From: Okamejei kenojei
Taxonomy: Eukaryota
DNA: 64,000 nucleotides
NCBI GenBank assembly: GCA_035221665.1
Contig: CM069142.1
Coordinates: 60,574,001-60,638,000, forward strand
Reading direction: 5' to 3'
Part shown: piece by piece, positions 1 to 64,000 of the stretch
Position numbering within the stretch: the stretch's first letter is position 1
Layout of the letters: the number at the start of each line of letters is the position of its first letter
Notes under the pieces: generated by a model
Databases searched by the model: none
The model's input: the letters and a program-made list of their open reading frames with translations, nothing else
Told to the model about the DNA's origin: nothing
Position numbers and translations under genes: made by a program

Positions 1-436
1 CAAACTTTTGGCTATGAGAAAAAACGGAGTTTAAAAGTTAAAAAGAAAAGAAAAAACTCCAGATGGAAAAACTCCAGTGGGGAGGATAAAATATAAAAGT
101 CAGAGAGGCCATGATTTAAAAAGTTCCAATAAAAAGGCCTCCAGACAAAAAAAGCTTTATGGCTTAAAATTAATGGAGAAAGACTTCAAAAATAAAAATT
201 CAAATAAAGGGTTTAAAAAGGCCCAGAATATTCCCAAAAAACAAACCCTGAGGGATTTCCATATATTAATATATATGGTGGAATTTATCAATGTGGGAAT
301 ATCTACCTCGGATTGTTTTGGAGGTAGTCTCCTTGAGGAACAACTCAGGAGTAACCAGGGCAGTAAAATAATATGAAAAAACTGACCCTAAAGGTGCATT
401 GATAGTGGTGGCTGGTCATAAAGTACCCACCACAGC

Positions 437-485
<49 letters not shown>

Positions 486-3400
486 CTAGGTACGATACCT
501 GAATGAAGGAGTGAGGCCATGGAAAATGACCATGGAAACCAAAATTAATTGCTCTCTCACCAAAGCTGTAATGGCGGAAACAGCAGAGTTATTGATAAAA
601 CTTTTATGTTTTATTAAGGTATTAACGGTGAAACCGATTATGGTACCCAAGCCTCAATTATATGGAGACATAAGGAAATACGATTTCAAAGTATTTCAAG
701 CTGGTGCGTGGCATCACTACTTATGAAAAACAAATAAAACATTGTGCAAATAACCAAAACAATTAAGATAAAAAGACAAAATGCCATTAGTTTGTAGAGC
801 TCAATGTGAGATGTTATTGGGACCAATTTTGCACTTTAGATTTGCAGGTCAAAACAGATCAAGTTATGTTAAACTTTTGATTATTATGGAGTAAACCTGC
901 CTCAGGATAAATCAAAGACATTGATTACAAAGGATAGACTATTGGTCATTAAACTTTGGAAAAATTATGAACCAATGTAAGATTTGATAATGGATCAAAA
1001 CAAAGGCAGGAGTATGATAAATAAATATTTATCCAACACAGCCTTATGTGAGCCCATATGATTGGGAAGAGAAGGCTTCATGTACATTTGAAGAGTTGCG
1101 AAAACTTGTTACAGAAGAAGTTGATGAAATCTCCAATTGTGGGAGATTACAGGTGTGTTATGATCAATGATATGGCATAACAAAGGTGTGATTTATTTTA
1201 ATATGTAAAGTATCTACAAAAAAATTGTAGAAGGAATTGGTTCACCTGTATAGGAAAACCTAAAAATTGGTTTTAGGTTTGCACCCAAAATATCTCCAAT
1301 AAAGAAGAGGTATGTAAATTTGTATCATAAATTTCCCCAGGGAAAAAGAAGATGTGGTGGTAAAGCCATACAAGACATCATTTTAAATACACTTTTATAG
1401 TGTAAAAACATTTTATTAAAATGGACATCTTCAACATTGGAAAATAGTTGTTATTACCAAATTGTTAATCATTACTATAAGACTCGAAGGATTGGTATTT
1501 AGTACCAATTTATTATCATATTTACAGGTGCTTGAAATTAGAATGGGTCAGCTGTGCAAGTTAAGACATTGTCTAATGGATTAAACTCAGTTCTAGGCTG
1601 TTCACATAATTACTGGAACAACAATTGCAATGATAAGAAGATCAGCACTTGCACTAATGAGGACATGGTCATGGTTTATCTTGATCACATTTTAATTGGA
1701 AGGTTGATCAGGAGTCAGCTGCAAATTAGTGCAGCAATTACAAGCCTGTTGAGAGGCGAGGGTCCTGACCCATCCAATAAAACCTATGTTTTAGGCATTC
1801 ATAAACATTCCTAAATTACTATTCTGGATTTAGGAGTAATTCAGCACCGTATGAGGGGGAAAAATGTTTTCCGAGATACAAATATTTCTCATTGCTTTGC
1901 TTCTTATCAAGTTAATATTTGATACGTCCCTTGTTTGGGACTACGGACAATAACACCAGGTAATTGCAAATGGATTGTCCTAAGAAATTTCTCCAAACAT
2001 TTGTATTAATTATTGGAGTATCAGGAGTTTTTATGGATTAAATGCCTATTGTTCTATTATGAAAGTGTGCATGTCATATCAGGTGAACAATACCACGGCT
2101 GTGGCATATATCAATCACATGAGACAAGTAAGATCATTATAAAGTGATTATCTGGGTAACCAGATGTGGCGTATTCTAAAAATGTTTTAGTCCAGCTGTT
2201 TATCTCTAAGGAAAAGACAATGTTGTCGCAGACAACAAATCAATGGAAAAACATTGTCAGTAATATGGATTAATTACCATTAATCTGGTTGTATCCAGAT
2301 TAAATCACCGATCTCTCAAATGTTCTGGTGGGAAAACCGAGAACAGGAGCGGTGGATGCATTTCGCTAAATTACGTGAGGAAAGATGTTCTTTTATGTTC
2401 CTCATTTTTGTCTGATAGGGCAGTGTCTGATGAAAATGTAGCGGGACGCTGGCAGGGGCGCTTTGGTGGCCCAAACCGGACCTTCATGGTTCTCATTAAT
2501 GTTGAGACTGATGTTGAACCAGTTATGATGACTCATAGTTGCAGTAATTTATTGTTGTACAAATTCATCCAGGGCATGAAGATATGAATTTGGCTATCTG
2601 CAGGTTTGACCAGACCATTATAACAGTTTGACGGTCAAAGAGGTCTATGAATGTTTTAACTAATATAACAATATAACAATTATGTACAAAAGGAATGTTA
2701 TATCTGCAATTTGGAGAAATAGTTTAAAAAACAATATTTTGTTTATAAGAAATTGGAAGTCTTTTGCAGACAGTAAAAGTTATTTTATCATATTAGATAT
2801 ATGGGAGTTCCTTGTGGATTGCATTTTTTCTCAGCATCTAAGTGATAGAGCCAATAATAGAGCTCATAGTGTTTATCGTCCAATTAGGACAAATTGCTGA
2901 CCAAGAATTTATCTGGCTCATTCGTAATATCCCGATATGAAAAAGAGATATATATATATATAATCTGTCCAAAGTTGAAATACAGGAGTTGGGAGATCAG
3001 CATAGTCCTGACTTGCCTTAGGCAATGGACTCCAATTCTATCAATGATTCAAAAAATTAACATTGAAAGTAATAATGCTCATGACTTTAGTATCAGCATA
3101 AGAGTGCAAACATTGCAAATATTACGTTATATAATTGCATGTGGCTACAGATTACATTATCTTATATGTTTATGAATTTACCAAACAAAGCAGATCAAGA
3201 AGAGCTGGTAAACTTTAAGCATATCCTGTCGGCCAAAAATTGTGTGTGGGCCAACATTGACTCAATTTGTTAAAGTAGGTAAGAGTCTCTGTGGTGGTGA
3301 GACAGCACTACGTATTACACACAAAAACCACATTAAGTATCAGTAAAAACTGATGGTTCTAGATAATTATATTCTAGATGGTTAAAACATGTTTAACACT

Positions 3401-4163
3401 CAGTGGAACTAGGCATTGAGATGTGGAAAATCACTTCATTAAGGAGGTAGATACATTCACAGGAATGGCACAGGATGGGCCGCTCGAGCAAAGATTCAAG
3501 CCCGCAGGAGGGTGTAAAATAAATATTAAAGTTACAAGGAACCAGTCATGGTGTCAGGATTGGACATGGAGTGTTGGGTTCTCTGTAATTGTTGCTTTGT
3601 TTATACTATCAAATTATATTATCAAATGATATTTTGGTGATAAATTTGCTTTTCAATGGAAAGGGCATTACTTTCATTCTTTTATAATGGGGAAAAAATT
3701 GATCACATAAACTGAGGCAATGTTTGGGAAAAAATGTGTTATTTGCTCATTACTGTGTTGATTGAGCCAGATTGTCGTATGGAATGAGTCTACGACATAA
3801 AAAACACAGAAGCTACAAAATCTTCACGTAGTCACTCACGTGACTCCGAAGTAAAATAGTAAGATTAAACGAGAACTTACCAGTTCGAAGTTTGATCGTT
3901 ATTTTATGAGGAGTAACGATGAGGGATTCCGTGCCCTCCACTCCCGACCCTCATAAAATAAATGATCATCTGGTAGTTCTAAATCTATGTTGAGCCTTAC
4001 TATCTTACTCCGGCTATTATGTTCTGTGTTTCTCATGCCACTGCTTTGAAGTATGCCGATCAAGCGCCAGGCGGGGCTTCTTCACGTAATCCCTCATCGT
4101 TACTCCTCATAAAATAACGATCAAACTTCGAACTGGTAAATTCTCGTTTAATCTTACTATTTT
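1..4163 (+). mobile_element. DIRS1-type tyrosine-recombinase retrotransposon, coding-decayed; left end lies outside the window
   Basis: Collinear motif remnants: RT ('VKTLSNGLNS', 'VMVYLDHILI' ~1554-1700, YLDD-like); RNase H ('QVNNTTAVAYINHM' ~2080-2121, 'GKDNVVAD' ~2210); MT-like 'AVDAF' ~2350; YR ('LKVIMLMTLVSA..RVQTL' ~3063-3115, 'KQSR', 'YP..QKLCV'). An 82-bp inverted pair (3852-3933 / 4083-4164) matches the ICR/right-end architecture. The element ends in ...TATTT. Confidence 0.8.
441..475. repeat. (AT)n microsatellite
   Basis: Perfect AT dinucleotide run. Confidence 0.95.
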
Positions 4164-4164
4164 A
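3852..4164. repeat. 82-bp inverted repeat (DIRS internal complementary region versus right terminus)
   Basis: The reverse complement of 3852-3933 matches 4083-4164 with 2 mismatches. Confidence 0.9.
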
Positions 4165-5655
4165 TTGGGATTTTATGTGATAGACCAACACAAAGTGGTG
4201 CATAATTGTGAAGTGGAAGGAAAATGATACATGGTTTCCACATTTTATTACAAATAAAAAAACTGAAAAGTGTTCAGCCCCCCGAGTCAATACTTTGTAG
4301 AACCACCTTTCGCTGCAATTACAGCTGCAAGTCTTTTGGGGTATGTCTCTACCAGTTTTGCACATCTAGAGACTGAAATTTTTGCCCATTCTTGAGTAGA
4401 AGCTCAGTCAGATTGGATGGAGAGCGTCTGTGAACAGCAATTTTCAAGTATTGCCAGAGATTCTCAATTGGATTTAGGTCTGGACTTTGACTGGGCCATT
4501 CTAACACATGAATATGCTTTGATCTAAACCATTCCATTGTAGCTCTGGCTGTATGTTTAGGGTCGTTGTCCTTCTGGAAGGTGAACCTCCGCCCCAGTCT
4601 CAAGTCTTTTACACACTCTACCAGGTTTTCTTCCAAGATTGCTCTGTATTTGGCTCCATCCATCTTCCCATCAACTCTGACCAGCTTCCCTGTCCCTGCT
4701 GAAGAAAAGCATCCCCACAGCATGATGCTGCCACCACCATGTTTCACAGTGGGGATGGTGTGTTCAGGGTGATGTGCAGTGTTAGTTTTCCGCCACACAT
4801 AGCGTTTTGCATTTAGGCCAAAAACTTCAATTTTGGTCTCATCAGACCAGAGCACCGTCCTCCACATGTTTGCTGTCCCCCCCACATGGCTTGCGGCAAA
4901 CTGCAAACGGGACTTCTTATGGCTTTGTTTCAACAATGGCTTTCTTCTTGCTACTCTTCCATAAAGGCCCGATTTGTGGAGTGCACGCCAAATAGTTGTC
5001 CTGAGCTGTGGATCTCTGCAGCTCCTCCAGAGTTACCATGGGCCTCTTGGCTGTTTCTCTGATCAATGCTCTCCTTGCCCGGCCTGTCAGTTTAGGTGGA
5101 CGGCCATGTCTTGGTAGGTTTGCAGTTGTGCCATACTCTTTCCATTTTCGGATGATGGATTGAACAGTGCTCCATGAGATGTTCAAAGCTTGGGATATTT
5201 TTTTATAACCTAACCCTTTTAAACTTCTCCACAACTTTATCCCTGACCTGTCTGATGTGTTCCTTGGGCTTCATGATGCTGTTTGTTCACTAATGTTCTC
5301 TAACAAACCTCTGAGGCCTTCACAGAACACTGTATTTATACTGAGATTAGATTATACACAAGTGGACTCTATTTACTAATTAGGTGACTTCTGAAGGCAA
5401 TTGGTTGCACTGGATTTCATTTAGGGGTATCAGAGTAAAGGGGGCTGAATACTTTTGCACGCCACACTTTTCAGTTTTTTATTTGTAAACAAAATTTGAA
5501 AACCATGTATCATTTTCCTTCCACTTTACAATTATGCGCCACTTTGTGTCGGTCTATCACATAAAATCCCAATAAAATACATTTACGTTTGTGGTTGTAA
5601 CGTGACAAAATGCGGAAGAGTTCAAGGGGTATGAAAACCTTTGCAAGCCACTGTA
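4164..5655 (-). mobile_element. Tc1/mariner DNA transposon (IR/DR type); left TIR interrupted by the DIRS element
   Basis: Right TIR ~5440-5653 ends CACTG|TA. Its reverse complement matches 4164-4272, but the outer ~75 bp are missing on that side. Transposase lies inside. Confidence 0.92.
4287..5274 (-). pseudogene. Tc1 transposase (DD34E), frameshifted
   Basis: ATG at 5274 gives MKPKEHIRQVRDKVVEKF. Paired-like HTH 'LGYKKISQALNI..GRPPKL' and catalytic motifs [26 protein letters not shown] are present. C-terminus KGGSTKY* ends at 4287. Split over ORFs 4917-5234 and 4349-4936. Confidence 0.92.
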
Positions 5656-5715
5656 TGTAAACAGTAAGAACCTCTGTTCCCTGGGTAGAAATGTCAAAGG
5701 CTAGAGGGAACAGCT

Positions 5716-6072
5716 TTAGTTTAGTTTAGTTTACTGTCACATGTGCCGAGGTACAGTGAAAAACTTTTTGTCACGTGTTAACCAGTCAACTTGAGTAAAC
5801 TCGCGCAGAGCCAAGATAGTGCCCAACCCAGCGACTATTTGTGTGCTAGATACAGAAGCAAATGTACAAACTCACATTACAGTCGTTCCACACTCTTAAA
5901 TCTGTATTCCTACAGCAGCAATTCCTACTTCATTCCCTTATCCTTTATCTGTACACTCCAAATGGAGTGATTGTAATCATGTATTGTCCTTCGGCTGACT
6001 GGGGGTGAGCACGCAACAAAAAGCTTTTCACTGTACCTCGGTACACGTGACAATAAACTAAACTGAACTGAA
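5716..6072. mobile_element. Two Rex1/Babar-like LINE 3' tails in opposite orientation
   Basis: 5716-5790 (TTTAG repeats, GAGGTACAGTGAAAAA) is the reverse complement of ~5995-6072 (TTTTCACTGTACCTCGG...AATAAACTAAACTGAACTG). Confidence 0.55.
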
Positions 6073-6235
6073 CCGTCTTTGGGATGTGGATGGAGACTGG
6101 AGCACCCGGAATAAACCCACGCTGTCACAGGGAGAACGTGCAAACTCCACGCAGATAGCGCCGGAGGTCAGGATCGAACCCGGGTCTCTGGCATGGTGAG
6201 GCGGCAGCTCTACCGATGGCCCAATGTGCCACCCT
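6073..6235 (-). mobile_element. HE1-like tRNA-derived V-SINE (5' part)
   Basis: tRNA-like head with B box GGTTCGATCC and central V-domain on the minus strand. Confidence 0.8.
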
Positions 6236-6355
6236 TAATGAGAGGAAGGAGGAGTATAGATGCTGGCCACTGATAAAGGAACAACGAAAGCCAGATTTGA
6301 AGCAAAACAGACCTTCACGTGTTATGTTGTTGCAAGGGGCTACAGAGAAAGGCAT

Positions 6356-6496
6356 CTTCTTCTTCTTCCGTATGGCGTGCACAGCCTAAAGTTGTAGGAC
6401 AACTTGTTCTATTTGATTTTATTTGATTCTGCACACCAGATTGATTGCATTCGTCGAAACAGGGTGGACCACATGAAGGTTACAATCTCCCACCCC
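6356..6496 (-). mobile_element. 141-bp non-autonomous retroelement with a 5' HDV-like ribozyme and (GAA)n tail (SIDE/Vingi-derived-like)
   Basis: Flanked by a 12-bp direct repeat AGAGAAAGGCAT (6344-6355, 6497-6508). The 3' end reads GCCATACG-GAAGAAGAAGAAG. The 5' 54 nt fold as an HDV-like ribozyme. Confidence 0.85.
6443..6496 (-). ncRNA. Minimal HDV-like self-cleaving ribozyme
   Basis: GGGGUGG(P1)-GA-GAUUGUA(P2)-ACC(P3)-UUCAUGU(L3)-GGU(P3')-CCACCCU(P1', G1-U wobble)-G-UUUCGA(mini P4)-CGAA(J4/2 with catalytic C)-UGCAAUC(P2'). All helices pair. Confidence 0.8.
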
Positions 6497-7019
6497 AGAG
6501 AAAGGCATGATGAAGTGATAGTGCCATTGTGCATGAATACATGGGCAAGGCAACCAGATTGGCACATGAAAGGTCTGCCCTGTGGCGTTTCAATATTTTC
6601 TCTCTAACCCGTTCAGATTCCTATCCTCAGATAAACTAATGCACCTTTTTAATAGACGCAAAAAGCTGGAGTAACTCAGGGGTTCAAGCAGCATCTCCGG
6701 AAAGAAGGAATAGGTGATGTTTCGGGTCAAGACCCTTCTTATTTGGCTTCATGCGTTTGGGTAAATTACTGAGAGTTATTCCATGTGCCAGGAAAATGAT
6801 ATTCCTATTCCATCCATATAAAAATTAAATTATAACTTAATAAGCAGAAGTTGTTTCAATTAATACTGTGGGCCTTGAAACACTTCACAAAATGAATTGC
6901 AATTTGAAGTGCGGAGACAATTACATGGGAAATGTGGGCACCGTTCCCACCAAAGGCAAAGAGATGAACTGGCCAAATTTGCCAATGTGTTGGAAGGAAC
7001 TGCAGATGTTGGTTTAAAC

Positions 7020-7614
7020 CAGAGGTCGGAAACCGACGGCCCCCGGGCCGAATGCGGCCCGTAACCCGAAATCATCCGGCCCGCAGGTGGTTTTTTTTCT
7101 TCTGCAGTCATCCGGCCCTCCTTCATCTCTGGTACCTCCCGGGCCTGAGGCACCCAGGCGCGGTGACGCAAGGACGAAAGGAGGCCTGCGCTGGCGGTCG
7201 CAATTGCGGAGCCGGCGAGCGCCTGAGCGGGGCCAAGCACGGAGCTCTGGCTGTACCACATCCTGCGCAAAGCCGCCGGCACGGCCGCGCACCTCCTGTG
7301 TCTGGGCTTCACTGTCGGGATCGGGGTTGTCAATAGGCCGGTGACGAGTGAGTGTAAGTATTTGAGCCACTGCCTTCAGGACAGAGCCAAGGCAATGGAC
7401 CATAGGTACGCAATGTTTGTGAGCGCCCGTAACTAGAGGCCAGTATTGCGGGTGCCGTCCGCGAAGGGACGGGATGTATGTGAACACGTGATTTGATGCC
7501 TGCCATCCGGGGCGGGATGGGGCGGGATCTATGTGTACATGTGGTAGATGTGGCCCGCCATCCGCTCACAGACATGCCACCCGCCCCTATGCAGAACAAG
7601 GTTGCCGACCCCTG
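7020..7614. mobile_element. hAT-Charlie-like non-autonomous DNA transposon, GC/CpG-rich
   Basis: TIRs CAGAGGTCGGAAACC / GGTTGCCGACCCCTG; 8-bp TSD GTTTAAAC / GTTTGAAC; subterminal GGCCCG motifs. It splits a Penelope-derived repeat (6994-7019 + 7615-7722). Confidence 0.85.
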
Positions 7615-8137
7615 GTTTGAACTGAAGATAGACACAAAAAGCTGGAGTAACTCACCGGGTCAGACAGCATCTCTGGAGAAGAGGAATAGGTAACGTTTCG
7701 GGTTGAGACCCTTCTTCAGACCCTGACCTTAACCCTGACACCAACCCTGTCAATGCTCTCTATTGTCCAGCCACAATTAGTGCTACATTGAGAATGCAGT
7801 TAAAACCCCATCATATTTGTGAACAGTCATTTATAGCCAAACCAGGAAAGGATAGTTTCTTTCCTTCAGAGGCCCACAGGAGCCGTTGGAAGAGAAGGAG
7901 GGGGATGAGCGACACCCGACCGGTAAGGTTTAAAATCCAGTGCGGGGCTTGTTTTTTCAGAGGCCCACAGGAGCCGTTGCCGAAATCCATAACATTCCAT
8001 TTGGAGAAGTGGGTTTTTTTTTGAGGAAGCCGCTGATTGGTGGGAAGTGGACCAGGGTAAGCAGCTGATTGGCAGTCAGATCCCAGCAGTTTGTTGTGTA
8101 CTTTATATTGTATCCTGTGTAAGGGGGGCAGTATGAA

Positions 8138-9055
8138 GTGTCCTGTTCTGGATGTCAGATGTGGGAGGTCAGGGAATCTGATAGCCCTCCAGACATCCAC
8201 ATCTGCGCCAGGTGTGTTGAGATGGGGCTCCTAAAGGACTGTGTTAGGAACCTGGAGCAGCAGCTCGATGACCTCCGTCTGGTCAGGGAGAGTGAGGACG
8301 TCATAGAGAGGAGCTACAGGGAGGTAGTCACTCCCAAACCACAGGAGGCAGACAAGTGGGTCACAGTTAGGAAGGGCAAGGGGCAGAGGCAGGGGCTAGA
8401 GAGTACCCCTGTGACCGTACACCTGGAAAATAGGTACTCGGGTTTGAGTACGATTGGAGGGGACAGCCTAGCTGGGGGCAGCAACAGCGGCCGGGCCTCC
8501 GGCACAGAGACCGGCCCTGATGCTCAGAAGGGTAACAAAAAGAGGAGGGCAATTGTAATAGGGGACTCTATAGTTAGGGGGTCGGATAGGCGATTCTGTA
8601 GACGCAGTCGGGAGACCCGGATGGTAGTTTCCCTCCCTGGTTCCAGGGTCTCGCATGTGTCAGAACGTGTCCAAAAGATTCTGATAAGGGAGGGAGAGGA
8701 GCCTGATGTTGTGGTACACATAGGTACCAATGACATAGGCAGAAAAAGTGACGAGGTCCTGAAGGGAGAATTTAGGGAGTTGGGGGGAAAGTTAAGGAGA
8801 AGGACCAAAAGGGTAACAATTTCAGGATTATTGCCTGTGCCGCGTGACAGTGATAGTAGGAATGAAATGAGGTGGAGGATAAATGCGTGGCTGAGGGACT
8901 GGTGCAGTGGGCAGGGATTCAAGTTTCTTGATCACTGGGACCTCTTTTGGGGAAGGCATGATCAGTACACAAAGGACGGGTTGCACTTGAGCCCGAGGGG
9001 GACCAATATCCTGGCAGGAAGATTTGCAAAGGCTACTGGGGAGACTTTAAACTAG
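8138..9055 (+). CDS. CR1 ORF1: zinc finger/leucine zipper + SGNH esterase domain
   Basis: CxxC..CxxC followed by a coiled-coil, then GDS, HIGTND and DGLH esterase motifs. The upstream ATG at 8133 is out of frame, suggesting a small deletion at the start. Confidence 0.88.
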   Translation: MSCSGCQMWEVRESDSPPDIHICARCVEMGLLKDCVRNLEQQLDDLRLVRESEDVIERSYREVVTPKPQEADKWVTVRKGKGQRQGLESTPVTVHLENRYSGLSTIGGDSLAGGSNSGRASGTETGPDAQKGNKKRRAIVIGDSIVRGSDRRFCRRSRETRMVVSLPGSRVSHVSERVQKILIREGEEPDVVVHIGTNDIGRKSDEVLKGEFRELGGKLRRRTKRVTISGLLPVPRDSDSRNEMRWRINAWLRDWCSGQGFKFLDHWDLFWGRHDQYTKDGLHLSPRGTNILAGRFAKATGETLN

Positions 9056-9102
9056 AAAGGCTGGGGGGAGGGACTCGGGTAGAGGGGGCTAGGGGTCAGA
9101 GT

Positions 9103-11999
9103 GTGGGGCAAGAGGCAGAGAAGGGAAGCACTCGGATCCAAAATGTAGGCGAGAAAGATGAAAAAGATAATAGACAGAGAATAAGGGATGGTGGGTTTCT
9201 AAAATGTGTATATTTTAATGCTAGGAGCATTGTAAGTAAGGTGGACGAACTTAGAGCCTGGATTGACACCTGGAAATATGATATTGTGGCAATCAGTGAA
9301 ACGTGGTTGCAGGAGGGCTGTGATTGGAAACTAAATATTCCAGGATTTCGTTGCTTCAGGTGTGATAGAATTGGAGGGACCAGAGGGGGAGGTGTTGCAT
9401 GGCTTGTCAGAGAAGATATTACAGCAGTGCTTTGGCAGGATAGATTAGAGGGCTCGTCTAGGGAGGCTATTTGGGTGGAACTGAGAAGTGGGAACGGTGT
9501 AGCAACACTTTTAGGGGTGTATTATAGACCGCCAAATGGGGAGCGTGAATTGGAAGAGCAAATATGTAAGGAGATAGCAGATATTAGTAGTAAGCACAAG
9601 GTAGTGATTGTGGGAGATTTCAATTTTCCAAAAATAGACTGTGAAACACATTCTGTAAATGGGCTGGATGGTTTGGAGTTTGTAAAATGTGTGCAGGATA
9701 GTTTTTTGCAGCAGTACATAGAGGTATCGACCAGAGAAGGGGCAGTGCTGGGCCTCCTGTTAGGAAATGAGGCAGGTCAGGTGACGGAGGTATGCGTTGG
9801 TGAGCACTTCGGGACCAGTGATCACAATACCATTAGTTTCAATATAATTATGGAGAGAGTCAGAACTGGACCTAGGGTGGAGATTTTTGATTGGAGAAAG
9901 GCTAACTTTGAGGGAATGCGTAAGGATTTTAAAGGAGTGAATTGGGACACTTTGTTTCATGGGAAGGATGTAGAAGAGAAATGGAGGACATTTAAAGGGG
10001 AAATTGTAAGAGTACAGAATCTTTATGTCCCTGTTAGGTTGAAAGGAAATAGTAAAATTTGGAAAAAGCCATGGTTTTCAAGGGAAATTGGACACTTGTT
10101 TCGAAAAAAGAGAGATGTCTACAATAATTATAGGAGGCATGGAGTAAATGAGGTGCTAGAGGAGTATAAAGAATGTAAAAAGAATCTTAAGAAAGAAATT
10201 AGGAAGGCTAAAAGAAGATATGAGGTTGCTGTGGCAAGAAAGGTGAAAATAAACCCAAAGGGTTTCTACAGCTATATTAATAGCAAAAGGATAACGAGGG
10301 ATAAAATTGGACCATTAGAGAACCAGAATGGACAGCTATCTGCAGAGCCAAAAGAGATGGGGGAGATATTGAACAATTTATTTTCTTCGGTATTCACCAA
10401 GGAGAAGGATATTGAACTCTGTGAGTTAAGGGGAAAAAGTAGAATAGCTATGGAAACTATGAGATTCAAAGAGGAGGAAGTACTGACACTTTTGAAAAAT
10501 ATAAAAGTGGATAAGTCTCCAGGTCCTGACAGGATATTCCCTAGGACATTGATGGAAGTTAGTGTAGAAATAGCAGGAACTATGACAGAAATATTTCAAA
10601 TGTCATTAGAAACGGGAATAGTGCCGGAGGATTGGCGTACTGCGCATGTTGTTCCATTGTTTAAAAAGGGTTCAAAGAATAAACCTAGCAATTATAGACC
10701 TATTAGTTTGACGTCAGTGGTGGGCAAATTAATGGAAAGGATACTTAGAGATAATATATATAAGCATCTGGATAAACAGGGTCTGATCAGGAACAGTCAA
10801 CATGGATTTGTGCCTGGAAGGTCATGTTTGACAAACCTTCTTGAATTTTTTGAAGCGGTAACTAGGGAAATTGATGAGGGTAAAGCAGTGGATGTTGTCT
10901 ATATGGATTTCAGTAAGGCCTTTGACAAGGTTCCCCATGGAAGGTTGGTTAAGAAGGTTCAATCTTTGGGTGTTAATGGCGGAGTAGCAAGATGGATTCA
11001 ACAGTGGCTGAATGGGAGATGTCAGAGAGTAATGGTGGATGGCTGTTTGTCAGGTTGGAAGCCGGTGACCAGTGGGGTGCCTCAGGGATCTGTGTTGGGA
11101 CCACTGTTGTTTGTCATGTACATCAATGATCTGGATGATGGGGTGGAAAATTGGATAAGTAAGTATGCAGATGATACTAAGATAGGTGGTGTTGTGGATA
11201 ATGAAGTAGATTTTCAAAGTCTACAGAGAGATTTGGGCCATTTGGAAAAGTGGGCTGAAAGATGGAGTTTAATGCTGATAAGTGTGAAGTGCTACATCTT
11301 GGCAGGACAAATCAAAATAGGACGTACATGGTAAATGGTAGGGAATTGAGGAATGCTGTGGAACAGAGGGATCTAGGAATAACTGTGCATAGTTCCCTGA
11401 AGGTGGAATCGCATGTAGATAGGGTGGTAAAGAAAGCCTTTGGTGTGCTGGCCTTTATAAATCAGAGCATTGAATATAGGAGTAGGGAAGTAATGTTAAA
11501 ATTGTACAAGGCATTGGTAAGACCAATTCTGGAGTATGGTGTACAATTTTGGTCGCCTAGTTATAGGAAGGATGTCAACAAAATAGAGAGAGTACAGAGG
11601 AGATTTACTAGAATGTTGCCAGGGTTCCAGCAACTATGTTATAGAGAAAGGTTAAACAAGTTAGGTCTTTATTCTTTGGAGCGCAGAAGGTTAAGGGGGG
11701 ACTTGATTGAGGTCTTTAAAATGATGAAAGGGATAGACAGAGTTGACGTGGATACGTTTTTCCCATTGAGGGTAGGGAAGATTCAAACAAGAGGGCATGA
11801 TATGAGAATTAAGGGACAGAGGTTTCGGGGTAATGTGAGGGGGAACTTCTTTACTCAGAGGGTGGTGGCTGTGTGGAATGAGCTTCCAGCAGAAGTGGTG
11901 GAGGCAGGATCGATTTTAACATTTAAGAGTAAAGTGGATAGGTATATGGACGTGAAGGGAATGGAGGGGTATGGTCTGAGTGCAGGTAGATGGGACTAG
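9103..11999 (+). pseudogene. CR1 ORF2 (APE endonuclease + reverse transcriptase), single frameshift at ~11262
   Basis: APE motifs NARSI, ETW, YRPP, GDFN, SDH; RT motifs NYRPISLTS, GVPQGSVLGP, YADD. ORFs 9103-11334 and 11262-11999 join at 'AERW|MEFN', where the expected 'WQMEF' has lost 7 bp. Confidence 0.92.
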
Positions 12000-13284
12000 G
12001 GGAAAACAAATGGTCGGCACGGACTGGAAGGGCCGAGAGGGCCTGTTTCCGTGCTGTAATTGTTATATGGTTATATGGTTTCTCTGAAATGCATTAATGG
12101 ACCAGCTAGGTTCTACAACTATCTGGTAGTTTAGCGGTACACCATGGAAACAGGCCCTTCAGTCCATGCAGATTATCGCTCGCCTGTTCACCCTAGTTCT
12201 ATGCTAAACCCCATCTTTCCCATCCACTCTACTCAGCAGGGGCAATTTACAGAGGGCCAATTAGCTGACAAACAAGAGCACCCGGAGGAACATGCAAACT
12301 CCCCACAGACAGCCCCGAGGTCAGGACCGAACGAGTCTCTGGTGCTGTGCAGCAGCGGTTCGACCAGCTGAGCCACAGGGCCACCATGTAGTTTCATCGT
12401 TTCCATTTCTGCAGTGCTAGCGTTATTTGATTAAGTGGATTAAAGTTCCCTGTCGGCCATAGTAGAATTTAGACATGTCCCTGATTCATTGATCCATGCC
12501 TCATTCCCCCTAACCTAATTATTATGCTACTCTAGCCTCTTTGCTTCTTTGTCCATGTTATTTGTGAGGCTTATCTAATAAATATGCATACATTGACTTC
12601 CACAATCATGGTCTGCTCCCCCTAGAATAACCGATAATTTATTTATAGTTCATTTCTTAATTCTGTTGTTGAATTTTATGTGCCTGCAAATCTGCAGAGA
12701 GTTGGAATTCCATTGTTCCAGTCACAATGTTTATGGCAATTTAACTCTCCTGACTCATAAATGTATAGTTGAACACTCTCATTACATGGCTCATCCATAC
12801 TCTCTGGGCTGGTGGTGAGTGGACTGATGGCTGGTCGGGGGACTCATCTGTGAAAGCCAGTGAGTGTTGGCACTGTTTCTTGACTAGCTCTCTGCTATTT
12901 CACCAAATCTGCCCATTTCTGCGCCCATAACAGCATCTGTTTCAAAAAAACCTGCTGCCGAATCCTGCAGCCAAGATATGATTATTTGCAAATTTTGGCT
13001 TGGGCAAGCCTGTCCTGGTCGGCCTCCATAAATGTGAGCAGCAGAATCTTTTTATTGCATGTGAACTGGTTCACGCCGTTCATTCACTCATCTCTCCTGA
13101 ACTCACTGACCATGGTTGGCTTCAGCTCCAACGGATAAAAAAGATTATGACGACCTCAGCCATGCCTTCTGGTATTCACAGCAATTCAAGAGGTATTAAA
13201 AGATCAATGAAAACATTTGAAATAAATTTAAAGACGGGAAAGAACGTTTCTCTAAAACTACTTCAAATTGTGAAGTTGCAGTTT

Positions 13285-13830
13285 GATAAGACGCATTGGT
13301 GAGGCCACATTGAGAGTATTGTATTCAATTTTGGGCACCATTTTACAGGAAAGATGTTGTCAAGCTGGAAAGTGTGCAGAGAAGATTTACGAGTATGTTG
13401 CCAGGACTCGAGGGCCTGGGCTATAGGGAGAGGTTGGGCAGGCTAGAACTCTTATAGAAGTGTACAGAATCGTGAGAGGAATAGCTCCGATAAGCGCACA
13501 GAGTCTCTTGCCCAGAATAGGGAAATCGAGAACCAGAGGACACACGTTTAAGGTGGGGGGGGGGGGGGGGGGTGGTTTGGATTTAATAAGAACCAGAGGG
13601 GTAACTGATTTATACAAAGGGTGGCAGGTGTATGGAATGAGCTGCCAGAGGAGGTAGTTGAGGCAGGTACTATTGCAACGTTGTATAAACATTTAGACAG
13701 ATACATGGATTGGATAGGATAGGTTTGGAGGGATGTGGGTCAAATGTAGTCAGGTGAGACTTGCGTAGATGGGACATGTCGGTCGGTGTGAGCAAATTGG
13801 GCCGATGGACCTTTTTCCATGCTGTATAAC
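13285..13830 (+). mobile_element. CR1 LINE 3' fragment (degraded)
   Basis: LVRPHLEY..QFW..RKDV..LE.VQRRFT-like remnants and CR1 3' tail. Confidence 0.8.
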
Positions 13831-14139
13831 TGCATGACACGCAGTCTGAAATGCAATATTGGTACAAAATTACAATTTAAAATGATTTGAGTCATGGGAT
13901 CCTAGTCCAGGCCCTCACTGCCAGAAGCCTAATGTTACATCTCCCAATTGCTTCCAATTTGTGAATAACCTTACACATTTTCAGTGCCTATACCCAAATA
14001 TCTTTACTCAGTTTATTCTCACAAACAGACCTCACCGAGTCAGAAGTTACATTAGCCATGATCTTTTATGCTTAGCCGACTGATTACAAAGGCTTCCTCA
14101 GGATGGTCTGCCTTTGCTAAACAAGTCTGCTTCACCTAC

Positions 14140-14201
14140 CTCCAAAACGTTGCTGTGCGTTTCTCTAGACCTCATATCAATCCAGTAAGGTGAAGTTAAA
14201 C
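14140..14201 (-). CDS. IGSF5: Candidate IGSF5-like cytoplasmic exon (SLTSPYWIDMRSRETHSNVLE)
   Basis: ttcctggtcAG acceptor and GAG|GTAGGT donor. The phase-1 start is compatible with exon 18031-18143 and the frame is open. No homology support. Confidence 0.35.
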
Positions 14202-14391
14202 CTGACCAGGAAACAATAACAAGAACAACTTAAATCTAGTTTGCACTGTTGTATGTTCACAAGCAGCTTTAATAATCTTCGCCTTTATAATCACAGGTTA
14301 CAAATTATGATATGGCCATTATTATTTGTTACAGCAGTTGAGTCTTCATTGTAACCAGGATGGAATTATCCAGCTTTGCCGAGCATCTTTA

Positions 14392-14692
14392 CTTTAGACT
14401 TTAGAATATGGCACGGAAACAGGCCGTTCGGCCCACTGAGTCCATGCTGACCACTGATCTCCCTGCACTAACACCATTCTACACACAAGGGACAACTTAC
14501 AATTTACAGAAGCCAATTAACCTACAAACCTGCATGTCTTTGGAGTGTAGGAGAAAGCCGGTGTACCTGGAGAAAACCCACACAGTCACAGGGGAGACCG
14601 TGCAAACTCCACACACACAGCAACTGTATGCAGGATCAAACCAGATCACTGGCGCTGTAAGACAGCAACTCTACCGCTGCACTACTGTGTCG
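14392..14692 (-). mobile_element. HE1-like SINE
   Basis: Reverse-strand SINE with GGAAACAGGCC tail and tRNA-like head. Confidence 0.75.
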
Positions 14693-15229
14693 CTTGATGA
14701 AGCATCTCCTGCACCAGTCCACATCGCAACTCAGTGCTAATTTTCATTCCCACTCTTGCTCTGACCCTTCTGTTCTTGGCCCCGTGCACTGATATTAATG
14801 ATGCCCAGTGTAAACTTGAGGAACATCTTCCATCTGGACTTTTGCAATCTTCAATACTGAACTCTCCAACTGCAGGTGACTTGCTTTCTCTGCCTGTATC
14901 AAGTATGGCCATTTCTCCTGGAAATTATCTGGCTCAGTTTTCTCTTTACTTTCACAGCACAACCTGTCCTACAGGCCGGTGTTTTTGCAACTGGTAAAGT
15001 TTCTTCGTTGGTGTTATCATTCCCTCACTGTGCTTATCTCAAGTCTTTTGTTTATTTCCTCCCATTGCCCCCATTAACCCATCGATTGGATGAGCTTTAG
15101 AACTTATCCCCACATTAACCCTGGCCTCACCCTATCACAGACGTTTCCTTTGTCCTATCCATCTAGCAACCGCACCCAACCAACCAACACTCTGTCCACT
15201 CCTCTTGCTTTTCCCTTTCCCACTTTTCC

Positions 15230-15530
15230 AGAACCAGGGGCCACAGTTTAAGAATAAGTGGTAAGCCATTTAGAAGGGAGGGGAGGAAACACTTTTTCCT
15301 CACAGAGAGTTGTGAGTGTGTGGAATTCTCTTCCTCAGAGGGCGATGGAGGCAGGCTCTCTGGATGCTTTCAAGAGAGAGCTAGATAGGGCTCTTAAAAA
15401 TAGCGGAGTCAGGGATATGGGGAGACGGCAGGAACGGGGTACTGATTGGGGATGATCAACCATGATCACATTGAATGGCGGTGCTGGCTCGAAGGGCCGA
15501 ATGGCCTACTCCTGCACCTATTGTCTATTG
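15230..15530 (+). mobile_element. CR1 LINE 3' end
   Basis: RTRGHSLRI..FSQRVVSVWNSLPQRA..FKRELD, then a GAAGGGCCGAATGGCCTACTCC tail. Confidence 0.85.
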
Positions 15531-18030
15531 CTGATGAAGGGTCGTATGTTAACGGTATTGCTCTTTCCACAGGTGCTGCCCGGCCTGCTGATTGCTTCCA
15601 GTAGTTTCAGTTGATACTTTAGATTTCCAACAGTTTTTTTTAAACATTTCATTTACTGTTGAATTGCCTATTTTGTTTTTTGAAGCTGCTTTCTTATTTG
15701 CAGTGTTTCCATCCAAATCCAGTGGATATGAACGGCAAATCAGTCCCAAAGCAGCCACTGCTATATTTGAAAGCAGCCTATTGAATTGAATGATGCCAAC
15801 GGATCATTGAACCATGATACAATGCTGTACAGAAGGAGATGATTTGATCGATTTACCTACATCAGCTCCTTGTAAGAGATATTTATTCTTATTTTATTCA
15901 TCCACAGGATAGACAAGAGCATGATTTATTGGCCATCCCTACTTGCCTCTGATTTGTGATGTTTATTTTCAAAATTTTTAAAGTGTTGTTATAAGTTAAC
16001 CATAGCCACTGCTATCATATTATGCAATTAGTTCTCCATATAAAGGAAGCTAATGGACCTGTAAGGTTTTTATGACAATCTAATAGTCTTCTTCCCAGCA
16101 GAGGCAACTCGACCACTGCGACACAACCATTGAAAATGCCTGTTCCTTTTCTCCAGAAATGGGGGTGGTACTGTGGCGCAGCGGTAGAGTTGCTGCCTTA
16201 CAGCACCAGAGACCCGGTTTCGATCCTGACATATTGAGCTAGTTCTATGTTACCCTACTTTTGCATCCACCACCTACACACTTTACAATTTATAGAGGCC
16301 AATTAACCTACAAGTCTGCACATCTTTGGGATGTGCGAGGAAACTGGAACACCCACAGGAAACCCACACGGTCACGGGTGGAACATGCAAACTCCACACA
16401 GACAGCACCCGAGGTCAGGATCGAACCCAGGTCTCTGGCAAAGTGCAGCAGTGGCTCTACTGGCTGCACCTGGGTGGTTCTCACGTTTGGTGTGATTTGC
16501 CTGCATTGCGGGCAGAACAAAGTGAGAATAATGAACAAAAATATCAATTAATAATACAAAATTTAATTCCAGAATATATTTAATTATCTGAATTGAAACA
16601 TGTTGCTGGATCCTCAGGTCATCGGATGCTCGTCCAATAACCTTCATCAGCCTCGTGTGCTGCCCTATTGCATACTTTGCCCTGTCCTTTTCCCCAAAAG
16701 CTCTGCGAATGCTTCCCGTTAATAAATTTATCCAATTCCTTTTGAATGTCACTGCTACCGCTACCCTTTCTGGCAGTGTGCTCCAAATCATATCAGAGAT
16801 GTACTTCTTAACTCACTGCTGGAGCTTTTGACCTGAATGCAGTGTCCACAAATAATTAACTCTTCCGCAACTAGAAAATTAATTCACCTTGTTTACTCAA
16901 AATGAAAATGTTTCGCCCATCAAGTTGACACCTCAGTGTTTCCAGGTATCTGAAGACCCTCACCCGTGTTATTATTGAGTGTCTTCCCGCACTGTATCTA
17001 AAATGTAATGCACAGAGCTGGAGTCTCTGGGAGAAGTCTAATGGGTAAACCCTCTCATTTTGTTAGATGCAATGGATAATTTAAGAAGCGTAGGAAGGCA
17101 CTGCAGATGCTGGTTTAAACCGAAGATAGACACAGAATTCTGGAAATACTCAGCTGGACAGGCGGCATCTCTCGAAAGAAGGAATGGGTGACGTTTCGGG
17201 TCGAGACCCTTCTTCTGAACTTGAAGGTTCAGTTTAACTTTCTTGTTTTTATAATCAGTCTTTTTTATAATATTGGATTTTGCTGCAGTGTTTTTTCATT
17301 AAACTTTATCTAGCTTGTTAAGACATTCACTAACACCTTCACAGCAGGATTACCCTCTCATTTTGCTGGATGTAATTAGAATAACCTGCTGGATGCAGGC
17401 ACTATCACAAAGTTTAAGCAGGTACTATTGCAATGTTAGGGTCGTTTTTGAGGGATATAGGCCAAAAGCAGGCAGGTAGGACTAGTGTAGATGGGGCATG
17501 TTGGTCGGCGTGGGCAAGTTGGGCCGAAGGGCCTGATTCCACACTGCATGGCTCTATGGCTCTATGACTCTAACCTGGTATAATCCATCACTCGCCTTCC
17601 TGTTTCCATTCCTCCTGAGGTGGGAAGCAAGCACCATTTTGTGTGATCAACTTATTTAAATGATTTGTCTATGGCAACAATGTGCCTGAACCTGTTATCT
17701 AAAAAAAGACACAAAGTGCTGGAGTAACTCAACAGGTCAGGCAGCATCCATGGAGAACATGGATAAACGACATTTCGGGCACTCTAGCATTTCTTCAGCA
17801 ATTCACCACTAAAAATCAGCATCTGCAGTTCCTTGTTTCAATATGCTATCCAATGTGTGTAGGAAGGAACTGCAGTTGCTGGTCTGCACCGAAGATAGAC
17901 ACAAAATGCTGGAACCCGTTTTGTGTTATCCAATCTCAATCGAAGATCAATACAAGATCTCCAAATAGTTGCGAGAGGTCACAGGAGGAGAGGGACATAT
18001 TTTCAACTGTGAACATAGTTCAGCACTTAC

Positions 18031-18143
18031 TTGGGGAAAATTGGTAATCATTTTCACTTCCAATGGACATTCCAATGTTATCCACACCGTATATTTCTTT
18101 ACCATCTGTGGTCATCTCATGTGGAGTCTTTGGTAACCTTCTC
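18031..18143 (-). CDS. IGSF5: IGSF5-like cytoplasmic exon (RRLPKTPHEMTTDGKEIYGVDNIGMSIGSENDYQFSP)
   Basis: ttcatAG acceptor and A|GTAAGT donor. Phase 2-1 matches the preceding micro-exon. 'GVDNIGM' resembles the G-x-E/D-N-x-G motif of IGSF5 tails. Confidence 0.7.
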
Positions 18144-18894
18144 CTATGAATGATAAATGCAGGTTGAAATTATTGAACAACAGGAAATGTAGCTCTAATA
18201 GAGGCAAATAATGTTATGTGGAGAAAGTGCACGTGGGTTTCTTCTAAGTGAGAATAAAGCCTGTCGTTTTCTCACTACTGGGAGGGAGCAGATGGGATCA
18301 GTGCTAAATCACAGTTTAAGTGTGAAAGACCCCGTGATTCAAAACACGTGAGAAGGGTTTTTTTAATACAACACTACAGAGAGGGGGGAAAAAAACAGGT
18401 TTCAATTCATAATTTATCTGATGAAGTAACGACATAAAATTTACATCACATTAATGGCCGTCGCTGTGGTGAGATTTGTACTTCACAGAAACTTACTCTC
18501 ACCCTGTCTCATCCAATTCCTCACCTTCAGATTTTTTTTTTTCTCTCAGTATTTTATTTTCTACATGACTGCCTAAAGCGGCTGACAGCAGAGCAAGTCA
18601 AAGGACTGCAGTTTCTCCACATCCACCCACGGATGTGCTGAAGAATTAAGCAGCCCCAGTGTGAGAAGGTTGTTCCATTTTGTACGTTCAGCACCTGGGC
18701 ACTGAACAACACACCATGTTATTCATAAGGGAACAGTGCTCACCCACACCTCTAAGCAATATTCCTCCCTCCATTAACAAATCAGTAAAAGGTGACTGAC
18801 TATAATCATTAACTTGACTATTTATCTCCTCTCGTTGTGGAGCCTATTGATTCTATTCCCTAGCATGACGATAGTCACTCCATTTTAAGTTAAG

Positions 18895-19204
18895 AGGCGG
18901 CACGGTGTCGCAGCGGTAGAGTTGCTGCCTTACAGCGCCAGAGACCCGGGTTCGATCCTGACTACGGGTGCTGTCTGTACGACGTTTGTACATTCTCCTC
19001 GTGACTGCAAGTGTTTTCTCCGAGTGCTCTGGTTTCCTCCCACATTCCAAAGACATATAGGTTTATAGCTTAATTGGCTTCGGTAAACATTTTTGTCCCT
19101 AGTGTGTAGGATAGTGCTAGTGTATGGAGATCACTGTTCAGCGTGGACTCAGATGGCAGAAGGGCCTGTTTCCACGCTGTGCCTCTAATCTAAACTAAAC
19201 TAAA
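18895..19204 (+). mobile_element. Full-length HE1-like V-SINE
   Basis: tRNA-like head GGCACGGTGTCGCAGCGGTAGAG, B box GGTTCGATCC, V-domain, CR1-like tail GGGCCTGTTTCC and (AAACT)n end. Confidence 0.88.
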
Positions 19205-20414
19205 TTTCAATACAATTTAAATTGAAGAACTTTGAAATTACTCGCATTTTTGTTCCTCATGTTATGCTGGAGATTGTAATACAGATTGGCATTAACGAAT
19301 GTTAGGATTTAGAACAAGTCCATCACATTACACATACTGGATTAAGTTACTAGACCAGAACTCAAAGAGTCGGGGTCTATTAATCCGTGGACACGTGTTT
19401 GGAATCCGTCCACAGGAGCTGGGGCTTTTAAATTCAAGTAAATATTAAATATGATGAGAAAATTGCTAGACTTGCAGAAGTCATGAGGGAAGGAAATGTG
19501 CCATCTTCGTTGAGCCTGGTCTTTATGCGGCTCCAAACTCATTCTTACGTATCCCCTCGAGTGGTCTTGCAAGCCACTCAGATCATTGATTTAGGAAAGA
19601 GGACTGTGAACCAGTGAACCACTAAACTACTACATACCTGAAGACACTTCATAGGAGCATTATCGGGAAAAAAAGCCACTGAGATACGTAAGGAATGTGA
19701 TGGGAAGATGATTCCATCGTTGAGCAGCAATGTCAGCAGATGCTAGCCAGTAACTCAAACATCTTCATTGATCAGTTTACTCTTGTCATTTTTTACAGGC
19801 CTGTGTAACCATTGAGTGCATCACAGACGAGTTTGATTGGACAGTGATTTAAAAAAAACCCATAATGGAATTGTGGGTAGGCCATTTGGCCCCTTGTTTC
19901 TGCTCTGCTATTCAATAAAATATTGCCAATCTTCCATGGAAAATACCATTCTTTCTGCATTAATCCGATATCCTTTGTTGCTTTGAATCCTACAAATCTA
20001 CCAATATCTGTCTCGAATACACTCAGTATCTGAATTCCACTGCCCTCTTAGATTAAGAATTCCAAAGATTCACCATCCTCTGGATGAAAAAAATACTTCT
20101 CTCTTTTGACTTGAATGAATGATCCTTTACTTAGAGATTGTGATTCTTGATTCCAGATGCTACATCCAAGGATAATATTAACTCTGCAGCAGCCCTGTCA
20201 AGACCCCTAAGAATTCTGTAAGTGATAAGAAGATCACCTCTCCTTCTATAGACAGTGCAGGTTCAGTAGAATTTTTATTGGATCTATTTTCCACTAGAAA
20301 TTACAGGGTAGCGATAAGGAAGAGAAACATGGGTTGATTTTTCTCCTTCTGGTGATGGAGACAATGATACTAGGTCGTCTACTGACATCCTAACCAACAC
20401 TATCTAACATGTTA

Positions 20415-20630
20415 AAGGACACAAAGTGCTGGAGTGGACCCACCCTCAGTGGGTCAGGCAGCATTTCTGGAGAACATGGATAGGTAATGTTTTGGGTCGC
20501 GATCCCTGTTCAGACTGATTGTCGACTCAAAATGTCACCTATCCCTATTCGCCAGGATGTTGCCTGACCTGTTGAGCTACTCCAACACTTTGTGTCCTTT
20601 CATGTAAACCAGCATCTGTGGTTCCTTATT
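20415..20630. mobile_element. Penelope-derived inverted (hairpin) repeat
   Basis: AGGACACAAAGTGCTGGAG ... CTCCAACACTTTGTGTCCT arms enclosing pLTR-like sequence. Confidence 0.7.
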
Positions 20631-20769
20631 TCCACTGTCTAACTCATTACCATGTCTTTATATACAATGCTGCACCACATCAGGTAATCCTGCAGATAAA
20701 ATATTTCTACAGATTTACCAATTTTGGAATGTATATATCATTAAAAAAAGCGAATGGAAGCTTACTTAC

Positions 20770-20794
20770 CTTAACTCATTCTGATAGCGAGTTT
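20770..20794 (-). CDS. IGSF5: IGSF5-like 25-nt cytoplasmic micro-exon (ETRYQNELR)
   Basis: Long pyrimidine tract + tttttAG acceptor and AG|GTAAGT donor; phase 1-2 is in frame with the TM exon. Confidence 0.75.
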
Positions 20795-20918
20795 CTAAAA
20801 AGTAAAGAAAAACAAAGTTATTAACGAGGAAATTCTGCAATAGTATAATTTTTTCATTATATTGTTATAAGCAGACAATTTTTTTAGTAAAGAGTGATAT
20901 TTTTGCACAGGATGTGAA

Positions 20919-21368
20919 GGAAAGAACTGCAGATGCTGGTTTAAATCAAAGGTAGACACAAAATGCTGGAGTAACTCATGGGGACCAGTTGCTCAGCACT
21001 TTAACTCCTCCTCCCATTCCCAATCTGACCTTTCTGTCCTGGGCCTCCTCCATTGTCAGAGTGAGGCCCAGAGAAAATTGGAGGAACAGCACCTCATATT
21101 TCGCTTGGGTAGCTTACAACCCAGCGATATGAACATTGACTTCTCTAACTTCAAATGGCCCGCCCTTTCCCTCTCTCTCCATCCTCTCCCCATTCCCAGT
21201 TCTCCCATCAGTCTTACTACTGTCTCCGACTACATCCTATCACTGTACCGCCCACTCCCCTGACATCAGTCTGAATAAGGGTCTCGACCCGAAACGTCAC
21301 CTATTCCTAATCTCCAGAGATGCTTCCTGTCTTGCTGAGTTATTCCAGCATTTTGTGTCTACCTTCTA
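20919..21368 (+). mobile_element. Penelope-like element 3' fragment (GIY-YIG C-terminus + pLTR) preceded by an inverted pLTR piece
   Basis: Translates VAQHFNSSSHSQSDLSVLGLLHCQSEAQRKLEEQHLIFRLGSLQPSDMNIDFSNF. Followed by the CTGAA.AAGGGTCTCGACCCGAAACGTC motif. The 20919-20978 arm is inverted. Confidence 0.8.
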
Positions 21369-21949
21369 TTTTAACTGTACGTTTGTCTGTCTATACAGAG
21401 TCATACTCATACAGTGTGGAAACAGGCCCTTCGGCCCAAATTGCCCATACCAACCAACATGTCATATCTACACTAGTCCCACCTGCCTACTTTTGTCCAT
21501 ATCCCTCTAAACCTGTTCTATCCATCCATGTACCTGCCTAATTGATATATGTCCAGAAGGGCTAGCGGGAGAGGGAGATAAAGTGTATGTTCTTTCAGGT
21601 ATATCATCCAGTTGAATGAGCAAAGACATTAATGCAGGAGATCATCGGAGCTGAAAAACACAGGATATTGTGGTCTAGAGGCCAGAAGATCCTGAGCTTG
21701 GGTCATGGTAACCTGTGAAATGGACATAGAATGGCTTCCCAGGGGAGTTCCACATATAGGGGCGAAACATGATGGAGGGAAGACCACACATTGGATTTTA
21801 AAATACATAGTAGCGTTTGCTATTGTGGTTTTTAGCCAACGTAATAACCCCAATGTGCTGCACAGAAGTGAGTGCAATCCCTTTAGCCCATCTTGGGACA
21901 CGATTTGAAATGCAGCTTATACTGTATCTTCTTTTAACAAGACCAATCC

Positions 21950-22150
21950 ATAAGTACATAAGTTGCAGGAGCAGAATTAGGCCATTCGGCCCATCAAGTC
22001 TCCTCCGTCATTCAATCACGGCTGATCTATCTTTCCCTCTCAACCCCATTCTCCTGCCTTCTCCCCACAACCCCTGACGCCCGTACTAATCAAGAATCAA
22101 TCTATCTCCACCTGAAACACATCCATTGACTTGACCACCACAGCCCACAG
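21950..22150 (-). mobile_element. CR1 LINE 3' end
   Basis: Reverse complement of a CR1 tail (GAATTAGGCCATTCGGCCC). Confidence 0.75.
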
Positions 22151-22595
22151 TGGTAATTATCTCGAGTTCTTTTGACAAGTTCTGGAGCATCTGAATCATC
22201 CAGGTTTGATTATTTCACACACAGAGCAATGAACAAATGAAACACATTACCCACAAAGAAATGTATAGCGCAGGAAAGTTTATAACCTTGCCAAATTCAA
22301 GGTAAGTATTTAACAGAGGGATCAATTGAGAATTATTTTCCCAAGGACATCACAAGGCTTTTCCTCCCCCATGCCTTTACTTGTTATTATCATTCTTGGA
22401 ATTTGATTTCTTACGGTAAAGTCATATAATATAAATCACTCCAGCTCACTTGATTAGATAACCTTCAATGGCTCTGTTAGCACAGATAAAATCCGTCAAA
22501 TACTGACCCAAAGTATGGCATTGTCTGGTCTAAGACCCTCGAGTAACATGCCAAACCACTCTGCACATTTATGAATACAATTCAAAACAGATACA

Positions 22596-23359
22596 AAAGA
22601 ACCGCAGATAGACACAAAAAGCTGGAGTAACTCAGTAGGACAGGCAGCATCTCTGGAGAGGAGGAATGGGTGACGTTTCGGGCCGAGACCCTTCTTCTGA
22701 GTTCTTGACCTGAAATGTCACCCATTCCTTCTCTCCAGTGATGCTGCCTGTCCCGCTGAGTTACTCCAGCTGTTTGTGTCGATCTTTGGTTTAAACCAGC
22801 ATCCGCAGTTCCTTCTTATACAAAACAACCGCCTTCGCCTATGCGTTCTCCTGGTTGCTAAACATTTTAACTCGCCCTTCCCATTCTGTCCTGGGCCTCC
22901 TCCACTGTCAGTGTGAGGTCACACGCAAATTGGAAGAACGGCACCTTATATTTCGCTTGGGCAGGTTACAACCCAGCAGTATGAACTTTGCTTTCTCTCA
23001 TTTCAAGTAACTCCTCCCTTTCATTTCCTTTTCCCCTGACTAGTCTGAAGAAGGGTCTTGACCAGAAACGTCATCCATTCCTTCTCTCCGGAAATGTTGC
23101 CGGTCCACCTGTGTTACTCCAGCATTTTGTGTCCATCTTCGGTTTAAACCAGCAACTGCAGTTCCTTCCTACACATTCCCTCCCCCTCCCTCTCTTACCT
23201 CCACCACCCGAGTCGTTCTACGAGTTCTATAGTTCACATCCTTATATCTTCTCTTCCCCATCCAACAATGGGTCATTATGGACTCCACCCATCTCAAGGT
23301 CACCTGTTGCTGGCCCATGATTTGTTCTGGCCTTTTCTCGCCACCAGTTTTTCCTTCCA

Positions 23360-23391
<32 letters not shown>

Positions 23392-23505
23392 ACGCCACCT
23401 GTATCTTTCAGTCGGAAGTAGGAACTCGACTCGAGATGTCACCTATTCCTTTTCTCCAGAGATGCTGCCTGTCTGAGTTACTCCAGCATTTTGTGTCTAT
23501 CTTCA
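22596..23505. mobile_element. Cluster of Penelope-derived repeats (hairpin 22596-22818; GIY-YIG tail + pLTR 22860-23175; further pLTR to 23505)
   Basis: Repeated GCATCTCTGGAGAG..GACGTTTCGGG motifs in both orientations and RKLEERHLIFRLGRLQPS coding remnants. Confidence 0.75.
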
Positions 23506-23575
23506 AAATGAAATTAAAGCTGTACGTAAATAATGACGATTGCTGGTAAAGGATAAAGAGAATGTTGACACTGAC

Positions 23576-23695
23576 CGTAGCGTTTTCTTCGTTTTAGGCA
23601 GATAACAATCACAATGATGAGTATTATAAGCAGGATGGCCACAGCAATGGGCACCACAATGGCAATAATTAGCCAAGACTGATTCCCGTCAGCTG
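23576..23695 (-). CDS. IGSF5: IGSF5-like transmembrane exon (TADGNQSWLIIAIVVPIAVAILLIILIIVIVICLKRRKRY)
   Basis: ~25 hydrophobic residues followed by the stop-transfer KRRKR. ttcAG|CAG acceptor and G|GTCAGT donor; 120 nt, phase 1-1. Confidence 0.85.
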
Positions 23696-23811
23696 CTGAA
23701 GTCAAATATTTCAATGAATTAGTGAACAGTCGATAACCAGTGGCACAATCGTTCCTGATAATAGAACTTTTTTGAAGTTAATAGACAAAATAGTCCAAGT
23801 AGTCCAAGTAA

Positions 23812-24039
23812 GGCAGTATGGTGGCGCAGCGGTAGAGTTGCTGCCGTGCAGCACCGGACCCGGGTTCGATCAAGACCACGGGTGCTCCCTGTATGCATTT
23901 TGTTCGTTCTCACCATGACCACATGGGTTATTTCTGAGATCTTTGGTTTCCTCCTACACTCCAAATAGGTACAGGTTTGTAGGTTTGTGGCTTGGTATCA
24001 GTGTAAAATTGTCCCTAGTGTGTGTCGGATAGTGTTAGT
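23812..24039 (+). mobile_element. HE1-like SINE, 5' part (3' part resumes at 27860)
   Basis: The SINE sequence stops at GTGTTAGT and continues as TTAGTGTGTGGGGATCGCC..GGGCCTGTTTCC after the Gypsy insert. Confidence 0.85.
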
Positions 24040-24189
24040 TGTCACATCTTCACCTAAGATGTGGAATAATAATATTGACACTCTATTTACAGGTTACATT
24101 CCTTTGTCTCTGTGTTTATTATCTCCCCCGGCCATGGCCTCCTGCCTTGGCTTACACAGCGCACACACGACCTGTCCTCCAAGTTGCAG

Positions 24190-25133
24190 CATGCTGCCTC
24201 TGGAATTGTCACCACCTCAGAAATGCTGGTTGTCTCAGGAACACTGGTCACTGCCTCAGGGATGTCGTCTGGCCCCTCTGAATCGGTAGCTCTTGGTGGA
24301 TTTTGGGCCACCTCGCTTTGACTGTCTCTGGACATGTACTTTTTGCCACTCGATACATTTCTCTTGTAGATAACACCTTCTGGAGACTTGACTGTCACCA
24401 CACTGCCACTACCTCGATACAATATTGTATGGCTGGCAATAGTAAGGAGTGTCCACCTTAACGCCATCATCTCGTCTCACAAGCACGTCATCACCAGTTA
24501 TTATTTCAGAGTGCCTGGCTCCTCGTTTCAAGTCGGCATAACATTTTGCCGCACCTTTCTTTTCGGCATCACAGTCTCTCAGCTCCTGGTCTTCCGTGAT
24601 CTCTCGCACTTCTGGTGTTTTTGTGCAATTTCTCCTTCCAAACAAGGCTTCTGCTGGGTTTTTCCCTGTCGTGGAGTGAGTGATTGCCCGATATACAGTT
24701 ATGTATGCTACCAGTGTCTCCTTCCAGTTTTTCCCTTCAGCATGGGGGATTTGTATCCTCTTCTCTATGGACTGGTTTTGTCTCTTTACTTCTCTGTTAG
24801 CTTGTGGCCATTTAGGAGTCACCTTGTGACGATGGATGCCTGTGATTCTCATGTATTCAGCAAACATCTCAGAAACAAACTGTGACCCATTGTCGGGGTA
24901 CAATGTAACAGGCAACCCCTGTCTGGCGAAGATCTCTGCTAATGCCTGTACCGTCTTTTCTGCTGTAGTTGACTTCATCAAATGCATACTGGTAGAACCT
25001 ACTATAGTAGTCTACCACTACCATAATTGATTCACCAGTTGGAAGTGGTCCAAGAAAGTCAACAGCTACGTCAACCCTTGGTCCTGTTGTCAACTTTGTA
25101 CTTTTAATTGGTTCTGGTGGGTTGCTCCTGCTT
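24190..25133 (-). pseudogene. Gypsy integrase core + C-terminus (inverted segment)
   Basis: SRSNPPEPIKSTKL..GP..DVAVDFLGPLPTGESIMVVVDYYSRF; GLPVTLYPDNGSQF; WPQANREVKRQN; TTGKNPAEALFGR; VKSPEGVIYKRNVS. Confidence 0.88.
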
Positions 25134-27738
25134 AGTTAAACCTTAATGATGCTTTGTCGATTGCAGCGCACTGGAAGCTGTTGAGGGACAATTTCACAGC
25201 ATGAAATTGAAAGATTCCAAGACTGGGCAAGTTAACTGGCTGAGGTTGAGTATTACAGGTGTGGCCACAAGCGTCACATAGGGAAAGATGCATGTTGTCC
25301 AGCAAAAGGTAGAACATGTAGGAAATGTGGAAATAAAGATCATTTTGCAAAGACATGTAAAAGTAAAGGCCAGGGACAAGACAAGTGATTACAACAAGAA
25401 AGGGAAGTCCAGTGGAAAGAAAGACAGACCTTGGCAGAAAAAATAAGGTCACATCCTTTACGTAGAAGGTGATTTTGGAAGTGATGAAAGACAGTGATGA
25501 AGCAGGTGAGCTTGCTGTTAAAATGAATTATCAGTTTGCATTGAATGAGAGCCATCACGAGAAAGTTACAGTGACCATCGGAAGTGTTACAGTGCCAGTA
25601 ATTGTAGATTCAGGTAGCGACAGCAACGTAATTGACAGATCACTTTGGGAATGCATGAAACAGCAGAAAATCAAGTGCACGTCAAGGAGGTGTAGCAGGA
25701 AGTTATATCCATACACCGCAACTAAACCATTGTAGACCATTGGATGTTTCACGGTTAAAGTAGAGGTCGGAGATAGAAAAACTGAAGCAGAAATCGTGGT
25801 GATAGAGGAGAAAGGGGAACTTCTGCCGAGTAGAAATACAGCTCGAGAGCTGGGATTGCTTCACATCGGAGTGCAGGTCAATTCAGTGCAGTCATATGGT
25901 GACATGAGGCAAGAATTTCACTCAGTATTCCAATGGGTTGGAAAATTGAAAGGCCGGCAAGTGAAGTTTGCCATTGATGAAAATGTCAAACCGATAGCTC
26001 AACCGGTGCGGAATACGCCATTTGGACTTTGTGGAAAAGTAGAAGCTAAAATCAAGGAGTTAATTGATCAGAACATTATTGAGCCAGTTGAATGTTCGAC
26101 ACCATGGTTGAGTCCAGTAGTGATTGTGCCGAAACCCAATGATGACATAAGACTGTGCGTTGACATGAGGAGAGCAATGAGGTAATAATCAGAGAAAGAC
26201 ACCCAATTCCTATGGTCGATGAGGTGCTACAAGAGTTATCAACCAGTAAAGTGGTCTCCAAAATTGATCTCAAGTGGGGATATCATCAATTGGAATTACA
26301 TCCAGTCAAGAGAGGTGACAACATTCGTCACTCACTGTGGATTGTACCGGTACAAAGGACTGATGTTCGGAATCAATGCTACTCCCCAGATCTATCAGTA
26401 CGAAATCCACAGAGTCAGTGACTCCAACTCTCCCGCTTTCGGCGGGAGATCGCCCGCTGAAAGGCCATTTTAGCAAAATCTCCCGCTCTCCCGCTTGAGA
26501 TATAATTTCTCCCGCCCGGGCGGGAGAAATTAAATCTCAAGCGGGAGAGCGGGAGATTTTGCGAAAATGGCCTTTCAGCGGGCGATCTCCCGCCGAAAGC
26601 GGGAGAGTTGGAGTCACTGCAGAGTGATTCAAGGTGTACCAGGAGCAGCAAACATATCAGATGACATCATCGTCCATGCATCAATTCGTGAAGAGCATGA
26701 CAGGAGGTTGAAGCTCGTGCTGACTTAACTTCAAGAAGCAGGACTCACCGTGAATGAAGAAAAGTACAAGTTTGGCGCCTCTGAGATGGATTTCATGGGA
26801 CACAGACTCACAAGTGAAGGGCTGAACCCGGCCAAGGCTAAAGTGAAAACTGTTGCAGATGTACGTGAACCTCAGAATGCAACCGAGATGAGGAGCTTTC
26901 CAGGACTGGTCAATTACTGTGCAACATGTATACCAAATTTTGCTACACTGGCAGATCCGCTGAGAAAGTTGACCAGGAAAGACGTACCGTTCTAGTTTGG
27001 TAGTGAACAGGGACAGGCATTCAAATCACTGAAACAGAGTGCAGAAACCCTTAGATATTATGATCCAGCTGCACCAACAAAAGTCATAGCACATGCTAGT
27101 CCGGTCGGCTTGGAAGCAGTGCTGGTACAGACACATGCAGATGGACCGAGAATCATAGCATATGAAAGTCAATCTTTAACCAGATCACAAGCCGCTGGAA
27201 GAGATCTATTCGACGAGGTCTAAGCCATGTGCCAGAATAGAACATTGGGTGCTGAGACTCCAACAGTACAATTACAAAGTAGTCCACATTGCTGGGAAAG
27301 CAAACACCGCGGACCCGCTGTCGAGATGTTGAACGATGAACAGCTGGGAGCAACATCCACGCTAGACATGGAAGCAGAGAACTTTGTGCACTTCGTCGCA
27401 ATTCGGTCAACGCCAAGATCCATGACAATGAAGGAAGTTGAAAGGGAATCAGAACATGATCCTGAACTCAAAGATATCAGAGAGCGTATACACAGTGGGC
27501 AATGGGATCAATGCCCTTACAAAGCATATGTTCCCATAAAAGATGAATTTTCTGTAATTGGTCAGTGTGTGCTGAGAGGTAGCAGATTGATGATCCCACA
27601 GGCATTACGACCAAGGATCGTGTCATTGGCTCATGAAGGACATTTAGGCATCGTCTGTACCAAACTGAATTTACGAAGCAAAGTGTGGAGGCCAGGTTGT
27701 GAGAAAGTTGCCGAAAAATTTGTCAAGACCTGTCACAG
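25134..27738 (+). pseudogene. Gypsy gag C-terminus / protease / RT / RNase H / integrase zinc finger, with stops and frameshifts
   Basis: Zinc-knuckle remnants ~25240-25365; VIVDSGSDSNVI; SPVVIVPKPNDDIRLCVDMR; KIDLKWGYHQ; ISDDIIV; AHASPVGL; LAHEGHLGIV..KTCH. Confidence 0.9.
26416..26619. mobile_element. 204-bp near-perfect palindromic MITE with 6-bp TSD (hAT-like), inserted in the Gypsy RT
   Basis: 102-bp arms, no spacer, 2 mismatches; TSD CAGAGT at 26410-26415 and 26620-26625; repeated CTCCCGC motifs. Confidence 0.9.
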
Positions 27739-27785
27739 GTGCGCTGTGTAAGCCAAGGCAGGAGGCCATGGCCGGGGGAGATAAT

Positions 27786-28067
27786 AAACATAGAGACGAA
27801 TGTAACCTGTAAATATTGTGTCAGTATTATTATTCCAGATCTTAGACGAAGATGTGACATTAGTGTGTGGGGATCGCCAGTCGGTGCAGACTCTGTGGGC
27901 CGAAGGGCCTGTTTCCGCGCTGTATCTCTAAACATAGAGACGAATGTAACCTGTAAATATTGTGTCAGTATTATTATTCCACATCTTAGGCGAAGATGTG
28001 ACATTAGTGTGTGGGGATCGCCAGTCGGTGGGCTGAAGGGCCTGTTTCCGCGCTGTATCTCTAAACT
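27786..28067 (+). repeat. ~144-bp local tandem duplication (LTR end + SINE tail)
   Basis: TAAACATAGAGACGAATG...GATGTGACATTAGTGTGTGGGG...CTCTAAAC occurs twice, with TAAAC microhomology at the junction. Confidence 0.85.
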
Positions 28068-28921
28068 AATAAAAAAACTAACTACAAGGGTACAACAGGC
28101 AAGCTATGAGAATGAAATACATGATTTAATTCTCCCCCTATCTTACCCGAACTTGGATTTCAATCACAGACTCTGGGTTTTCATTTCTGGGCATTTTTAT
28201 CCTGATGTTCGGGAGGTTGACTGGCATTGAGTTTGCAATTAGAGGCTCCAAACTGTTGTCGCCCAATGTCTACATGCACAGTCTTGATATCGGTCGATAA
28301 TCAGGCTCCCTCTAAGGAGATTCAGATCAATTCTTGTTGCTTCATCACACATCTGACATACCATCAAACAGAATCCAAGATCATCTTGGTCTGGCTGCAC
28401 CTATCCACTGAGCTACTGGAATAATTTATATTATGCATTTATTAAGAAATTATCCAGGTTAGTGCCGACTAATAATAAAAAAACTAAACTTTCCTAAACG
28501 TTAATAGTAATGTCAATATGCTTTGAAATGCTCTCAGATCAAGGCATTCTATGTCCATTTATAACAATAATAATAATAACATAATAAATCTTTTCTTTCC
28601 TGGATATTACAGGCTTGATATGTCTTCAGTAAAATATTCTGCAATAACTGTAGTTTGACATGATCATAATGTAAGAAGATTTGTCTGTTAAAGCAAACTA
28701 TAACATTAGAAATATTTTATAAAAGTCATACATCACCAATTAATGTATTCTACTCTCATACATGTTGATAGATTTTGACAGGGTTATATTGGGCAAATTA
28801 CTAGTATCTTAGTTTAGTTATAGTGAGATATAACACCGATTCCATGCCGACCAGCGATCCCCGCATGCTTACACTATCCTTCACACACAGGAGACAATTT
28901 ACGATTAAACCAAGCCAATTA

Positions 28922-29238
28922 TGGTGCTGTCCCACTGTACGAGCTAATGCAAGAGTTCTCCCGAGTTTCCCCTGATTCGAACTTGGGGAATTACGGTAAT
29001 AGCCGCTCGTAGGTACTCGGGGCTCTCGTGGACATTTTTTAACATGCTGAAAAATCTTCACGAGTCTTCACGAGCTTACCGCGTTTCCCGAGTACCTGCC
29101 GTTAGCGTTACGAGCCGTTAAGAGACGTCCCGAGCTCCGACATACCCGCAACGTACACTCTACGTGCTTACCATGAGTTCGATTTCTTTTTAAACTCGGG
29201 AGAGCTCTTGAATTAGCTCGTACAGTGGGACAGCCCCT
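28922..29238. mobile_element. PIF/Harbinger-like MITE inside an HE1-like SINE (duplicate at 44923-45241)
   Basis: TIRs (T)GGTGCTGTCCCACTGTACGAGCTAAT / ATTAGCTCGTACAGTGGGACAGCCCCT; TTA TSD. Confidence 0.85.
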
Positions 29239-31044
29239 TTAGCATATAAGCCTGTCTGTCTTTGGAATGTGGGAAGAAACCGGTGATCCCAGAGAAAATC
29301 CACGTAGATCACATCACAAACTCCGTACAGACAGCACCCGCAGTTAAGATCGAACCCGAGTCGCAGGCGCTGTAAGGCTGCAACTCTACTGCTGCACCAC
29401 CATACCGTGTCATTATCAATGTGGAGGCCACTACTGTTAATTTATCACAGACATATTTTTCATATTCCAACAGACATTGATTAGTTTTGACGTTTGTCCA
29501 TAACTCACCCCCTTTTTAAGGGAATACAATTTATTCGAGAATTAGCAAATTGTTGTTAAACACTATCAATTGATTTTAGATTTGGGAAAAGACGAACAAA
29601 CTATAAGACTGCGAAACTCGAGTACATCGACAGAGTAAGCCGACAAAAATTGTATTGATTACCTCATACCATTGTAAGGGAGAGAGGGCTGATTGATTGA
29701 TAACTTTAATGGGGAACATTTCATTACTGATAAACAAAATACTTCTGCCATAACACCAGCGCTTAACAACAAAAAAAACCAAGCCCAATGCCAAAGTAGT
29801 ATCTAAACTGCCTACGTAGACTTATACAATGGGACAATAACTAACTCCGTATTCCATAGTAAGCTATCTACATGTTAATAAGCATACACAAATTAAGCAT
29901 GCAGATATATATTCAGTAAAGAGGCGATTGAGTGTTTTAGATGTCTTCTTGATTTTGGAGAAGGCCAATTGACTCACCTGACCTTTTCCAGAACCTCATT
30001 TAGCTCTAGTGGTTCCTTGATACACACCTCTAAAAATTGTATCAATTAAAATAGTTACAGAATTCTTTGAAGTATGAATATTAAAAATCAGGGTGAAAAT
30101 CATTAATGGTCACCAATTAGTGTTTTAGAATTGTGTATTTAAGAAATATGGTTCTATTGTCCTCATTATGAGGTGGAGCTTACTTCAAATAGACAATCCA
30201 TTATAAATCAATCCAAAGTCTGAAATAGGTTTCTACACTTGTCTGTAGAAACAGGCAGATGCTAGTTCAAAGAAGGGTCCTGACCCGATACGTCGCCTAT
30301 CCATGTTCTCCAGAGATGCTGCCTGACCCACTGAGACACTTTAGCATGTGTGTCTTTCCTTATGCAATTGTCTCCTTTGTAAACAAGGTCACAGTTTAAT
30401 ACTGTGGACGTCTGTACCTTCTGAGAACTATTCTTCATTTGTTAACTCAGAGGGAAAATGGTGTCAGGAGACTTGGATAAACATGGACCTAATTCTGCCG
30501 TTAGTTTCGTTTAGAGATACAGCACGGAAACAGGCCCTTCGGCCCACCATGTCCGCGCAGACCAGTGATCCCCGTACTCTAGCACTCTGCTACACACAAT
30601 TTACAATTTTTCCCAAATCCAATTAACCAACAAAGCTGTCCATCTTTGGAGTGTGGGAGGAAATTGGAGCACCTGGGGAAAACGTACAAACTCCATTTAG
30701 ACAGCACCCGACGTCAGGTTCGAACCCGGGTCTCTGGCATTGTAAAGCAGCAACTCTACTACTGCGCCACCGGTCACCCTATTGTTGTTAGTTATTGCAT
30801 CCCCCCCCCCCATGTAAACATTTCAGCAAAATTAATATTCTTCATTTCCCTGGTCCAAGGACACCACAGCCCACAAACGAGTCTACTACAATAATTGAGA
30901 CATCCCAACTCAGTATTACTCCCAACATGACATCTATCTGTATCCTTCTCACGGACTGCATTTGATATAAATTGTGACCCATCAGTAAATCGTGGCATTA
31001 AATAAACCCTGCTTCACTCCAGTACACAAGGCATTTATACTTAC

Positions 31045-31344
31045 TCGGCTTCACCGTGATGAATAGTGCAGTCGTTTTCGGCTGAGGAAGAGCTTTAATG
31101 TTGGCCAGACACATAATCTCAGCGCTGACACTAAGGGAAAGGGTTAAAGTGCTGAAGGTATTGTAGAGATTATCTGAAGACCGATGGACAATGGTGGAGT
31201 ACATTTTTGAATCCATGTTTGTGTTGGTTTTTTTCCATAGGATAGCTGGTGCAGGATTCCAACCTTCTGCCTTACAGACAATGGTGAAGACACGGTGTTG
31301 CTCAACAGATGGAATCTCCTTCGCAAAAGACAGCTGGCCATCAA
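31045..31344 (-). CDS. IGSF5: IGSF5-like second Ig (C-type) exon, copy A, intact
   Basis: cccacAG acceptor and A|GTAAGT donor; 300 nt, phase 1-1. Reads VDGQLSFAKE..IVCKAEGWNPAPAILW..STLTLS..IMCLANIKALPQPKTTALFITVKP, with the Ig Cys pair and Trp. Confidence 0.85.
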
Positions 31345-34324
31345 CTGTGGGAGAATAAGAACAGACATTTTGTTTTGTGCACTGTCTTAACAGTGATGAA
31401 CATGTCCTTTAAGCTAATAAATGCCCATGAATTGAAACAACTCTTAAAATGTCTTATTTTTCTTTACTTTAGACTATGGAGATGTAGTACGGAAACAGGC
31501 CCTTCGTCCATCAAGTCTGCGCCGATCAGCGATCACCCCGTACACTAGCACAATCCTACAATTTATAATTTAACCTAAGCCGATTAACCTACAACTTTCA
31601 CGTCTTTGAAATGTGGGGGGGGGAACTGGAGCACCCGGAGAAGACCCAGGAAGAAACATAAAAATTCTGTACAGACAGCACCCGTAGTCAGGATCGAACC
31701 CGACTCTCTTGCGCTGTAAGGCAGCAACTCTATTTTCCCTTGTTATATAACTGAGTTATGGTGGAACAGTGGTGCAAATGGTAGAGTTACTGCCTCGCAT
31801 CGCCAGATACCCGGGTTCGATCCTGACCTCGGGTACTGTCTGTATGGAGTTTGCATGTTCTCCCTGTGACCACATAGGTTTTCTCCGGGTCCTCCGCATA
31901 CATCCCACATCTCAAAGAAATGTGTGTCGGCAGGTTAATTAGCCTCTTTAAATTGCCCTAGTGTATAGGTGTGCAGAAATAGTATGTGAACGATGATCGA
32001 TGGTCAGCATGGACTTGATGGGTGAAGGGCCTGTTTCCATGCTCTATCTCTATAAAAAATTCCTATTCCCCTCCTTACGCATGTGAGATTCTGACATTTT
32101 ATTCTCTTTGATTGCCCTTCCTCCTAATTGCCTTATGAAAACTTGAACCACTTCAAGCACTCCATAGTGCTTGGATATAACTGAGTGACGAGCTGGGTGT
32201 CTTCACATGGTGGTTTAGAGTCAATTGCCTTATTGTGGGCATGGAGTCATACCCAGTGTCACGCAGTGCCCAGTGCCCAGACACCAGTGCCCAGTGTCAC
32301 GTAGCATTAAAGATTTCTCTCCTTAAACAGACGGAAGGATTGTTAGCATCCAACGCTTTTATAGACACATTTCCAAATTCTTATTTCTAGATATTTAAGA
32401 ATGCAATGCCAATTCTTAAACTGCCTTGGGAACTGACGCATATCGACAATGAGTTGGTGAATGGGGCATTAAGACTGCCAGGCTGAACACTGGAGATTAC
32501 AAGGAGCATCAAGGTGCTAAGCTCTATGTTCTTGCAGGAGGTTCTACAGCAATGTGAGACCATGGTCTCCATTCTGAAGGTCATGTGTATTTTTTTGTAA
32601 GGGCTCCGCACCAATCCCATCACACAGCACCTACTGGTACAGGCAATGGGCAGAGGTGGCCCATATACAGGCCACAGAAGACCTTTCTTTTGTCCATCAG
32701 ATCTCACTAGCTGGGGGTCAGCATTGGTTGGGATGGATTAGTGGGGCTGAAGGGCCTGTTTCCGTGCTGAATAACTCCATGACTCTATGCAAGCAAGAAG
32801 CTCGAAAGGACGACAGCGGAGCTATCAAGGAGCCGCTTGCCGTCTGTCTGAGTGGAGAGGTAGCAATCGTGTGCAAACCATTCCTCTGGATCAATTGCTG
32901 CTCTGATTGATCTCAGGCGTGCAGCCATGAGGAGCTCATGGTCCCAGAGGGGCAAGGTGATGCTGCTCGTCTAGTAACAGGATGCTACTGATGTATTGGA
33001 AGACATGGCATGTCGAGAGATTACCATCCACGAGCGAAATGCTCTGGCACAGAAGCATTGTGGCTCCTTTTTGCCCTCCTATTAAATACATGAGGTGTAT
33101 ATAGGGTAGGCATTCTTTCCCATGATAGCGGGTGTAAAAAAAAACAGGATGGCACAGGTTTAAGATGAGAGGAAAGAGATTTGAAAGGATTTGACGAGGA
33201 AGTGTTTTAAACTGAGAGTGATTGGCATGCTGGTGGAGCTGGTGTGATGCATTCACTACAATTAAGAGGCACCTAGAAAGGCACAGAACATAGAACATAG
33301 AAATGTACAGGAACAGGCCCATCAACCCAAAGTGTCCAAGGCAAATATGATGTCAAGTTAAACTAATCTGCTCTACCTGCATGTGATCCATATCCTTCCA
33401 TTCACCGCATACCCATGTGCCTGTCTGTAAGCCTATTGGCGATTCGGCCTCCACCGCTGCCCCTGTCACCCACCACTCTCTGTGTAAAAAAACCTTCCCT
33501 GCACATCTTCTGTAAACTTTGCACCTCTCATCTTAAAGCCTTGCCTCTGGTCTTGGACATTCCCACCTAGGAACAAGGTTCTGACTATTAACCTCCCTGT
33601 CACATGAACCAATCACTGACTATTAACCAATCTATACCCTATCTAAACCTGTTTAAATATATTTTAAACATTGTAATTGTACCAGTCATCTTGTTCCACA
33701 TCTCACCAGGGTATGTACGCTGCCCTTCGGATCCCCTTTAAATCTTTCCCTTTTCACCTTAAATGTCCTCTAATTTCCAACTCTCTTAACCTGCAAAATG
33801 GGCAGTGACCATCCACCTTGTGGAGGTATGCAAATGTTCCTCATGACTTTACATACTTCCATAAGGTCTCCTACACTCAGTCTCCCACACTTCAGGCAGA
33901 AGATGTCCAGACTATCGGGACTCTCCTTATAATTAAGCCACAGTACTCCAAGTGTGGTCTCACCAATGGCTTGTACAAATGTAATCAGGAATATCCCAAT
34001 TCCTATACTCAATGCCTCCGGGAGGTCTCATCAATGACCACACTACAACTTCCAATAAGCCCTGAACTACATAGACTATTATTGTTACTATTGATCTATT
34101 ATTTTTTGGGGTTTTTTTATGTCCACGTATGTGTGCGTTTGTGTGTGTGTATACATATGATTATATGTGTATGTATGTATGGGTATATATGTGTACGTTA
34201 CACTTTCTGCACCACCCTGTCATAAGGTCACAAGGTCATAAGCGATAGGAGTAGAATTAGGCCATTTGGACCATCAAGTTTACTTTGCCATTCAATCATG
34301 GCTGATCTATCTTTCCCTTCTACC

Positions 34325-35062
34325 CAGGGGTGGAAAACATGGGGGTGGGGGTGGCCAGAGGCGACACGTCCCCCCCATGTTTTGAGAGGTGGGGGACATC
34401 CCCCCCCCCAAGTTTTTGTAATCCAGATTTTAAAATCTCCGCTTTCCGCGAGACTGTGGCGGTGGGATTGTTGATAGAGGGCACCGATTGGACGAGAGAG
34501 ACGTCGGTCAGCAGGCAATGGGGACGGGACATGGTGATTCAGCGCGATGATTGGAGGAGGGAGGAGTTGGGGGGGGTGTGACTGAGGATAGAGTGTGGTG
34601 ATTGGAGGAGGGAGACGTGGCACAGACCTGCGCCTCATCCGCAGCCAGGACCGATCCCGGCCGGGTCTCCGGCGCTGTCCCGTCCCCACCCGAGTGCCCC
34701 CCCCCCCCCCCCCCCCCCATGGGCCAGAGACGTCGGCAGTCAGAAGCGAGCTGTACCCCCAGGCCCACAGCCAGCGCAGAGAAGCAGCGCTAAACCCAGC
34801 TCACTCTGCCAGGTGAACCAGCCTGGGCTTGCGGGAAATATGGGCAGCGCGGAGAAGAGGCGCTGGTGTCCCTTCAGTCCAGTCAGGGCTGTAGGTTAAC
34901 CCGGCGAGACAGGCAGAGTTGAGCTGCATTTAGCACTGGGTTGAGCCTCCGAAGCCTCGCGCATGTGTGTGTGAGTGTGCGCATGCGCGCGCGGTTGCCA
35001 AAAAATTGTGTCCCCCCTGTCCCCCAGTCCCCTCCATATTTTGTAAGCGAGTTCCGCATTTG
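34325..35062. mobile_element. GC-rich hAT-like non-autonomous element inside a CR1 tail (duplicate at 50353-51069)
   Basis: 8-bp TSD CTTCTACC / CTTCTAAC; imperfect termini CAGGGGTGGAA / TTCCGCATTTG; subterminal GGGGAC/GTCCCC repeats. Confidence 0.7.
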
Positions 35063-35664
35063 CTTCTAACCCTATTCTCCTGCCTTCTCCCAATAACATC
35101 TGACACCCGTACTAATCAAGAATCAATCACTGGCTTAAAAATATCCACTGACTTGGCCTCCACAGCCTTACGTGGCAAAGAATTCCACAGGTTCACCACC
35201 CTCCGACCAAAGAAATTTCTCCTCATCACTTTACTAATCCTTTAATTCTGTGGCCACGACCCTAGTTCCAGAATCTCCCACTAGAGGAAACATCCTCTCC
35301 AGATCTCTGTCTACCGGTGTCACCAATGAGTTGTGTGTATTTTATATATACCTTCAACATAAAACAAAAATCAAGGAAAAAAGGTGGGCAAGCCATAGCT
35401 AACAAGAAATCAAACATGTTTTTTTTCTTGAGTTCACGGAAGAGACACAAAACCTTTTGAGAGTAGTAAATAATTGTATGTCTAAAATGAATGAGGAGCT
35501 CAAGGTAAATAGTAAAAACCAAGCGACGGAGTCATTAATGAGACTTAACAATGATGGATCTGCAGTAGTTGCATCCAAGAAAACTGAAGGATGTCGCCAT
35601 GGTGATAGTGGAGGTCCTGGTTGTCATCTTCTAAAATTCCATAAATTCTGAAATAGAGTTAGAT

Positions 35665-35965
35665 GGGGCAGCATGGTAGAGGTGCTGCATTACAGCGCTA
35701 GAGACCCGGGTTCGATCCTGACTACGGGCTCCGTCTGTAAGGTGTTTGTACGTTCTCCCTGTGACCACGTGGGTTTTCTCTAGGTGTTCTGTTTTTCTCC
35801 CACGCTCCCAAGACGTACAGGTTTACAGGTTAATTGGCTTCGGTAAAGATTGTAAATTGTCCCTAGTGTGTGGTATAGTGCTAGTGTACGGGGTGAGCGC
35901 TGGTTGGTGCGGACTCGGTGGACCGAAGCGCTTGTTTTTGCGCTGTATCTCTAAACTAAAACTAA
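35665..35965 (+). mobile_element. HE1-like SINE (duplicate ~51677-51980)
   Basis: tRNA head with B box, V-domain and tail. Confidence 0.82.
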
Positions 35966-36949
35966 GGACTGGAAGGCAGCAAACAGAACCCACTTATAGA
36001 AAGGCAAGAGAGGGAAAATGTGGACCTTCAGATCAGAGTCAGTCTCATGTCAGCTGTGGGAAACCTGCTGAAATCAGTTACTAAAGAAGCAGCACCAGGG
36101 CATCTCGAAAATAATAATAAGATTGGACAGAGTCACTGTGGATTTATGAAAGGGAAATCATGTTTGACAAGTCTCGAAGTATTTTGAGGTTGTAACTGGC
36201 AGAATAGACAAGGGCAAACGAGTTGATCTGGAGCATTTGAAGTTTTAGAGGCCTTCACAAAGTTGTCACATGGAGATTATTAAAAGAGATAAAGATTGCA
36301 CAGTATTGCAGGATAACATACTAGGACGGATTTAGGATTGGTTAGCTGACAGAACACAGGGAGTGTTAATAAACAGCTTCTTTCAGGGTTGAGAGGGTGT
36401 GACTACAAGAGTGCCACAAGGAAAAGAGGGTCTGCGATGCCTTACCTAGAAAGGATACCAAGGTTATAATGTCAGAAGCTCAACATGCTCAAGAGAAAAC
36501 CTGGTCGCCTTCAGACATAGCAGACTGCAAACAGAGGGGAAGGAGCTGTTCCTTGGTCTGGTGATATACGTGCTTTCAAGCTTCTGTACTTTCTGCCGAT
36601 CAGGACAAAGGAGAAGAAGGAATGACTATTGTGGGACATTTGGACACGTGAGTGAAATCCGTATCTTTTCTACGTTCGTGAGAAGCCATCAAATCCCATT
36701 TTCTGAGGTGCCGCTGGTTGCTCAGTGAAGCCAAAGGGGATGGATAAAAAAATAAAAACCGCTTCCTTGCAAATGCAGGACTTGGGTGGCCTGTTTGAAT
36801 TTGTGCTTAGCAGAAAATGGTGAGACACGGAATAGATCTAACGTGGTCATTTGGGCAGATCTGATGGCAAGGAATCTGAGAATCCCCTTGACCTTGACGA
36901 TGGAGAGAGAAGTTCAGTGACAGGTGCAGAATGCCACATTTGGCGTTGA

Positions 36950-37370
36950 AAGTAGACACAAAATGGTGCAGTAACTCAGCCGATCAGGCAGCATCTCTGG
37001 AGAAAAGGAATGGGTGACGTTTCGGGTCGAGACCCTTCTTCAGACTGAGAGTCAGGGGAGAGGGAGGCATAGAGATATTGAAGGGTAAGGTGTGGAGGAA
37101 CAGCAGCTCAAATTTCGCTTGGGCAGCTTACAACCCAGCGGTATGAATATTGACTTCCATAACTTCAAGTAACCCTTGCTTTCCCACTCGATCTCTTGAT
37201 CTCTCGCTATCACATCATTCCCTCATAGAGATATGTCTCCCTCTCCCCTGACTCTCAGTGTGAGGAAGGGTCTCGGCCCAAAACAGCACCCATTCCTTTT
37301 CTCCAGAGATGCTGCCTGTCCCGCTGAGCCATTCCAGTATTTCGTGTCCAACTTCTGTGTTCCTTCCTAA
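36950..37370. mobile_element. Penelope-derived inverted structure (duplicate ~52965-53378)
   Basis: Inverted pLTR arms enclosing an EEQQLKFRLGSLQPSGMNIDF remnant. Confidence 0.75.
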
Positions 37371-37954
37371 CACACAGCTTTGAATGAATATTTCATCATT
37401 GAGGTCCAGGTAGGTTACACCGTCTCTTGAGATTTTCTAAAAGTTGCAACTGACATGATATTGCTTCCTGCCACATCATCACTGACCCACACAGTTTGGT
37501 TTCTCCTTCAGTGCGGCCAACAGTGGAGCTGCTGAATAGCTCAGCAGATAAATGACCTGTGAAATACTCCTTGGTAGCTCTGGAGCACCCTGTGAATTTT
37601 AGAATACATTTGTGCGACTCGCAATCAATAACACAATGCCAGCACTGTGTCCACTAAATAACAAGTAGACCAGCGATGAGCTCTATCTCAAATGAGACTA
37701 TTCCATAACCATCACAATTTGGAACTTTAAGCTCCAATTTGTGCCTTTAATGGCAAAAGACACCAGCTGCTAGTGCAGTCATGTCATCATGGTGTATTGA
37801 ATGTTGGTAAATGTCAGGAGTGTTTGTATGGATCACACAGCTAAGTGCCCAGTTCTTTAGGCTTTAGATTTTATAGATACAGTGTGGAAACAGGCCCTTC
37901 GGCCCATCAGGCCCGTGCTGCCCACTGATCAACACAGGTCTCTGGCGCTGTTAA

Positions 37955-38243
37955 TGCCCCTGTCCCACTTAGGAAACCTGAACGGAAACCTCTGGGGACT
38001 TTGTGCCCCACCCAAGGTTTCCATGCGGTTCCCAGAGGTTCCCAGAGGTTTTTGTCCTCCAGCAACCACCTTCAACTAGCATCGCAACCGGCTTCGACTA
38101 AAAAATTACCGATTTTTAAAACGGGAACCACTATCGACCATTAGGGAGACTGACAAAAACCTCCGGGAACCACACGGGAACCTTGGGTAGGGCGCAAAGT
38201 CTCCAGAGGTTTCCATTCAGGTTTCCTAAGTGGGACAGGGGCA
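37955..38243. mobile_element. PIF/Harbinger-like MITE inside a SINE (duplicate 53965-54256)
   Basis: TIRs TGCCCCTGTCCCACTTAGGAAACCTGAA / TTCAGGTTTCCTAAGTGGGACAGGGGCA; TAA/GAA flanks. Confidence 0.82.
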
Positions 38244-38759
38244 GAAGGCAGCAACTCTACCGCTGCGCCACTGTGGCAACAGTAGAGCGGCAGTATTATT
38301 TTGCAGTTGGTACAATTTCACCCTGAAATGATTGTCAGCACAATCTACTCCAGAGTAAAGATAAGACACAAAGTGCTGGTGTAACTCAGCGGGTATGCAG
38401 CATCTCTGAAGAACATGGGTGGGTGACGTTTTGGGGTCAGGACTGAAGAAGGTTTTCAATCTCAAGAAGAGCCCCAACTCAAAATATTACCAATCCATTT
38501 TCTCCAGAGATGCTGCCTGACTTGTTGAGTTACTCCAGCACTATGCATTTTTTTTTTATAACCAGCATCTACAGTTCCTTTTCTTCTTCCTCCAGGTTAA
38601 ATTAGGAAAAAATGTGATTTTGACATCTAGAAAGTGTGGATACATCATCCAATTTTCAAGCATAATTGTTCAACTTATGTCGGCGCAGTGTGGTGTGGTG
38701 GTGCAGCGGCAGAGTTGCTGCCTTACCACGCCACACACCCGAGTTCGATCCTGACTACT

Positions 38760-39320
38760 GATTCAAGATTCAAGATTCAAGAGAGTTTATTGTCATGTGT
38801 CCCAGATAGGACAATGACATTCTTGCTTTGCTTCAGCACAACAGAATATAGTAGGCATAAATAAATACAGAACAGATCAGTGTGACCAAATGCCATTGAA
38901 TATATATCTATACGCATATAAAAAAGCAGATAAAGTGCAATGGGCTATTAATGTTCAGAGTTTTGTTTGAGTTGAGTTTAATAGCCTGATGGCTGTGGGG
39001 AAGTAGCTATTCCTGAACCTGGATGTTGCAGATTTCAGGCCCCTGTACCCTTTTACCTGAAGGCAGTGGGGGGATGAGTGAGTGGCCAGGATGGTGTGGG
39101 TCCTTGATGATGCTGCCAGCCTTTTTGAGGCAGCGACTGCGATAGATTCCCTCGATGGTAGGGAGGTCAGAACCGATGATAGACTGGGCAGTGTTTACAA
39201 CTTTTTGCAGTCTTTTCCGCTCCTGGGCGTTCAAGTTGCCGAACCAAGCCACGATGCGACCGGTCAGCACGCTCTCTACTGTGCACCTGTAGAAGTTCGA
39301 GAGAGTCCTCCTTGACATAC
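38760..39320 (-). mobile_element. Rex1/Babar LINE 3' fragment inside an HE1-like SINE (duplicate ~54771-55328)
   Basis: NFYRCTVESVLT..AWFGN..LQKVVNTAQSIIG..IIKDPHHPGH..LPSGKR, the typical Rex1 C-terminus; (TTGAATC)n tail. Confidence 0.88.
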
Positions 39321-40314
39321 CTGTCTGTACAGTTGTACGTTCTCCATGTGACCACATGGGTGTTCTGGTTTTGTCTCACACTCCAAAAACGTGCAGGTTT
39401 GTAGGTTAATTGGCTTTGGTTAAAATCGCAAATTGTCCCCAACGTGTAGGTTGGGGCTGGTGTGTGGGGATCGCTGGTCGCGCGGACTCAGTGGTCCGAA
39501 GGGCCTGCCTCAGCACTAAACGAAAAAAAAACTAAAAGTTCCACTTCCTTAACCATGCTTAATGCACGCTTATGCAGCTCTAGGTTTAACATTAATAACG
39601 TTCCCGCAAAGCACCTTAGACCACCTTACTGCATTAATGCAAGCTGTGAGTGGAAACATATAGCGCTGCTTGCGTACCCACTGGGGAATGGATGTTTGTG
39701 ATTGTGTATGTAAGAGTAAATAAAAAGGACAAAGTAGGATAAAAAAAATACATTCTCATGTGTCTGAAGAGTGTGAACAGAACTGTACACACACAAAATC
39801 AAAACAGAAGATGAAAAGCAAAGCAAGGGGGCAATTGCAAAGGATTGCCATCAGTCTAGTACAGGCAACTGTCATGATGCATTTCTTTTGATCTTTCGGA
39901 GAGTCCCTGTAACCCCCCCTCTGTTTTCGCTCCCTTCTCTACCGCATCTTCCACTCAAACCTCTGATCTTGTTAGATGAAAGAGTAGTTTGATCGTCACA
40001 TCAATTTGAACTGTGGGTCGGCAGCAACGCAGAAGCAGGACCTAAAATAATGAGCTCACGCTGCCCCTTATCTTTATACCATCCTGACACAAATAATGAG
40101 GAAGTGCTATGTTGGTTTGAAGCAGAGGTCAAAACAATTTACAAGACAGAATGCAAGAACCAAAGCTGCATTAGAAATAATGAGCGAGATGAAAGAAGAG
40201 AACATTTTTTTATGCCAAGTAAAATGTTGCAAAATTAGTTTTTAAGCGACAGAAGGAATCCAGGTTGAACTTTACCTTAAACGGTGATGCAGCGGAAGAG
40301 TTGGTTCCTTACAG

Positions 40315-40713
40315 AAAAGATCCTATAGCAAGCAAGATAGATCACTCGACGAAAAAGACGTAGTACGGGCATGGGCAGATTCATGGGTAATTTTCGGCCC
40401 CATTTCCGTAACCGGCTTCTGTCTCTGCACCAAAGATCCCATAGCGGAGCAAAGATACTAGTGCGGAGACGGAAGTCGGTTACGGAAACATCCTTGTAAA
40501 AATAAAAGTTATTTGGGAAAAATCTTCTCCTCATTTTCAGAATTATAATTTATTAACACAAACTGTTCCCCCGCAACGCTGATTACACTGCGAGTGGGGT
40601 TGGGTTACGGAAATGGATGAAAAAAAGGCCCATGATCCACTTTGTTGCGTACTACACGTCAGCCCATTGCATTTAGAAGGAGTGATCTATCGTACTTCGC
40701 TATAGGGTCTTTG
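40315..40713. mobile_element. Non-autonomous DNA transposon with ~33-bp TIRs and 8-bp TSD, P-element-like termini (duplicate 56330-56727)
   Basis: AAAAGATCCTATAGCAAGCAAGATAGATCACTC / GAGTGATCTATCGTACTTCGCTATAGGGTCTTTG; TSD CCTTACAG on both sides; inserted in a SINE head. Confidence 0.8.
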
Positions 40714-42929
40714 CCTTACAGAGCCAGACCTCCGGGTCAGATCCTGACTACGGGTGCTTGTCTGTACGGAGTATTACCTTCTCCTCCTGACCTGTATGGT
40801 TTTTCTCCGAGATCTTCGGGTTTCTCTCACACTCCAAAGACATCCAGCTTTGTAGGTTAATTGGCTTGGTATAAATGTAAATTGTCCTTAGTGTATGTGG
40901 GATCGTGTTAATGTGCACGAATCATGGGCCAAAGGGCCTGTTTCCTCGCTGTATCTCTAAATTCAGAGCTGCAGTTGAATGTTCTTTTATCAAAGCATAA
41001 AGTGCTGGAATAATTCAACTGGTCAGGCAGCAAATATGATGGGAATGGACAGGCAATATTAGAGGTCGGGACCCTTCTTCAGTCCCATCCCAAAATGTGT
41101 CTGTCCATTTCCTCCGCAGATGCCGCCTGACCCGCTGAGTTACTCCTGTACTTTGTATCTTACTCAGGATTCCAGTATCTGCAGTTCCTTGTGTCTCCAA
41201 TGTTCTTTTCTGTTGGTTAGTACAGATCGCCATGACGTTATAAAATGGCTGAGCAGGCAAGAGGGTCTGAGTATCTTTTGCCTGCTCCATATTCATACGC
41301 GATAACAGAAAAGAGGGAAAGGAGAGAGAATTGGAATGAAATACACAAGGAAATATCATGCTGAAAATACTAAGAGGTAGCATATCATCAAAACTTGAAT
41401 ATTGTGCATTTCCAACCTTTGCCTGACTTTCCAAGCATACCGCAATGGTCCTGTGATCATTGTCACCTTCTCTGCATCCAACTTTTTTATCATTTCCTTT
41501 TTTCCTGTCACTTTCTCCTGCATCAACATGCCTTCGGTCAGTTAATCACACCTAATCAACCCTTTTGTTCTTTTCTCCCTTTATATAAAGGAGTGGAGAA
41601 ATGAGCACAAAAACGACACCAACCTTTTTTCTAATAAAATAGCAGGGTAATTATTTCAGAAAATATGTCAAAAATAATGATAGTCATATGGAAACCAAGT
41701 ACATAAAATTAACGTGAGCCATTTGTAGCCACCAAGCTTGATTAAAAGGAGAATTACTCAATCATCTCCCCTCTGCAGGCCATCGTGTCGGACCATGCAG
41801 TCTTGTTGAAACTTGTTCAAATCAAATAGCTTCGATTTCCAATGAAAGGATATTGTCACCGAATCTGAAACCTGTCTCTTTCCTATCAATGCTCTCGGAC
41901 CTCCAAATATAATTGCATTTTCAGTTTTCCAGGAATCATACAATTTTCCGACCCGACCCAAAACATCACCTATCTATGTTCTCCAGCAGTGCTGCACGTG
42001 GATCTTTTTATTTAAGGGGTGTCAGGGGTTATGGGGAGAAGGCAGGAGAATGGGGTTAAGAGGGAGAGATAGATCAGCCATGATTGAACAGAGGAGTAGA
42101 CTTGATGGGCCGAATGGCCTAATTCTTCCCCTATCATTTATGAACTTATGAAAACAGCATCTGTAGTTCCTTGTTCCTACTTTCACCAATTGTTACTTTC
42201 AGAAAAAAAATTGTCCCACTCCACTCAATACTCTGAAAATGGTTTCTTAAGAATTTCTCCAATTCCCTTTGGAAAATATTATTTAAGCTGCTCCAAACAC
42301 TCGTTCAGGTAATGTATTCAGATCAAACAATATACTTTTATTCAAAAAAATCCTGTCCTATTATTAAAATATTCATCATTGATGACCCCGTCTTCTCTGT
42401 TAAACCCTTCACAATTTGAACAGAGATTGTTAAAAAAAAGGGGATTGAATAGATTATTAATCATTTTGTTAACTATCTCTGGTCAACAGACAACAGTCCC
42501 AGATTCCAGATTCTGACTCAAGAAATACTGTGCATCTACACTATCTATTCTGGAATAGATATGTTGAATGCACAGAGTCCTTTCCCCAAAATAGGGGAAT
42601 CAGAGAACATGGTGAGTGGGGAAAGATTTAATAGGAACCTGAGGGGCAACCTTTTCACATAGATGGTGGTGGGAACATGCTGCCCGAGGAGGTAGTCGAT
42701 GCAAGTACCTTAAGAACATTTAACAGATATTTGGACAGGTACATAGATAGGAAGGGTTTAGAGGGCTATGGGCTAAACACTGGCAGATGGGACTAGTATA
42801 GATGGGGCATCTTGGTCGGCTTGGGCATTTTGGGACGAAGAGCCTTCTCACATGCTGTATGACTCTATGACTCTATATCTCTACGTTTAGAAAGTAGAAG
42901 TTGTTTATTTGCACCAAAGAATTATACTG

Positions 42930-43327
42930 ACCTAGACACAAAATGCTGGAGCAATTCAGCGAGTGAGGCAGCATCTCTGGAGAGAAGGAATGGGCGACGT
43001 TTCGGGTCGAGACCCTTCTTCAGACTGATGTCAGGGGAGGGGTGGGGCAAAGATAGAATGTAGTTGGAGACAGTAAGACTGGTGGGAGAAGGGGGAGGGG
43101 ATGGAGAGAGAAAAGAAGGGCTATCTGAAGTTAGAGAAGTCAATGTTCATACCACTGGGGTCTATACTACCCAAGTGAAATATGAGGTGCTGTTCCTCTA
43201 ATTTGCACTGAGCCTCACTCTGACAATGGAGGAGGCCCAGAAAGGTCAGATTGGGAATGGGAGGGGGAGTTGAAGTGCTGAGCCACCGGGAGATCGGGTA
43301 GGTTAAGGAAGACTGAGCAAAGGTGTT
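42930..43327 (-). mobile_element. Penelope-like element 3' fragment (GIY-YIG tail + pLTR) abutting the Ig exon donor (duplicate ~58933-59327)
   Basis: Reverse strand encodes PVAQHFNSPSHSQSDL..LEEQHLIFHLGS; contains CTGAAGAAGGGTCTCGACCCGAAACGTC. Confidence 0.82.
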
Positions 43328-43346
43328 CAGTGAAAATTATACTGAC

Positions 43347-43661
43347 CTTGTACAAACAGAAATGCCTGTCGATTTCCGTCAGTTTGAATGCTGCACGTTA
43401 CTGCCATATTGCTGAGCGTGGTCACTGGTGAGATGATAAGTTCGGAAGTAAATGTGCTACTAGTTGTGTAGTTCTTATGTTGAAACTGGGGATTTGTAAT
43501 AACTGGTCCCTCTTTTACAATGGTAAGGATGGGGTTGTCATCTATTATCCAGATGATAATTTTCCAAGGCAATGATACAGTGCAGTTGAATGCGGCATCA
43601 GAGTGAAGCAAAGCAAAGGCGTTTTTTGGACCTTCTATAATTGCAGTCGATAAACACACAC
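43347..43661 (-). CDS. IGSF5: IGSF5-like first Ig (V-type) exon, copy A, intact
   Basis: cttttAG acceptor and G|GTCAG donor; 315 nt, phase 1-1. Reads IIEGPKNAFALLHSDAAFNCTVSLPWKIIIW..PVITNPQF..FTSELII..VTCSIQ..AFLFVQ, which resembles mammalian IGSF5 as I recall it (VIEGPQNA..ARFNCTVSQGWKLIMW..PIITNDRF..FTSEMII..CSLQ..AYLTVQ). Confidence 0.88.
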
Positions 43662-46600
43662 CTAAAAGATAAACAGTTGATATTGAATAACAGTACAATT
43701 CAGTCAATCTACAGGATGAATCTGAAAGAAAGGGGGAAAAAATTGACAATGAAAGTAGTCTTGACTTTCAAGTCCATAACAGTCGGACTGCACTCGTAAA
43801 TTTTCCACAGGGTCTGGGTATCATTAAGTGGAGACTTCAAAGGCAATGTGAATCTAACTATATTACTGTGAAATGTAGCCAATGTCAAATGTATAAGATT
43901 GTCTAATTTTAATTTTCCGCGCTGTATCTCTAAACATAGAGACGAATGTAACCTGTAAATATTGTGTCAGTATTATTATTCCACATCTTAGGCGAAGATG
44001 TGACATTAGTGTGTGGGGATCGCCAGTCGGTGGGCTGAAGGGCCTGTTTCCGCGCTGTATCTCTAAACTAATAAAAAAACTAACTACAAGGGTACAACAG
44101 GCAAGCTATGAGAATGAAATACATGATTTAATTCTCCCCCTATCTTACCCGAACTTGGATTTCAATCACAGACTCTGGGTTTTCATTTCTGGGCATTTTT
44201 ATCCTGATGTTCGGGAGGTTGACTGGCATTGAGTTTGCAATTAGAGGCTCCAAACTGTTGTCGCCCAATGTCTACATGCACAGTCTTGATATCGGTCGAT
44301 AATCAGGCTCCCTCTAAGGAGATTCAGATCAATTCTTGTTGCTTCATCACACATCTGACATACCATCAAACAGAATCCAAGATCATCTTGGTCTGGCTGC
44401 ACCTATCCACTGAGCTACTGGAATAATTTATATTATGCATTTATTAAGAAATTATCCAGGTTAGTGCCGACTAATAATAAAAAAACTAAACTTTCCTAAA
44501 CGTTAATAGTAATGTCAATATGCTTTGAAATGCTCTCAGATCAAGGCATTCTATGTCCATTTATAACAATAATAATAATAACATAATAAATCTTTTCTTT
44601 CCTGGATATTACAGGCTTGATATGTCTTCAGTAAAATATTCTGCAATAACTGTAGTTTGACATGATCATAGTAAGAAGATTTGTCTGTTAAAGCAAACTA
44701 TAACATTAGAAATATTTTATAAAAGTCATACATCACCAATTAATGTATTCTACTCTCATACATGTTGATAGATTTTGACAGGGTTATATTGGGCAAATTA
44801 CTAGTATCTTAGTTTAGTTATAGTGAGATATAACACCGAATTCCATGCCGACCAGCGATCCCCGCATGCTTACACTATCCTTCACACACAGGAGACAATT
44901 TACGATTAAACCAAGCCAATTATGGTGCTGTCCCACTGTACGAGCTAATGCAAGAGTTCTCCCCGAGTTTCCCCTGATTCGAACTGGGGAATTAACGGTA
45001 AATAGCCGCTCGTAGGTACTCGGGGCTCTCGTGGACATTTTTTAACATGCTGAAAAATCTTCACGAGTCTTCACGAGCTTACCGCGTTTCCCGAGTACCT
45101 GCCATTAGCGTTACGAGCCGTTAAGAGACGTCCCGAGCTCCGACATACCCGCAACGTACACTCTACGTGCTTACCATGAGTTCGATTTCTTTTTAAACTC
45201 GGGAGAGCTCTTGAATTAGCTCGTACAGTGGGACAGCCCCTTTAGCATATAAGCCTGTCTGTCTTTGGAATGTGGGAAGAAACCGGTGATCCCAGAGAAA
45301 ATCCACGTAGATCACATCACAAACTCCGTACAGACAGCACCCGCAGTTAAGATCGAACCCGAGTCGCAGGCGCTGTAAGGCTGCAACTCTACTGCTGCAC
45401 CACCATACCGTGTCATTATCAATGTGGAGGCCACTACTGTTAATTTTATCACAGACATATTTTTCATATTCCAACAGACATTGATTAGTTTTGACGTTTG
45501 TCCATAACTCACCCCCTTTTTAAGGGAATACAATTTATTCGAGAATTAGCAAATTGTTGTTAAACACTATCAATTGATTTTAGATTTGGGAAAAGACGAA
45601 CAAACTATAAGACTGCGAAACTCGAGTACATCGACAGAGTAAGCCGACAAAAATTGTATTGATTACCTCATACCATTGTAAGGGAGAGAGGGCTGATTGA
45701 TTGATAACTTTAATGGGGAACATTTCATTACTGATAAACAAAATACTTCTGCCATAACACCAGCGCTTAACAACAAAAAAAACCAAGCCCAATGCCAAAG
45801 TAGTATCTAAACTGCCTACGTAGACTTATACAATGGGACAATAACTAACTCCGTATTCCATAGTAAGCTATCTACATGTTAATAAGCATACACAAATTAA
45901 GCATGCAGATATATATTCAGTTAAAGAGGCGATTGAGTGTTTTAGATGTCTTCTTGATTTTGGAGAAGGCCAATTGACTCACCTGACCTTTTCCAGAACC
46001 TCATTTAGCTCTAGTGGTTCCTTGATACACACCTCTAAAAATTGTATCAATTAAAATAGTTACAGAATTCTTTGAAGTATGAATATTTAAAAATCAGGGT
46101 GAAAATCATTAATGGTCACCAATTAGTGTTTTAGAATTGTGTATTTAAGAAATATGGTTCTATTGTCCTCATTATGAGGTGGAGCTTACTTCAAATAGAC
46201 AATCCATTATAAATCAATCCAAAGTCTGAAATAGGTTTCTACACTTGTCTGTAGAAACAGGCAGATGCTAGTTCAAAGAAGGGTCCTGACCCGATACGTC
46301 GCCTATCCATGTTCTCCAGAGATGCTGCCTGACCCACTGAGACACTTTAGCATGTGTGTCTTTCCTTATGCAATTGTCTCCTTTGTAAACAAGGTCACAG
46401 TTTAATACTGTGGACGTCTGTACCTTCTGAGAACTATTTCTTCATTTGTTAACTCAGAGGGAAATGGTGTCAGGAGACTTGGATAAACATGGACCTAATT
46501 CTGCCGTTAGTTTCGTTTAGAGATACAGCACGGAAACAGGCCCTTCGGCCCACCATGTCCGCGCAGACCAGTGATCCCCGTACTCTAGCACTCTGCTACA

Positions 46601-47054
46601 CACAATTTACAATTTTTCCCAAATCCAATTAACCAACAAAGCTGTCCATCTTTGGAGTGTGGGAGGAAATTGGAGCACCTGGGGAAAACGTACAAACTCC
46701 ATTTAGACAGCACCCGACGTCAGGTTCGAACCCGGGTCTCTGGCATTGTAAAGCAGCAACTCTACTACTGCGCCACCGTCACCCTATTGTTGTTAGTTAT
46801 TGCATCCCCCCCCCCCATGTAAACATTTCAGCAAAATTAATATTCTTCATTTCCCTGGTCCAAGGACACCACAGCCCACAAACGAGTCTACTACAATAAT
46901 TGAGACATCCCAACTCAGTATTACTCCCAACATGACATCTATCTGTATCCTTCTCACGGACGGAGATGCATTTGATATAAATTGTGACCCATCAGTAAAT
47001 CGTGGCATTAAATAAACCATGCTTCACTCCAGTACACAAGGCATTTATACTTAC

Positions 47055-47358
47055 TCGGCTTCACCGTGATGAATAGTGCAGTCGTTTTCGGCTGAGGAAG
47101 AGCTATAATGTTGGCCAGACACATAATCTCAGCGCTGACACTAAGGGAAAGGTTTAAAGTGCTGAAGGTATTGTAGAGATTATCTGAAGACTGATGGACA
47201 GTGGTGGAGTACATTTTTGAATCCATGTTTGTGTTGTTTTTTTTCCATAGGATAGCTGGTGCAGGATTCCAACCTTCTGCCTTACAGACAATGGTGAAGA
47301 CACGGTGTTGCTCAACAGATGGAATCCTCCTTCGCAAAAGACAGCTGGCCATCAAAAA
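47055..47358 (-). CDS. IGSF5: IGSF5-like second Ig exon, copy B (+3 and +1 insertions; frameshifted as written)
   Basis: Same splice sites as copy A; 304 nt; 5 amino-acid-changing substitutions. Confidence 0.6.
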
Positions 47359-50300
47359 CTGTGGGAGAATAAGAACAGACATTTTGTTTTGTGCACTGTC
47401 TTAACAGTGATGAACATGTCCTTTAAGCTAATAAATGCCCATGAATTGAAACAACTCTTAAAATGTCTTATTTTTCTTTACTTTAGACTATGGAGATGTA
47501 GTACGGAAACAGGCCCTTCGTCCATCAAGTCTGCGCCGATCAGCGATCACCCCGTACACTAGCACAATCCTACAATTTATAATTTAACCTAAGCCGATTA
47601 ACCTACAACTTTCACGTCTTTGAAATGTGGGGGGGGGAACTGGAGCACCCGGAGAAGACCCAGGAAGAGACATAACAAATCTGTACAGACAGCACCCGTA
47701 GTCAGGATCGAACCCGACTCTCTTGCGCTGTAAGGCAGCAACTCTATTTTCCCTTGTTATATAACTGAGTTATGGTGGAACAGTGGTGCAAATGGTAGAG
47801 TTACTGCCTCGCATCGCCAGATACCCGGGTTCGATCCTGACCTCGGGTACTGTCTGTATGGAGTTTGCATGTTCTCCCTGTGACCACATAGGTTTTCTCC
47901 TCCGGGTGCTCCGCATACATCCCACATCTCAAAGAAATGCGTGTCGGCAGGTTAATTAGCCTCTTTAAATTGCCCTAGTGTATAGGTGTGCAGAAATAGT
48001 ATGTGAACGATGATCGATGGTCAGCATGGACTTGATGGGTGAAGGGCCTGTTTCCATGCTCTATCTCTATAAAAAATTCCTATTCCCCTCCTTACGCATG
48101 TGAGATTCTGACATTTTATTCTCTTTGATTGCCCTTCCTCCTAATTGCCTTATGAAAACTTGAACCACTTCAAGCACTCCATAGTGCTTGGATATAACTG
48201 AGTGACGAGCTGGGTGTCTTCACATGGTGGTTTAGAGTCAATTGCCTTATTGTGGGCATGGAGTCATACCCAGTGTCACGCAGTGCCCAGTGCCCAGACA
48301 CCAGTGCCCAGTGTCACGTAGCATAAAAGATTTCTCTCCTGAAACAGACGGAAGGATTGTTAGCATCCAACGCTTTTATAGACACATTTCCAAATTCTTA
48401 TTTCTAGATATTTAAGAATGCAATGCCAATTCTTAAACTGCCTTGGGAACTGACGCATATCGACAATGAGTTGGTGAATGGGGCATTAAGACTGCCAGGC
48501 TGAACACTGGAGATTACAAGGAGCATCAAGGTGCTAAGCTCTATGTTCTTGCAGGAGGTTCTACAGCAATGTGAGACCATGGTCTCCATTCTGAAGGTCA
48601 TGTGTATTTTTTTGTAAGGGCTCCGCACCAACCCCATCACACAGCACCTACTTGTACAGGCAATGGGCAGAGGTGGCCCATATACAGGCCACAGAAGACC
48701 TTTCTTTTGTCCATCAGATCTCACTAGCTGGGGGTCAGCATTGGTTGGGATGGATTAGTGGGGCTGAAGGGCCTGTTTCCGTGCTGAATAAACTCCATGA
48801 CTCTATGCAAGCAAGAAGCTCGAAAGGACGACAGCGGAGCTATCAAGGAGCCGCTTGCCGTCTGTCTGAGTGGAGAGGTAGCAATCGTGTGCAAACCATT
48901 CCTCTGGATCAATTGCTGCTCTGATTGATCTCAGGCGTGCAGCCATGAGGAGCTCATGGTCCCAGGGGGGCAAGGTGATGCTGCTCGTCTAGTAACAGGA
49001 TGCTACTGATGTATTGGAAGACATGGCATGTCGAGAGATTACCATCCACGAGCGAAATGCTCTGCCACAGAAGCATTGTGGCTCCTTTTTGCCCTCCTAT
49101 TAAATACATGAGGTGTATATAGGGTAGGCATTCTTTCCCATGATAGCGGGTGTAAAAAAAAAACAGGATGGCACAGGTTTAAGATGAGAGGAAAGAGATT
49201 TGAAAGGATTTGACGAGGAAGTGTTTTGAACTGAGAGTGATTGGCATGCTGGTGGAGCTGGTGTGATGCATTCACTACAATTAAGAGGCACCTAGAAAGG
49301 CACAGAACATAGAACATAGAAATGTACAGGAACAGGCCCATCAACCCAAAGTGTCCAAGGCAAATATGATGTCAAGTTAAACTAATCTGCTCTACCTGCA
49401 TGTGATCCATATCCTTCCATTCACCGCATACCCATGTGCCTGTCTGTAAGCCTCTTAATTGGCCCTATCGATTCGGCCTCCACCGCTGCCCCTGTCACCC
49501 ACCACTCTCTGTGTAAAAAAACCTTCCCTGCACATCTTCTGTAAACTTTGCACCTCTCATCTTAAAGCCTTGCCTCTGGTCTTGGACATTCCCACCTAGG
49601 AACAAGGTTCTGACTATTAACCTCCCTGTCACATGAACCAATCACTGACTATTAACCAATCTATACCCTATCTAAACCTGTTTAAATATATTTTAAACAT
49701 TGTAATTGTACCAGTCATCTTGTTCCACATCTCACCAGGGTATGTACGCTGCCCTTTGGATCCCCTTTAAATCTTTCCCTTTTCACCTTAAATGTCCTCT
49801 AATTTCCAACTCTCTTAACCTGCAAAATGGGCAGTGACCATCCACCTTGTGGAGGTATGCAAATGTTCCTCATGACTTTACATACTTCCATAAGGTCTCC
49901 TACACTCAGTCTCCCACACTTCAGGCAGAAGATGTCCAGACTATCGGGACTCTCCTTATAATTAAGCCACAATACTCCAAGTGTGGTCTCACCAATGGCT
50001 TGTACAAATGTAATCAGGAATATCCCAATTCCTATACTCAATGCCTCCGGGAGGTCTCATCAATGACCACACTACAACTTCCAATAAGCCCTGAACTACA
50101 TAGACTATTATTGTTACTATTGATCTATTATTTTTTGGGGGTTTTTTATGTCCACGTATGTGTGCGTTTGTGTGTGTGTATACATATGATTATATGTGTA
50201 TGTATGTATGGGTATATATGTGTACGTACACTTTCTGCACCACCCTGTCATAAGGTCACAAGGTCATAAGCGATAGGAGTAGAATTAGGCCATTTGGACC

Positions 50301-53300
50301 ATCAAGTTTACTTTGCCATTCAAGCATGGCTGATCTATCTTTCCCTTCTACCCAGGGGGGTGGAAAACATGGGGGTGGGGGTGGCCAGAGGCGACACGTC
50401 CCCCCCATGTTTTTGAGAGGTGGGGGACATCCCCCCCCCAAGTTTTTGTAATCCAGATTTTAAAATCTCCGCTTTCCGCGAGACTGTGGCGGTGGGATTG
50501 CTGATAGAGGGCACCGATTGGACGAGAGAGACGTCGGTCAGCAGGCAATGGGGACGGGACATGTTGATTCAGCGCGATGATTGGAGGAGGGAGGAGTGGG
50601 GTGTGGACTGAGGATAGAGTGTGGTGATTGGAGGAGGAGACGTGGCACAGACCTGCGCCTCATCCGCAGCCAGGACCGATCCTGGCCGGGTCTCCGGCGC
50701 TGTCCCGTCCCCACCCGAGTGCCCCCCCCCCCCCCTGGGGCCAGAGACGTCGGCAGTCAGAAGCGAGCTGTACCCCCAGGCCCACAGCCAGCGCAGAGAA
50801 GCAGCGCTAAACCCAGCTCACTCTGCCTGGTTAAACTGCCTGGGCTTGCGGGAAATATGGGCAGCGCGGAGAAGCAGCGCTGGTGTCCCATCAGTCCAGT
50901 CAGGGTTGTAGTTAACCCGGCAAGACAGGCAGAGTTGAGCTGCATTTAGCGCTGGGTTGAGCCTCCGAAGCCTCGCGCATGTGTGTGTGAGTGTGCGCAT
51001 GCGAGCGCGGCCGCCAAAAAATTGTGTCCCCCAGTCCCCTCCATATTTTGTAAGCGGGTTCCGCATTTGCTTCTAACCCTATTCTCCTGCCTTCTCCCAT
51101 TAACATCTGACACCCGTACTAATCAAGAATCAATCGCTGGCTTAAAAATATCCATTGACTTGGCCTCCACAGCCTTATGTGGCAAAGAATTCCACAGATT
51201 CACCACCCTCCGACCAAAGAAATTTCTCCTCATCACTTTACTAATCCTTTAATTCTGAGGCCACGACCCCTAGTCCCAGAATCTCCCACTAGAGGAAACA
51301 TCCTCTCCAGATCTCTGTCTACCGGTGTCACCAATGAGTTGTGTGTATTTTATATATACCTTCAACATAAAACAAAAATCAAGGAAAAAAGGTGGGCAAG
51401 CCATAGCTAACAAGAAATCAAACATGTTTTTTTTCTTGAGTTCACGGAAGAGACACAAAACCTATTGAGAGTAGGCTAAATAATTGTATGTCTAAAATGA
51501 ATGAGGAGCTCAAGGTAAATAGTAAAAACCAAGCGGCGGAGTCATTAATAAGACTTAACAATGATGGATCTGCAGTAGTTGCATCCCCAAGAAAACTGAA
51601 GGATGTCGCCATGGTGATAGTGGAGGTCCTGGTTGTCATCTTCTAAAATTCCCCTAAATTCTGAAATAGAGTTAGATGGGCAGCACGGTAGAAGGTGCTG
51701 CATTACAGTGCTAGAGACCCGGGTTCGATCCTGACTACGGGCTCCGTCTGTAAGGTGTTTGTACTTTCTCCCTGTGACCACGTGGGTTTTCTCTAGGTGT
51801 TCTGTTTTTCTCCCACGCTCCCAAGACGTACAGGTTTACAGGTTAATTGGCTTCGGTAAAGATTGTAAATTGTCCCTAGTGTGTGGTATAGTGCTAATGT
51901 ACGGGGTTGAGCGCTGGTTGGTGCGGACTCGGTGGAACCGAAGCGCTTGTTTTTGCGCTGTATCTCTAAACTAAAACTAAGGACTGGAAGGCAGCAAACA
52001 GAACCCACTTATAGAAAGGCAAAGAGAGGAAAATGTGTACTGACCTTCAGATCAGAGTCAGTCTCATGTCAGCTTGTGGGAAACCTGCTGAAATCAGTTA
52101 CTAAAGAAGCAGCACCAGGGCATCTCGAAAATAATAATAAGATTGGACAGAGTCACTGTGGATTTATGAAAGGGAAATCATGTTGACAAGTCTCGAAGTA
52201 TTTTGAGGTTGTAACTGGCAGAATAGACAAGGGCAAACGAGTTGATCTGGAGCATTTGAAGTTTTAGAGGCCTTCACAAGGTTGTCCACATTGGAGATTA
52301 TTAAAAGAGATAAAGATTGCACGTAATTGCAGGATAACATACTAGGACGGATTTAGATTGGTTTAGCTGAGCAGAACACAGGGAGTGTTAATAAACGCTT
52401 CTTTCAGGGTTGAGAGGTGTGACTACAAAGAGTGCCACAAGGAAAAGAGGGTCTGGCGATGCCTTACCTAGAAAGGATACCAAGGTTATAATGTCAGAAG
52501 CTCAACATGCTCAAGAGAAAACCTGGTCGCCTTCAGACATAGCAGACTGCAAACAGAGGGGAAGGAGCTGCCTTGGTCTGGTGAATATACTGCTTTCAAG
52601 CTCGTACTTTCTGCCGATCAGACAAAGGAGAAGAAGGAATGACTATTGTGGACATTTGGACACGTGAGTGAAATCCGTATCTTTTTCTCGTCGTGAAAGC
52701 CATCAAATCCCATTTTCTGAGGTGGCCGCTGGTTGCTCAGTGAAGCCAAAGGGGATGGATAAAAAAATAAAAACTTCCTTGCCAAATGCAGGACTTGGGT
52801 GGCCTGTTTGAATTTGTGGCTTAGCAGAAAATGGTGAGACACGGAATAGATCTAACGTGGTCATTTTGGGCAGATCTGATGGCAAGGAATCTGAGAATCG
52901 CCTTGACCTTGACGATGGAGAGAGAAGTTCAGTGACAGGTGCAGAATGCCACATTTGGCGTTGAAAGTAGACACAAAATGGTGCAGTAACTCAGCCGATC
53001 AGCAGCATCTCTGGAGAAAAGGAATGGGTGACGTTTCGGGTCGAGACCCTTCTTCAACTGAGAGTCAGTGGAGAGGAGGCATAGAGATATTGAAGGGTAA
53101 GGGTGGAGGAACAGCAGCTTAAATTTCGCTTGGGCAGCTTACAACCCAGCGGTATGAATATTGACTTCCATAACTTCAAGTAACCCTTGCTTTCCGCTCG
53201 ATCTCTTGGATCTCTCGCTATCACCTCATTCCCTCATAGAGATATGTCTCCCCTCCCCTGACTCTCAGTGTGAGGAAGGGTCTCGACCCAAAACAGCACC

Positions 53301-56300
53301 ATTCCTTTTTCTCAGAGATGCTGCCTGTCCCCTGAGCCATTCCAGCATTTCGTGTCCAACTTCTGTGTTCCTTCCTAACACACAGCTTTGAATGAATATT
53401 TTATCATTGAGGTCCAGGTAGTTACAACACCGTCTCTTGAGATTTTCTAAAGTTGCAACTGACATTGATATTGCTTCCTGCCACATCACCACTGACCCAC
53501 ACAGTTTGGTTTCTCCTTCAGTGCGGCCCACAGTGGAGCTGCTGAATAGCTCAGCAGATAAATGACCTGTGAAATACTCCTTGGTAGCTCTGGAGCACCC
53601 TGTGAATTTTAGAATACATTTGTGCGACTCACAATCAATAACACAATGCCAGCATTGTGTCCACTAAATAACAAGTAGACCAGCGATGAGCTCTATCTCA
53701 AATGAGACTATTCCATAACCATCACAATTTGGAACTTTAAGCTCCAATTTGTGCCTTTAATGGCAAAAGACACCAGCTGCTAGTGCAGTCATGTCATCAT
53801 GGTGTATTGAATGTTGGTAAATGTCAGGAGTGTTTGTATGGATCACACAGCTAAGTGCCCAGTTCTTTAGGCTTTAGATTTTATAGATACAGTGTGGAAA
53901 CAGGCCCTTCGGCCCATCAGGCCCGTGCTGCCCACTGATCAACCCAGGTCTCTGGCGCTGTTAATGCCTCTGTCCCACTTAGGAAACCTGAACGGAAACC
54001 TCTGGAGACTTTGTGCCCCACCCAAGGTTTCCATGCGGTTCCCAGAGGCTCCCAGAGGTTTTTGTCCTCCAGCAACCACCTTCAACTAGCATCGCAACCG
54101 GCTTCGCTAAAAAAATTACCGATTTTTAAAACGGGAAACCACTATCGACCATTAGGGAGGGACTGACAAAAACCTCCGGGAACCACACGGGAACCTTGGG
54201 TAGGGCGCAAAGTCTCCAGAGGTTTCCATTCAGGTTTCCTAAGTGGGACAGGGGCAGAAGGCAGCAACTCTACCACTGCGCCACTGTGGCAACAGTAGAG
54301 CGGCAGTATTATTTTGCAGTTGGTACAATTTCACCCTGAAATGATTGTCAGCACAATCTACTCCAGAGTAAAGATAAGACACAAAGTGCTGGTGTAACTC
54401 AGCGGGTATGCAGCATCTCTGAAGAACATGGGTGGGTGACGTTTTGGGGTCAGGACTGAAGAAGGTTTTCAATCTCAAGAAGAGCCCCAACTCAAAATAT
54501 TACCAATCCATTTTCTCCAGAGATGCTGCCTGACTTGTTGAGTTACTCCAGCACTATGCATTTTTTTTTATAACCAGCATCTACAGTTCCTTTTCTTCTT
54601 CCTCCAGGTTAAATTAGGAAAAAATGTGATTTTGACATCTAGAAAGTGTGGATACATCATCCAATTTCAAGCATAATTGTTCAACTTATGTCGGCGCAGT
54701 GTGGTGTGGTGGTTGCAGCGGCAGAGTTGCTGCTTACCACGCCACACACCCGAGTTCGATCCTGACTACTGATTCAAGATTCAAGATTCAAGAGAGTTTA
54801 TTGTCATGTGTCCAGATAGGACCAATGACATTCTTGCTTTGCTTCAGCACAACAGAATATAGTAGGCATAAATAAATACAGAACAGATCAGTGTGACAAA
54901 TGCCATTGAATATATATCTATACGCATATAAAAAAGCAGATAAAGTGCACATGGGTACTAATGTTCAGAGTATTGTTGAGTTGAGTTTAATAGCCTGATG
55001 GCTGTGGGGAAGTAGCTATTCCTGAACCTGGATGTTGCAGATTTCAGGCTCCTGTACCCTTTTACCTGAAGGCAGTGGGGAGATGAGTGAGTGGCCAGGA
55101 TGGTGTGGGTCCTTGATGATGCTGCCAGCCTTTTTGAGGCAGCGACTGCGATAGATTCCCTCGATGGTAGGGAGGTCAGAACCGATGATAGACTGGGCAG
55201 TGTTTACAACTTTTTGCAGTCTTTTCCGCTCCTGGGCGTTCAAGTTGCGAACCAAGCCACGATGCGACGGTCAGCACGCTCTCTACTGTGCACCTGTAGA
55301 AGTTCGAGAGAGTCCTCCTTGGACATACCTGTCTGTACAGTTGTACGTTCTCCATGTGTCCACATGGGTGTTCTGGTTTTGGTCTCACACTCCAAAAACG
55401 TGCAGGTTTGTAGGTTAATTGGCTTTGGTTAAAATCGCAAATTGTCCCCAACGTGTAGTTGGGGCTGGTGTGTGGGGATCGCTGGTCGCGCGGGACTCAG
55501 TGGTCGAAGGGCCTGCCTCAGCACTAAACGAAAAAAAAACTAAAAGTTCCATTCCTTAACCATGCTTAATGCACGCTTATGCAGCTCTAGGGTTTAACAT
55601 TATAACGTTCCCGCAAAGCACCTTAGACCACCTTACTGCATTAATGCAAGCTTGTGAGTGGAAACATATAGCGCTGCTTGCGTACCCACTGGGGAATGGA
55701 TGTTTGTGATTGTGTATGTGAGAGTAAATAAAAAGGACAAAGTAGGATAAAAAAAACTACATTCTCATGTGTCTGAAGAGGTGAACAGAAACTGTACACA
55801 CACAAAAATCAAAACAGAAGATGAAAAGCAAAGCAAGCAAGGGGGCAATTGCAAAGGATTGCCATCAGTCTAGTAACAGGCAACTGTCATGATGCATTTC
55901 TTTTGATCTTTCGGAGAGTCCCTGTAACCCCCCCTCTGTTTTCGCTCCCTTCTCTACCGCATCTTCCACTCAAACCTCTGATCTTGTTAGGTGAAAGAGT
56001 GGTTTGATCGTCACATCAATTTGAACTGTGGGTCGGCAGCAACGCAGAAGCAGGACCTAAAATAATGAGCTCACGCTGCCCTTATCTTTACACCATCCTG
56101 ACACAAATAATGAGGAAGTGCTATGTTGGTTTGAAGCAGAGGTCAAAACAATTTACAAGACAGAACGCAAGAACCAAAGCTGCATTAGAAATAATGAGCG
56201 AGATGAAAGAAGAGAAAATATTTTTAACGCCAAGTAAAATGTTGCAAAATTAGTTTTTAAGCGACAGAAGGAATCCAGGGTGAACTTTACCTTAAACGGT

Positions 56301-59300
56301 GATGCAGCGGAAGAGTTGGTTCCTTACAGAAAAGATCCTATAGCAAGCAAGATAGATCACTCGACGAAAAAGACGTAGTACGGGCATGGGCAGATTCTGG
56401 GTAAATTTTCGGCCCATTTCCGTAACCGGCTTCCGTCTCTGCACCAAAGATCCCATAGCGGAGCAAAGATACTAGTGCAGGGACGGAAGTCGGTTACGGA
56501 AACATCCTTGTAAAAATAAAAGTTATTTGGGAAAAATCTTCTCCTCATTTTCAGAATTATAATTTATTAACACAAACTGTTCCCCCCGCAACGCTGATTA
56601 CACTGCGAGTGGGGTCGGTTTACGGAAATGGATGAAAAAAAGGCCCATGATCCACTTTGTTGCGTACTACACGTCAGCCCATTGCATTCTCAGGAGTGAT
56701 CTATCGTACTTCGCTATAGGGTCTTTGCCTTACAGCGCCAGACCTCCGGGTCAGATCCTGACTACGGGTGCTTGTCTGTACGGAATATTACCTTCTCCTC
56801 CTGACCTGTATGGTTTTTCTCCGAGATCTTCGGGTTCCTCTCACACTCCAAAGACATCCAGGTTTGTAGGTTAATTGGCTTGGTATAAATGTAAATTGTC
56901 CTTAGTGTATGTGGGATCGTGTTAATGTGCAAGAATCATGGGCCAAAGGGCCTGTTTCCACATTGTATCTCTAAATTCAGAGCTGCAGTTGAATGTTCTT
57001 TTCTCAAAGCATAAAGTGCTGGAATAATTCAACGGGTCAGGCAACAAATATGATGGAATGGACAGCAATATTAGAGGTCGGGACCCTTCTTCAGTCCCAT
57101 CCCAAAATGTGTCTGTCCATTTCCTCCGCAGATGCCGCTGACCCGCTGAGTTATCTGTACTTTGTATCTTACTCAGGATTCCAGTATCTGCAGTTCCTTG
57201 TGTCTCCAATGTTCTTTTCTGTTGGTTAGTACAGATCGCCATGACGTTATAAAATGGCTGAGCAGGCAAGAGGGTCTGAGTATCTTTTGCTGCTCCTATT
57301 CATACGCGATACAGAAAAGAGGGAAGGAGAGAGAATTGGAATGAAATACACAAGGAAATATCATGCTGAAATACTAAGAGGTAGCATATCATCAAAACTT
57401 GAAAATTGTGCATTTCAACCTTTGCCTGACTTTCCAAGCATACCGCAATGGTCCTGTGATCATTGTCACCTTCTCTGCATCCAACTTTTTTATCATTTCC
57501 TTTTTTCCTGTCACTTTCTCCTGCATCAAATGCCTTCGGTCAGTTTAATCACACCTAATCAACCCTTTTGTTTCTTTTCTCCCTTTATAAAGGAGTGGAG
57601 AGAAATGAGCACAAAAACAAAACACCAACCTTTTTTCTAATAAAATAGCAGGGTAATTATTTCAGAAAATATGTCAAAAATAATGATAGTCATATGGAAA
57701 CCAAGTACATAAAATTAACGTGAGCCATTTGTAGCCACCAGCTTGATTTTAAAAGGAGAATTACTCAATCATCTCCCCTCTGCAGGCCATCGTGTCGGAC
57801 CATGCAGTCTTGTTGAAACTTGTTCAAATCAAATAGCTTTGATTTCCAATGAAAGGATATTGTCACCGAATCTGAAACCTGTCTCTTTCCTATCAATGCT
57901 CTCGGACCTCCAAATATAATTGCATTTTCAGTTTTCCAGGAATCATACAATTTTCCGACCCGACCTAAAACATCACCTATCCATGTTCTCCAGCGGTGCT
58001 GCACGTGGATCTTTTTATTTAAGGGGTGTCAGGGGTTATGGGGAGAAGGCAGGAGGATGGGGTTAAGAGGGAGAGATAGATCAGCCATGATTGAACGGAG
58101 GAGTAGACTTGATGGGCCGAATGGCCTAATTCTCCCCCTATCATTTATGAACATGAAAACAGCATCTGTAGTTCCTTGTTCCTACTTTCACCAATTGTTC
58201 CTTTCAGAAAAAAATTGTCCCACTCCACTCAATACTCTGAAAATGGTTTCTTAAGAATTTCTCCAATTCCCTTTGGAAAATATTATTTAAGCTGCTCCAA
58301 ACACTCATTCAGGTAATGTCAGATCAAACAATATACTTTTATTCAAAAAATCCTGTCCTATTATTAAAATATTCATCATTGATGACCCTGTCTTCTCTGT
58401 TAAACCCTTACACAATTTGAACAGAGATTGTTAAAAAAAAAGGGGATTGAATAGATTATTAATCATTTTTGTTAACTATCTTTGGTTCAAACAGACAACA
58501 GTCCCAGATTCCAGATTCTGACTCAAGAAATACTGTGCATCTACACTATCTATTCTGGAATAGATTATGTTGAATGCACAGAGTCCTTTCCCCAAAATAG
58601 GGGAATCAGAGAACATGGTGAGTGGGGAAAGATTTAATAGGAACCTGAGGGGCAACTTTTTCACATAGATGGTGGTGGAACATGCTGCCCAGGAGGTAGT
58701 CGATGCAAAGTACCATAAGAAATTTAACAGTATTTGGACAGGTACATAGATAGGAAGGGTTTAGAGTGGCTATGGGCTACACCTGGCAGATGGGACTAGT
58801 ATAGATGGGGCATCTTGGTCGGCTTGGGCAAGTTGGGACGAAGAGCCTTCTCACATGCTGTATGACTCTATGACTCTATATCTCTACGTTTAGAAAGTAG
58901 ATGTTGTTTATTTGCACCAAAGAATTATACTGACCTAGACACAAAATGCTGGAGCAATTCAGCAAGTGATGCAGCATCTCTGGAGAGAAGGAATGGGCGA
59001 CGTTTCGGGTCGAGACCCTTCTTCAGACTGATGTCAGGGGAGGGGTGGGGCAAAGATAGAATGTAGTTGGAGACAGTAAGACTGGTGGGAGAAGGGGGAG
59101 GGGATGGAGAGAGAAAAGAAGGGCTATCTGAAGTTAGAGAAGTCAATGTTCATACCACTGGGGTTATACTACCCAAGTGAAATATGAGGTGCTGTTCCTC
59201 TAATTTGCACTGAGCCTCACTCTGACAATGGAGGAGGCCAGAAAGGTCAGATTGGGGAATGGGAGGGGGAGTTGAAGTGCTGAGCCACCGGGAATCGGGT

Positions 59301-59346
59301 AGGTTAAGAAGACTGAGCAAAGGTGTTCAGTGAAAATTATACTGAC

Positions 59347-59660
59347 CTTGTAAAACAGAATGCTGTCGATTTCCGTCAGTTTGAATGCTGCACGTTACTG
59401 CCATATTGCTGTGCGTGGTCACTGGTGAGATGATAAGTTCGGAAGTAAATGTGTACTTAGTTGTGTAGTTCTTATGTTCAAACTGGGGATTTGTATTAAC
59501 TGGTCCCTCTTTTACAATGATAAGGATGGGGTTGTCATCTATTATCCAGATGATAATTTTCCAAGGCAATGATACAGTGCAGTTGAATGCGGCATCAGAG
59601 TGGAAGCAAAGCAAAGGCGTTTTTTGGGACCTTCTATAATTGCAGTCGATAAACACACAC
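59347..59660 (-). CDS. IGSF5: IGSF5-like first Ig exon, copy B (several 1-bp indels; frameshifted as written)
   Basis: Same splice sites as copy A; 314 nt; 4 amino-acid-changing substitutions plus 7 single-base indels. Confidence 0.6.
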
Positions 59661-61369
59661 CTAAAAGATAAACAGTTGATATTGAATAACAGTACAATTC
59701 AGTCAATCTACAGGATGAATCTGAAAGAAAGGGGGAAAAATTGACAATGAAAGTAGTCTTGACTTTCAAGTCCATAACAGTCGGACTGCACTCGTAAATT
59801 TTCCACAGGGTCTGGGTATCATTAAGTGGAGACTTCAAAGGCAATGTGAATCTAACTACATTACTGTGAAATGTAGCCAATGTCAAATGTATAAGATTGT
59901 CTAATTTTAAGAGAGGAAACTATTCAAGCACAGAGGCCTATAAATAGGCCTGTGACCATTTTTTGGTATATGGGAGTATCTGGTGACGTCTGAACACAAC
60001 TCACATCTGAAAGGCAACGGAACCTATTGGGAAATGTAAAGGAAGGAACTGCAGATGCTGGTTTACACCGAAGATAGACACAAAATGCTGGAGTAACTCA
60101 GCAGCAGGCAGCAACTCTGGATAGAAGAAATGGGTGACATATTCGGGTCGAGACCCTTCTTCATCTCCGTCCCCAATAAATAACAGGATGTGACTTTTGC
60201 ACTTGATGGTAGGAAATCACAGGCTGCTGCTTGACACAACACCCACAACGCACTGTCTCCAATGGAATAATGTGATGAAGGAGAAATGGACATTGAAGAT
60301 CAAAGAATCGGAACTATTAGGACCAGATAGTTCAGTTGGGAACACTCACTCTCGCCTCCGACTCAGAAAATGTATTTCAAGTCTTATTGCAGGGAAATAA
60401 CCACAGAAGTCTAGACCCTGAAAATTCTATGTAATTTCTCTGGGGAGAGATAACTGTGGGCAATATTTACCTGGAAATATTAGGCACTGTACAGGATGTG
60501 ATAAATGGATAGATTAACAATAATTACTGCTTACTTTTTAGGTACACAGCACGGAAACAGGCCCTTTGGATTGAAGGGCCTATATCCACGGTGTATTTAA
60601 GAGAGAGTTAAATAGAGCTCTTAGGGCTAATGGAATCAAGGGATATGGGGAGAAAGTAGGAACGGGCTACTGATTTTCGATGATCAGCCGTTATCATATT
60701 TAATGGCGGTGCTGACTCGAAGGGAGGAATGGCCTACTCCTGCACCTAATTTCTATGTACCTCTAAAACTAAAAAAACTAACACTAAAAAAAACTAAATT
60801 CTTCCCAATTTTCAGCTTAGCACCTGGCATTTCCCAGGTCAAATACAGTTCACAAATAGTTGCAGATCAAACCTATGCTTATTCTCTGCACCCTCTAATT
60901 TGGAAGAAGACCTCGCATTGTTCCAGTGTGACACTGCCCACGCTTAGTACTTTAGGCCTATCAGCGACATTGCCAAGAGTGAGCAGTCTACTGCCACAGC
61001 CCTCTATCCCCTTAGAAGCAGATCGGGAGAGTCAAGCCTTATTTAACATATGATTGTAGCTGACAGATTGGACTCCCATCACACCAGTGTAGGTTGAATG
61101 TTGGCACAGAACTAAACGATGAATCATTGGTTACTAACAACACAAACACTTTCTATTGTAAACCCTTTAAGGTACCAAAATATTTGAGATGTTTCATAGG
61201 CTGTTATTGCCCAAAATTGTTATTAAACAAAACAAGTCATGCATTAGATGTTTTAGGAGACATTTCTGAGGAAAGAGAGAGAAGCGGACAGATTTATGGA
61301 AGGGATTCTAGATGTTCAAATAAAGGCAATCAAAAGTCTAACTGTCGGTGAAGAATACTTGAATTTATT

Positions 61370-61645
61370 TTACTTTAGGGATACAGCGTGGAAACAGGCC
61401 CTATGGCCCGCATTGACCAGCGACCACACCGTACACTCTACGGACAATTTACAATTTTACCAAAGCCAATTAACCTACAAATCTGTACGTCTTTGGAATG
61501 TGGGAGGAAACCGGAGCACCCAAGAAGTCCAACGCAGTCACGCAGGAGGACGTACAAACTCCGTACAGACAGTACCCACAGTCAGAATCAATCCCGGGTC
61601 TCTGGTGCTACGAGGCAGCAGCTCTACCGCTGTGCCACCGTGCCG
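61370..61645 (-). mobile_element. HE1-like SINE
   Basis: Reverse-strand tail GGAAACAGGCCC through the tRNA-like head. Confidence 0.8.
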
Positions 61646-61821
61646 CACAAAAGTAGTGAGGAACGTTTCCACCCAGAAAGGTGTCTATGACCAGAGGGCG
61701 CAGGTTTAAGTTGAGGGGTCGAAGATTTCGAGGTGACTTGAAGGAAAAAGTTTACACCCACTGTGCTGTTGAGATCTGGTACACACTGGCTGCAGGGATG
61801 GGGACATCACAACAATCATAT

Positions 61822-62370
61822 TAGGGCCATAGTGAGACCACACCTGGAGTATTGTGTGCAGTTTTTGGTCCCCTCATTTGAGGAAGGACATTCTTGCTAT
61901 TGAGGGAGTACAGCGTCGGTTTACAAGGTTAATTCCCGGGTTGGCGGGACTGTCATATCCTGAGAGAATGAAGCGGCTGGGCTTGTATACTCTGGAATTT
62001 AGAAGGAGAGGGGATCTTATTGAAACGTATAAGATTATTAATGATTTGGACACGCTAGAGGCAGGAAACATGTTCCCGATGTTGGGGGAGTCCAGAACCA
62101 GGGGCCACAGTTTAAGAATAAGGGGTAAGCCATTTAGAACAGAGATGAGGAAACATCTTTTCACACAGAGAGTTGTGAGTCTATGGAATTCTCTGGATAC
62201 TTTCAAGAGAGAGCTAGATAGGGCTCTTAAAGATAGCGGAGTCAGGGGATATGGGGAGAAGGCAGGAACGGGGTACTGATTGGGGATGATCAGCCATGAT
62301 CACATTGAATGGCGGTGCTGGCAAGAAGGGCCGAATTGCCTACTCCTGCACCTATTGTCTATTGTCTATA
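61822..62370 (+). mobile_element. CR1 LINE 3' fragment
   Basis: FWSPHLRKDILAIEGVQRRFTRLIPG..RGDLIETYKI..RTRGHSLRI..QRVVSLWNSL, followed by the tail. Confidence 0.9.
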
Positions 62371-62661
62371 ACATTTAGGACAGGCCAACCATCGGCCACC
62401 CATCCACACAATATCCATGTTATCCCATTCTTAACACAAGGCACAATTTACAGAAAGGAGCTAATTGACCTACAAACCTGCACATCTTTGGGATATGGGA
62501 GTAAAACGGAGGTGCCAGTGAAAGCCTACGCGGTCACAAGAAGAACGCACAGACAGCACCTGGGTCAGCATCAGGGTCTCTGGCACTGTGAGGCAGCAGT
62601 GATACCACTGCGCCAATGTGTTGGCATTTAAACAATATGTTACCTCATAATCAGGGAGAGA

Positions 62662-62980
62662 TCATAAGATCATAAGTGATAGGTGTAGAATTAGGCCATT
62701 TGGCCCATCAAGTCTATTCCGCCATTCAATCATGGCTGATCTATCCGTCCCTCCTAACCCCGTTCTCCTGCCTTCTCCCCATAACCGCTGACACCCGTAC
62801 TAATCAAGAATCTATCTATCTCCGTCTTAAATATTTCCACTGACTTGGTCTCCACAGCCTTCTGTGGCAAAGAATTTCACAGATTCACCACCCTCTGACT
62901 AAAGAAATTCCTCCTCATCTCCTTCCTAAAAGTACATCCTTTAATTTTGAGGCTATGACCTCTAGTCCTAGACTCTCCCG
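62662..62980 (-). mobile_element. CR1 LINE 3' fragment
   Basis: Reverse complement of a CR1 tail with (ATCATAAG)n. Confidence 0.8.
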
Positions 62981-63255
62981 CTCTCCCTCCCCGCATCCAC
63001 TGTATTCAAGTCTTTCACAATTCTAGCAGAGGAAAAATAAATGTTTTGTTTTCTGTCCTTTGATTGATTAAGCTGGTTGCGTAATTATTTTTTAATTTGC
63101 TTACAGAAGGGGAACATCACTGACTAAACCAGATTCACTGTACCAGTGCTAGCTGAGCTGCTGGAGAGGAAGAGTGAATCACATTAATGGACCTGGTCCA
63201 TTAAGGCCACTTAAGGCTGCTTTGGAATTTTTGGAACCTATTACATAACAAGAAG

Positions 63256-63545
63256 GACGGCACAGTGGCTCACTGGTAGAGTTGTTGCCTTACAGCGCCT
63301 GAGTCGCGGGTTCGATTCTGACTATGGGTGCTGTCAGTACAGAGTTTGTATGTTTCCTCTGTGACTGTGTGGGTTTTTTCCAGGTGCTCCTGGCTTCCTC
63401 CCACAGTCCAAAGACTTACAAAGTTTGTATATTAATTGGCTTCTGTAAATTGTCCCTCCTGTGTAGGGCAGGGTTAGTGTACGGGGTGATCGCTGGCCGG
63501 CACGGACTCCGTGGAGCGAAGGGCCTGTTTCCATGCTGTATCTCT
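63256..63545 (+). mobile_element. HE1-like SINE
   Basis: tRNA head, V-domain and GGGCCTGTTTCC tail. Confidence 0.82.
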
Positions 63546-63862
63546 CAGAAGAATGTTAGAGAGATACAGCATTCCACATTCCAAAGGCATGCAGGTTTGT
63601 AGGTTGAATTTGCCTCTGCAAATTGCCCCTAGTGTGTAGGATGCAAAAGTGGGATGGCATAGAACTAGTGACAACAGGTGATCGATGGTCAGCATGGACT
63701 CAGTGAGCCAAAGGGCCTGTTTCCATGCTGTATCTCTATAAAGTCAGAAGTCTAAAGGAGGGGGAAATTTGAAGGGATGAGTTTCAAGGAAGGAATTTCA
63801 TTTGAAGGAATTTATTTCACTGCAGCTGTATTAAAAAGTGCTTCTATGGACAGACTACTTAC

Positions 63863-63908
63863 CTAATGATATGCTAAATAATGCTAGTACTCTTCGAGCA
63901 GTCACCAT
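63863..63908 (-). CDS. IGSF5: IGSF5-like signal-peptide exon (MVTARRVLALFSISL|G)
   Basis: Strong Kozak context (ATCATGG) and G|GTAAGT donor. Phase 1 joins the Ig-V exon to give MVTARRVLALFSISLGVCLSTAIIEGP, with basic, hydrophobic and cleavage regions in order. Confidence 0.8.
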
Positions 63909-64000
63909 GATGTACCATGAATTTCACGTCAAAGGCTGTGCCTGAAATAATAAAAATCTTGATTATTAAAAGAAATATAACAATAACCAGCTCTAATGCT

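What the first reader, a model, noticed from the sequence alone, without database searches (positions are those of the whole stretch)
24035..27864. Gypsy element bounded by inverted U5-type LTR ends with a perfect integrase-style TSD
Seen: both termini are the same ~120-bp AATAAA-containing LTR end in inverted orientation (TGTCACA...TGTGACA), and the 5-bp TSD TTAGT is intact inside a cleanly split SINE. Internally, gag-PR-RT-RH-IN(zinc finger) runs on +. The directly following IN core (..KTCH | SRSNPPEP..) has been flipped to the left end on the minus strand. TGTCACA also occurs at the IN breakpoint (27731), matching the terminus. Known: LTR elements have direct repeats, whereas Ginger DNA transposons are Gypsy-integrase derivatives with TGT...ACA TIRs. 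Inference: a rearranged cDNA with two like ends was integrated as a unit. Structurally it resembles an LTR-to-TIR transition intermediate that integrase might re-mobilise.
Basis: partly seen in the sequence, partly recalled or inferred. Interest (0 to 1): 0.7.

Follow-up and report, generated by a model that had tools for sequence, protein, structure and literature searches.

The report
Gypsy copy with two U5 ends
A dead jumping-gene copy carries the same right-hand end on both sides, as does one other copy of its family in this genome, likely because two unfinished DNA copies were joined and the element's own integrase inserted the product, a possible one-step route to DNA-transposon-like ends, although neither copy shows any sign of having moved again.

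Summary
The structure is real. An ordinary ~4.7-kb Ty3/Gypsy family (203-bp direct LTRs, tRNA-Ser primer site, 5-bp TSD) left a copy here whose two termini are both the U5 end of the LTR, facing outward, inside an exact TTAGT duplication in a cleanly split SINE. A second, separately inserted copy on another contig has the same two-U5 layout around an integrase-only fragment (TSD ATCAT/ATCAC). Of 62 multi-LTR clusters listed, 60 are direct, 2 U5-out, 0 U3-out. The three junctions tested are single-copy: no re-mobilisation. Both copies have broken frames and are as old as normal copies (~6% LTR divergence). Best reading (0.6): two tRNA-primed minus-strand cDNAs joined 3'-to-3' before integration, with twin-priming-like geometry, then concerted insertion by integrase. 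Rivals: two separate cDNAs in one intasome, or a later flip through the LTR's 5-bp terminal repeat. It is not a Ginger transposon, but it shows the layout Bao et al. 2010 needed for a Gypsy-to-Ginger step. No listed contig from public runs bridged the inversion joint. The scan's earlier notes report the same kind in six findings from other genomes (unchecked).

The parts
23811..24034 (+). 5' part of the host SINE that was split by the insertion
   Evidence: self-BLAST to other SINE copies; seamless join in 36 of 48 paired hits
24035..24039 (.). left TSD TTAGT
24040..24184 (-). LTR positions ~59-203 (part of U3, R, U5), U5 end facing the left flank
24185..25133 (-). integrase core and C-terminal region, inverted; joined to the LTR piece through a 2-nt microhomology with loss of ~400 bp including PPT and U3 start
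   Evidence: Pfam rve E=3.4e-5, below cut-off; ruler q3256-4150
25134..26415 (+). 3' part of gag (CCHC knuckles), protease, first part of RT; starts at the strand-switch joint 25133/25134
   Evidence: zf-CCHC and Asp_protease_2; ruler q749-2018
26416..26619 (.). 204-bp palindromic MITE-like insertion in RT with its own 6-bp duplication CAGAGT (later passenger)
   Evidence: very high contig depth in public runs
26620..27738 (+). rest of RT, RNase H (with a ~105-bp deletion near 27182), integrase H2C2 zinc finger, ending 4-12 nt (in ordinary copies) before the point where the inverted core begins
   Evidence: RT_RNaseH_2 E=1e-10, Integrase_H2C2 E=6e-12
27739..27859 (+). LTR positions ~79-203 with AATAAA, U5 end facing the right flank
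27860..27864 (.). right TSD TTAGT
27865..27933 (+). 3' part of the host SINE
27929..28066 (+). later tandem copy (144-bp period) of the last 75 bp of the right LTR, the TSD and the SINE tail
   Evidence: shares the right LTR's private 4-bp deletion

Best explanation
This is a dead copy of an ordinary Gypsy retrotransposon with a U5 end at both termini and a normal 5-bp target duplication, likely made when two tRNA-primed minus-strand cDNAs were joined 3'-to-3' during reverse transcription and then likely inserted as one piece by the family's integrase. Shown: both ends are U5 ends without PBS sequence; TSD length is the family's; the two internal parts do not overlap and meet within 4-12 nt of each other on the normal map; a second independent copy has the same layout. 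Inferred steps: (1) cDNA 1 ran from the 3' LTR to the zinc-finger/core boundary of IN; (2) a short cDNA 2 (U5 back to LTR position ~79) switched onto the same RNA at that boundary through a weak match (GTGC/ATGC) and ran to mid-gag; (3) the two 3' ends paired (a GTGA/TCAC match lies at the joint, three of its four bases are missing) and were filled in, giving a duplex with two U5 attachment sites and no need for the PPT; (4) integrase joined both ends in concert. The ~400-bp PPT deletion, the RNase H deletion, the MITE and the flank duplications may be later. L040 needs only step 3 and 4.
For: Family anatomy from 140 fetched stretches: LTR TGTCATGA..TGTGACA, PPT before 3' LTRs, PBS after 5' LTRs, PBS complementary to genomic tRNA-Ser(GCT). 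Exact 5-bp TSD at the exact U5 boundary on both sides. Second case L040 (C13:23830110-23831682): LTR 30-203 inverted + IN region + PPT + full LTR, TSD ATCAT/ATCAC, different junction and LTR subtype. Census 60 direct, 2 U5-out, 0 U3-out of 62 clusters. The two ends of each element are near neighbours among 120 other LTR ends (window ranks 3 and 9; L040 ranks 5 and 6; medians 0.10-0.13 versus 0.05-0.06), and diverge 7/121 and 6/105, like ordinary pairs (median 5.3%). The LTR terminal repeats are 2 of 1061 inverted matches of 5 bp or more within 250 bp in a normal copy, so a chance later flip exactly at the terminus is unlikely. HIV-1 IN/LEDGF binds two U5 duplexes in vitro (PMC3623958, passages).
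Against: Only two cases, one of them chosen for this feature; for the unselected ones (L040, L044/45, L054, L074) the chance of at least one terminal flip is about 0.01 at p=0.002 and 0.08 at a tenfold higher p (hand calculation). 2 versus 0 for U5-out versus U3-out is not significant. Internal inversions with normal LTRs also occur in this family (L044/L045, L054), so inversions can arise without two U5 ends and the near-reciprocal break does not by itself date the event. Junction microhomologies are weak (0-4 nt). The two inverted LTR pieces stop at different places (~30 and ~79), so they cannot both be exact strong-stop DNAs. No listed contig from four public runs bridges the strand-switch joint (94 pieces not shown, runs hold under a third of the words).
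Confidence: 0.6

Rival explanations
1. Two separate, possibly unfinished cDNAs each gave their U5 end to one integrase complex; after concerted insertion the two free inner ends were trimmed and joined by host repair.
For: Explains the exact TSD and two U5 ends; fits L040, whose single joint is nearly blunt with 1-2 unexplained bases; two-U5 complexes form in vitro (PMC3623958).
Against: In the window the two internal parts are complementary, with a 4-12 nt gap and no overlap, which two independent molecules would not give without a further inversion.
Confidence: 0.15
2. A normal insertion was rearranged later in the chromosome: replication template switching at the LTR's own 5-bp terminal inverted repeat (TGTCA/TGACA) flipped part of the 5' LTR in place, keeping the TSD, with further switches flipping gag-pol and deleting the PBS region.
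For: Keeps TSD, LTR age and subtype trivially; deletions are frequent and a few internal inversions exist in this family; a hairpin CACATCT/AGATGTG lies at the U5 end and could stall a fork.
Against: Needs a break at one of 2 among 1061 comparable microhomology pairs in two loci; predicts flipped 3' LTRs (U3-out) equally, 0 seen; needs three switches in the window.
Confidence: 0.15
3. Two independent insertions in opposite orientation, later fused by deletion (the route suggested by Bao et al. 2010 for Ginger1 TIRs).
For: Proposed in print (PMC2836005 Discussion); family has over 200 LTR places.
Against: Two insertions would not share one 5-bp TSD in a seamlessly split SINE; ends are of one LTR subtype in each element.
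Confidence: 0.03
4. Assembly artefact.
For: No listed contig bridges the inversion joint; a 16-kb tandem duplication starts 50 bp to the right.
Against: The ends differ at 7 of 121 sites; two loci on different contigs have exact termini and TSDs; one contig of run X2 covers 24011-24105 across the left end (29 letters on the SINE side, just under the tool's 31-letter rule).
Confidence: 0.03
5. Autointegration (inversion circle) product that later reached the chromosome.
For: Autointegration gives deletion and inversion circles (PMC2644782, passages).
Confidence: 0.02

Closest known systems
Ty3/Gypsy LTR retrotransposons, Mag-like in anatomy
   Same: gag with CCHC knuckles, PR-RT-RH-IN order, TG..CA LTRs, PPT, tRNA-Ser PBS, 5-bp TSD, ~4.7 kb with ~200-bp LTRs as tabulated for Mag elements (PMC3286476, passages)
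   Different: This copy and L040 have two outward U5 ends instead of direct LTRs, no intact U3 terminus at the boundary and no PBS; lineage not tested by a tree
Ginger1/Ginger2 and GingerRoot DNA transposons
   Same: TGT..ACA inverted termini of 120-175 bp (Ginger1 TIRs 40-270 bp), Gypsy-type integrase region between them, short TSD; L040 holds little but the IN region
   Different: No intact transposase ORF, no promoter facing the IN region shown, single copy, TSD 5 bp and unspecific (Ginger1: 4 bp CCGG/CCGT; GingerRoot 6 bp), RT/RH/gag remains in the window copy (PMC2836005, PMC6839031)
L1 twin priming (recalled; paper not held)
   Same: Non-inverted 3' part plus inverted 5'-adjacent part that meet at near-reciprocal points with a small gap and join by microhomology
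   Different: Here the primers would be two tRNA-primed cDNAs in a particle and insertion is by integrase, not target-primed
Defective retroviral proviruses made before integration
   Same: HIV-1 proviruses with inversions and asymmetric LTRs ascribed to RT template switching (PMC9278108, passages); HTLV-1 5' LTR deletions dated before integration in 8 of 12 cases (PMC3185741, passage)
   Different: The passages read describe no provirus with two U5 termini and a normal TSD
DIRS retrotransposons
   Same: Inverted terminal repeats around gag/RT
   Different: DIRS use tyrosine recombinase (abstracts); here the inversion is an accident of 2 copies in a DDE-integrase family

Membership tests
Ty3/Gypsy LTR retrotransposon (parent family) | pol order PR-RT-RH-IN | tested here: met
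   Pfam on window pieces and on copies L157, L148; map on natural copy L123
Ty3/Gypsy LTR retrotransposon (parent family) | direct LTRs TG..CA with PBS and PPT | tested here: met
   ordinary copies: 60 of 62 clusters direct; PBS, PPT; tRNA-Ser(GCT)
Ty3/Gypsy LTR retrotransposon (this copy) | direct LTRs with one U3 and one U5 terminus | tested here: not met
   both termini U5, inverted
Ty3/Gypsy LTR retrotransposon (this copy) | family-length TSD | tested here: met
   TTAGT twice; SINE joins seamlessly
Mag lineage | short LTR, Ser/Leu PBS, ~5 kb, 5-bp TSD | tested here: met
   against PMC3286476 table
Mag lineage | RT phylogeny groups with Mag | not tested
   no reference RT set in hand
Ginger DNA transposon | TIRs beginning TGT | tested here: met
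Ginger DNA transposon | intact integrase-type transposase ORF without RT/RH | tested here: not met
   IN split across two strands with RT/RH present (window); stops and frame breaks in L040
Ginger DNA transposon | 4-bp CCGG/CCGT TSD (Ginger1) | tested here: not met
   5-bp TTAGT and ATCAT/ATCAC
Ginger DNA transposon | dispersed copies with the same internal structure and different TSDs | tested here: not met
   three junction patterns each match once at up to 3 mismatches
Ginger DNA transposon | excision by cut-and-paste | not testable with these tools
   needs population or experimental data
Autointegration product | intact LTR terminus joined to an internal site | tested here: not met

The most novel reading that the evidence does not exclude
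Gypsy integrase inserts two-U5 cDNAs in the germ line at a measurable rate (about 2 in 62 two-LTR insertions here), creating TIR-bounded, TSD-flanked integrase fragments such as L040 in one step; this is the real supply route from which Ginger-type DNA transposons arose, replacing the two-insertion route proposed in 2010.
Probability: 0.2. Interest if true: 0.75.

Novelty: new variant of a known kind. Interest (0 to 1): 0.5.

Why it matters
Bao et al. [quoted passage not shown] A shared TSD in two independent copies shows that inverted termini around an integrase region can arise with a single insertion. It also suggests that integrase accepts two like ends in vivo, and that LTR finders, which look for direct repeats, miss a few per cent of insertions. 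The limit: both copies are dead, single-copy and show no second jump, so they are raw material, not a new mobile element.

Tried and rejected
Re-mobilisation: junction patterns at 25121-25148, 27724-27752 and the L040 joint each matched only their own place; the 24183/24184 junction was not searched. 'Family LTR starts with the inverted sequence': rejected. TGTCACA at 27731 as a cryptic end: rejected. Hidden short inverted ends in lone LTR loci: a scan for TSD+TGTCAC upstream of U5 ends found only the window and L040 (many ends had no partner inside the fetched stretch, and ends with mutated termini were skipped). Public runs: no RNA holder listed; laying contigs on the whole element was swamped by the SINE; on the inversion joint no listed piece bridged it, 94 pieces not shown: inconclusive. 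Transcription start of the LTR could not be placed, so the strong-stop reading of the right LTR piece is untested. Literature: nine answered full-text searches of this topic or its parts plus one on Mag listed no paper whose title, abstract start or read passages describe integrase-inserted copies with two U5 ends; 'inverted LTRs' gave 6 papers, 3 on DIRS; most subscription papers are not covered and no supplements were read. The L1 twin-priming paper was not held. No look-alike by sequence in the scan's notes. L132 and L149 flagged as mixed-strand carry only 41-44 bp internal self-matches and were not counted as inversions.
Full report
Observation. The window is C12:60574001-60638000 of a 2.76-Gb genome; earlier notes of the scan call it a skate (unchecked). 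The element lies between TTAGT at 24035-24039 and TTAGT at 27860-27864, starts TGTCACA and ends TGTGACA, and its ends are reverse complements over about 121 bp. The duplication is real: when the left flank and the right flank were searched separately against SINE copies in the fetched loci, 36 of 48 paired hits joined with no gap after removing one TTAGT. Pfam finds a CCHC knuckle, aspartyl protease, RNase H and the integrase H2C2 finger on +, and a weak rve hit on -. RT was hit only in a family copy (L157). All frames are broken.

The parent family. A DNA search and six LTR pattern searches (lists cut at 100 rows, so counts are lower bounds) and 140 fetched stretches (some overlap) show an ordinary family of about 4.7 kb. 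Its LTR is about 203 bp, TGTCATGA..TGTGACA, preceded by a polypurine tract at the 3' copy and followed at the 5' copy by a PBS that is complementary to the 3' end of genomic tRNA-Ser(GCT). Of 19 ordinary two-LTR copies 12 have an exact 5-bp TSD and 4 one mismatch; 3 did not match as cut, one of these through my boundary error. These traits fit the Mag lineage as tabulated in PMC3286476 (passages); no tree was made.

Map of this copy on a natural ruler (L123). Left to right: LTR 203 to 59 inverted; integrase region 4150 to 3256 inverted; 749 to 3247 forward (3' gag, PR, RT, RH, zinc finger; a MITE and a ~105-bp deletion inside); LTR 79 to 203 forward. So both termini are U5 ends. Missing are the PBS with 5' gag (204-748), the PPT with the U3 start, and 4-12 nt between the end of the forward part and the start of the inverted core. 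Microhomologies are weak: 2 nt at 24183/24184, an imperfect GTGC/ATGC at 27739, and at 25133/25134 a GTGA match of which three bases are absent.

A second case. L040 (C13:23830110-23831682) has LTR 203 to 30 inverted, then the integrase region from 3053 forward, PPT and a full LTR, with ATCAT/ATCAC outside. Its joint and LTR subtype differ from the window's, so it is a separate event. It holds little besides the integrase region, with stops and frame breaks. Among 220 listed LTR places, 62 clusters have two or more within 15 kb: 60 direct, 2 U5-out, 0 U3-out. A scan of fetched loci for a TSD followed by an inverted U5 end found no third case.

Age and mobility. The two ends differ at 7 of 121 (window) and 6 of 105 (L040) aligned sites, against a median of 5.3% for ordinary pairs (range 1.7-11.3%). 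Each end's partner ranks 3-9 (window) and 5-6 (L040) among 120 other ends. The junction patterns tested match once each in the genome at up to 3 mismatches. So both are old single insertions with no sign of a second jump.

Mechanism. From established retroelement biology (recalled), a U5 end free of PBS sequence is the tRNA-primed start of a minus strand. Two such ends imply two primed cDNAs. In the window the two internal parts abut on the normal map, as in L1 twin priming (recalled; paper not held): one cDNA would run from the 3' end to the zinc-finger/core boundary, a short second one would switch onto the RNA there and run to mid-gag, and their 3' ends would pair and be filled in. Integrase would then see two attachment sites; HIV-1 IN/LEDGF binds two U5 duplexes in vitro (PMC3623958, passages). 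RT-made inversions and pre-integration LTR defects are reported for HIV-1 and HTLV-1 (PMC9278108, PMC3185741; passages). I give this 0.6, and insertion by integrase through two U5 ends in either form about 0.75.

Against it. The family also has internal inversions with normal LTRs (L044/L045, apparently one event in duplicated flanks; L054) and a 36-bp fold-back (L074), so a flip after insertion is possible, using the LTR's 5-bp terminal repeat. These repeats are 2 of 1061 inverted matches of 5 bp or more within 250 bp in a normal copy; one search gives 6e-5 to 6e-3 for two hits in six events, but the window was selected, and for the four unselected events the chance of one hit is about 0.01-0.08 (by hand). 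Two versus zero is no proof of a U5 bias, and the scan's notes report two-U3 forms elsewhere (unchecked). Public contigs did not settle the assembly: none listed bridges 25133/25134, one covers the left end with 29 letters on the SINE side.

Comparison. Bao et al. 2010 (PMC2836005; passages and the Discussion read) call the path from LTR element to DNA transposon unclear and propose TIRs from two LTRs of two insertions. The shared TSDs here point to one insertion. But neither copy is a Ginger: no transposase ORF, wrong TSD, no dispersed copies (also PMC6839031, passages). Autointegration (PMC2644782, passages) does not fit the junctions. Ten searches found no paper on this form (listings, not whole texts; no supplements read). 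Six earlier findings of this scan in other genomes describe inverted-LTR Gypsy copies with TSDs; I reached my reading before opening them and could not check them.

Verdict. Real, replicated within the family, mechanistically informative, dead. New variant of a known kind; interest 0.5.

Noticed in passing
G000:C13:23830110-23831682 (L040 3111-4683): Second two-U5 copy: inverted LTR pieces around an integrase-only fragment with TSD ATCAT/ATCAC; closer to a Ginger layout than the window copy.
   Followed up: yes
window 26416-26619: 204-bp near-perfect palindrome (CAGTGACTCC..GGAGTCACTG) with a 6-bp duplication CAGAGT; very high contig depth in public runs, so likely an abundant MITE; superfamily not determined.
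   Followed up: partly
window 27912-43912 and 43914-59910: 16-kb tandem duplication, 137 mismatches in about 16,000 aligned bases; begins in the SINE tail and carries a further copy of the 75-bp U5 end plus TSD at 43931-44010. Young duplication or uncollapsed haplotype.
   Followed up: partly
window 27785-28066: 144-bp tandem duplication of the U5 end, TSD and SINE tail, joined at a short TAAAC match.
   Followed up: partly
L044/L160 (C1:120.93 Mb) and L045/L151 (C1:121.83 Mb): Two copies with the same flank and the same internal inversion (ruler ~1500-1767) plus deletion; apparently one event copied by a segmental duplication.
   Followed up: partly
L054 (C3:121712554-121722454): Copy with direct LTRs, TSD GAGGA, and an inverted, partly duplicated piece of the integrase C-terminal region.
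   Followed up: partly
L074 1501-1588: Truncated LTR end followed by a 36-bp fold-back of LTR sequence; no matching TSD seen.
   Followed up: no
G000:C30 16.6-20.1 Mb (L110-L117): Cluster of about 20 related LTR pieces on one contig with shared flanks, in both orientations; looks like amplification within a repeated gene or satellite array.
   Followed up: no
LTR positions 12-70 (U3) and 179-203 (U5): U3 holds TGAGTCA, ATGCAAAT and TGACCTTTG motifs (AP-1, octamer and nuclear-receptor-like, labels recalled); U5 ends in a 7-bp stem CACATCT/AGATGTG.
   Followed up: no
window 22600-22822, 23044-23175, 23412-23504: Fold-back and direct copies of another short repeat family left of the element.
   Followed up: no

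What the first reader, a model, noticed from the sequence alone, without database searches (positions are those of the whole stretch)
27912..59910. 16-kb intragenic tandem duplication doubles exactly the V+C Ig cassette of an IGSF5-like receptor
Seen: one signal exon (63863-63908) and one TM exon (23576-23695) flank two copies of the V and C exons, all phase 1-1, so any combination splices in frame. The junction is gap-free with only a few bases of microhomology (CTAATTTTAATTTTCCGC). Known: IGSF5/JAM4 normally has two Ig domains. Inference: if real, the locus could encode a four-domain V-C-V-C receptor, or alternative two-domain isoforms (Vb-Cb, Va-Ca, Vb-Ca) with differing sequences. The alternative is a false duplication of two haplotypes in a long-read assembly.
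Basis: partly seen in the sequence, partly recalled or inferred. Interest (0 to 1): 0.75.

Follow-up and report, generated by a model that had tools for sequence, protein, structure and literature searches.

The report
Young doubled Ig cassette, skate IGSF5
A skate-like fish's cell-adhesion gene IGSF5 carries a head-to-tail 16-kb copy of its two Ig-domain exons whose join also appears in public sequencing data; the second copy reads as frameshifted here, most likely through sequencing errors, so the gene would likely make a four-domain receptor as mammalian B7-H3 does, but no such transcript has been seen.

Summary
The 16-kb tandem duplication is in the assembly (27912-43912 / 43914-59910, 97.7% alike) and doubles exactly the two Ig exons of IGSF5. 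It is probably real DNA: a contig from public run X5 crosses the junction without a gap, and the X1 contig ends exactly at the fork. As assembled, copy B's exons are 314 and 304 nt, so every mRNA using them stops early. The junction has one inserted T and no microhomology. B's indels look like long-read consensus errors: copy A matches third repeat copies at 24 of 24 indels, substitutions split 11:15, and run contigs carry B's V-exon substitutions without its indels. The real locus would likely splice to a 567-aa V-C-V-C receptor, a form seen in 0 of 100 IGSF5 proteins but well known from B7-H3. Not shown: any Cb-to-Va transcript, and reads over Cb. Crude depth hints at copy-number variation between samples. 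Verdict: a real, very young exon-cassette duplication of a known kind; modest interest.

The parts
63863..63908 (-). IGSF5 exon 1, start codon and signal peptide (46 nt, ends phase 1)
   Evidence: 16 of 16 residues match Amblyraja radiata IGSF5
43914..59910 (+). Copy B of the tandem duplication (5' copy in the gene's direction); carries nearly all indel errors, most in its right 10 kb
59347..59660 (-). Exon Vb, first Ig domain, 314 nt as assembled (7 single-base indels, 4 substitutions against Va)
   Evidence: its 4 substitutions but none of its indels are read in run contigs laid on Va
47055..47358 (-). Exon Cb, second Ig domain, 304 nt as assembled (+3, +1; 5 substitutions against Ca, 4 of them matching close relatives)
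   Evidence: not covered by the reads laid
43912..43914 (+). Head-to-tail junction: blunt, one inserted T at 43913, short direct repeat AATTTT-AATTTT across it
   Evidence: crossed by X5 record 17 (43300-43960, 0 gaps, depth 35)
27912..43912 (+). Copy A of the tandem duplication (membrane-proximal cassette), the clean copy
43347..43661 (-). Exon Va, 315 nt, phase 1-1, open; Ig fold of V/I-intermediate type; opens with VCLS, likely the signal-peptide tail
31045..31344 (-). Exon Ca, 300 nt, phase 1-1, open; Pfam C2-set_3 and C1-set above cut-off; both conserved N-glycan Asn replaced by Thr
27785..28066 (+). Small (~140 bp) tandem pair of an LTR-element piece plus SINE tail that holds the left breakpoint
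23576..23695 (-). Single transmembrane exon, 120 nt
20770..20794 (-). Cytoplasmic exon 1 (25 nt)
18031..18143 (-). Cytoplasmic exon 2 (113 nt)
14140..14201 (-). Cytoplasmic exon 3 (62 nt); the last exon, ending HVTAV-stop, lies outside the window at L008:8413-8520

Best explanation
The window holds a likely real and very young head-to-tail duplication of the V+C exon cassette of IGSF5, in which copy B's frameshifts are likely long-read consensus errors, so the gene would splice by default to a 567-aa V-C-V-C receptor, perhaps beside two-domain forms. Shown: the repeat, the exon anatomy, a run contig across the junction, B-type substitutions without B-type indels in V-exon contigs. Inferred: origin by one end-joining event (blunt join with a 1-nt insert that makes a short direct repeat, as described for synthesis-dependent end joining) at a repeat-rich left breakpoint; an open Cb; inclusion of all four exons, since both are phase 1-1, all splice sites are intact and the new Cb-Va intron is 3,393 nt. 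Predicted: the ectodomain doubles in reach while the TM and the PDZ-type tail (-TAV) stay single, and the VCLS start of Va becomes a linker with an unpaired Cys.
For: Junction: X5 record 17 lies on 43300-43960 with 0 gaps and 4 other letters at depth 35, that is 613 bases left and 47 right of the inserted T. X1 record 1 ends at 43912, the last 31-mer shared by both copies; X5's contig ends at 43960, the last 31-mer before a third local copy joins. Logan contigs are non-branching paths at k=31 with singletons dropped (10.1101/2024.07.30.605881, passages). Errors in B: 149 of 172 indels are 1 bp; copy A agrees with third repeat copies at 24 of 24 informative indels, while substitutions split 11 A to 15 B; 1-bp gaps against third copies are 16.8 per kb in B's right part and 9.8 in A's. 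Contigs show all 4 B-type V substitutions at least once and 0 of 7 B-type V indels (X1, X5); one substitution (43482) shares a 31-mer with an indel pair that is absent. 5 of 6 assessable intron indels are in the A state. No N gap. Depth over the locus against contigs from other loci: 1.74 in X1, 1.06 in X8 of organism B (crude). Two-domain product: 362 aa, open, 82% identical to A. radiata IGSF5.
Against: As assembled both B exons are out of frame. Cb and the right 13 kb of B were not covered by reads, so an open Cb is inferred. One B-type indel (45444) is supported by X1 and X5, so not every B indel is an error. Only 1 of 2 organism-A DNA runs laid shows a contig across the junction, and either run may come from the animal that was assembled. 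X5's contig passes the fork and the entry point unbroken, which needs the entry and exit paths to have been pruned (plausible, as both run into repeats within about 120 bases, but not shown). X5's depth ratio is only 1.21. A-B substitution divergence (0.5-0.9%) is of the size that two alleles could show. A's letters at 43415 and 43482 were seen in 0 of 3 contigs. B's pair of letters at 43499 and 43523 was seen together in neither X1 nor X5, so B may be a mosaic.
Confidence: 0.6

Rival explanations
1. Real duplication, but copy B is dead or skipped: at least one frameshift (for example the +1 in Cb) is genuine, or splicing goes from the signal exon to one cassette only, so only two-domain IGSF5 is made.
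For: Both B exons are out of frame as written; one B indel is real in reads (45444); Cb was not covered by reads; 0 of 100 IGSF5 proteins have a repeated domain; a free Cys in the new linker might be poorly tolerated (inference).
Against: 24 of 24 polarised indels favour A; 0 of 7 V indels in contigs; Cb keeps the ancestral residue at 4 of 5 variable sites, including two Asn found in 23 of 23 relatives, where Ca has lost them; all B splice sites are intact.
Confidence: 0.2
2. False duplication: two haplotypes, or a polished and an unpolished version of one locus, were joined end to end by the assembler.
For: B is rich in error-type indels, and erroneous k-mers mark false duplications (PMC9516828, passages); divergence is allele-sized; X5's depth ratio is 1.21; relatives have one cassette.
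Against: The junction, with its extra T, is in a depth-35 contig of X5 whose neighbouring contigs correct B's errors and so do not copy the assembly; X1 breaks exactly at the fork; no gap between the copies; X1's depth ratio is 1.74.
Confidence: 0.1
3. Real array of three or more units, or a copy-number polymorphism, collapsed to two copies, with B a noisy consensus of several units.
For: V-exon letter sets differ among A, B, X1 and X5 at sites within one 31-mer; B is unevenly noisy (1 substitution in the first 2 kb, 23-38 per 2 kb in several later bins); repeat-normalised dosage X1:X5:X8 is 1.00:0.68:0.53.
Against: Depth ratios stay under 2; two copies on two chromosomes already allow four alleles; only 2 places in the genome match each exon.
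Confidence: 0.1

Closest known systems
IGSF5 / JAM4 (two-Ig tight-junction adhesion molecule, binds MAGI-1)
   Same: SP-Va-Ca-TM-tail is 362 aa, 82% and 81% identical to the A. radiata and Rhinoraja longicauda proteins without long gaps; ends in -TAV like 15 of 23 cartilaginous-fish relatives. Function of JAM4 taken from review passages (PMC8428372; PMC9302484).
   Different: Two V+C cassettes in the gene; 0 of 100 IGSF5 proteins examined (cartilaginous fish, squamates, birds; 86 VC, 13 V only, 1 C only) have a repeated domain. No teleost or mammal sequence was returned.
CD276 / B7-H3 4Ig isoform
   Same: Tandem duplication of a V exon, a C exon and the intron between them, cassettes about 96% alike, 4Ig and 2Ig forms by alternative splicing, a new linker made by the duplication (PMC3172298, abstract and passages). 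The nearest solved two-domain structures to skate IGSF5 by sequence include BTN2A1, CD80 and PD-L1.
   Different: B7-H3's duplication is old, shared by many mammals and shown in mRNA; this one is in a different gene, seems confined to one species or part of it, and has no transcript evidence.
False heterotype/homotype duplication in long-read assemblies (Ko et al. 2022, PMC9516828)
   Same: Adjacent near-identical copies, one rich in sequence errors.
   Different: No gap between the copies, junction present in run contigs, depth not clearly halved.

Membership tests
IGSF5/JAM4 | Signal peptide, two Ig domains, one TM, cytoplasmic tail | tested here: met
   8 exons join to an open 362-aa frame using copy A; Pfam Ig hits (C above cut-off, V below); V model pLDDT 89, Ig fold
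IGSF5/JAM4 | Closest proteins are named IGSF5 | tested here: met
   14 of 14 hits of Va and 75 of 78 hits of the A. radiata protein carry the name
IGSF5/JAM4 | C-terminal PDZ-binding motif | tested here: met
   HVTAV-stop; the S/T-x-V pattern is recalled; binding to MAGI-1 not tested
IGSF5/JAM4 | Neighbourhood SH3BGR-B3GALT5-IGSF5-PCP4-DSCAM (recalled from human) | tested here: inconclusive
   Best SH3BGR-family match on the same contig 1.64 Mb away; 0 of 17 Galactosyl_T matches on this contig; PCP4 and DSCAM not searched
IGSF5/JAM4 | Tight-junction location, homophilic adhesion | not testable with these tools
   Known for mammalian JAM4 from review passages only
B7-H3-type V-C-V-C receptor gene | Tandem V and C exon pairs of matching phase between single signal and TM exons | tested here: met
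B7-H3-type V-C-V-C receptor gene | Both cassettes have open frames | tested here: inconclusive
   Not met in the assembly; V indels absent from run contigs; Cb not covered by reads
B7-H3-type V-C-V-C receptor gene | A four-domain transcript or protein exists | not testable with these tools
   Only contigs were available; see Tried and rejected
False assembly duplication (PMC9516828) | Gap or unsupported join between the copies | tested here: not met
   No N; junction crossed by an X5 contig
False assembly duplication (PMC9516828) | Half or lower read depth | tested here: inconclusive
   Contig depth only; ratios 1.74 (X1) and 1.21 (X5) against other loci, 1.06 in organism B; the tool warns that this is no copy number
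False assembly duplication (PMC9516828) | Excess of erroneous k-mers | tested here: met
   Copy B indels; also expected for an unpolished true copy
False assembly duplication (PMC9516828) | Discordant read pairs; 1-copy k-mers | not testable with these tools
   No raw reads were listed

The most novel reading that the evidence does not exclude
A four-domain IGSF5 is being born within one skate species: the duplication still varies in dosage among animals, the V-C-V-C protein is expressed, and the two cassettes are already diverging under selection (9 of 9 coding differences change the amino acid; the membrane-proximal C domain has lost two otherwise invariant N-glycan sites; a signal-peptide Cys now sits in the linker). 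It would be a living snapshot of the step that made 4Ig B7-H3.
Probability: 0.22. Interest if true: 0.65.

Novelty: new variant of a known kind. Interest (0 to 1): 0.4.

Why it matters
V-C-V-C receptors such as 4Ig B7-H3 are thought to arise by doubling a two-exon cassette, but the known case is old and fixed. A young, possibly still variable case in a junction adhesion gene would let one test whether the four-domain form is spliced at once, and what doubling the ectodomain does to adhesion. Practically, it also shows that an error-rich second copy is not by itself proof of a false duplication: here the join is in the reads while the frameshifts are not, so an annotation pipeline would likely call copy B a pseudo-cassette in error.

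Tried and rejected
No RNA holder listed; this says nothing about expression. X18 (RNA only by a guess) gave one 194-base contig inside the V exon at depth 4 and no listed splice joint; a missing joint there is no evidence. X8 (organism B) had no listed contig over the V exon or the junction, so it does not show the junction's absence. Reads could be laid only on 43300-46500, which leaves Cb, the right part of B and the single-copy flanks untested. A search with Ca for short proteins of 54-174 aa found 0 among 2 candidates. Earlier scan findings were not available. Microhomology at the junction: rejected. Retrotransposon target-site duplication: considered because of the TTTTAA at the right end, not adopted, as the break is 2 bases off the recalled cut site and no inserted element is present. 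Positive selection: 9 of 9 non-synonymous gives P=0.09 on its own; against intron substitution rates P=0.0006-0.02, but some of these letters may be errors, so it is left as a lead. MAFFT turns indel pairs into runs of mismatches (290 substitutions), so counts are from BLAST. A first try at the cytoplasmic exon edges was off and was corrected. Literature: no paper held IGSF5 + duplication + immunoglobulin domains; the listed hits had no IGSF5 mention; the primary JAM4 paper was not held. No complex prediction was run.
Full report
Observation. A self-comparison of the window gives one long direct repeat, 27912-43912 (copy A) against 43914-59910 (copy B), 97.7% identical with 152 mismatches and 160 gap openings. 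There is no N in the window or in 40 kb on either side, and no other long near-identical repeat. The gene runs on the minus strand: signal exon 63863-63908, Vb 59347-59660, Cb 47055-47358, Va 43347-43661, Ca 31045-31344, TM 23576-23695, three cytoplasmic exons and a last exon 11.5 kb beyond the window. The unit holds both Ig exons, the 12-kb intron between them and parts of the two outer introns. Each Ig exon matches 2 places in the genome, both here.

Gene identity. With copy A the 8 exons give an open 362-aa protein ending HVTAV, 82% identical to Amblyraja radiata IGSF5 and 81% to Rhinoraja longicauda, so the host is a skate-like batoid. 14 of 14 hits of Va and 75 of 78 hits of the A. radiata protein are named IGSF5 or IGSF5-like. 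The V model has pLDDT 89 and resembles I-set domains and the first domains of Kirrel and SYG-1, so 'V' is a loose label. Synteny was inconclusive.

First, the B exons are not in frame: Vb is 314 nt with 7 single-base indels against Va, Cb is 304 nt, and all 5 tested combinations that use a B exon stop at codon 55 or 31. Second, the junction has no microhomology: it is a blunt join with one extra T at 43913. That T makes a short direct repeat across the join, the kind of motif described for synthesis-dependent end joining (PMC7407515, passages); the link is my inference. The left break lies in a 140-bp tandem pair beside a rearranged LTR-element remnant.

Is the duplication real? One search listed 24 runs, all as contigs; five DNA runs of organism A (samples S1 and S2, two studies) hold 64-70% of the words. 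Four runs were laid on 43300-46500. X5 record 17 runs from 43300 to 43960 with 0 gaps at depth 35, across the junction and its extra T. X1 record 1 ends at 43912. Counting 31-mers in the local sequence shows that 43912 is exactly where the two copies fork and 43960 exactly where a third local copy merges; Logan contigs are non-branching paths at k=31 (10.1101/2024.07.30.605881, passages). I read the free record ends from the record coordinates, which for minus-strand records start at the right end. X5's neighbouring contigs correct B's errors, so they do not simply mirror the assembly. Limits: a crossing contig is listed in 1 of the 2 organism-A DNA runs laid; either may be the assembled animal; library types are not on record; and X5's unbroken contig needs the entry and exit paths to have been pruned, which is plausible because both reach repeats within about 120 bases but is not shown. 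Depth is a weak hint only: locus contigs against contigs from other loci in table 5 give 1.74 (X1), 1.21 (X5) and 1.06 (X8, organism B); normalised by repeat depth the dosage is 1.00: 0.68: 0.53. That would fit 4, 3 and 2 copies, but the tool warns that contig depth is no copy number. Against the marks of false duplication in PMC9516828 (passages): no gap, join supported, depth unclear, error excess present. I put the duplication at about 0.88 real.

Are B's frameshifts real? Between A and B there are 137 substitutions and 172 indels, 149 of them 1 bp. Where the difference falls in a repeat with third copies in the flanks, A matches at 24 of 24 indels while substitutions split 11 to 15 (only isolated events with a third copy were scored). 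One-base gaps against third copies are 16.8 per kb in B's right 10 kb, 9.8 in A's and 11.6 in the right flank. In the V exon, X1 and X5 each carry 3 of the 4 B-type substitutions (all 4 between them) and 0 of 7 B-type indels; the C at 43482 lies within one 31-mer of an indel pair that the contigs lack, so real molecules have B's letter without B's indels. Of 6 assessable intron indels, 5 are in the A state (4 of these also in organism B) and one, 45444, is in the B state. Contigs collapse variants, so absence is not proven, and Cb was not covered. The simplest reading is an unpolished second copy, which is common where reads cannot be placed uniquely (own knowledge).

Age and divergence. Substitution divergence is 0.5% (81 isolated sites) to 0.9% (137); organism B differs by 38 letters in about 1,780 bases (2.1%) over three contigs in which A and B have no substitution. 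0 of 100 IGSF5 proteins have a repeated V or C domain (the search window of 199-634 aa includes 567; no teleosts or mammals were returned). The event is therefore likely younger than the split from organism B. All 9 coding substitutions change the amino acid. Cb has the relatives' residue at 4 of 5 sites; Ca has Thr at two positions that are Asn in 23 of 23 cartilaginous-fish proteins and so has no N-glycan site left. This may be early divergence of the proximal domain or errors in A; it was not tested on reads. The V-exon letter sets in A, B, X1 and X5 are four different sets, which fits up to four alleles or a mosaic B.

How it likely works. Both exons are phase 1-1 with intact splice sites, and the new Cb-Va intron is 3,393 nt, so default splicing would give SP-Vb-Cb-Va-Ca-TM-tail, 567 aa, with skipping giving two-domain forms. 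The TM and the PDZ-type tail are unchanged, so anchoring to MAGI-type scaffolds, known for mammalian JAM4 (PMC8428372 and PMC9302484, passages), would be kept while the ectodomain doubles in length. Va begins with VCLS, which by alignment to reptile proteins likely is the end of the signal peptide; internally it would form a linker with an unpaired Cys, which could cross-link dimers or hinder export. All of this is predicted; no transcript was seen.

Comparison and verdict. The closest known case is CD276/B7-H3, whose V-C exon pair was tandemly duplicated, giving a dominant 4Ig and a minor 2Ig mRNA and a new linker (PMC3172298, abstract and passages). The searches showed no report of such a form for IGSF5; subscription journals and supplements were not searched. 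This is a new variant of a known kind: probably real, young, perhaps variable in copy number, with its most interesting product unproven. Interest 0.4.

Noticed in passing
window 31143 and 31227 (exon Ca): Both N-glycosylation Asn of the C domain, present in 23 of 23 cartilaginous-fish relatives, read Thr in copy A; copy B keeps them. Both changes sit at an A-run/C boundary, so errors are possible.
   Followed up: partly
window 24040-27860: Decayed Gypsy-like LTR-element remnant in intron 3 with integrase pieces on both strands and a 121-bp inverted pair at its ends (91% alike), so part of it seems inverted; it abuts the left breakpoint.
   Followed up: partly
window 27912-29911 vs 43914-45913: Only 1 substitution in the first 2 kb of the two copies against 9-38 per 2 kb elsewhere; local gene conversion or polishing with shared reads are both possible.
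   Followed up: no
window 8123-11999: CR1-like LINE in the last intron with a 310-aa ORF and a 790-aa endonuclease-RT frame followed by a shifted 246-aa frame.
   Followed up: partly
window 4349-5270: Tc1-like transposase remnant (DDE_3, HTH_Tnp_Tc3_2) with a 92%-alike inverted-orientation relative about 36 kb away in L010.
   Followed up: partly
L007:7125-8304 (minus strand): Two overlapping coiled-coil-like open frames (163 and 270 aa) inside the last IGSF5 intron, no Pfam match above cut-off; may be a mobile-element ORF1 or a nested retrocopy.
   Followed up: partly
G000:C20:2870076-2870620: One Galactosyl_T match is split in two frames with stops, among 17 matches; a pseudogene or another consensus error.
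   Followed up: no
P0003, P0008, P0024: Relatives have shorter annotated IGSF5 isoforms; P0003 and P0008 lack the TM exon in the alignment (P0024 is of like length, not aligned), so exon skipping next to the cassette may be common in this gene.
   Followed up: no

What the first reader, a model, noticed from the sequence alone, without database searches (positions are those of the whole stretch)
31045..59660. All 9 substitutions between the duplicated Ig exons are non-synonymous; two create N-glycosylation sequons
Seen by manual alignment (A->B). V exon: T>I, I>N, Q>E, L>H. C exon: T>N, I>T, R>Q, T>N, K>I. There are no synonymous changes. KKTNT>KKNNT and STLTLS>STLNLS create new N-x-S/T sites. 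The C exon has 5 substitutions in 300 nt, while the neighbouring ~3 kb (27912-31040) shows only about 2. Inference: diversifying selection on the ectodomain of an adhesion or possible pathogen receptor, whether the copies are paralogues or alleles. Caveats: if about three quarters of random changes are non-synonymous, 9/9 has a probability near 0.08, so relaxed selection is not excluded, and intron divergence near the V exon is of similar magnitude.
Basis: partly seen in the sequence, partly recalled or inferred. Interest (0 to 1): 0.7.

Follow-up and report, generated by a model that had tools for sequence, protein, structure and literature searches.

The report
Skate IGSF5 with doubled Ig exons
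A skate's cell-adhesion gene IGSF5 carries a recent 16-kb internal duplication of its two Ig-domain exons whose nine differences all change amino acids, likely because the doubled domains are drifting under relaxed constraint (an arms race is possible but not shown), while the frameshifts in one copy are likely assembly errors and the two 'new' sugar sites are old ones missing from the other copy.

Summary
Contigs of public runs bridge the A/B junction in two studies, show three V-exon variants in one sample, and carry none of 12 tested B indels: the duplication looks real and B's frameshifts look like assembly errors. Only the V and C exons of IGSF5 are doubled, both phase 1-1, so a V-C-V-C receptor is predicted, as in 4Ig B7-H3. 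Both 'created' sequons stand in 9 of 9 relative sequences, so copy A lacks them. 9/9 has P 0.05-0.09 under neutrality (11/11 with two low-depth contig variants: 0.02-0.06); omega of 0.5 or less fits badly, omega above 1 is not established. The five C-exon changes were not tested with reads. Best reading: relaxed constraint after exon duplication (0.5); diversifying selection 0.27. The scan held no note near this place; it noted error-ridden second copies elsewhere in this genome.

The parts
63863..63908 (-). IGSF5 first coding exon (signal peptide), single copy, 46 coding nt, phase 1
   Evidence: tblastn 16/16 to Amblyraja IGSF5; donor site
43914..59910 (.). Copy B of the 16-kb tandem duplicate (upstream in the gene); rich in single-base indels that look like assembly errors
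   Evidence: 12 of 12 tested indels in A's form in contigs; third copies of a LINE side with A at 20 of 22 differing columns
59347..59660 (-). V-domain exon, copy B: 4 substitutions and 7 single-base indels against A; 314 nt, frameshifted as assembled
   Evidence: all 4 B letters seen in contigs, none of the 7 indels
47055..47358 (-). C-domain exon, copy B: 5 substitutions, +3 at the acceptor and +1 nt; keeps both conserved sequons; 304 nt, frameshifted as assembled
   Evidence: not tested with reads
43912..43914 (.). Duplication junction: unique intron end joined to a SINE tail (copy of 27912 on) with one extra T and no long homology
   Evidence: sequence; bridged by a 78-nt contig in X1 and a 683-nt contig in X5
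27912..43912 (.). Copy A of the tandem duplicate (downstream in the gene)
43347..43661 (-). V-domain exon, copy A: intact, 315 nt, phase 1-1
31045..31344 (-). C-domain exon, copy A: intact, 300 nt, phase 1-1; lacks both sequons found in all relatives
   Evidence: Pfam C2-set_3 E 4e-9
23576..23695 (-). Transmembrane exon, single copy (acceptor 23695 or 23692)
14140..20795 (-). Three cytoplasmic exons, single copy, at about 20769-20795, 18029-18145 and 14140-14199; the last exon was not located
   Evidence: tblastn

Best explanation
The window shows a 16-kb tandem duplication inside skate IGSF5 (JAM4) that doubles only the V and C exons; it is likely a real, recent, non-homologous duplication predicted to give a V-C-V-C receptor, the frameshifts of copy B are likely assembly errors, and the all-non-synonymous differences are likely variants drifting among the domain copies under relaxed purifying selection. 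Shown: the duplicate, exon order and phases, the junction in public contigs, several V-exon variants in one sample, and the ancestral state of the sequons. Inferred: that copy B is in frame in the animal; that the four Ig exons are spliced together or skipped pairwise as in B7-H3; that redundancy (inner domains as spacers, or either pair dispensable by skipping) removed the constraint, which is why residues and glycan sites invariant from skates to whale shark are now being lost.
For: Junction bridged in X5 (contig 43280-43960, no gap) and X1 (43883-43960, 0 differences, depth 15.1 against 26.7 beside it); X1 has three V-exon variants at depths 7, 14 and 4.1. 12 of 12 tested indels stand in A's form, also on contigs carrying B's substitutions, and the relative X6 agrees with A at the 2 it covers; 10 third copies of a LINE side with A at 20 of 22 differing columns and with B at 2 plain substitutions. 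Exons are phase 1-1; signal, TM and tail exons are single; the genome holds 2 copies of each Ig exon. Omega 0.5 gives P(9/9) 0.006, omega 1 gives 0.05; random non-exonic windows of the duplicate reach 9 non-synonymous-equivalent changes with P 0.07-0.09. 5 of the 11 variant sites are invariant in 9 of 9 relative sequences, three of them sequon positions, which fits loss of constraint. B's I46 and N54 lie on different contigs in X1 and the junction-linked contig of X5 carries B letters, so these are not fixed A/B differences.
Against: 11/11 non-synonymous has P 0.024-0.057 under neutrality and the one-sided 95% lower bound on omega is 1.24; the joint pattern (9 or more non-synonymous, none synonymous) has P 0.005-0.008; 4 of 6 V sites fall within 15 residues of C'-C''-D (P 0.08); the V domain was already fast among skates. 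The C exon was not tested with reads. A's letters at V60 and V82 were in none of the 3 runs that cover them. Contigs drop variants, some differences went uncounted in X1, X5 and X6, and 1 indel row was not shown. X1 may be the assembly's own sample and its contig has only 30-31 letters left of the junction; no single contig runs from the junction through the multi-copy LTR piece into unique B sequence. No spliced V-C-V-C product was seen.
Confidence: 0.5

Rival explanations
1. The duplication is real and the ectodomain copies are under diversifying or balancing selection, for example to escape a pathogen or to change adhesion specificity.
For: 11 of 11 known variants are non-synonymous (P 0.024-0.057); 9 seen against 3.5 expected from non-exonic density (Poisson P 0.010); lower bound on omega 1.24 with 11 sites; V domain 20/100 different between Amblyraja and Leucoraja against 22/262 for the rest (Fisher P 0.003); 4 of 6 V sites on C'-C''-D.
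Against: Chosen after the fact; with clustering the density excess is P 0.07-0.09; with the 9 assembly sites the lower bound on omega is 0.98; the 2 added variants each rest on one contig of depth about 4, which the tool flags as possibly erroneous; T46, P52, N39 and N67 are invariant in relatives, not hypervariable; no listed paper pointed to IGSF5 as an entry receptor (listing only).
Confidence: 0.27
2. The duplication is real but several of the nine differences are consensus errors or chimeras of four haplotypes collapsed into two copies, so the 9/9 count is inflated.
For: 174 indels against 131 substitutions show a noisy consensus; A's letters at V60, V82 and 43861 are absent from the contigs laid, and B's pairing of I46 with N54 is on no listed X1 or X5 contig; both sequon changes shift the edge of a homopolymer run; 6 of 9 exon changes are transversions against 23 of 72 isolated non-exonic ones (P 0.06).
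Against: All 4 B letters of the V exon and both letters at V46 and V54 are in contigs; copy A showed no indel error at 12 tested sites; errors would also hit synonymous sites.
Confidence: 0.13
3. Copy B is a real dead duplicate: its frameshifts exist, its exons are skipped, and it evolves without constraint.
For: B is frameshifted in both exons as assembled; its C-exon +1 was not tested with reads.
Against: None of the 7 V-exon indels is in the contigs of X1, X5 or X19, which do carry B's substitutions; B, not A, keeps the ancestral residue at 4 of 5 C-exon sites.
Confidence: 0.05
4. False duplication: two alleles of a single-copy region were placed in tandem by the assembler.
For: One copy is error-rich; in X5 a single contig runs through the V exon into the junction with no visible second exit; earlier notes report error-ridden second copies in this genome (unchecked).
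Against: The junction sequence is in contigs of two studies, and one sample shows three V-exon variants.
Confidence: 0.05

Closest known systems
IGSF5 / JAM4 of cartilaginous fishes (Amblyraja radiata XP_032888397.1; Leucoraja erinacea XP_055501114.1)
   Same: Signal, V, C, TM and tail in the same order; C exon 81% identical to Amblyraja; signal exon 16/16. Mammalian JAM4 binds MAGI-1 at tight junctions (PMC9302484, passages read).
   Different: All 10 hits have one V and one C (322-412 aa) and the 9 relative sequences compared keep five sequons; here V and C are doubled, copy A keeps 2 of the 5 sequons and copy B 4 of the 5.
4Ig B7-H3 (CD276), V-C-V-C by tandem exon duplication (PMC3172298, abstract and first Results section read)
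   Same: In-gene tandem duplication of the V and C exon pair; 2-Ig and 4-Ig forms arise there by alternative splicing.
   Different: Different gene and lineage; B7-H3's four-domain transcript is shown by RT-PCR and shared by many mammals, whereas this one is about 0.8% diverged, still variable within samples and has no transcript evidence.
Teleost IGSF5 gene models with repeated Ig exons (turbot XP_047186525.1 V-C-V-C-V; conger XP_061073595.1 V-V-C; Xyrauchen XP_051971944.1 V-C-C)
   Same: Near-identical internal repeats of IGSF5 Ig domains; 3 such IGSF5-named models among the 150 hits listed.
   Different: They are predicted models that I did not check against reads; independent events in bony fish.

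Membership tests
IGSF5 / JAM4 | Best sequence matches are IGSF5 orthologues | tested here: met
   9 of 10 hits named IGSF5 or IGSF5-like, best 81%; the unnamed one clusters with Leucoraja IGSF5
IGSF5 / JAM4 | Signal peptide, V domain, C domain, one TM helix, cytoplasmic tail | tested here: met
   exons found; model of the Amblyraja orthologue has two Ig sandwiches and one TM helix, pLDDT 95-98 over the Ig domains
IGSF5 / JAM4 | C-terminal PDZ-binding motif | tested here: inconclusive
   last exon not located in the window; the skate relatives end in TTV or TAV
IGSF5 / JAM4 | Binds MAGI-1 and sits at tight junctions | not testable with these tools
   known for mammalian JAM4 (PMC9302484 passages)
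IGSF5 / JAM4 | Conserved gene neighbourhood | not tested
   neighbouring genes were not fetched
4Ig B7-H3-type V-C exon duplication | Tandem in-gene duplication of the V and C exons only | tested here: met
   junction in contigs of two studies
4Ig B7-H3-type V-C exon duplication | Symmetric exon phases that keep the frame | tested here: met
   V 315 nt and C 300 nt, both phase 1-1 in copy A
4Ig B7-H3-type V-C exon duplication | Both copies in frame | tested here: inconclusive
   B frameshifted as assembled; its 7 V indels absent from contigs; its C indels untested
4Ig B7-H3-type V-C exon duplication | A spliced four-domain transcript | tested here: inconclusive
   one 194-nt contig inside the V exon in a run guessed to be RNA, no exon joint; no such protein among the 10 hits
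Positively selected pathogen receptor | omega significantly above 1 | tested here: inconclusive
   lower bound 0.98 (9 sites) or 1.24 (11 sites), post hoc; empirical density P 0.07-0.09
Positively selected pathogen receptor | Changes cluster on a binding face | tested here: inconclusive
   4 of 6 V sites within 15 residues, P 0.08; surface exposure not computed
Positively selected pathogen receptor | A pathogen ligand | not testable with these tools
   one search listed 1 paper, on another subject by its title
False (haplotype) duplication | Junction absent from reads, at most two alleles per individual | tested here: not met
   junction bridged in X1 and X5; three variants in X1, one of them at depth 4.1

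The most novel reading that the evidence does not exclude
A skate has very recently doubled the ectodomain of IGSF5 into a V-C-V-C receptor whose domain copies exchange variants and are under diversifying selection, shedding and regaining ancient glycans and varying the C'-C''-D region; pairwise exon skipping would give each animal several receptor versions. That would be an adhesion receptor caught at the start of an arms race, still polymorphic.
Probability: 0.2. Interest if true: 0.62.

Novelty: new member of a known kind. Interest (0 to 1): 0.3.

Why it matters
If real and expressed, this is a very young case of the step that made 4Ig B7-H3, still segregating, so it lets one watch whether doubled Ig domains first drift or are driven. 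If omega above 1 held, it would point to an unknown ligand or pathogen of the little-studied JAM4. Practically it shows that hand-aligned dN/dS on this assembly must take its indel errors into account: a likely functional exon pair looks like a pseudogene.

Tried and rejected
No RNA holder listed in the run search; X19 is only guessed to be RNA. The relative X6 had no cover over most of the V exon at 88% likeness, so no DNA-level dN/dS to an outgroup was possible; this blank is not used as evidence. No reads were laid on either C exon. A search for short proteins like the C exon found none among 3 candidates, so no further alleles came from protein data. The first MAFFT alignment (218 substitutions, 137 indels) misread paired indels as substitution runs and was replaced. 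The second third-copy search gave only 69-82% matches and was not used; the LINE test used the 10 best of 38 full-length third copies listed, ranked by likeness to copy A, which leans towards A. Fold search gave generic two-Ig proteins (Rst, SYG-1, titin, PTP delta) and the sequence search of solved structures showed no IGSF5 among the 60 of 69 shown, so no known interface could be mapped. PMC156145 is not held. Literature searches (listings only) showed no title or abstract start on IGSF5 duplication or selection in fishes; the listed papers and their supplements were not opened except PMC9302484. Rejected: 'sequons created in B'; 'fixed paralogue differences'; 'C exon is a divergence hot spot' (11 of 53 windows as dense).

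Full report
What is there. The window holds a tandem duplicate, copy A 27912-43912 and copy B 43914-59910, 97.7% alike. It lies inside a minus-strand gene whose best matches are IGSF5 (JAM4) of skates, rays and sharks (10 hits, best 81% to Amblyraja radiata). The exon order in the gene is signal exon (63908-63863), V-B, C-B, V-A, C-A, TM exon, and at least three tail exons; only V and C are doubled, and the genome holds just these two copies of each. In copy A the V exon is 315 nt and the C exon 300 nt, both phase 1-1, so any V-C pair can be added or skipped in frame.

The observation. Over the whole duplicate there are 131 substitutions and 174 indel events, 149 of them single-base. From general knowledge, that ratio is far from natural divergence and typical of a noisy long-read consensus.

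Which copy is wrong. I laid contigs of four public runs (of 24 listed) on 43280-44880. Ten A/B indels lie in 43280-43912; the contigs of X5 (one, 43280-43960) and X1 (two, 43280-43498 and 43524-43912) cross them without a gap, although they carry B's letters at some substitutions. Two more indels in the start of B (44670, 44839) are read in A's form by X1, X5 and the related species X6. So 12 of 12 tested indels stand in A's form. Limits: contigs drop variants, some differences were not counted in three runs, and one indel row was not shown. Independently, ten other genomic copies of a LINE at 38760-39320 side with A at 20 of 22 differing columns (all indel-type columns and one substitution beside an indel) and with B at two plain substitutions (copies ranked by likeness to A). 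B's frameshifts are therefore likely assembly errors; the C-exon +1 is inferred by analogy only.

Is the duplication real. The junction joins unique intron to a SINE tail with one extra T and no long homology, which suggests non-homologous repair (inference). It is bridged by a 683-nt contig in X5 and a 78-nt contig in X1, of two studies; one of them may be the assembly's source. In X1 the junction has depth 15.1 against 26.7 beside it, and the V exon shows three variants at depths 7, 14 and 4.1, close to 1:2:1 of four copies. Against this: X5 shows no second exit, no contig reaches through the LTR piece behind the junction, summed contig depth is no copy number, and the depth-4 variant may be an error. 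The copies differ by 0.8% outside exons against 20 substitutions in about 710 nt to species X6, so the event is young.

The substitutions. All four B letters of the V exon are in contigs; both letters are seen at V46 and V54; A's letters at V60 and V82 are in none of the three runs that cover them. B's I46 and N54 lie on different contigs in X1, and the junction-linked contig of X5 carries B letters. The sites thus behave as variants shared among copies, not as fixed paralogue differences. Two further variants, P52A (X1) and A86S (X19, guessed RNA), are also non-synonymous, each on one contig of depth about 4; A86S would give back an N-x-S site. The five C-exon sites were not tested with reads.

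Direction. Nine relative sequences (two from one 90% cluster) all keep five sequons (positions 41, 79, 100, 160, 188 of Amblyraja). Copy B keeps 160 and 188, copy A lacks both, and both lack 100. B matches most relatives at C39, C51, C54 and C67, A at C83, V46 and V54; V60 and V82 are unclear.

Selection. Under neutrality P(9/9) is 0.047-0.089 and P(11/11) 0.024-0.057. Nine non-synonymous changes against 3.5 expected gives Poisson P 0.010, but differences are clustered: 11 of 53 windows of 300 nt have 5 or more, and random non-exonic window pairs reach nine with P 0.07-0.09; the joint pattern with no synonymous change has P 0.005-0.008, found after the fact. Omega of 0.5 gives P 0.006; the one-sided lower bound on omega is 0.98 with nine sites and 1.24 with eleven. 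So normal purifying selection fits badly, and omega of 1 and above 1 cannot be told apart. For selection: the V domain differs at 20/100 between Amblyraja and Leucoraja against 9/102 in the tail (P 0.028), and 4 of 6 V sites fall on C', C'' and D of the model of the Amblyraja orthologue (clustering P 0.08; strand names are my reading of the model). For relaxation: five of the eleven sites are invariant in all relatives and three are glycan sites, which a redundant domain would be free to lose.

How it likely works. A non-homologous tandem duplication copied the V and C exons; symmetric phases let the gene make V-C-V-C or, by skipping, V-C forms; the redundancy lifted constraint and variants now move among the copies. 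The duplication and the variants are shown; the spliced product, the redundancy and the exchange are inferred.

What is known. The same architecture change made 4Ig B7-H3 in mammals, with both forms made by alternative splicing (PMC3172298, abstract and first Results section). IGSF5 gene models of turbot, conger and Xyrauchen also show repeated Ig domains (unchecked models). Mammalian JAM4 binds MAGI-1 at tight junctions (PMC9302484, passages). Searches for IGSF5 with positive selection (7 papers), with skate and duplication (1) and with virus and entry receptor (1) showed nothing on this by title or abstract start (listings only). The scan had no note near this place; two unchecked notes report error-like breaks in second gene copies of this genome.

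Verdict. A likely real, young internal exon duplication of a known kind, with a suggestive but unproven amino-acid excess; the headline claim of gained glycans is reversed and the arms-race reading is a minority possibility. Interest 0.3.

Noticed in passing
window 24040-27859: Remains of an LTR retrotransposon (integrase zinc-binding domain at 27224-27748; Gypsy label recalled) flanked by LTR-like pieces in inverted orientation (24040-24164 against 27739-27859, 91%), with pol-like pieces on both strands and a 204-nt near-perfect palindrome at 26416-26619: a fold-back rearrangement or an assembly artefact next to the left breakpoint.
   Followed up: partly
window 27785-28066: A small tandem duplication of about 145 nt (LTR end plus SINE tail) holds the left breakpoint of the 16-kb duplicate.
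   Followed up: partly
window 27912-31044 against 43914-47054: The first 3.1 kb of the two copies differ by only 2 substitutions but 13 indels, then substitutions rise: a possible gene-conversion tract, or a collapse in the assembly.
   Followed up: no
window 8123-11996: Near-complete LINE with a GDSL-esterase ORF1 (310 aa) and an endonuclease/RT ORF2 of 790 aa broken once near its end (CR1 label recalled).
   Followed up: partly
window 4158-5579: Tc1-type DNA transposon: DDE transposase pieces between inverted repeats 4158-4273 and 5464-5579.
   Followed up: partly
proteins P0011, P0050, P0051: IGSF5-like models in which the V domain joins the TM exon directly, without the C domain, suggesting that Ig exon skipping already occurs in this family.
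   Followed up: no
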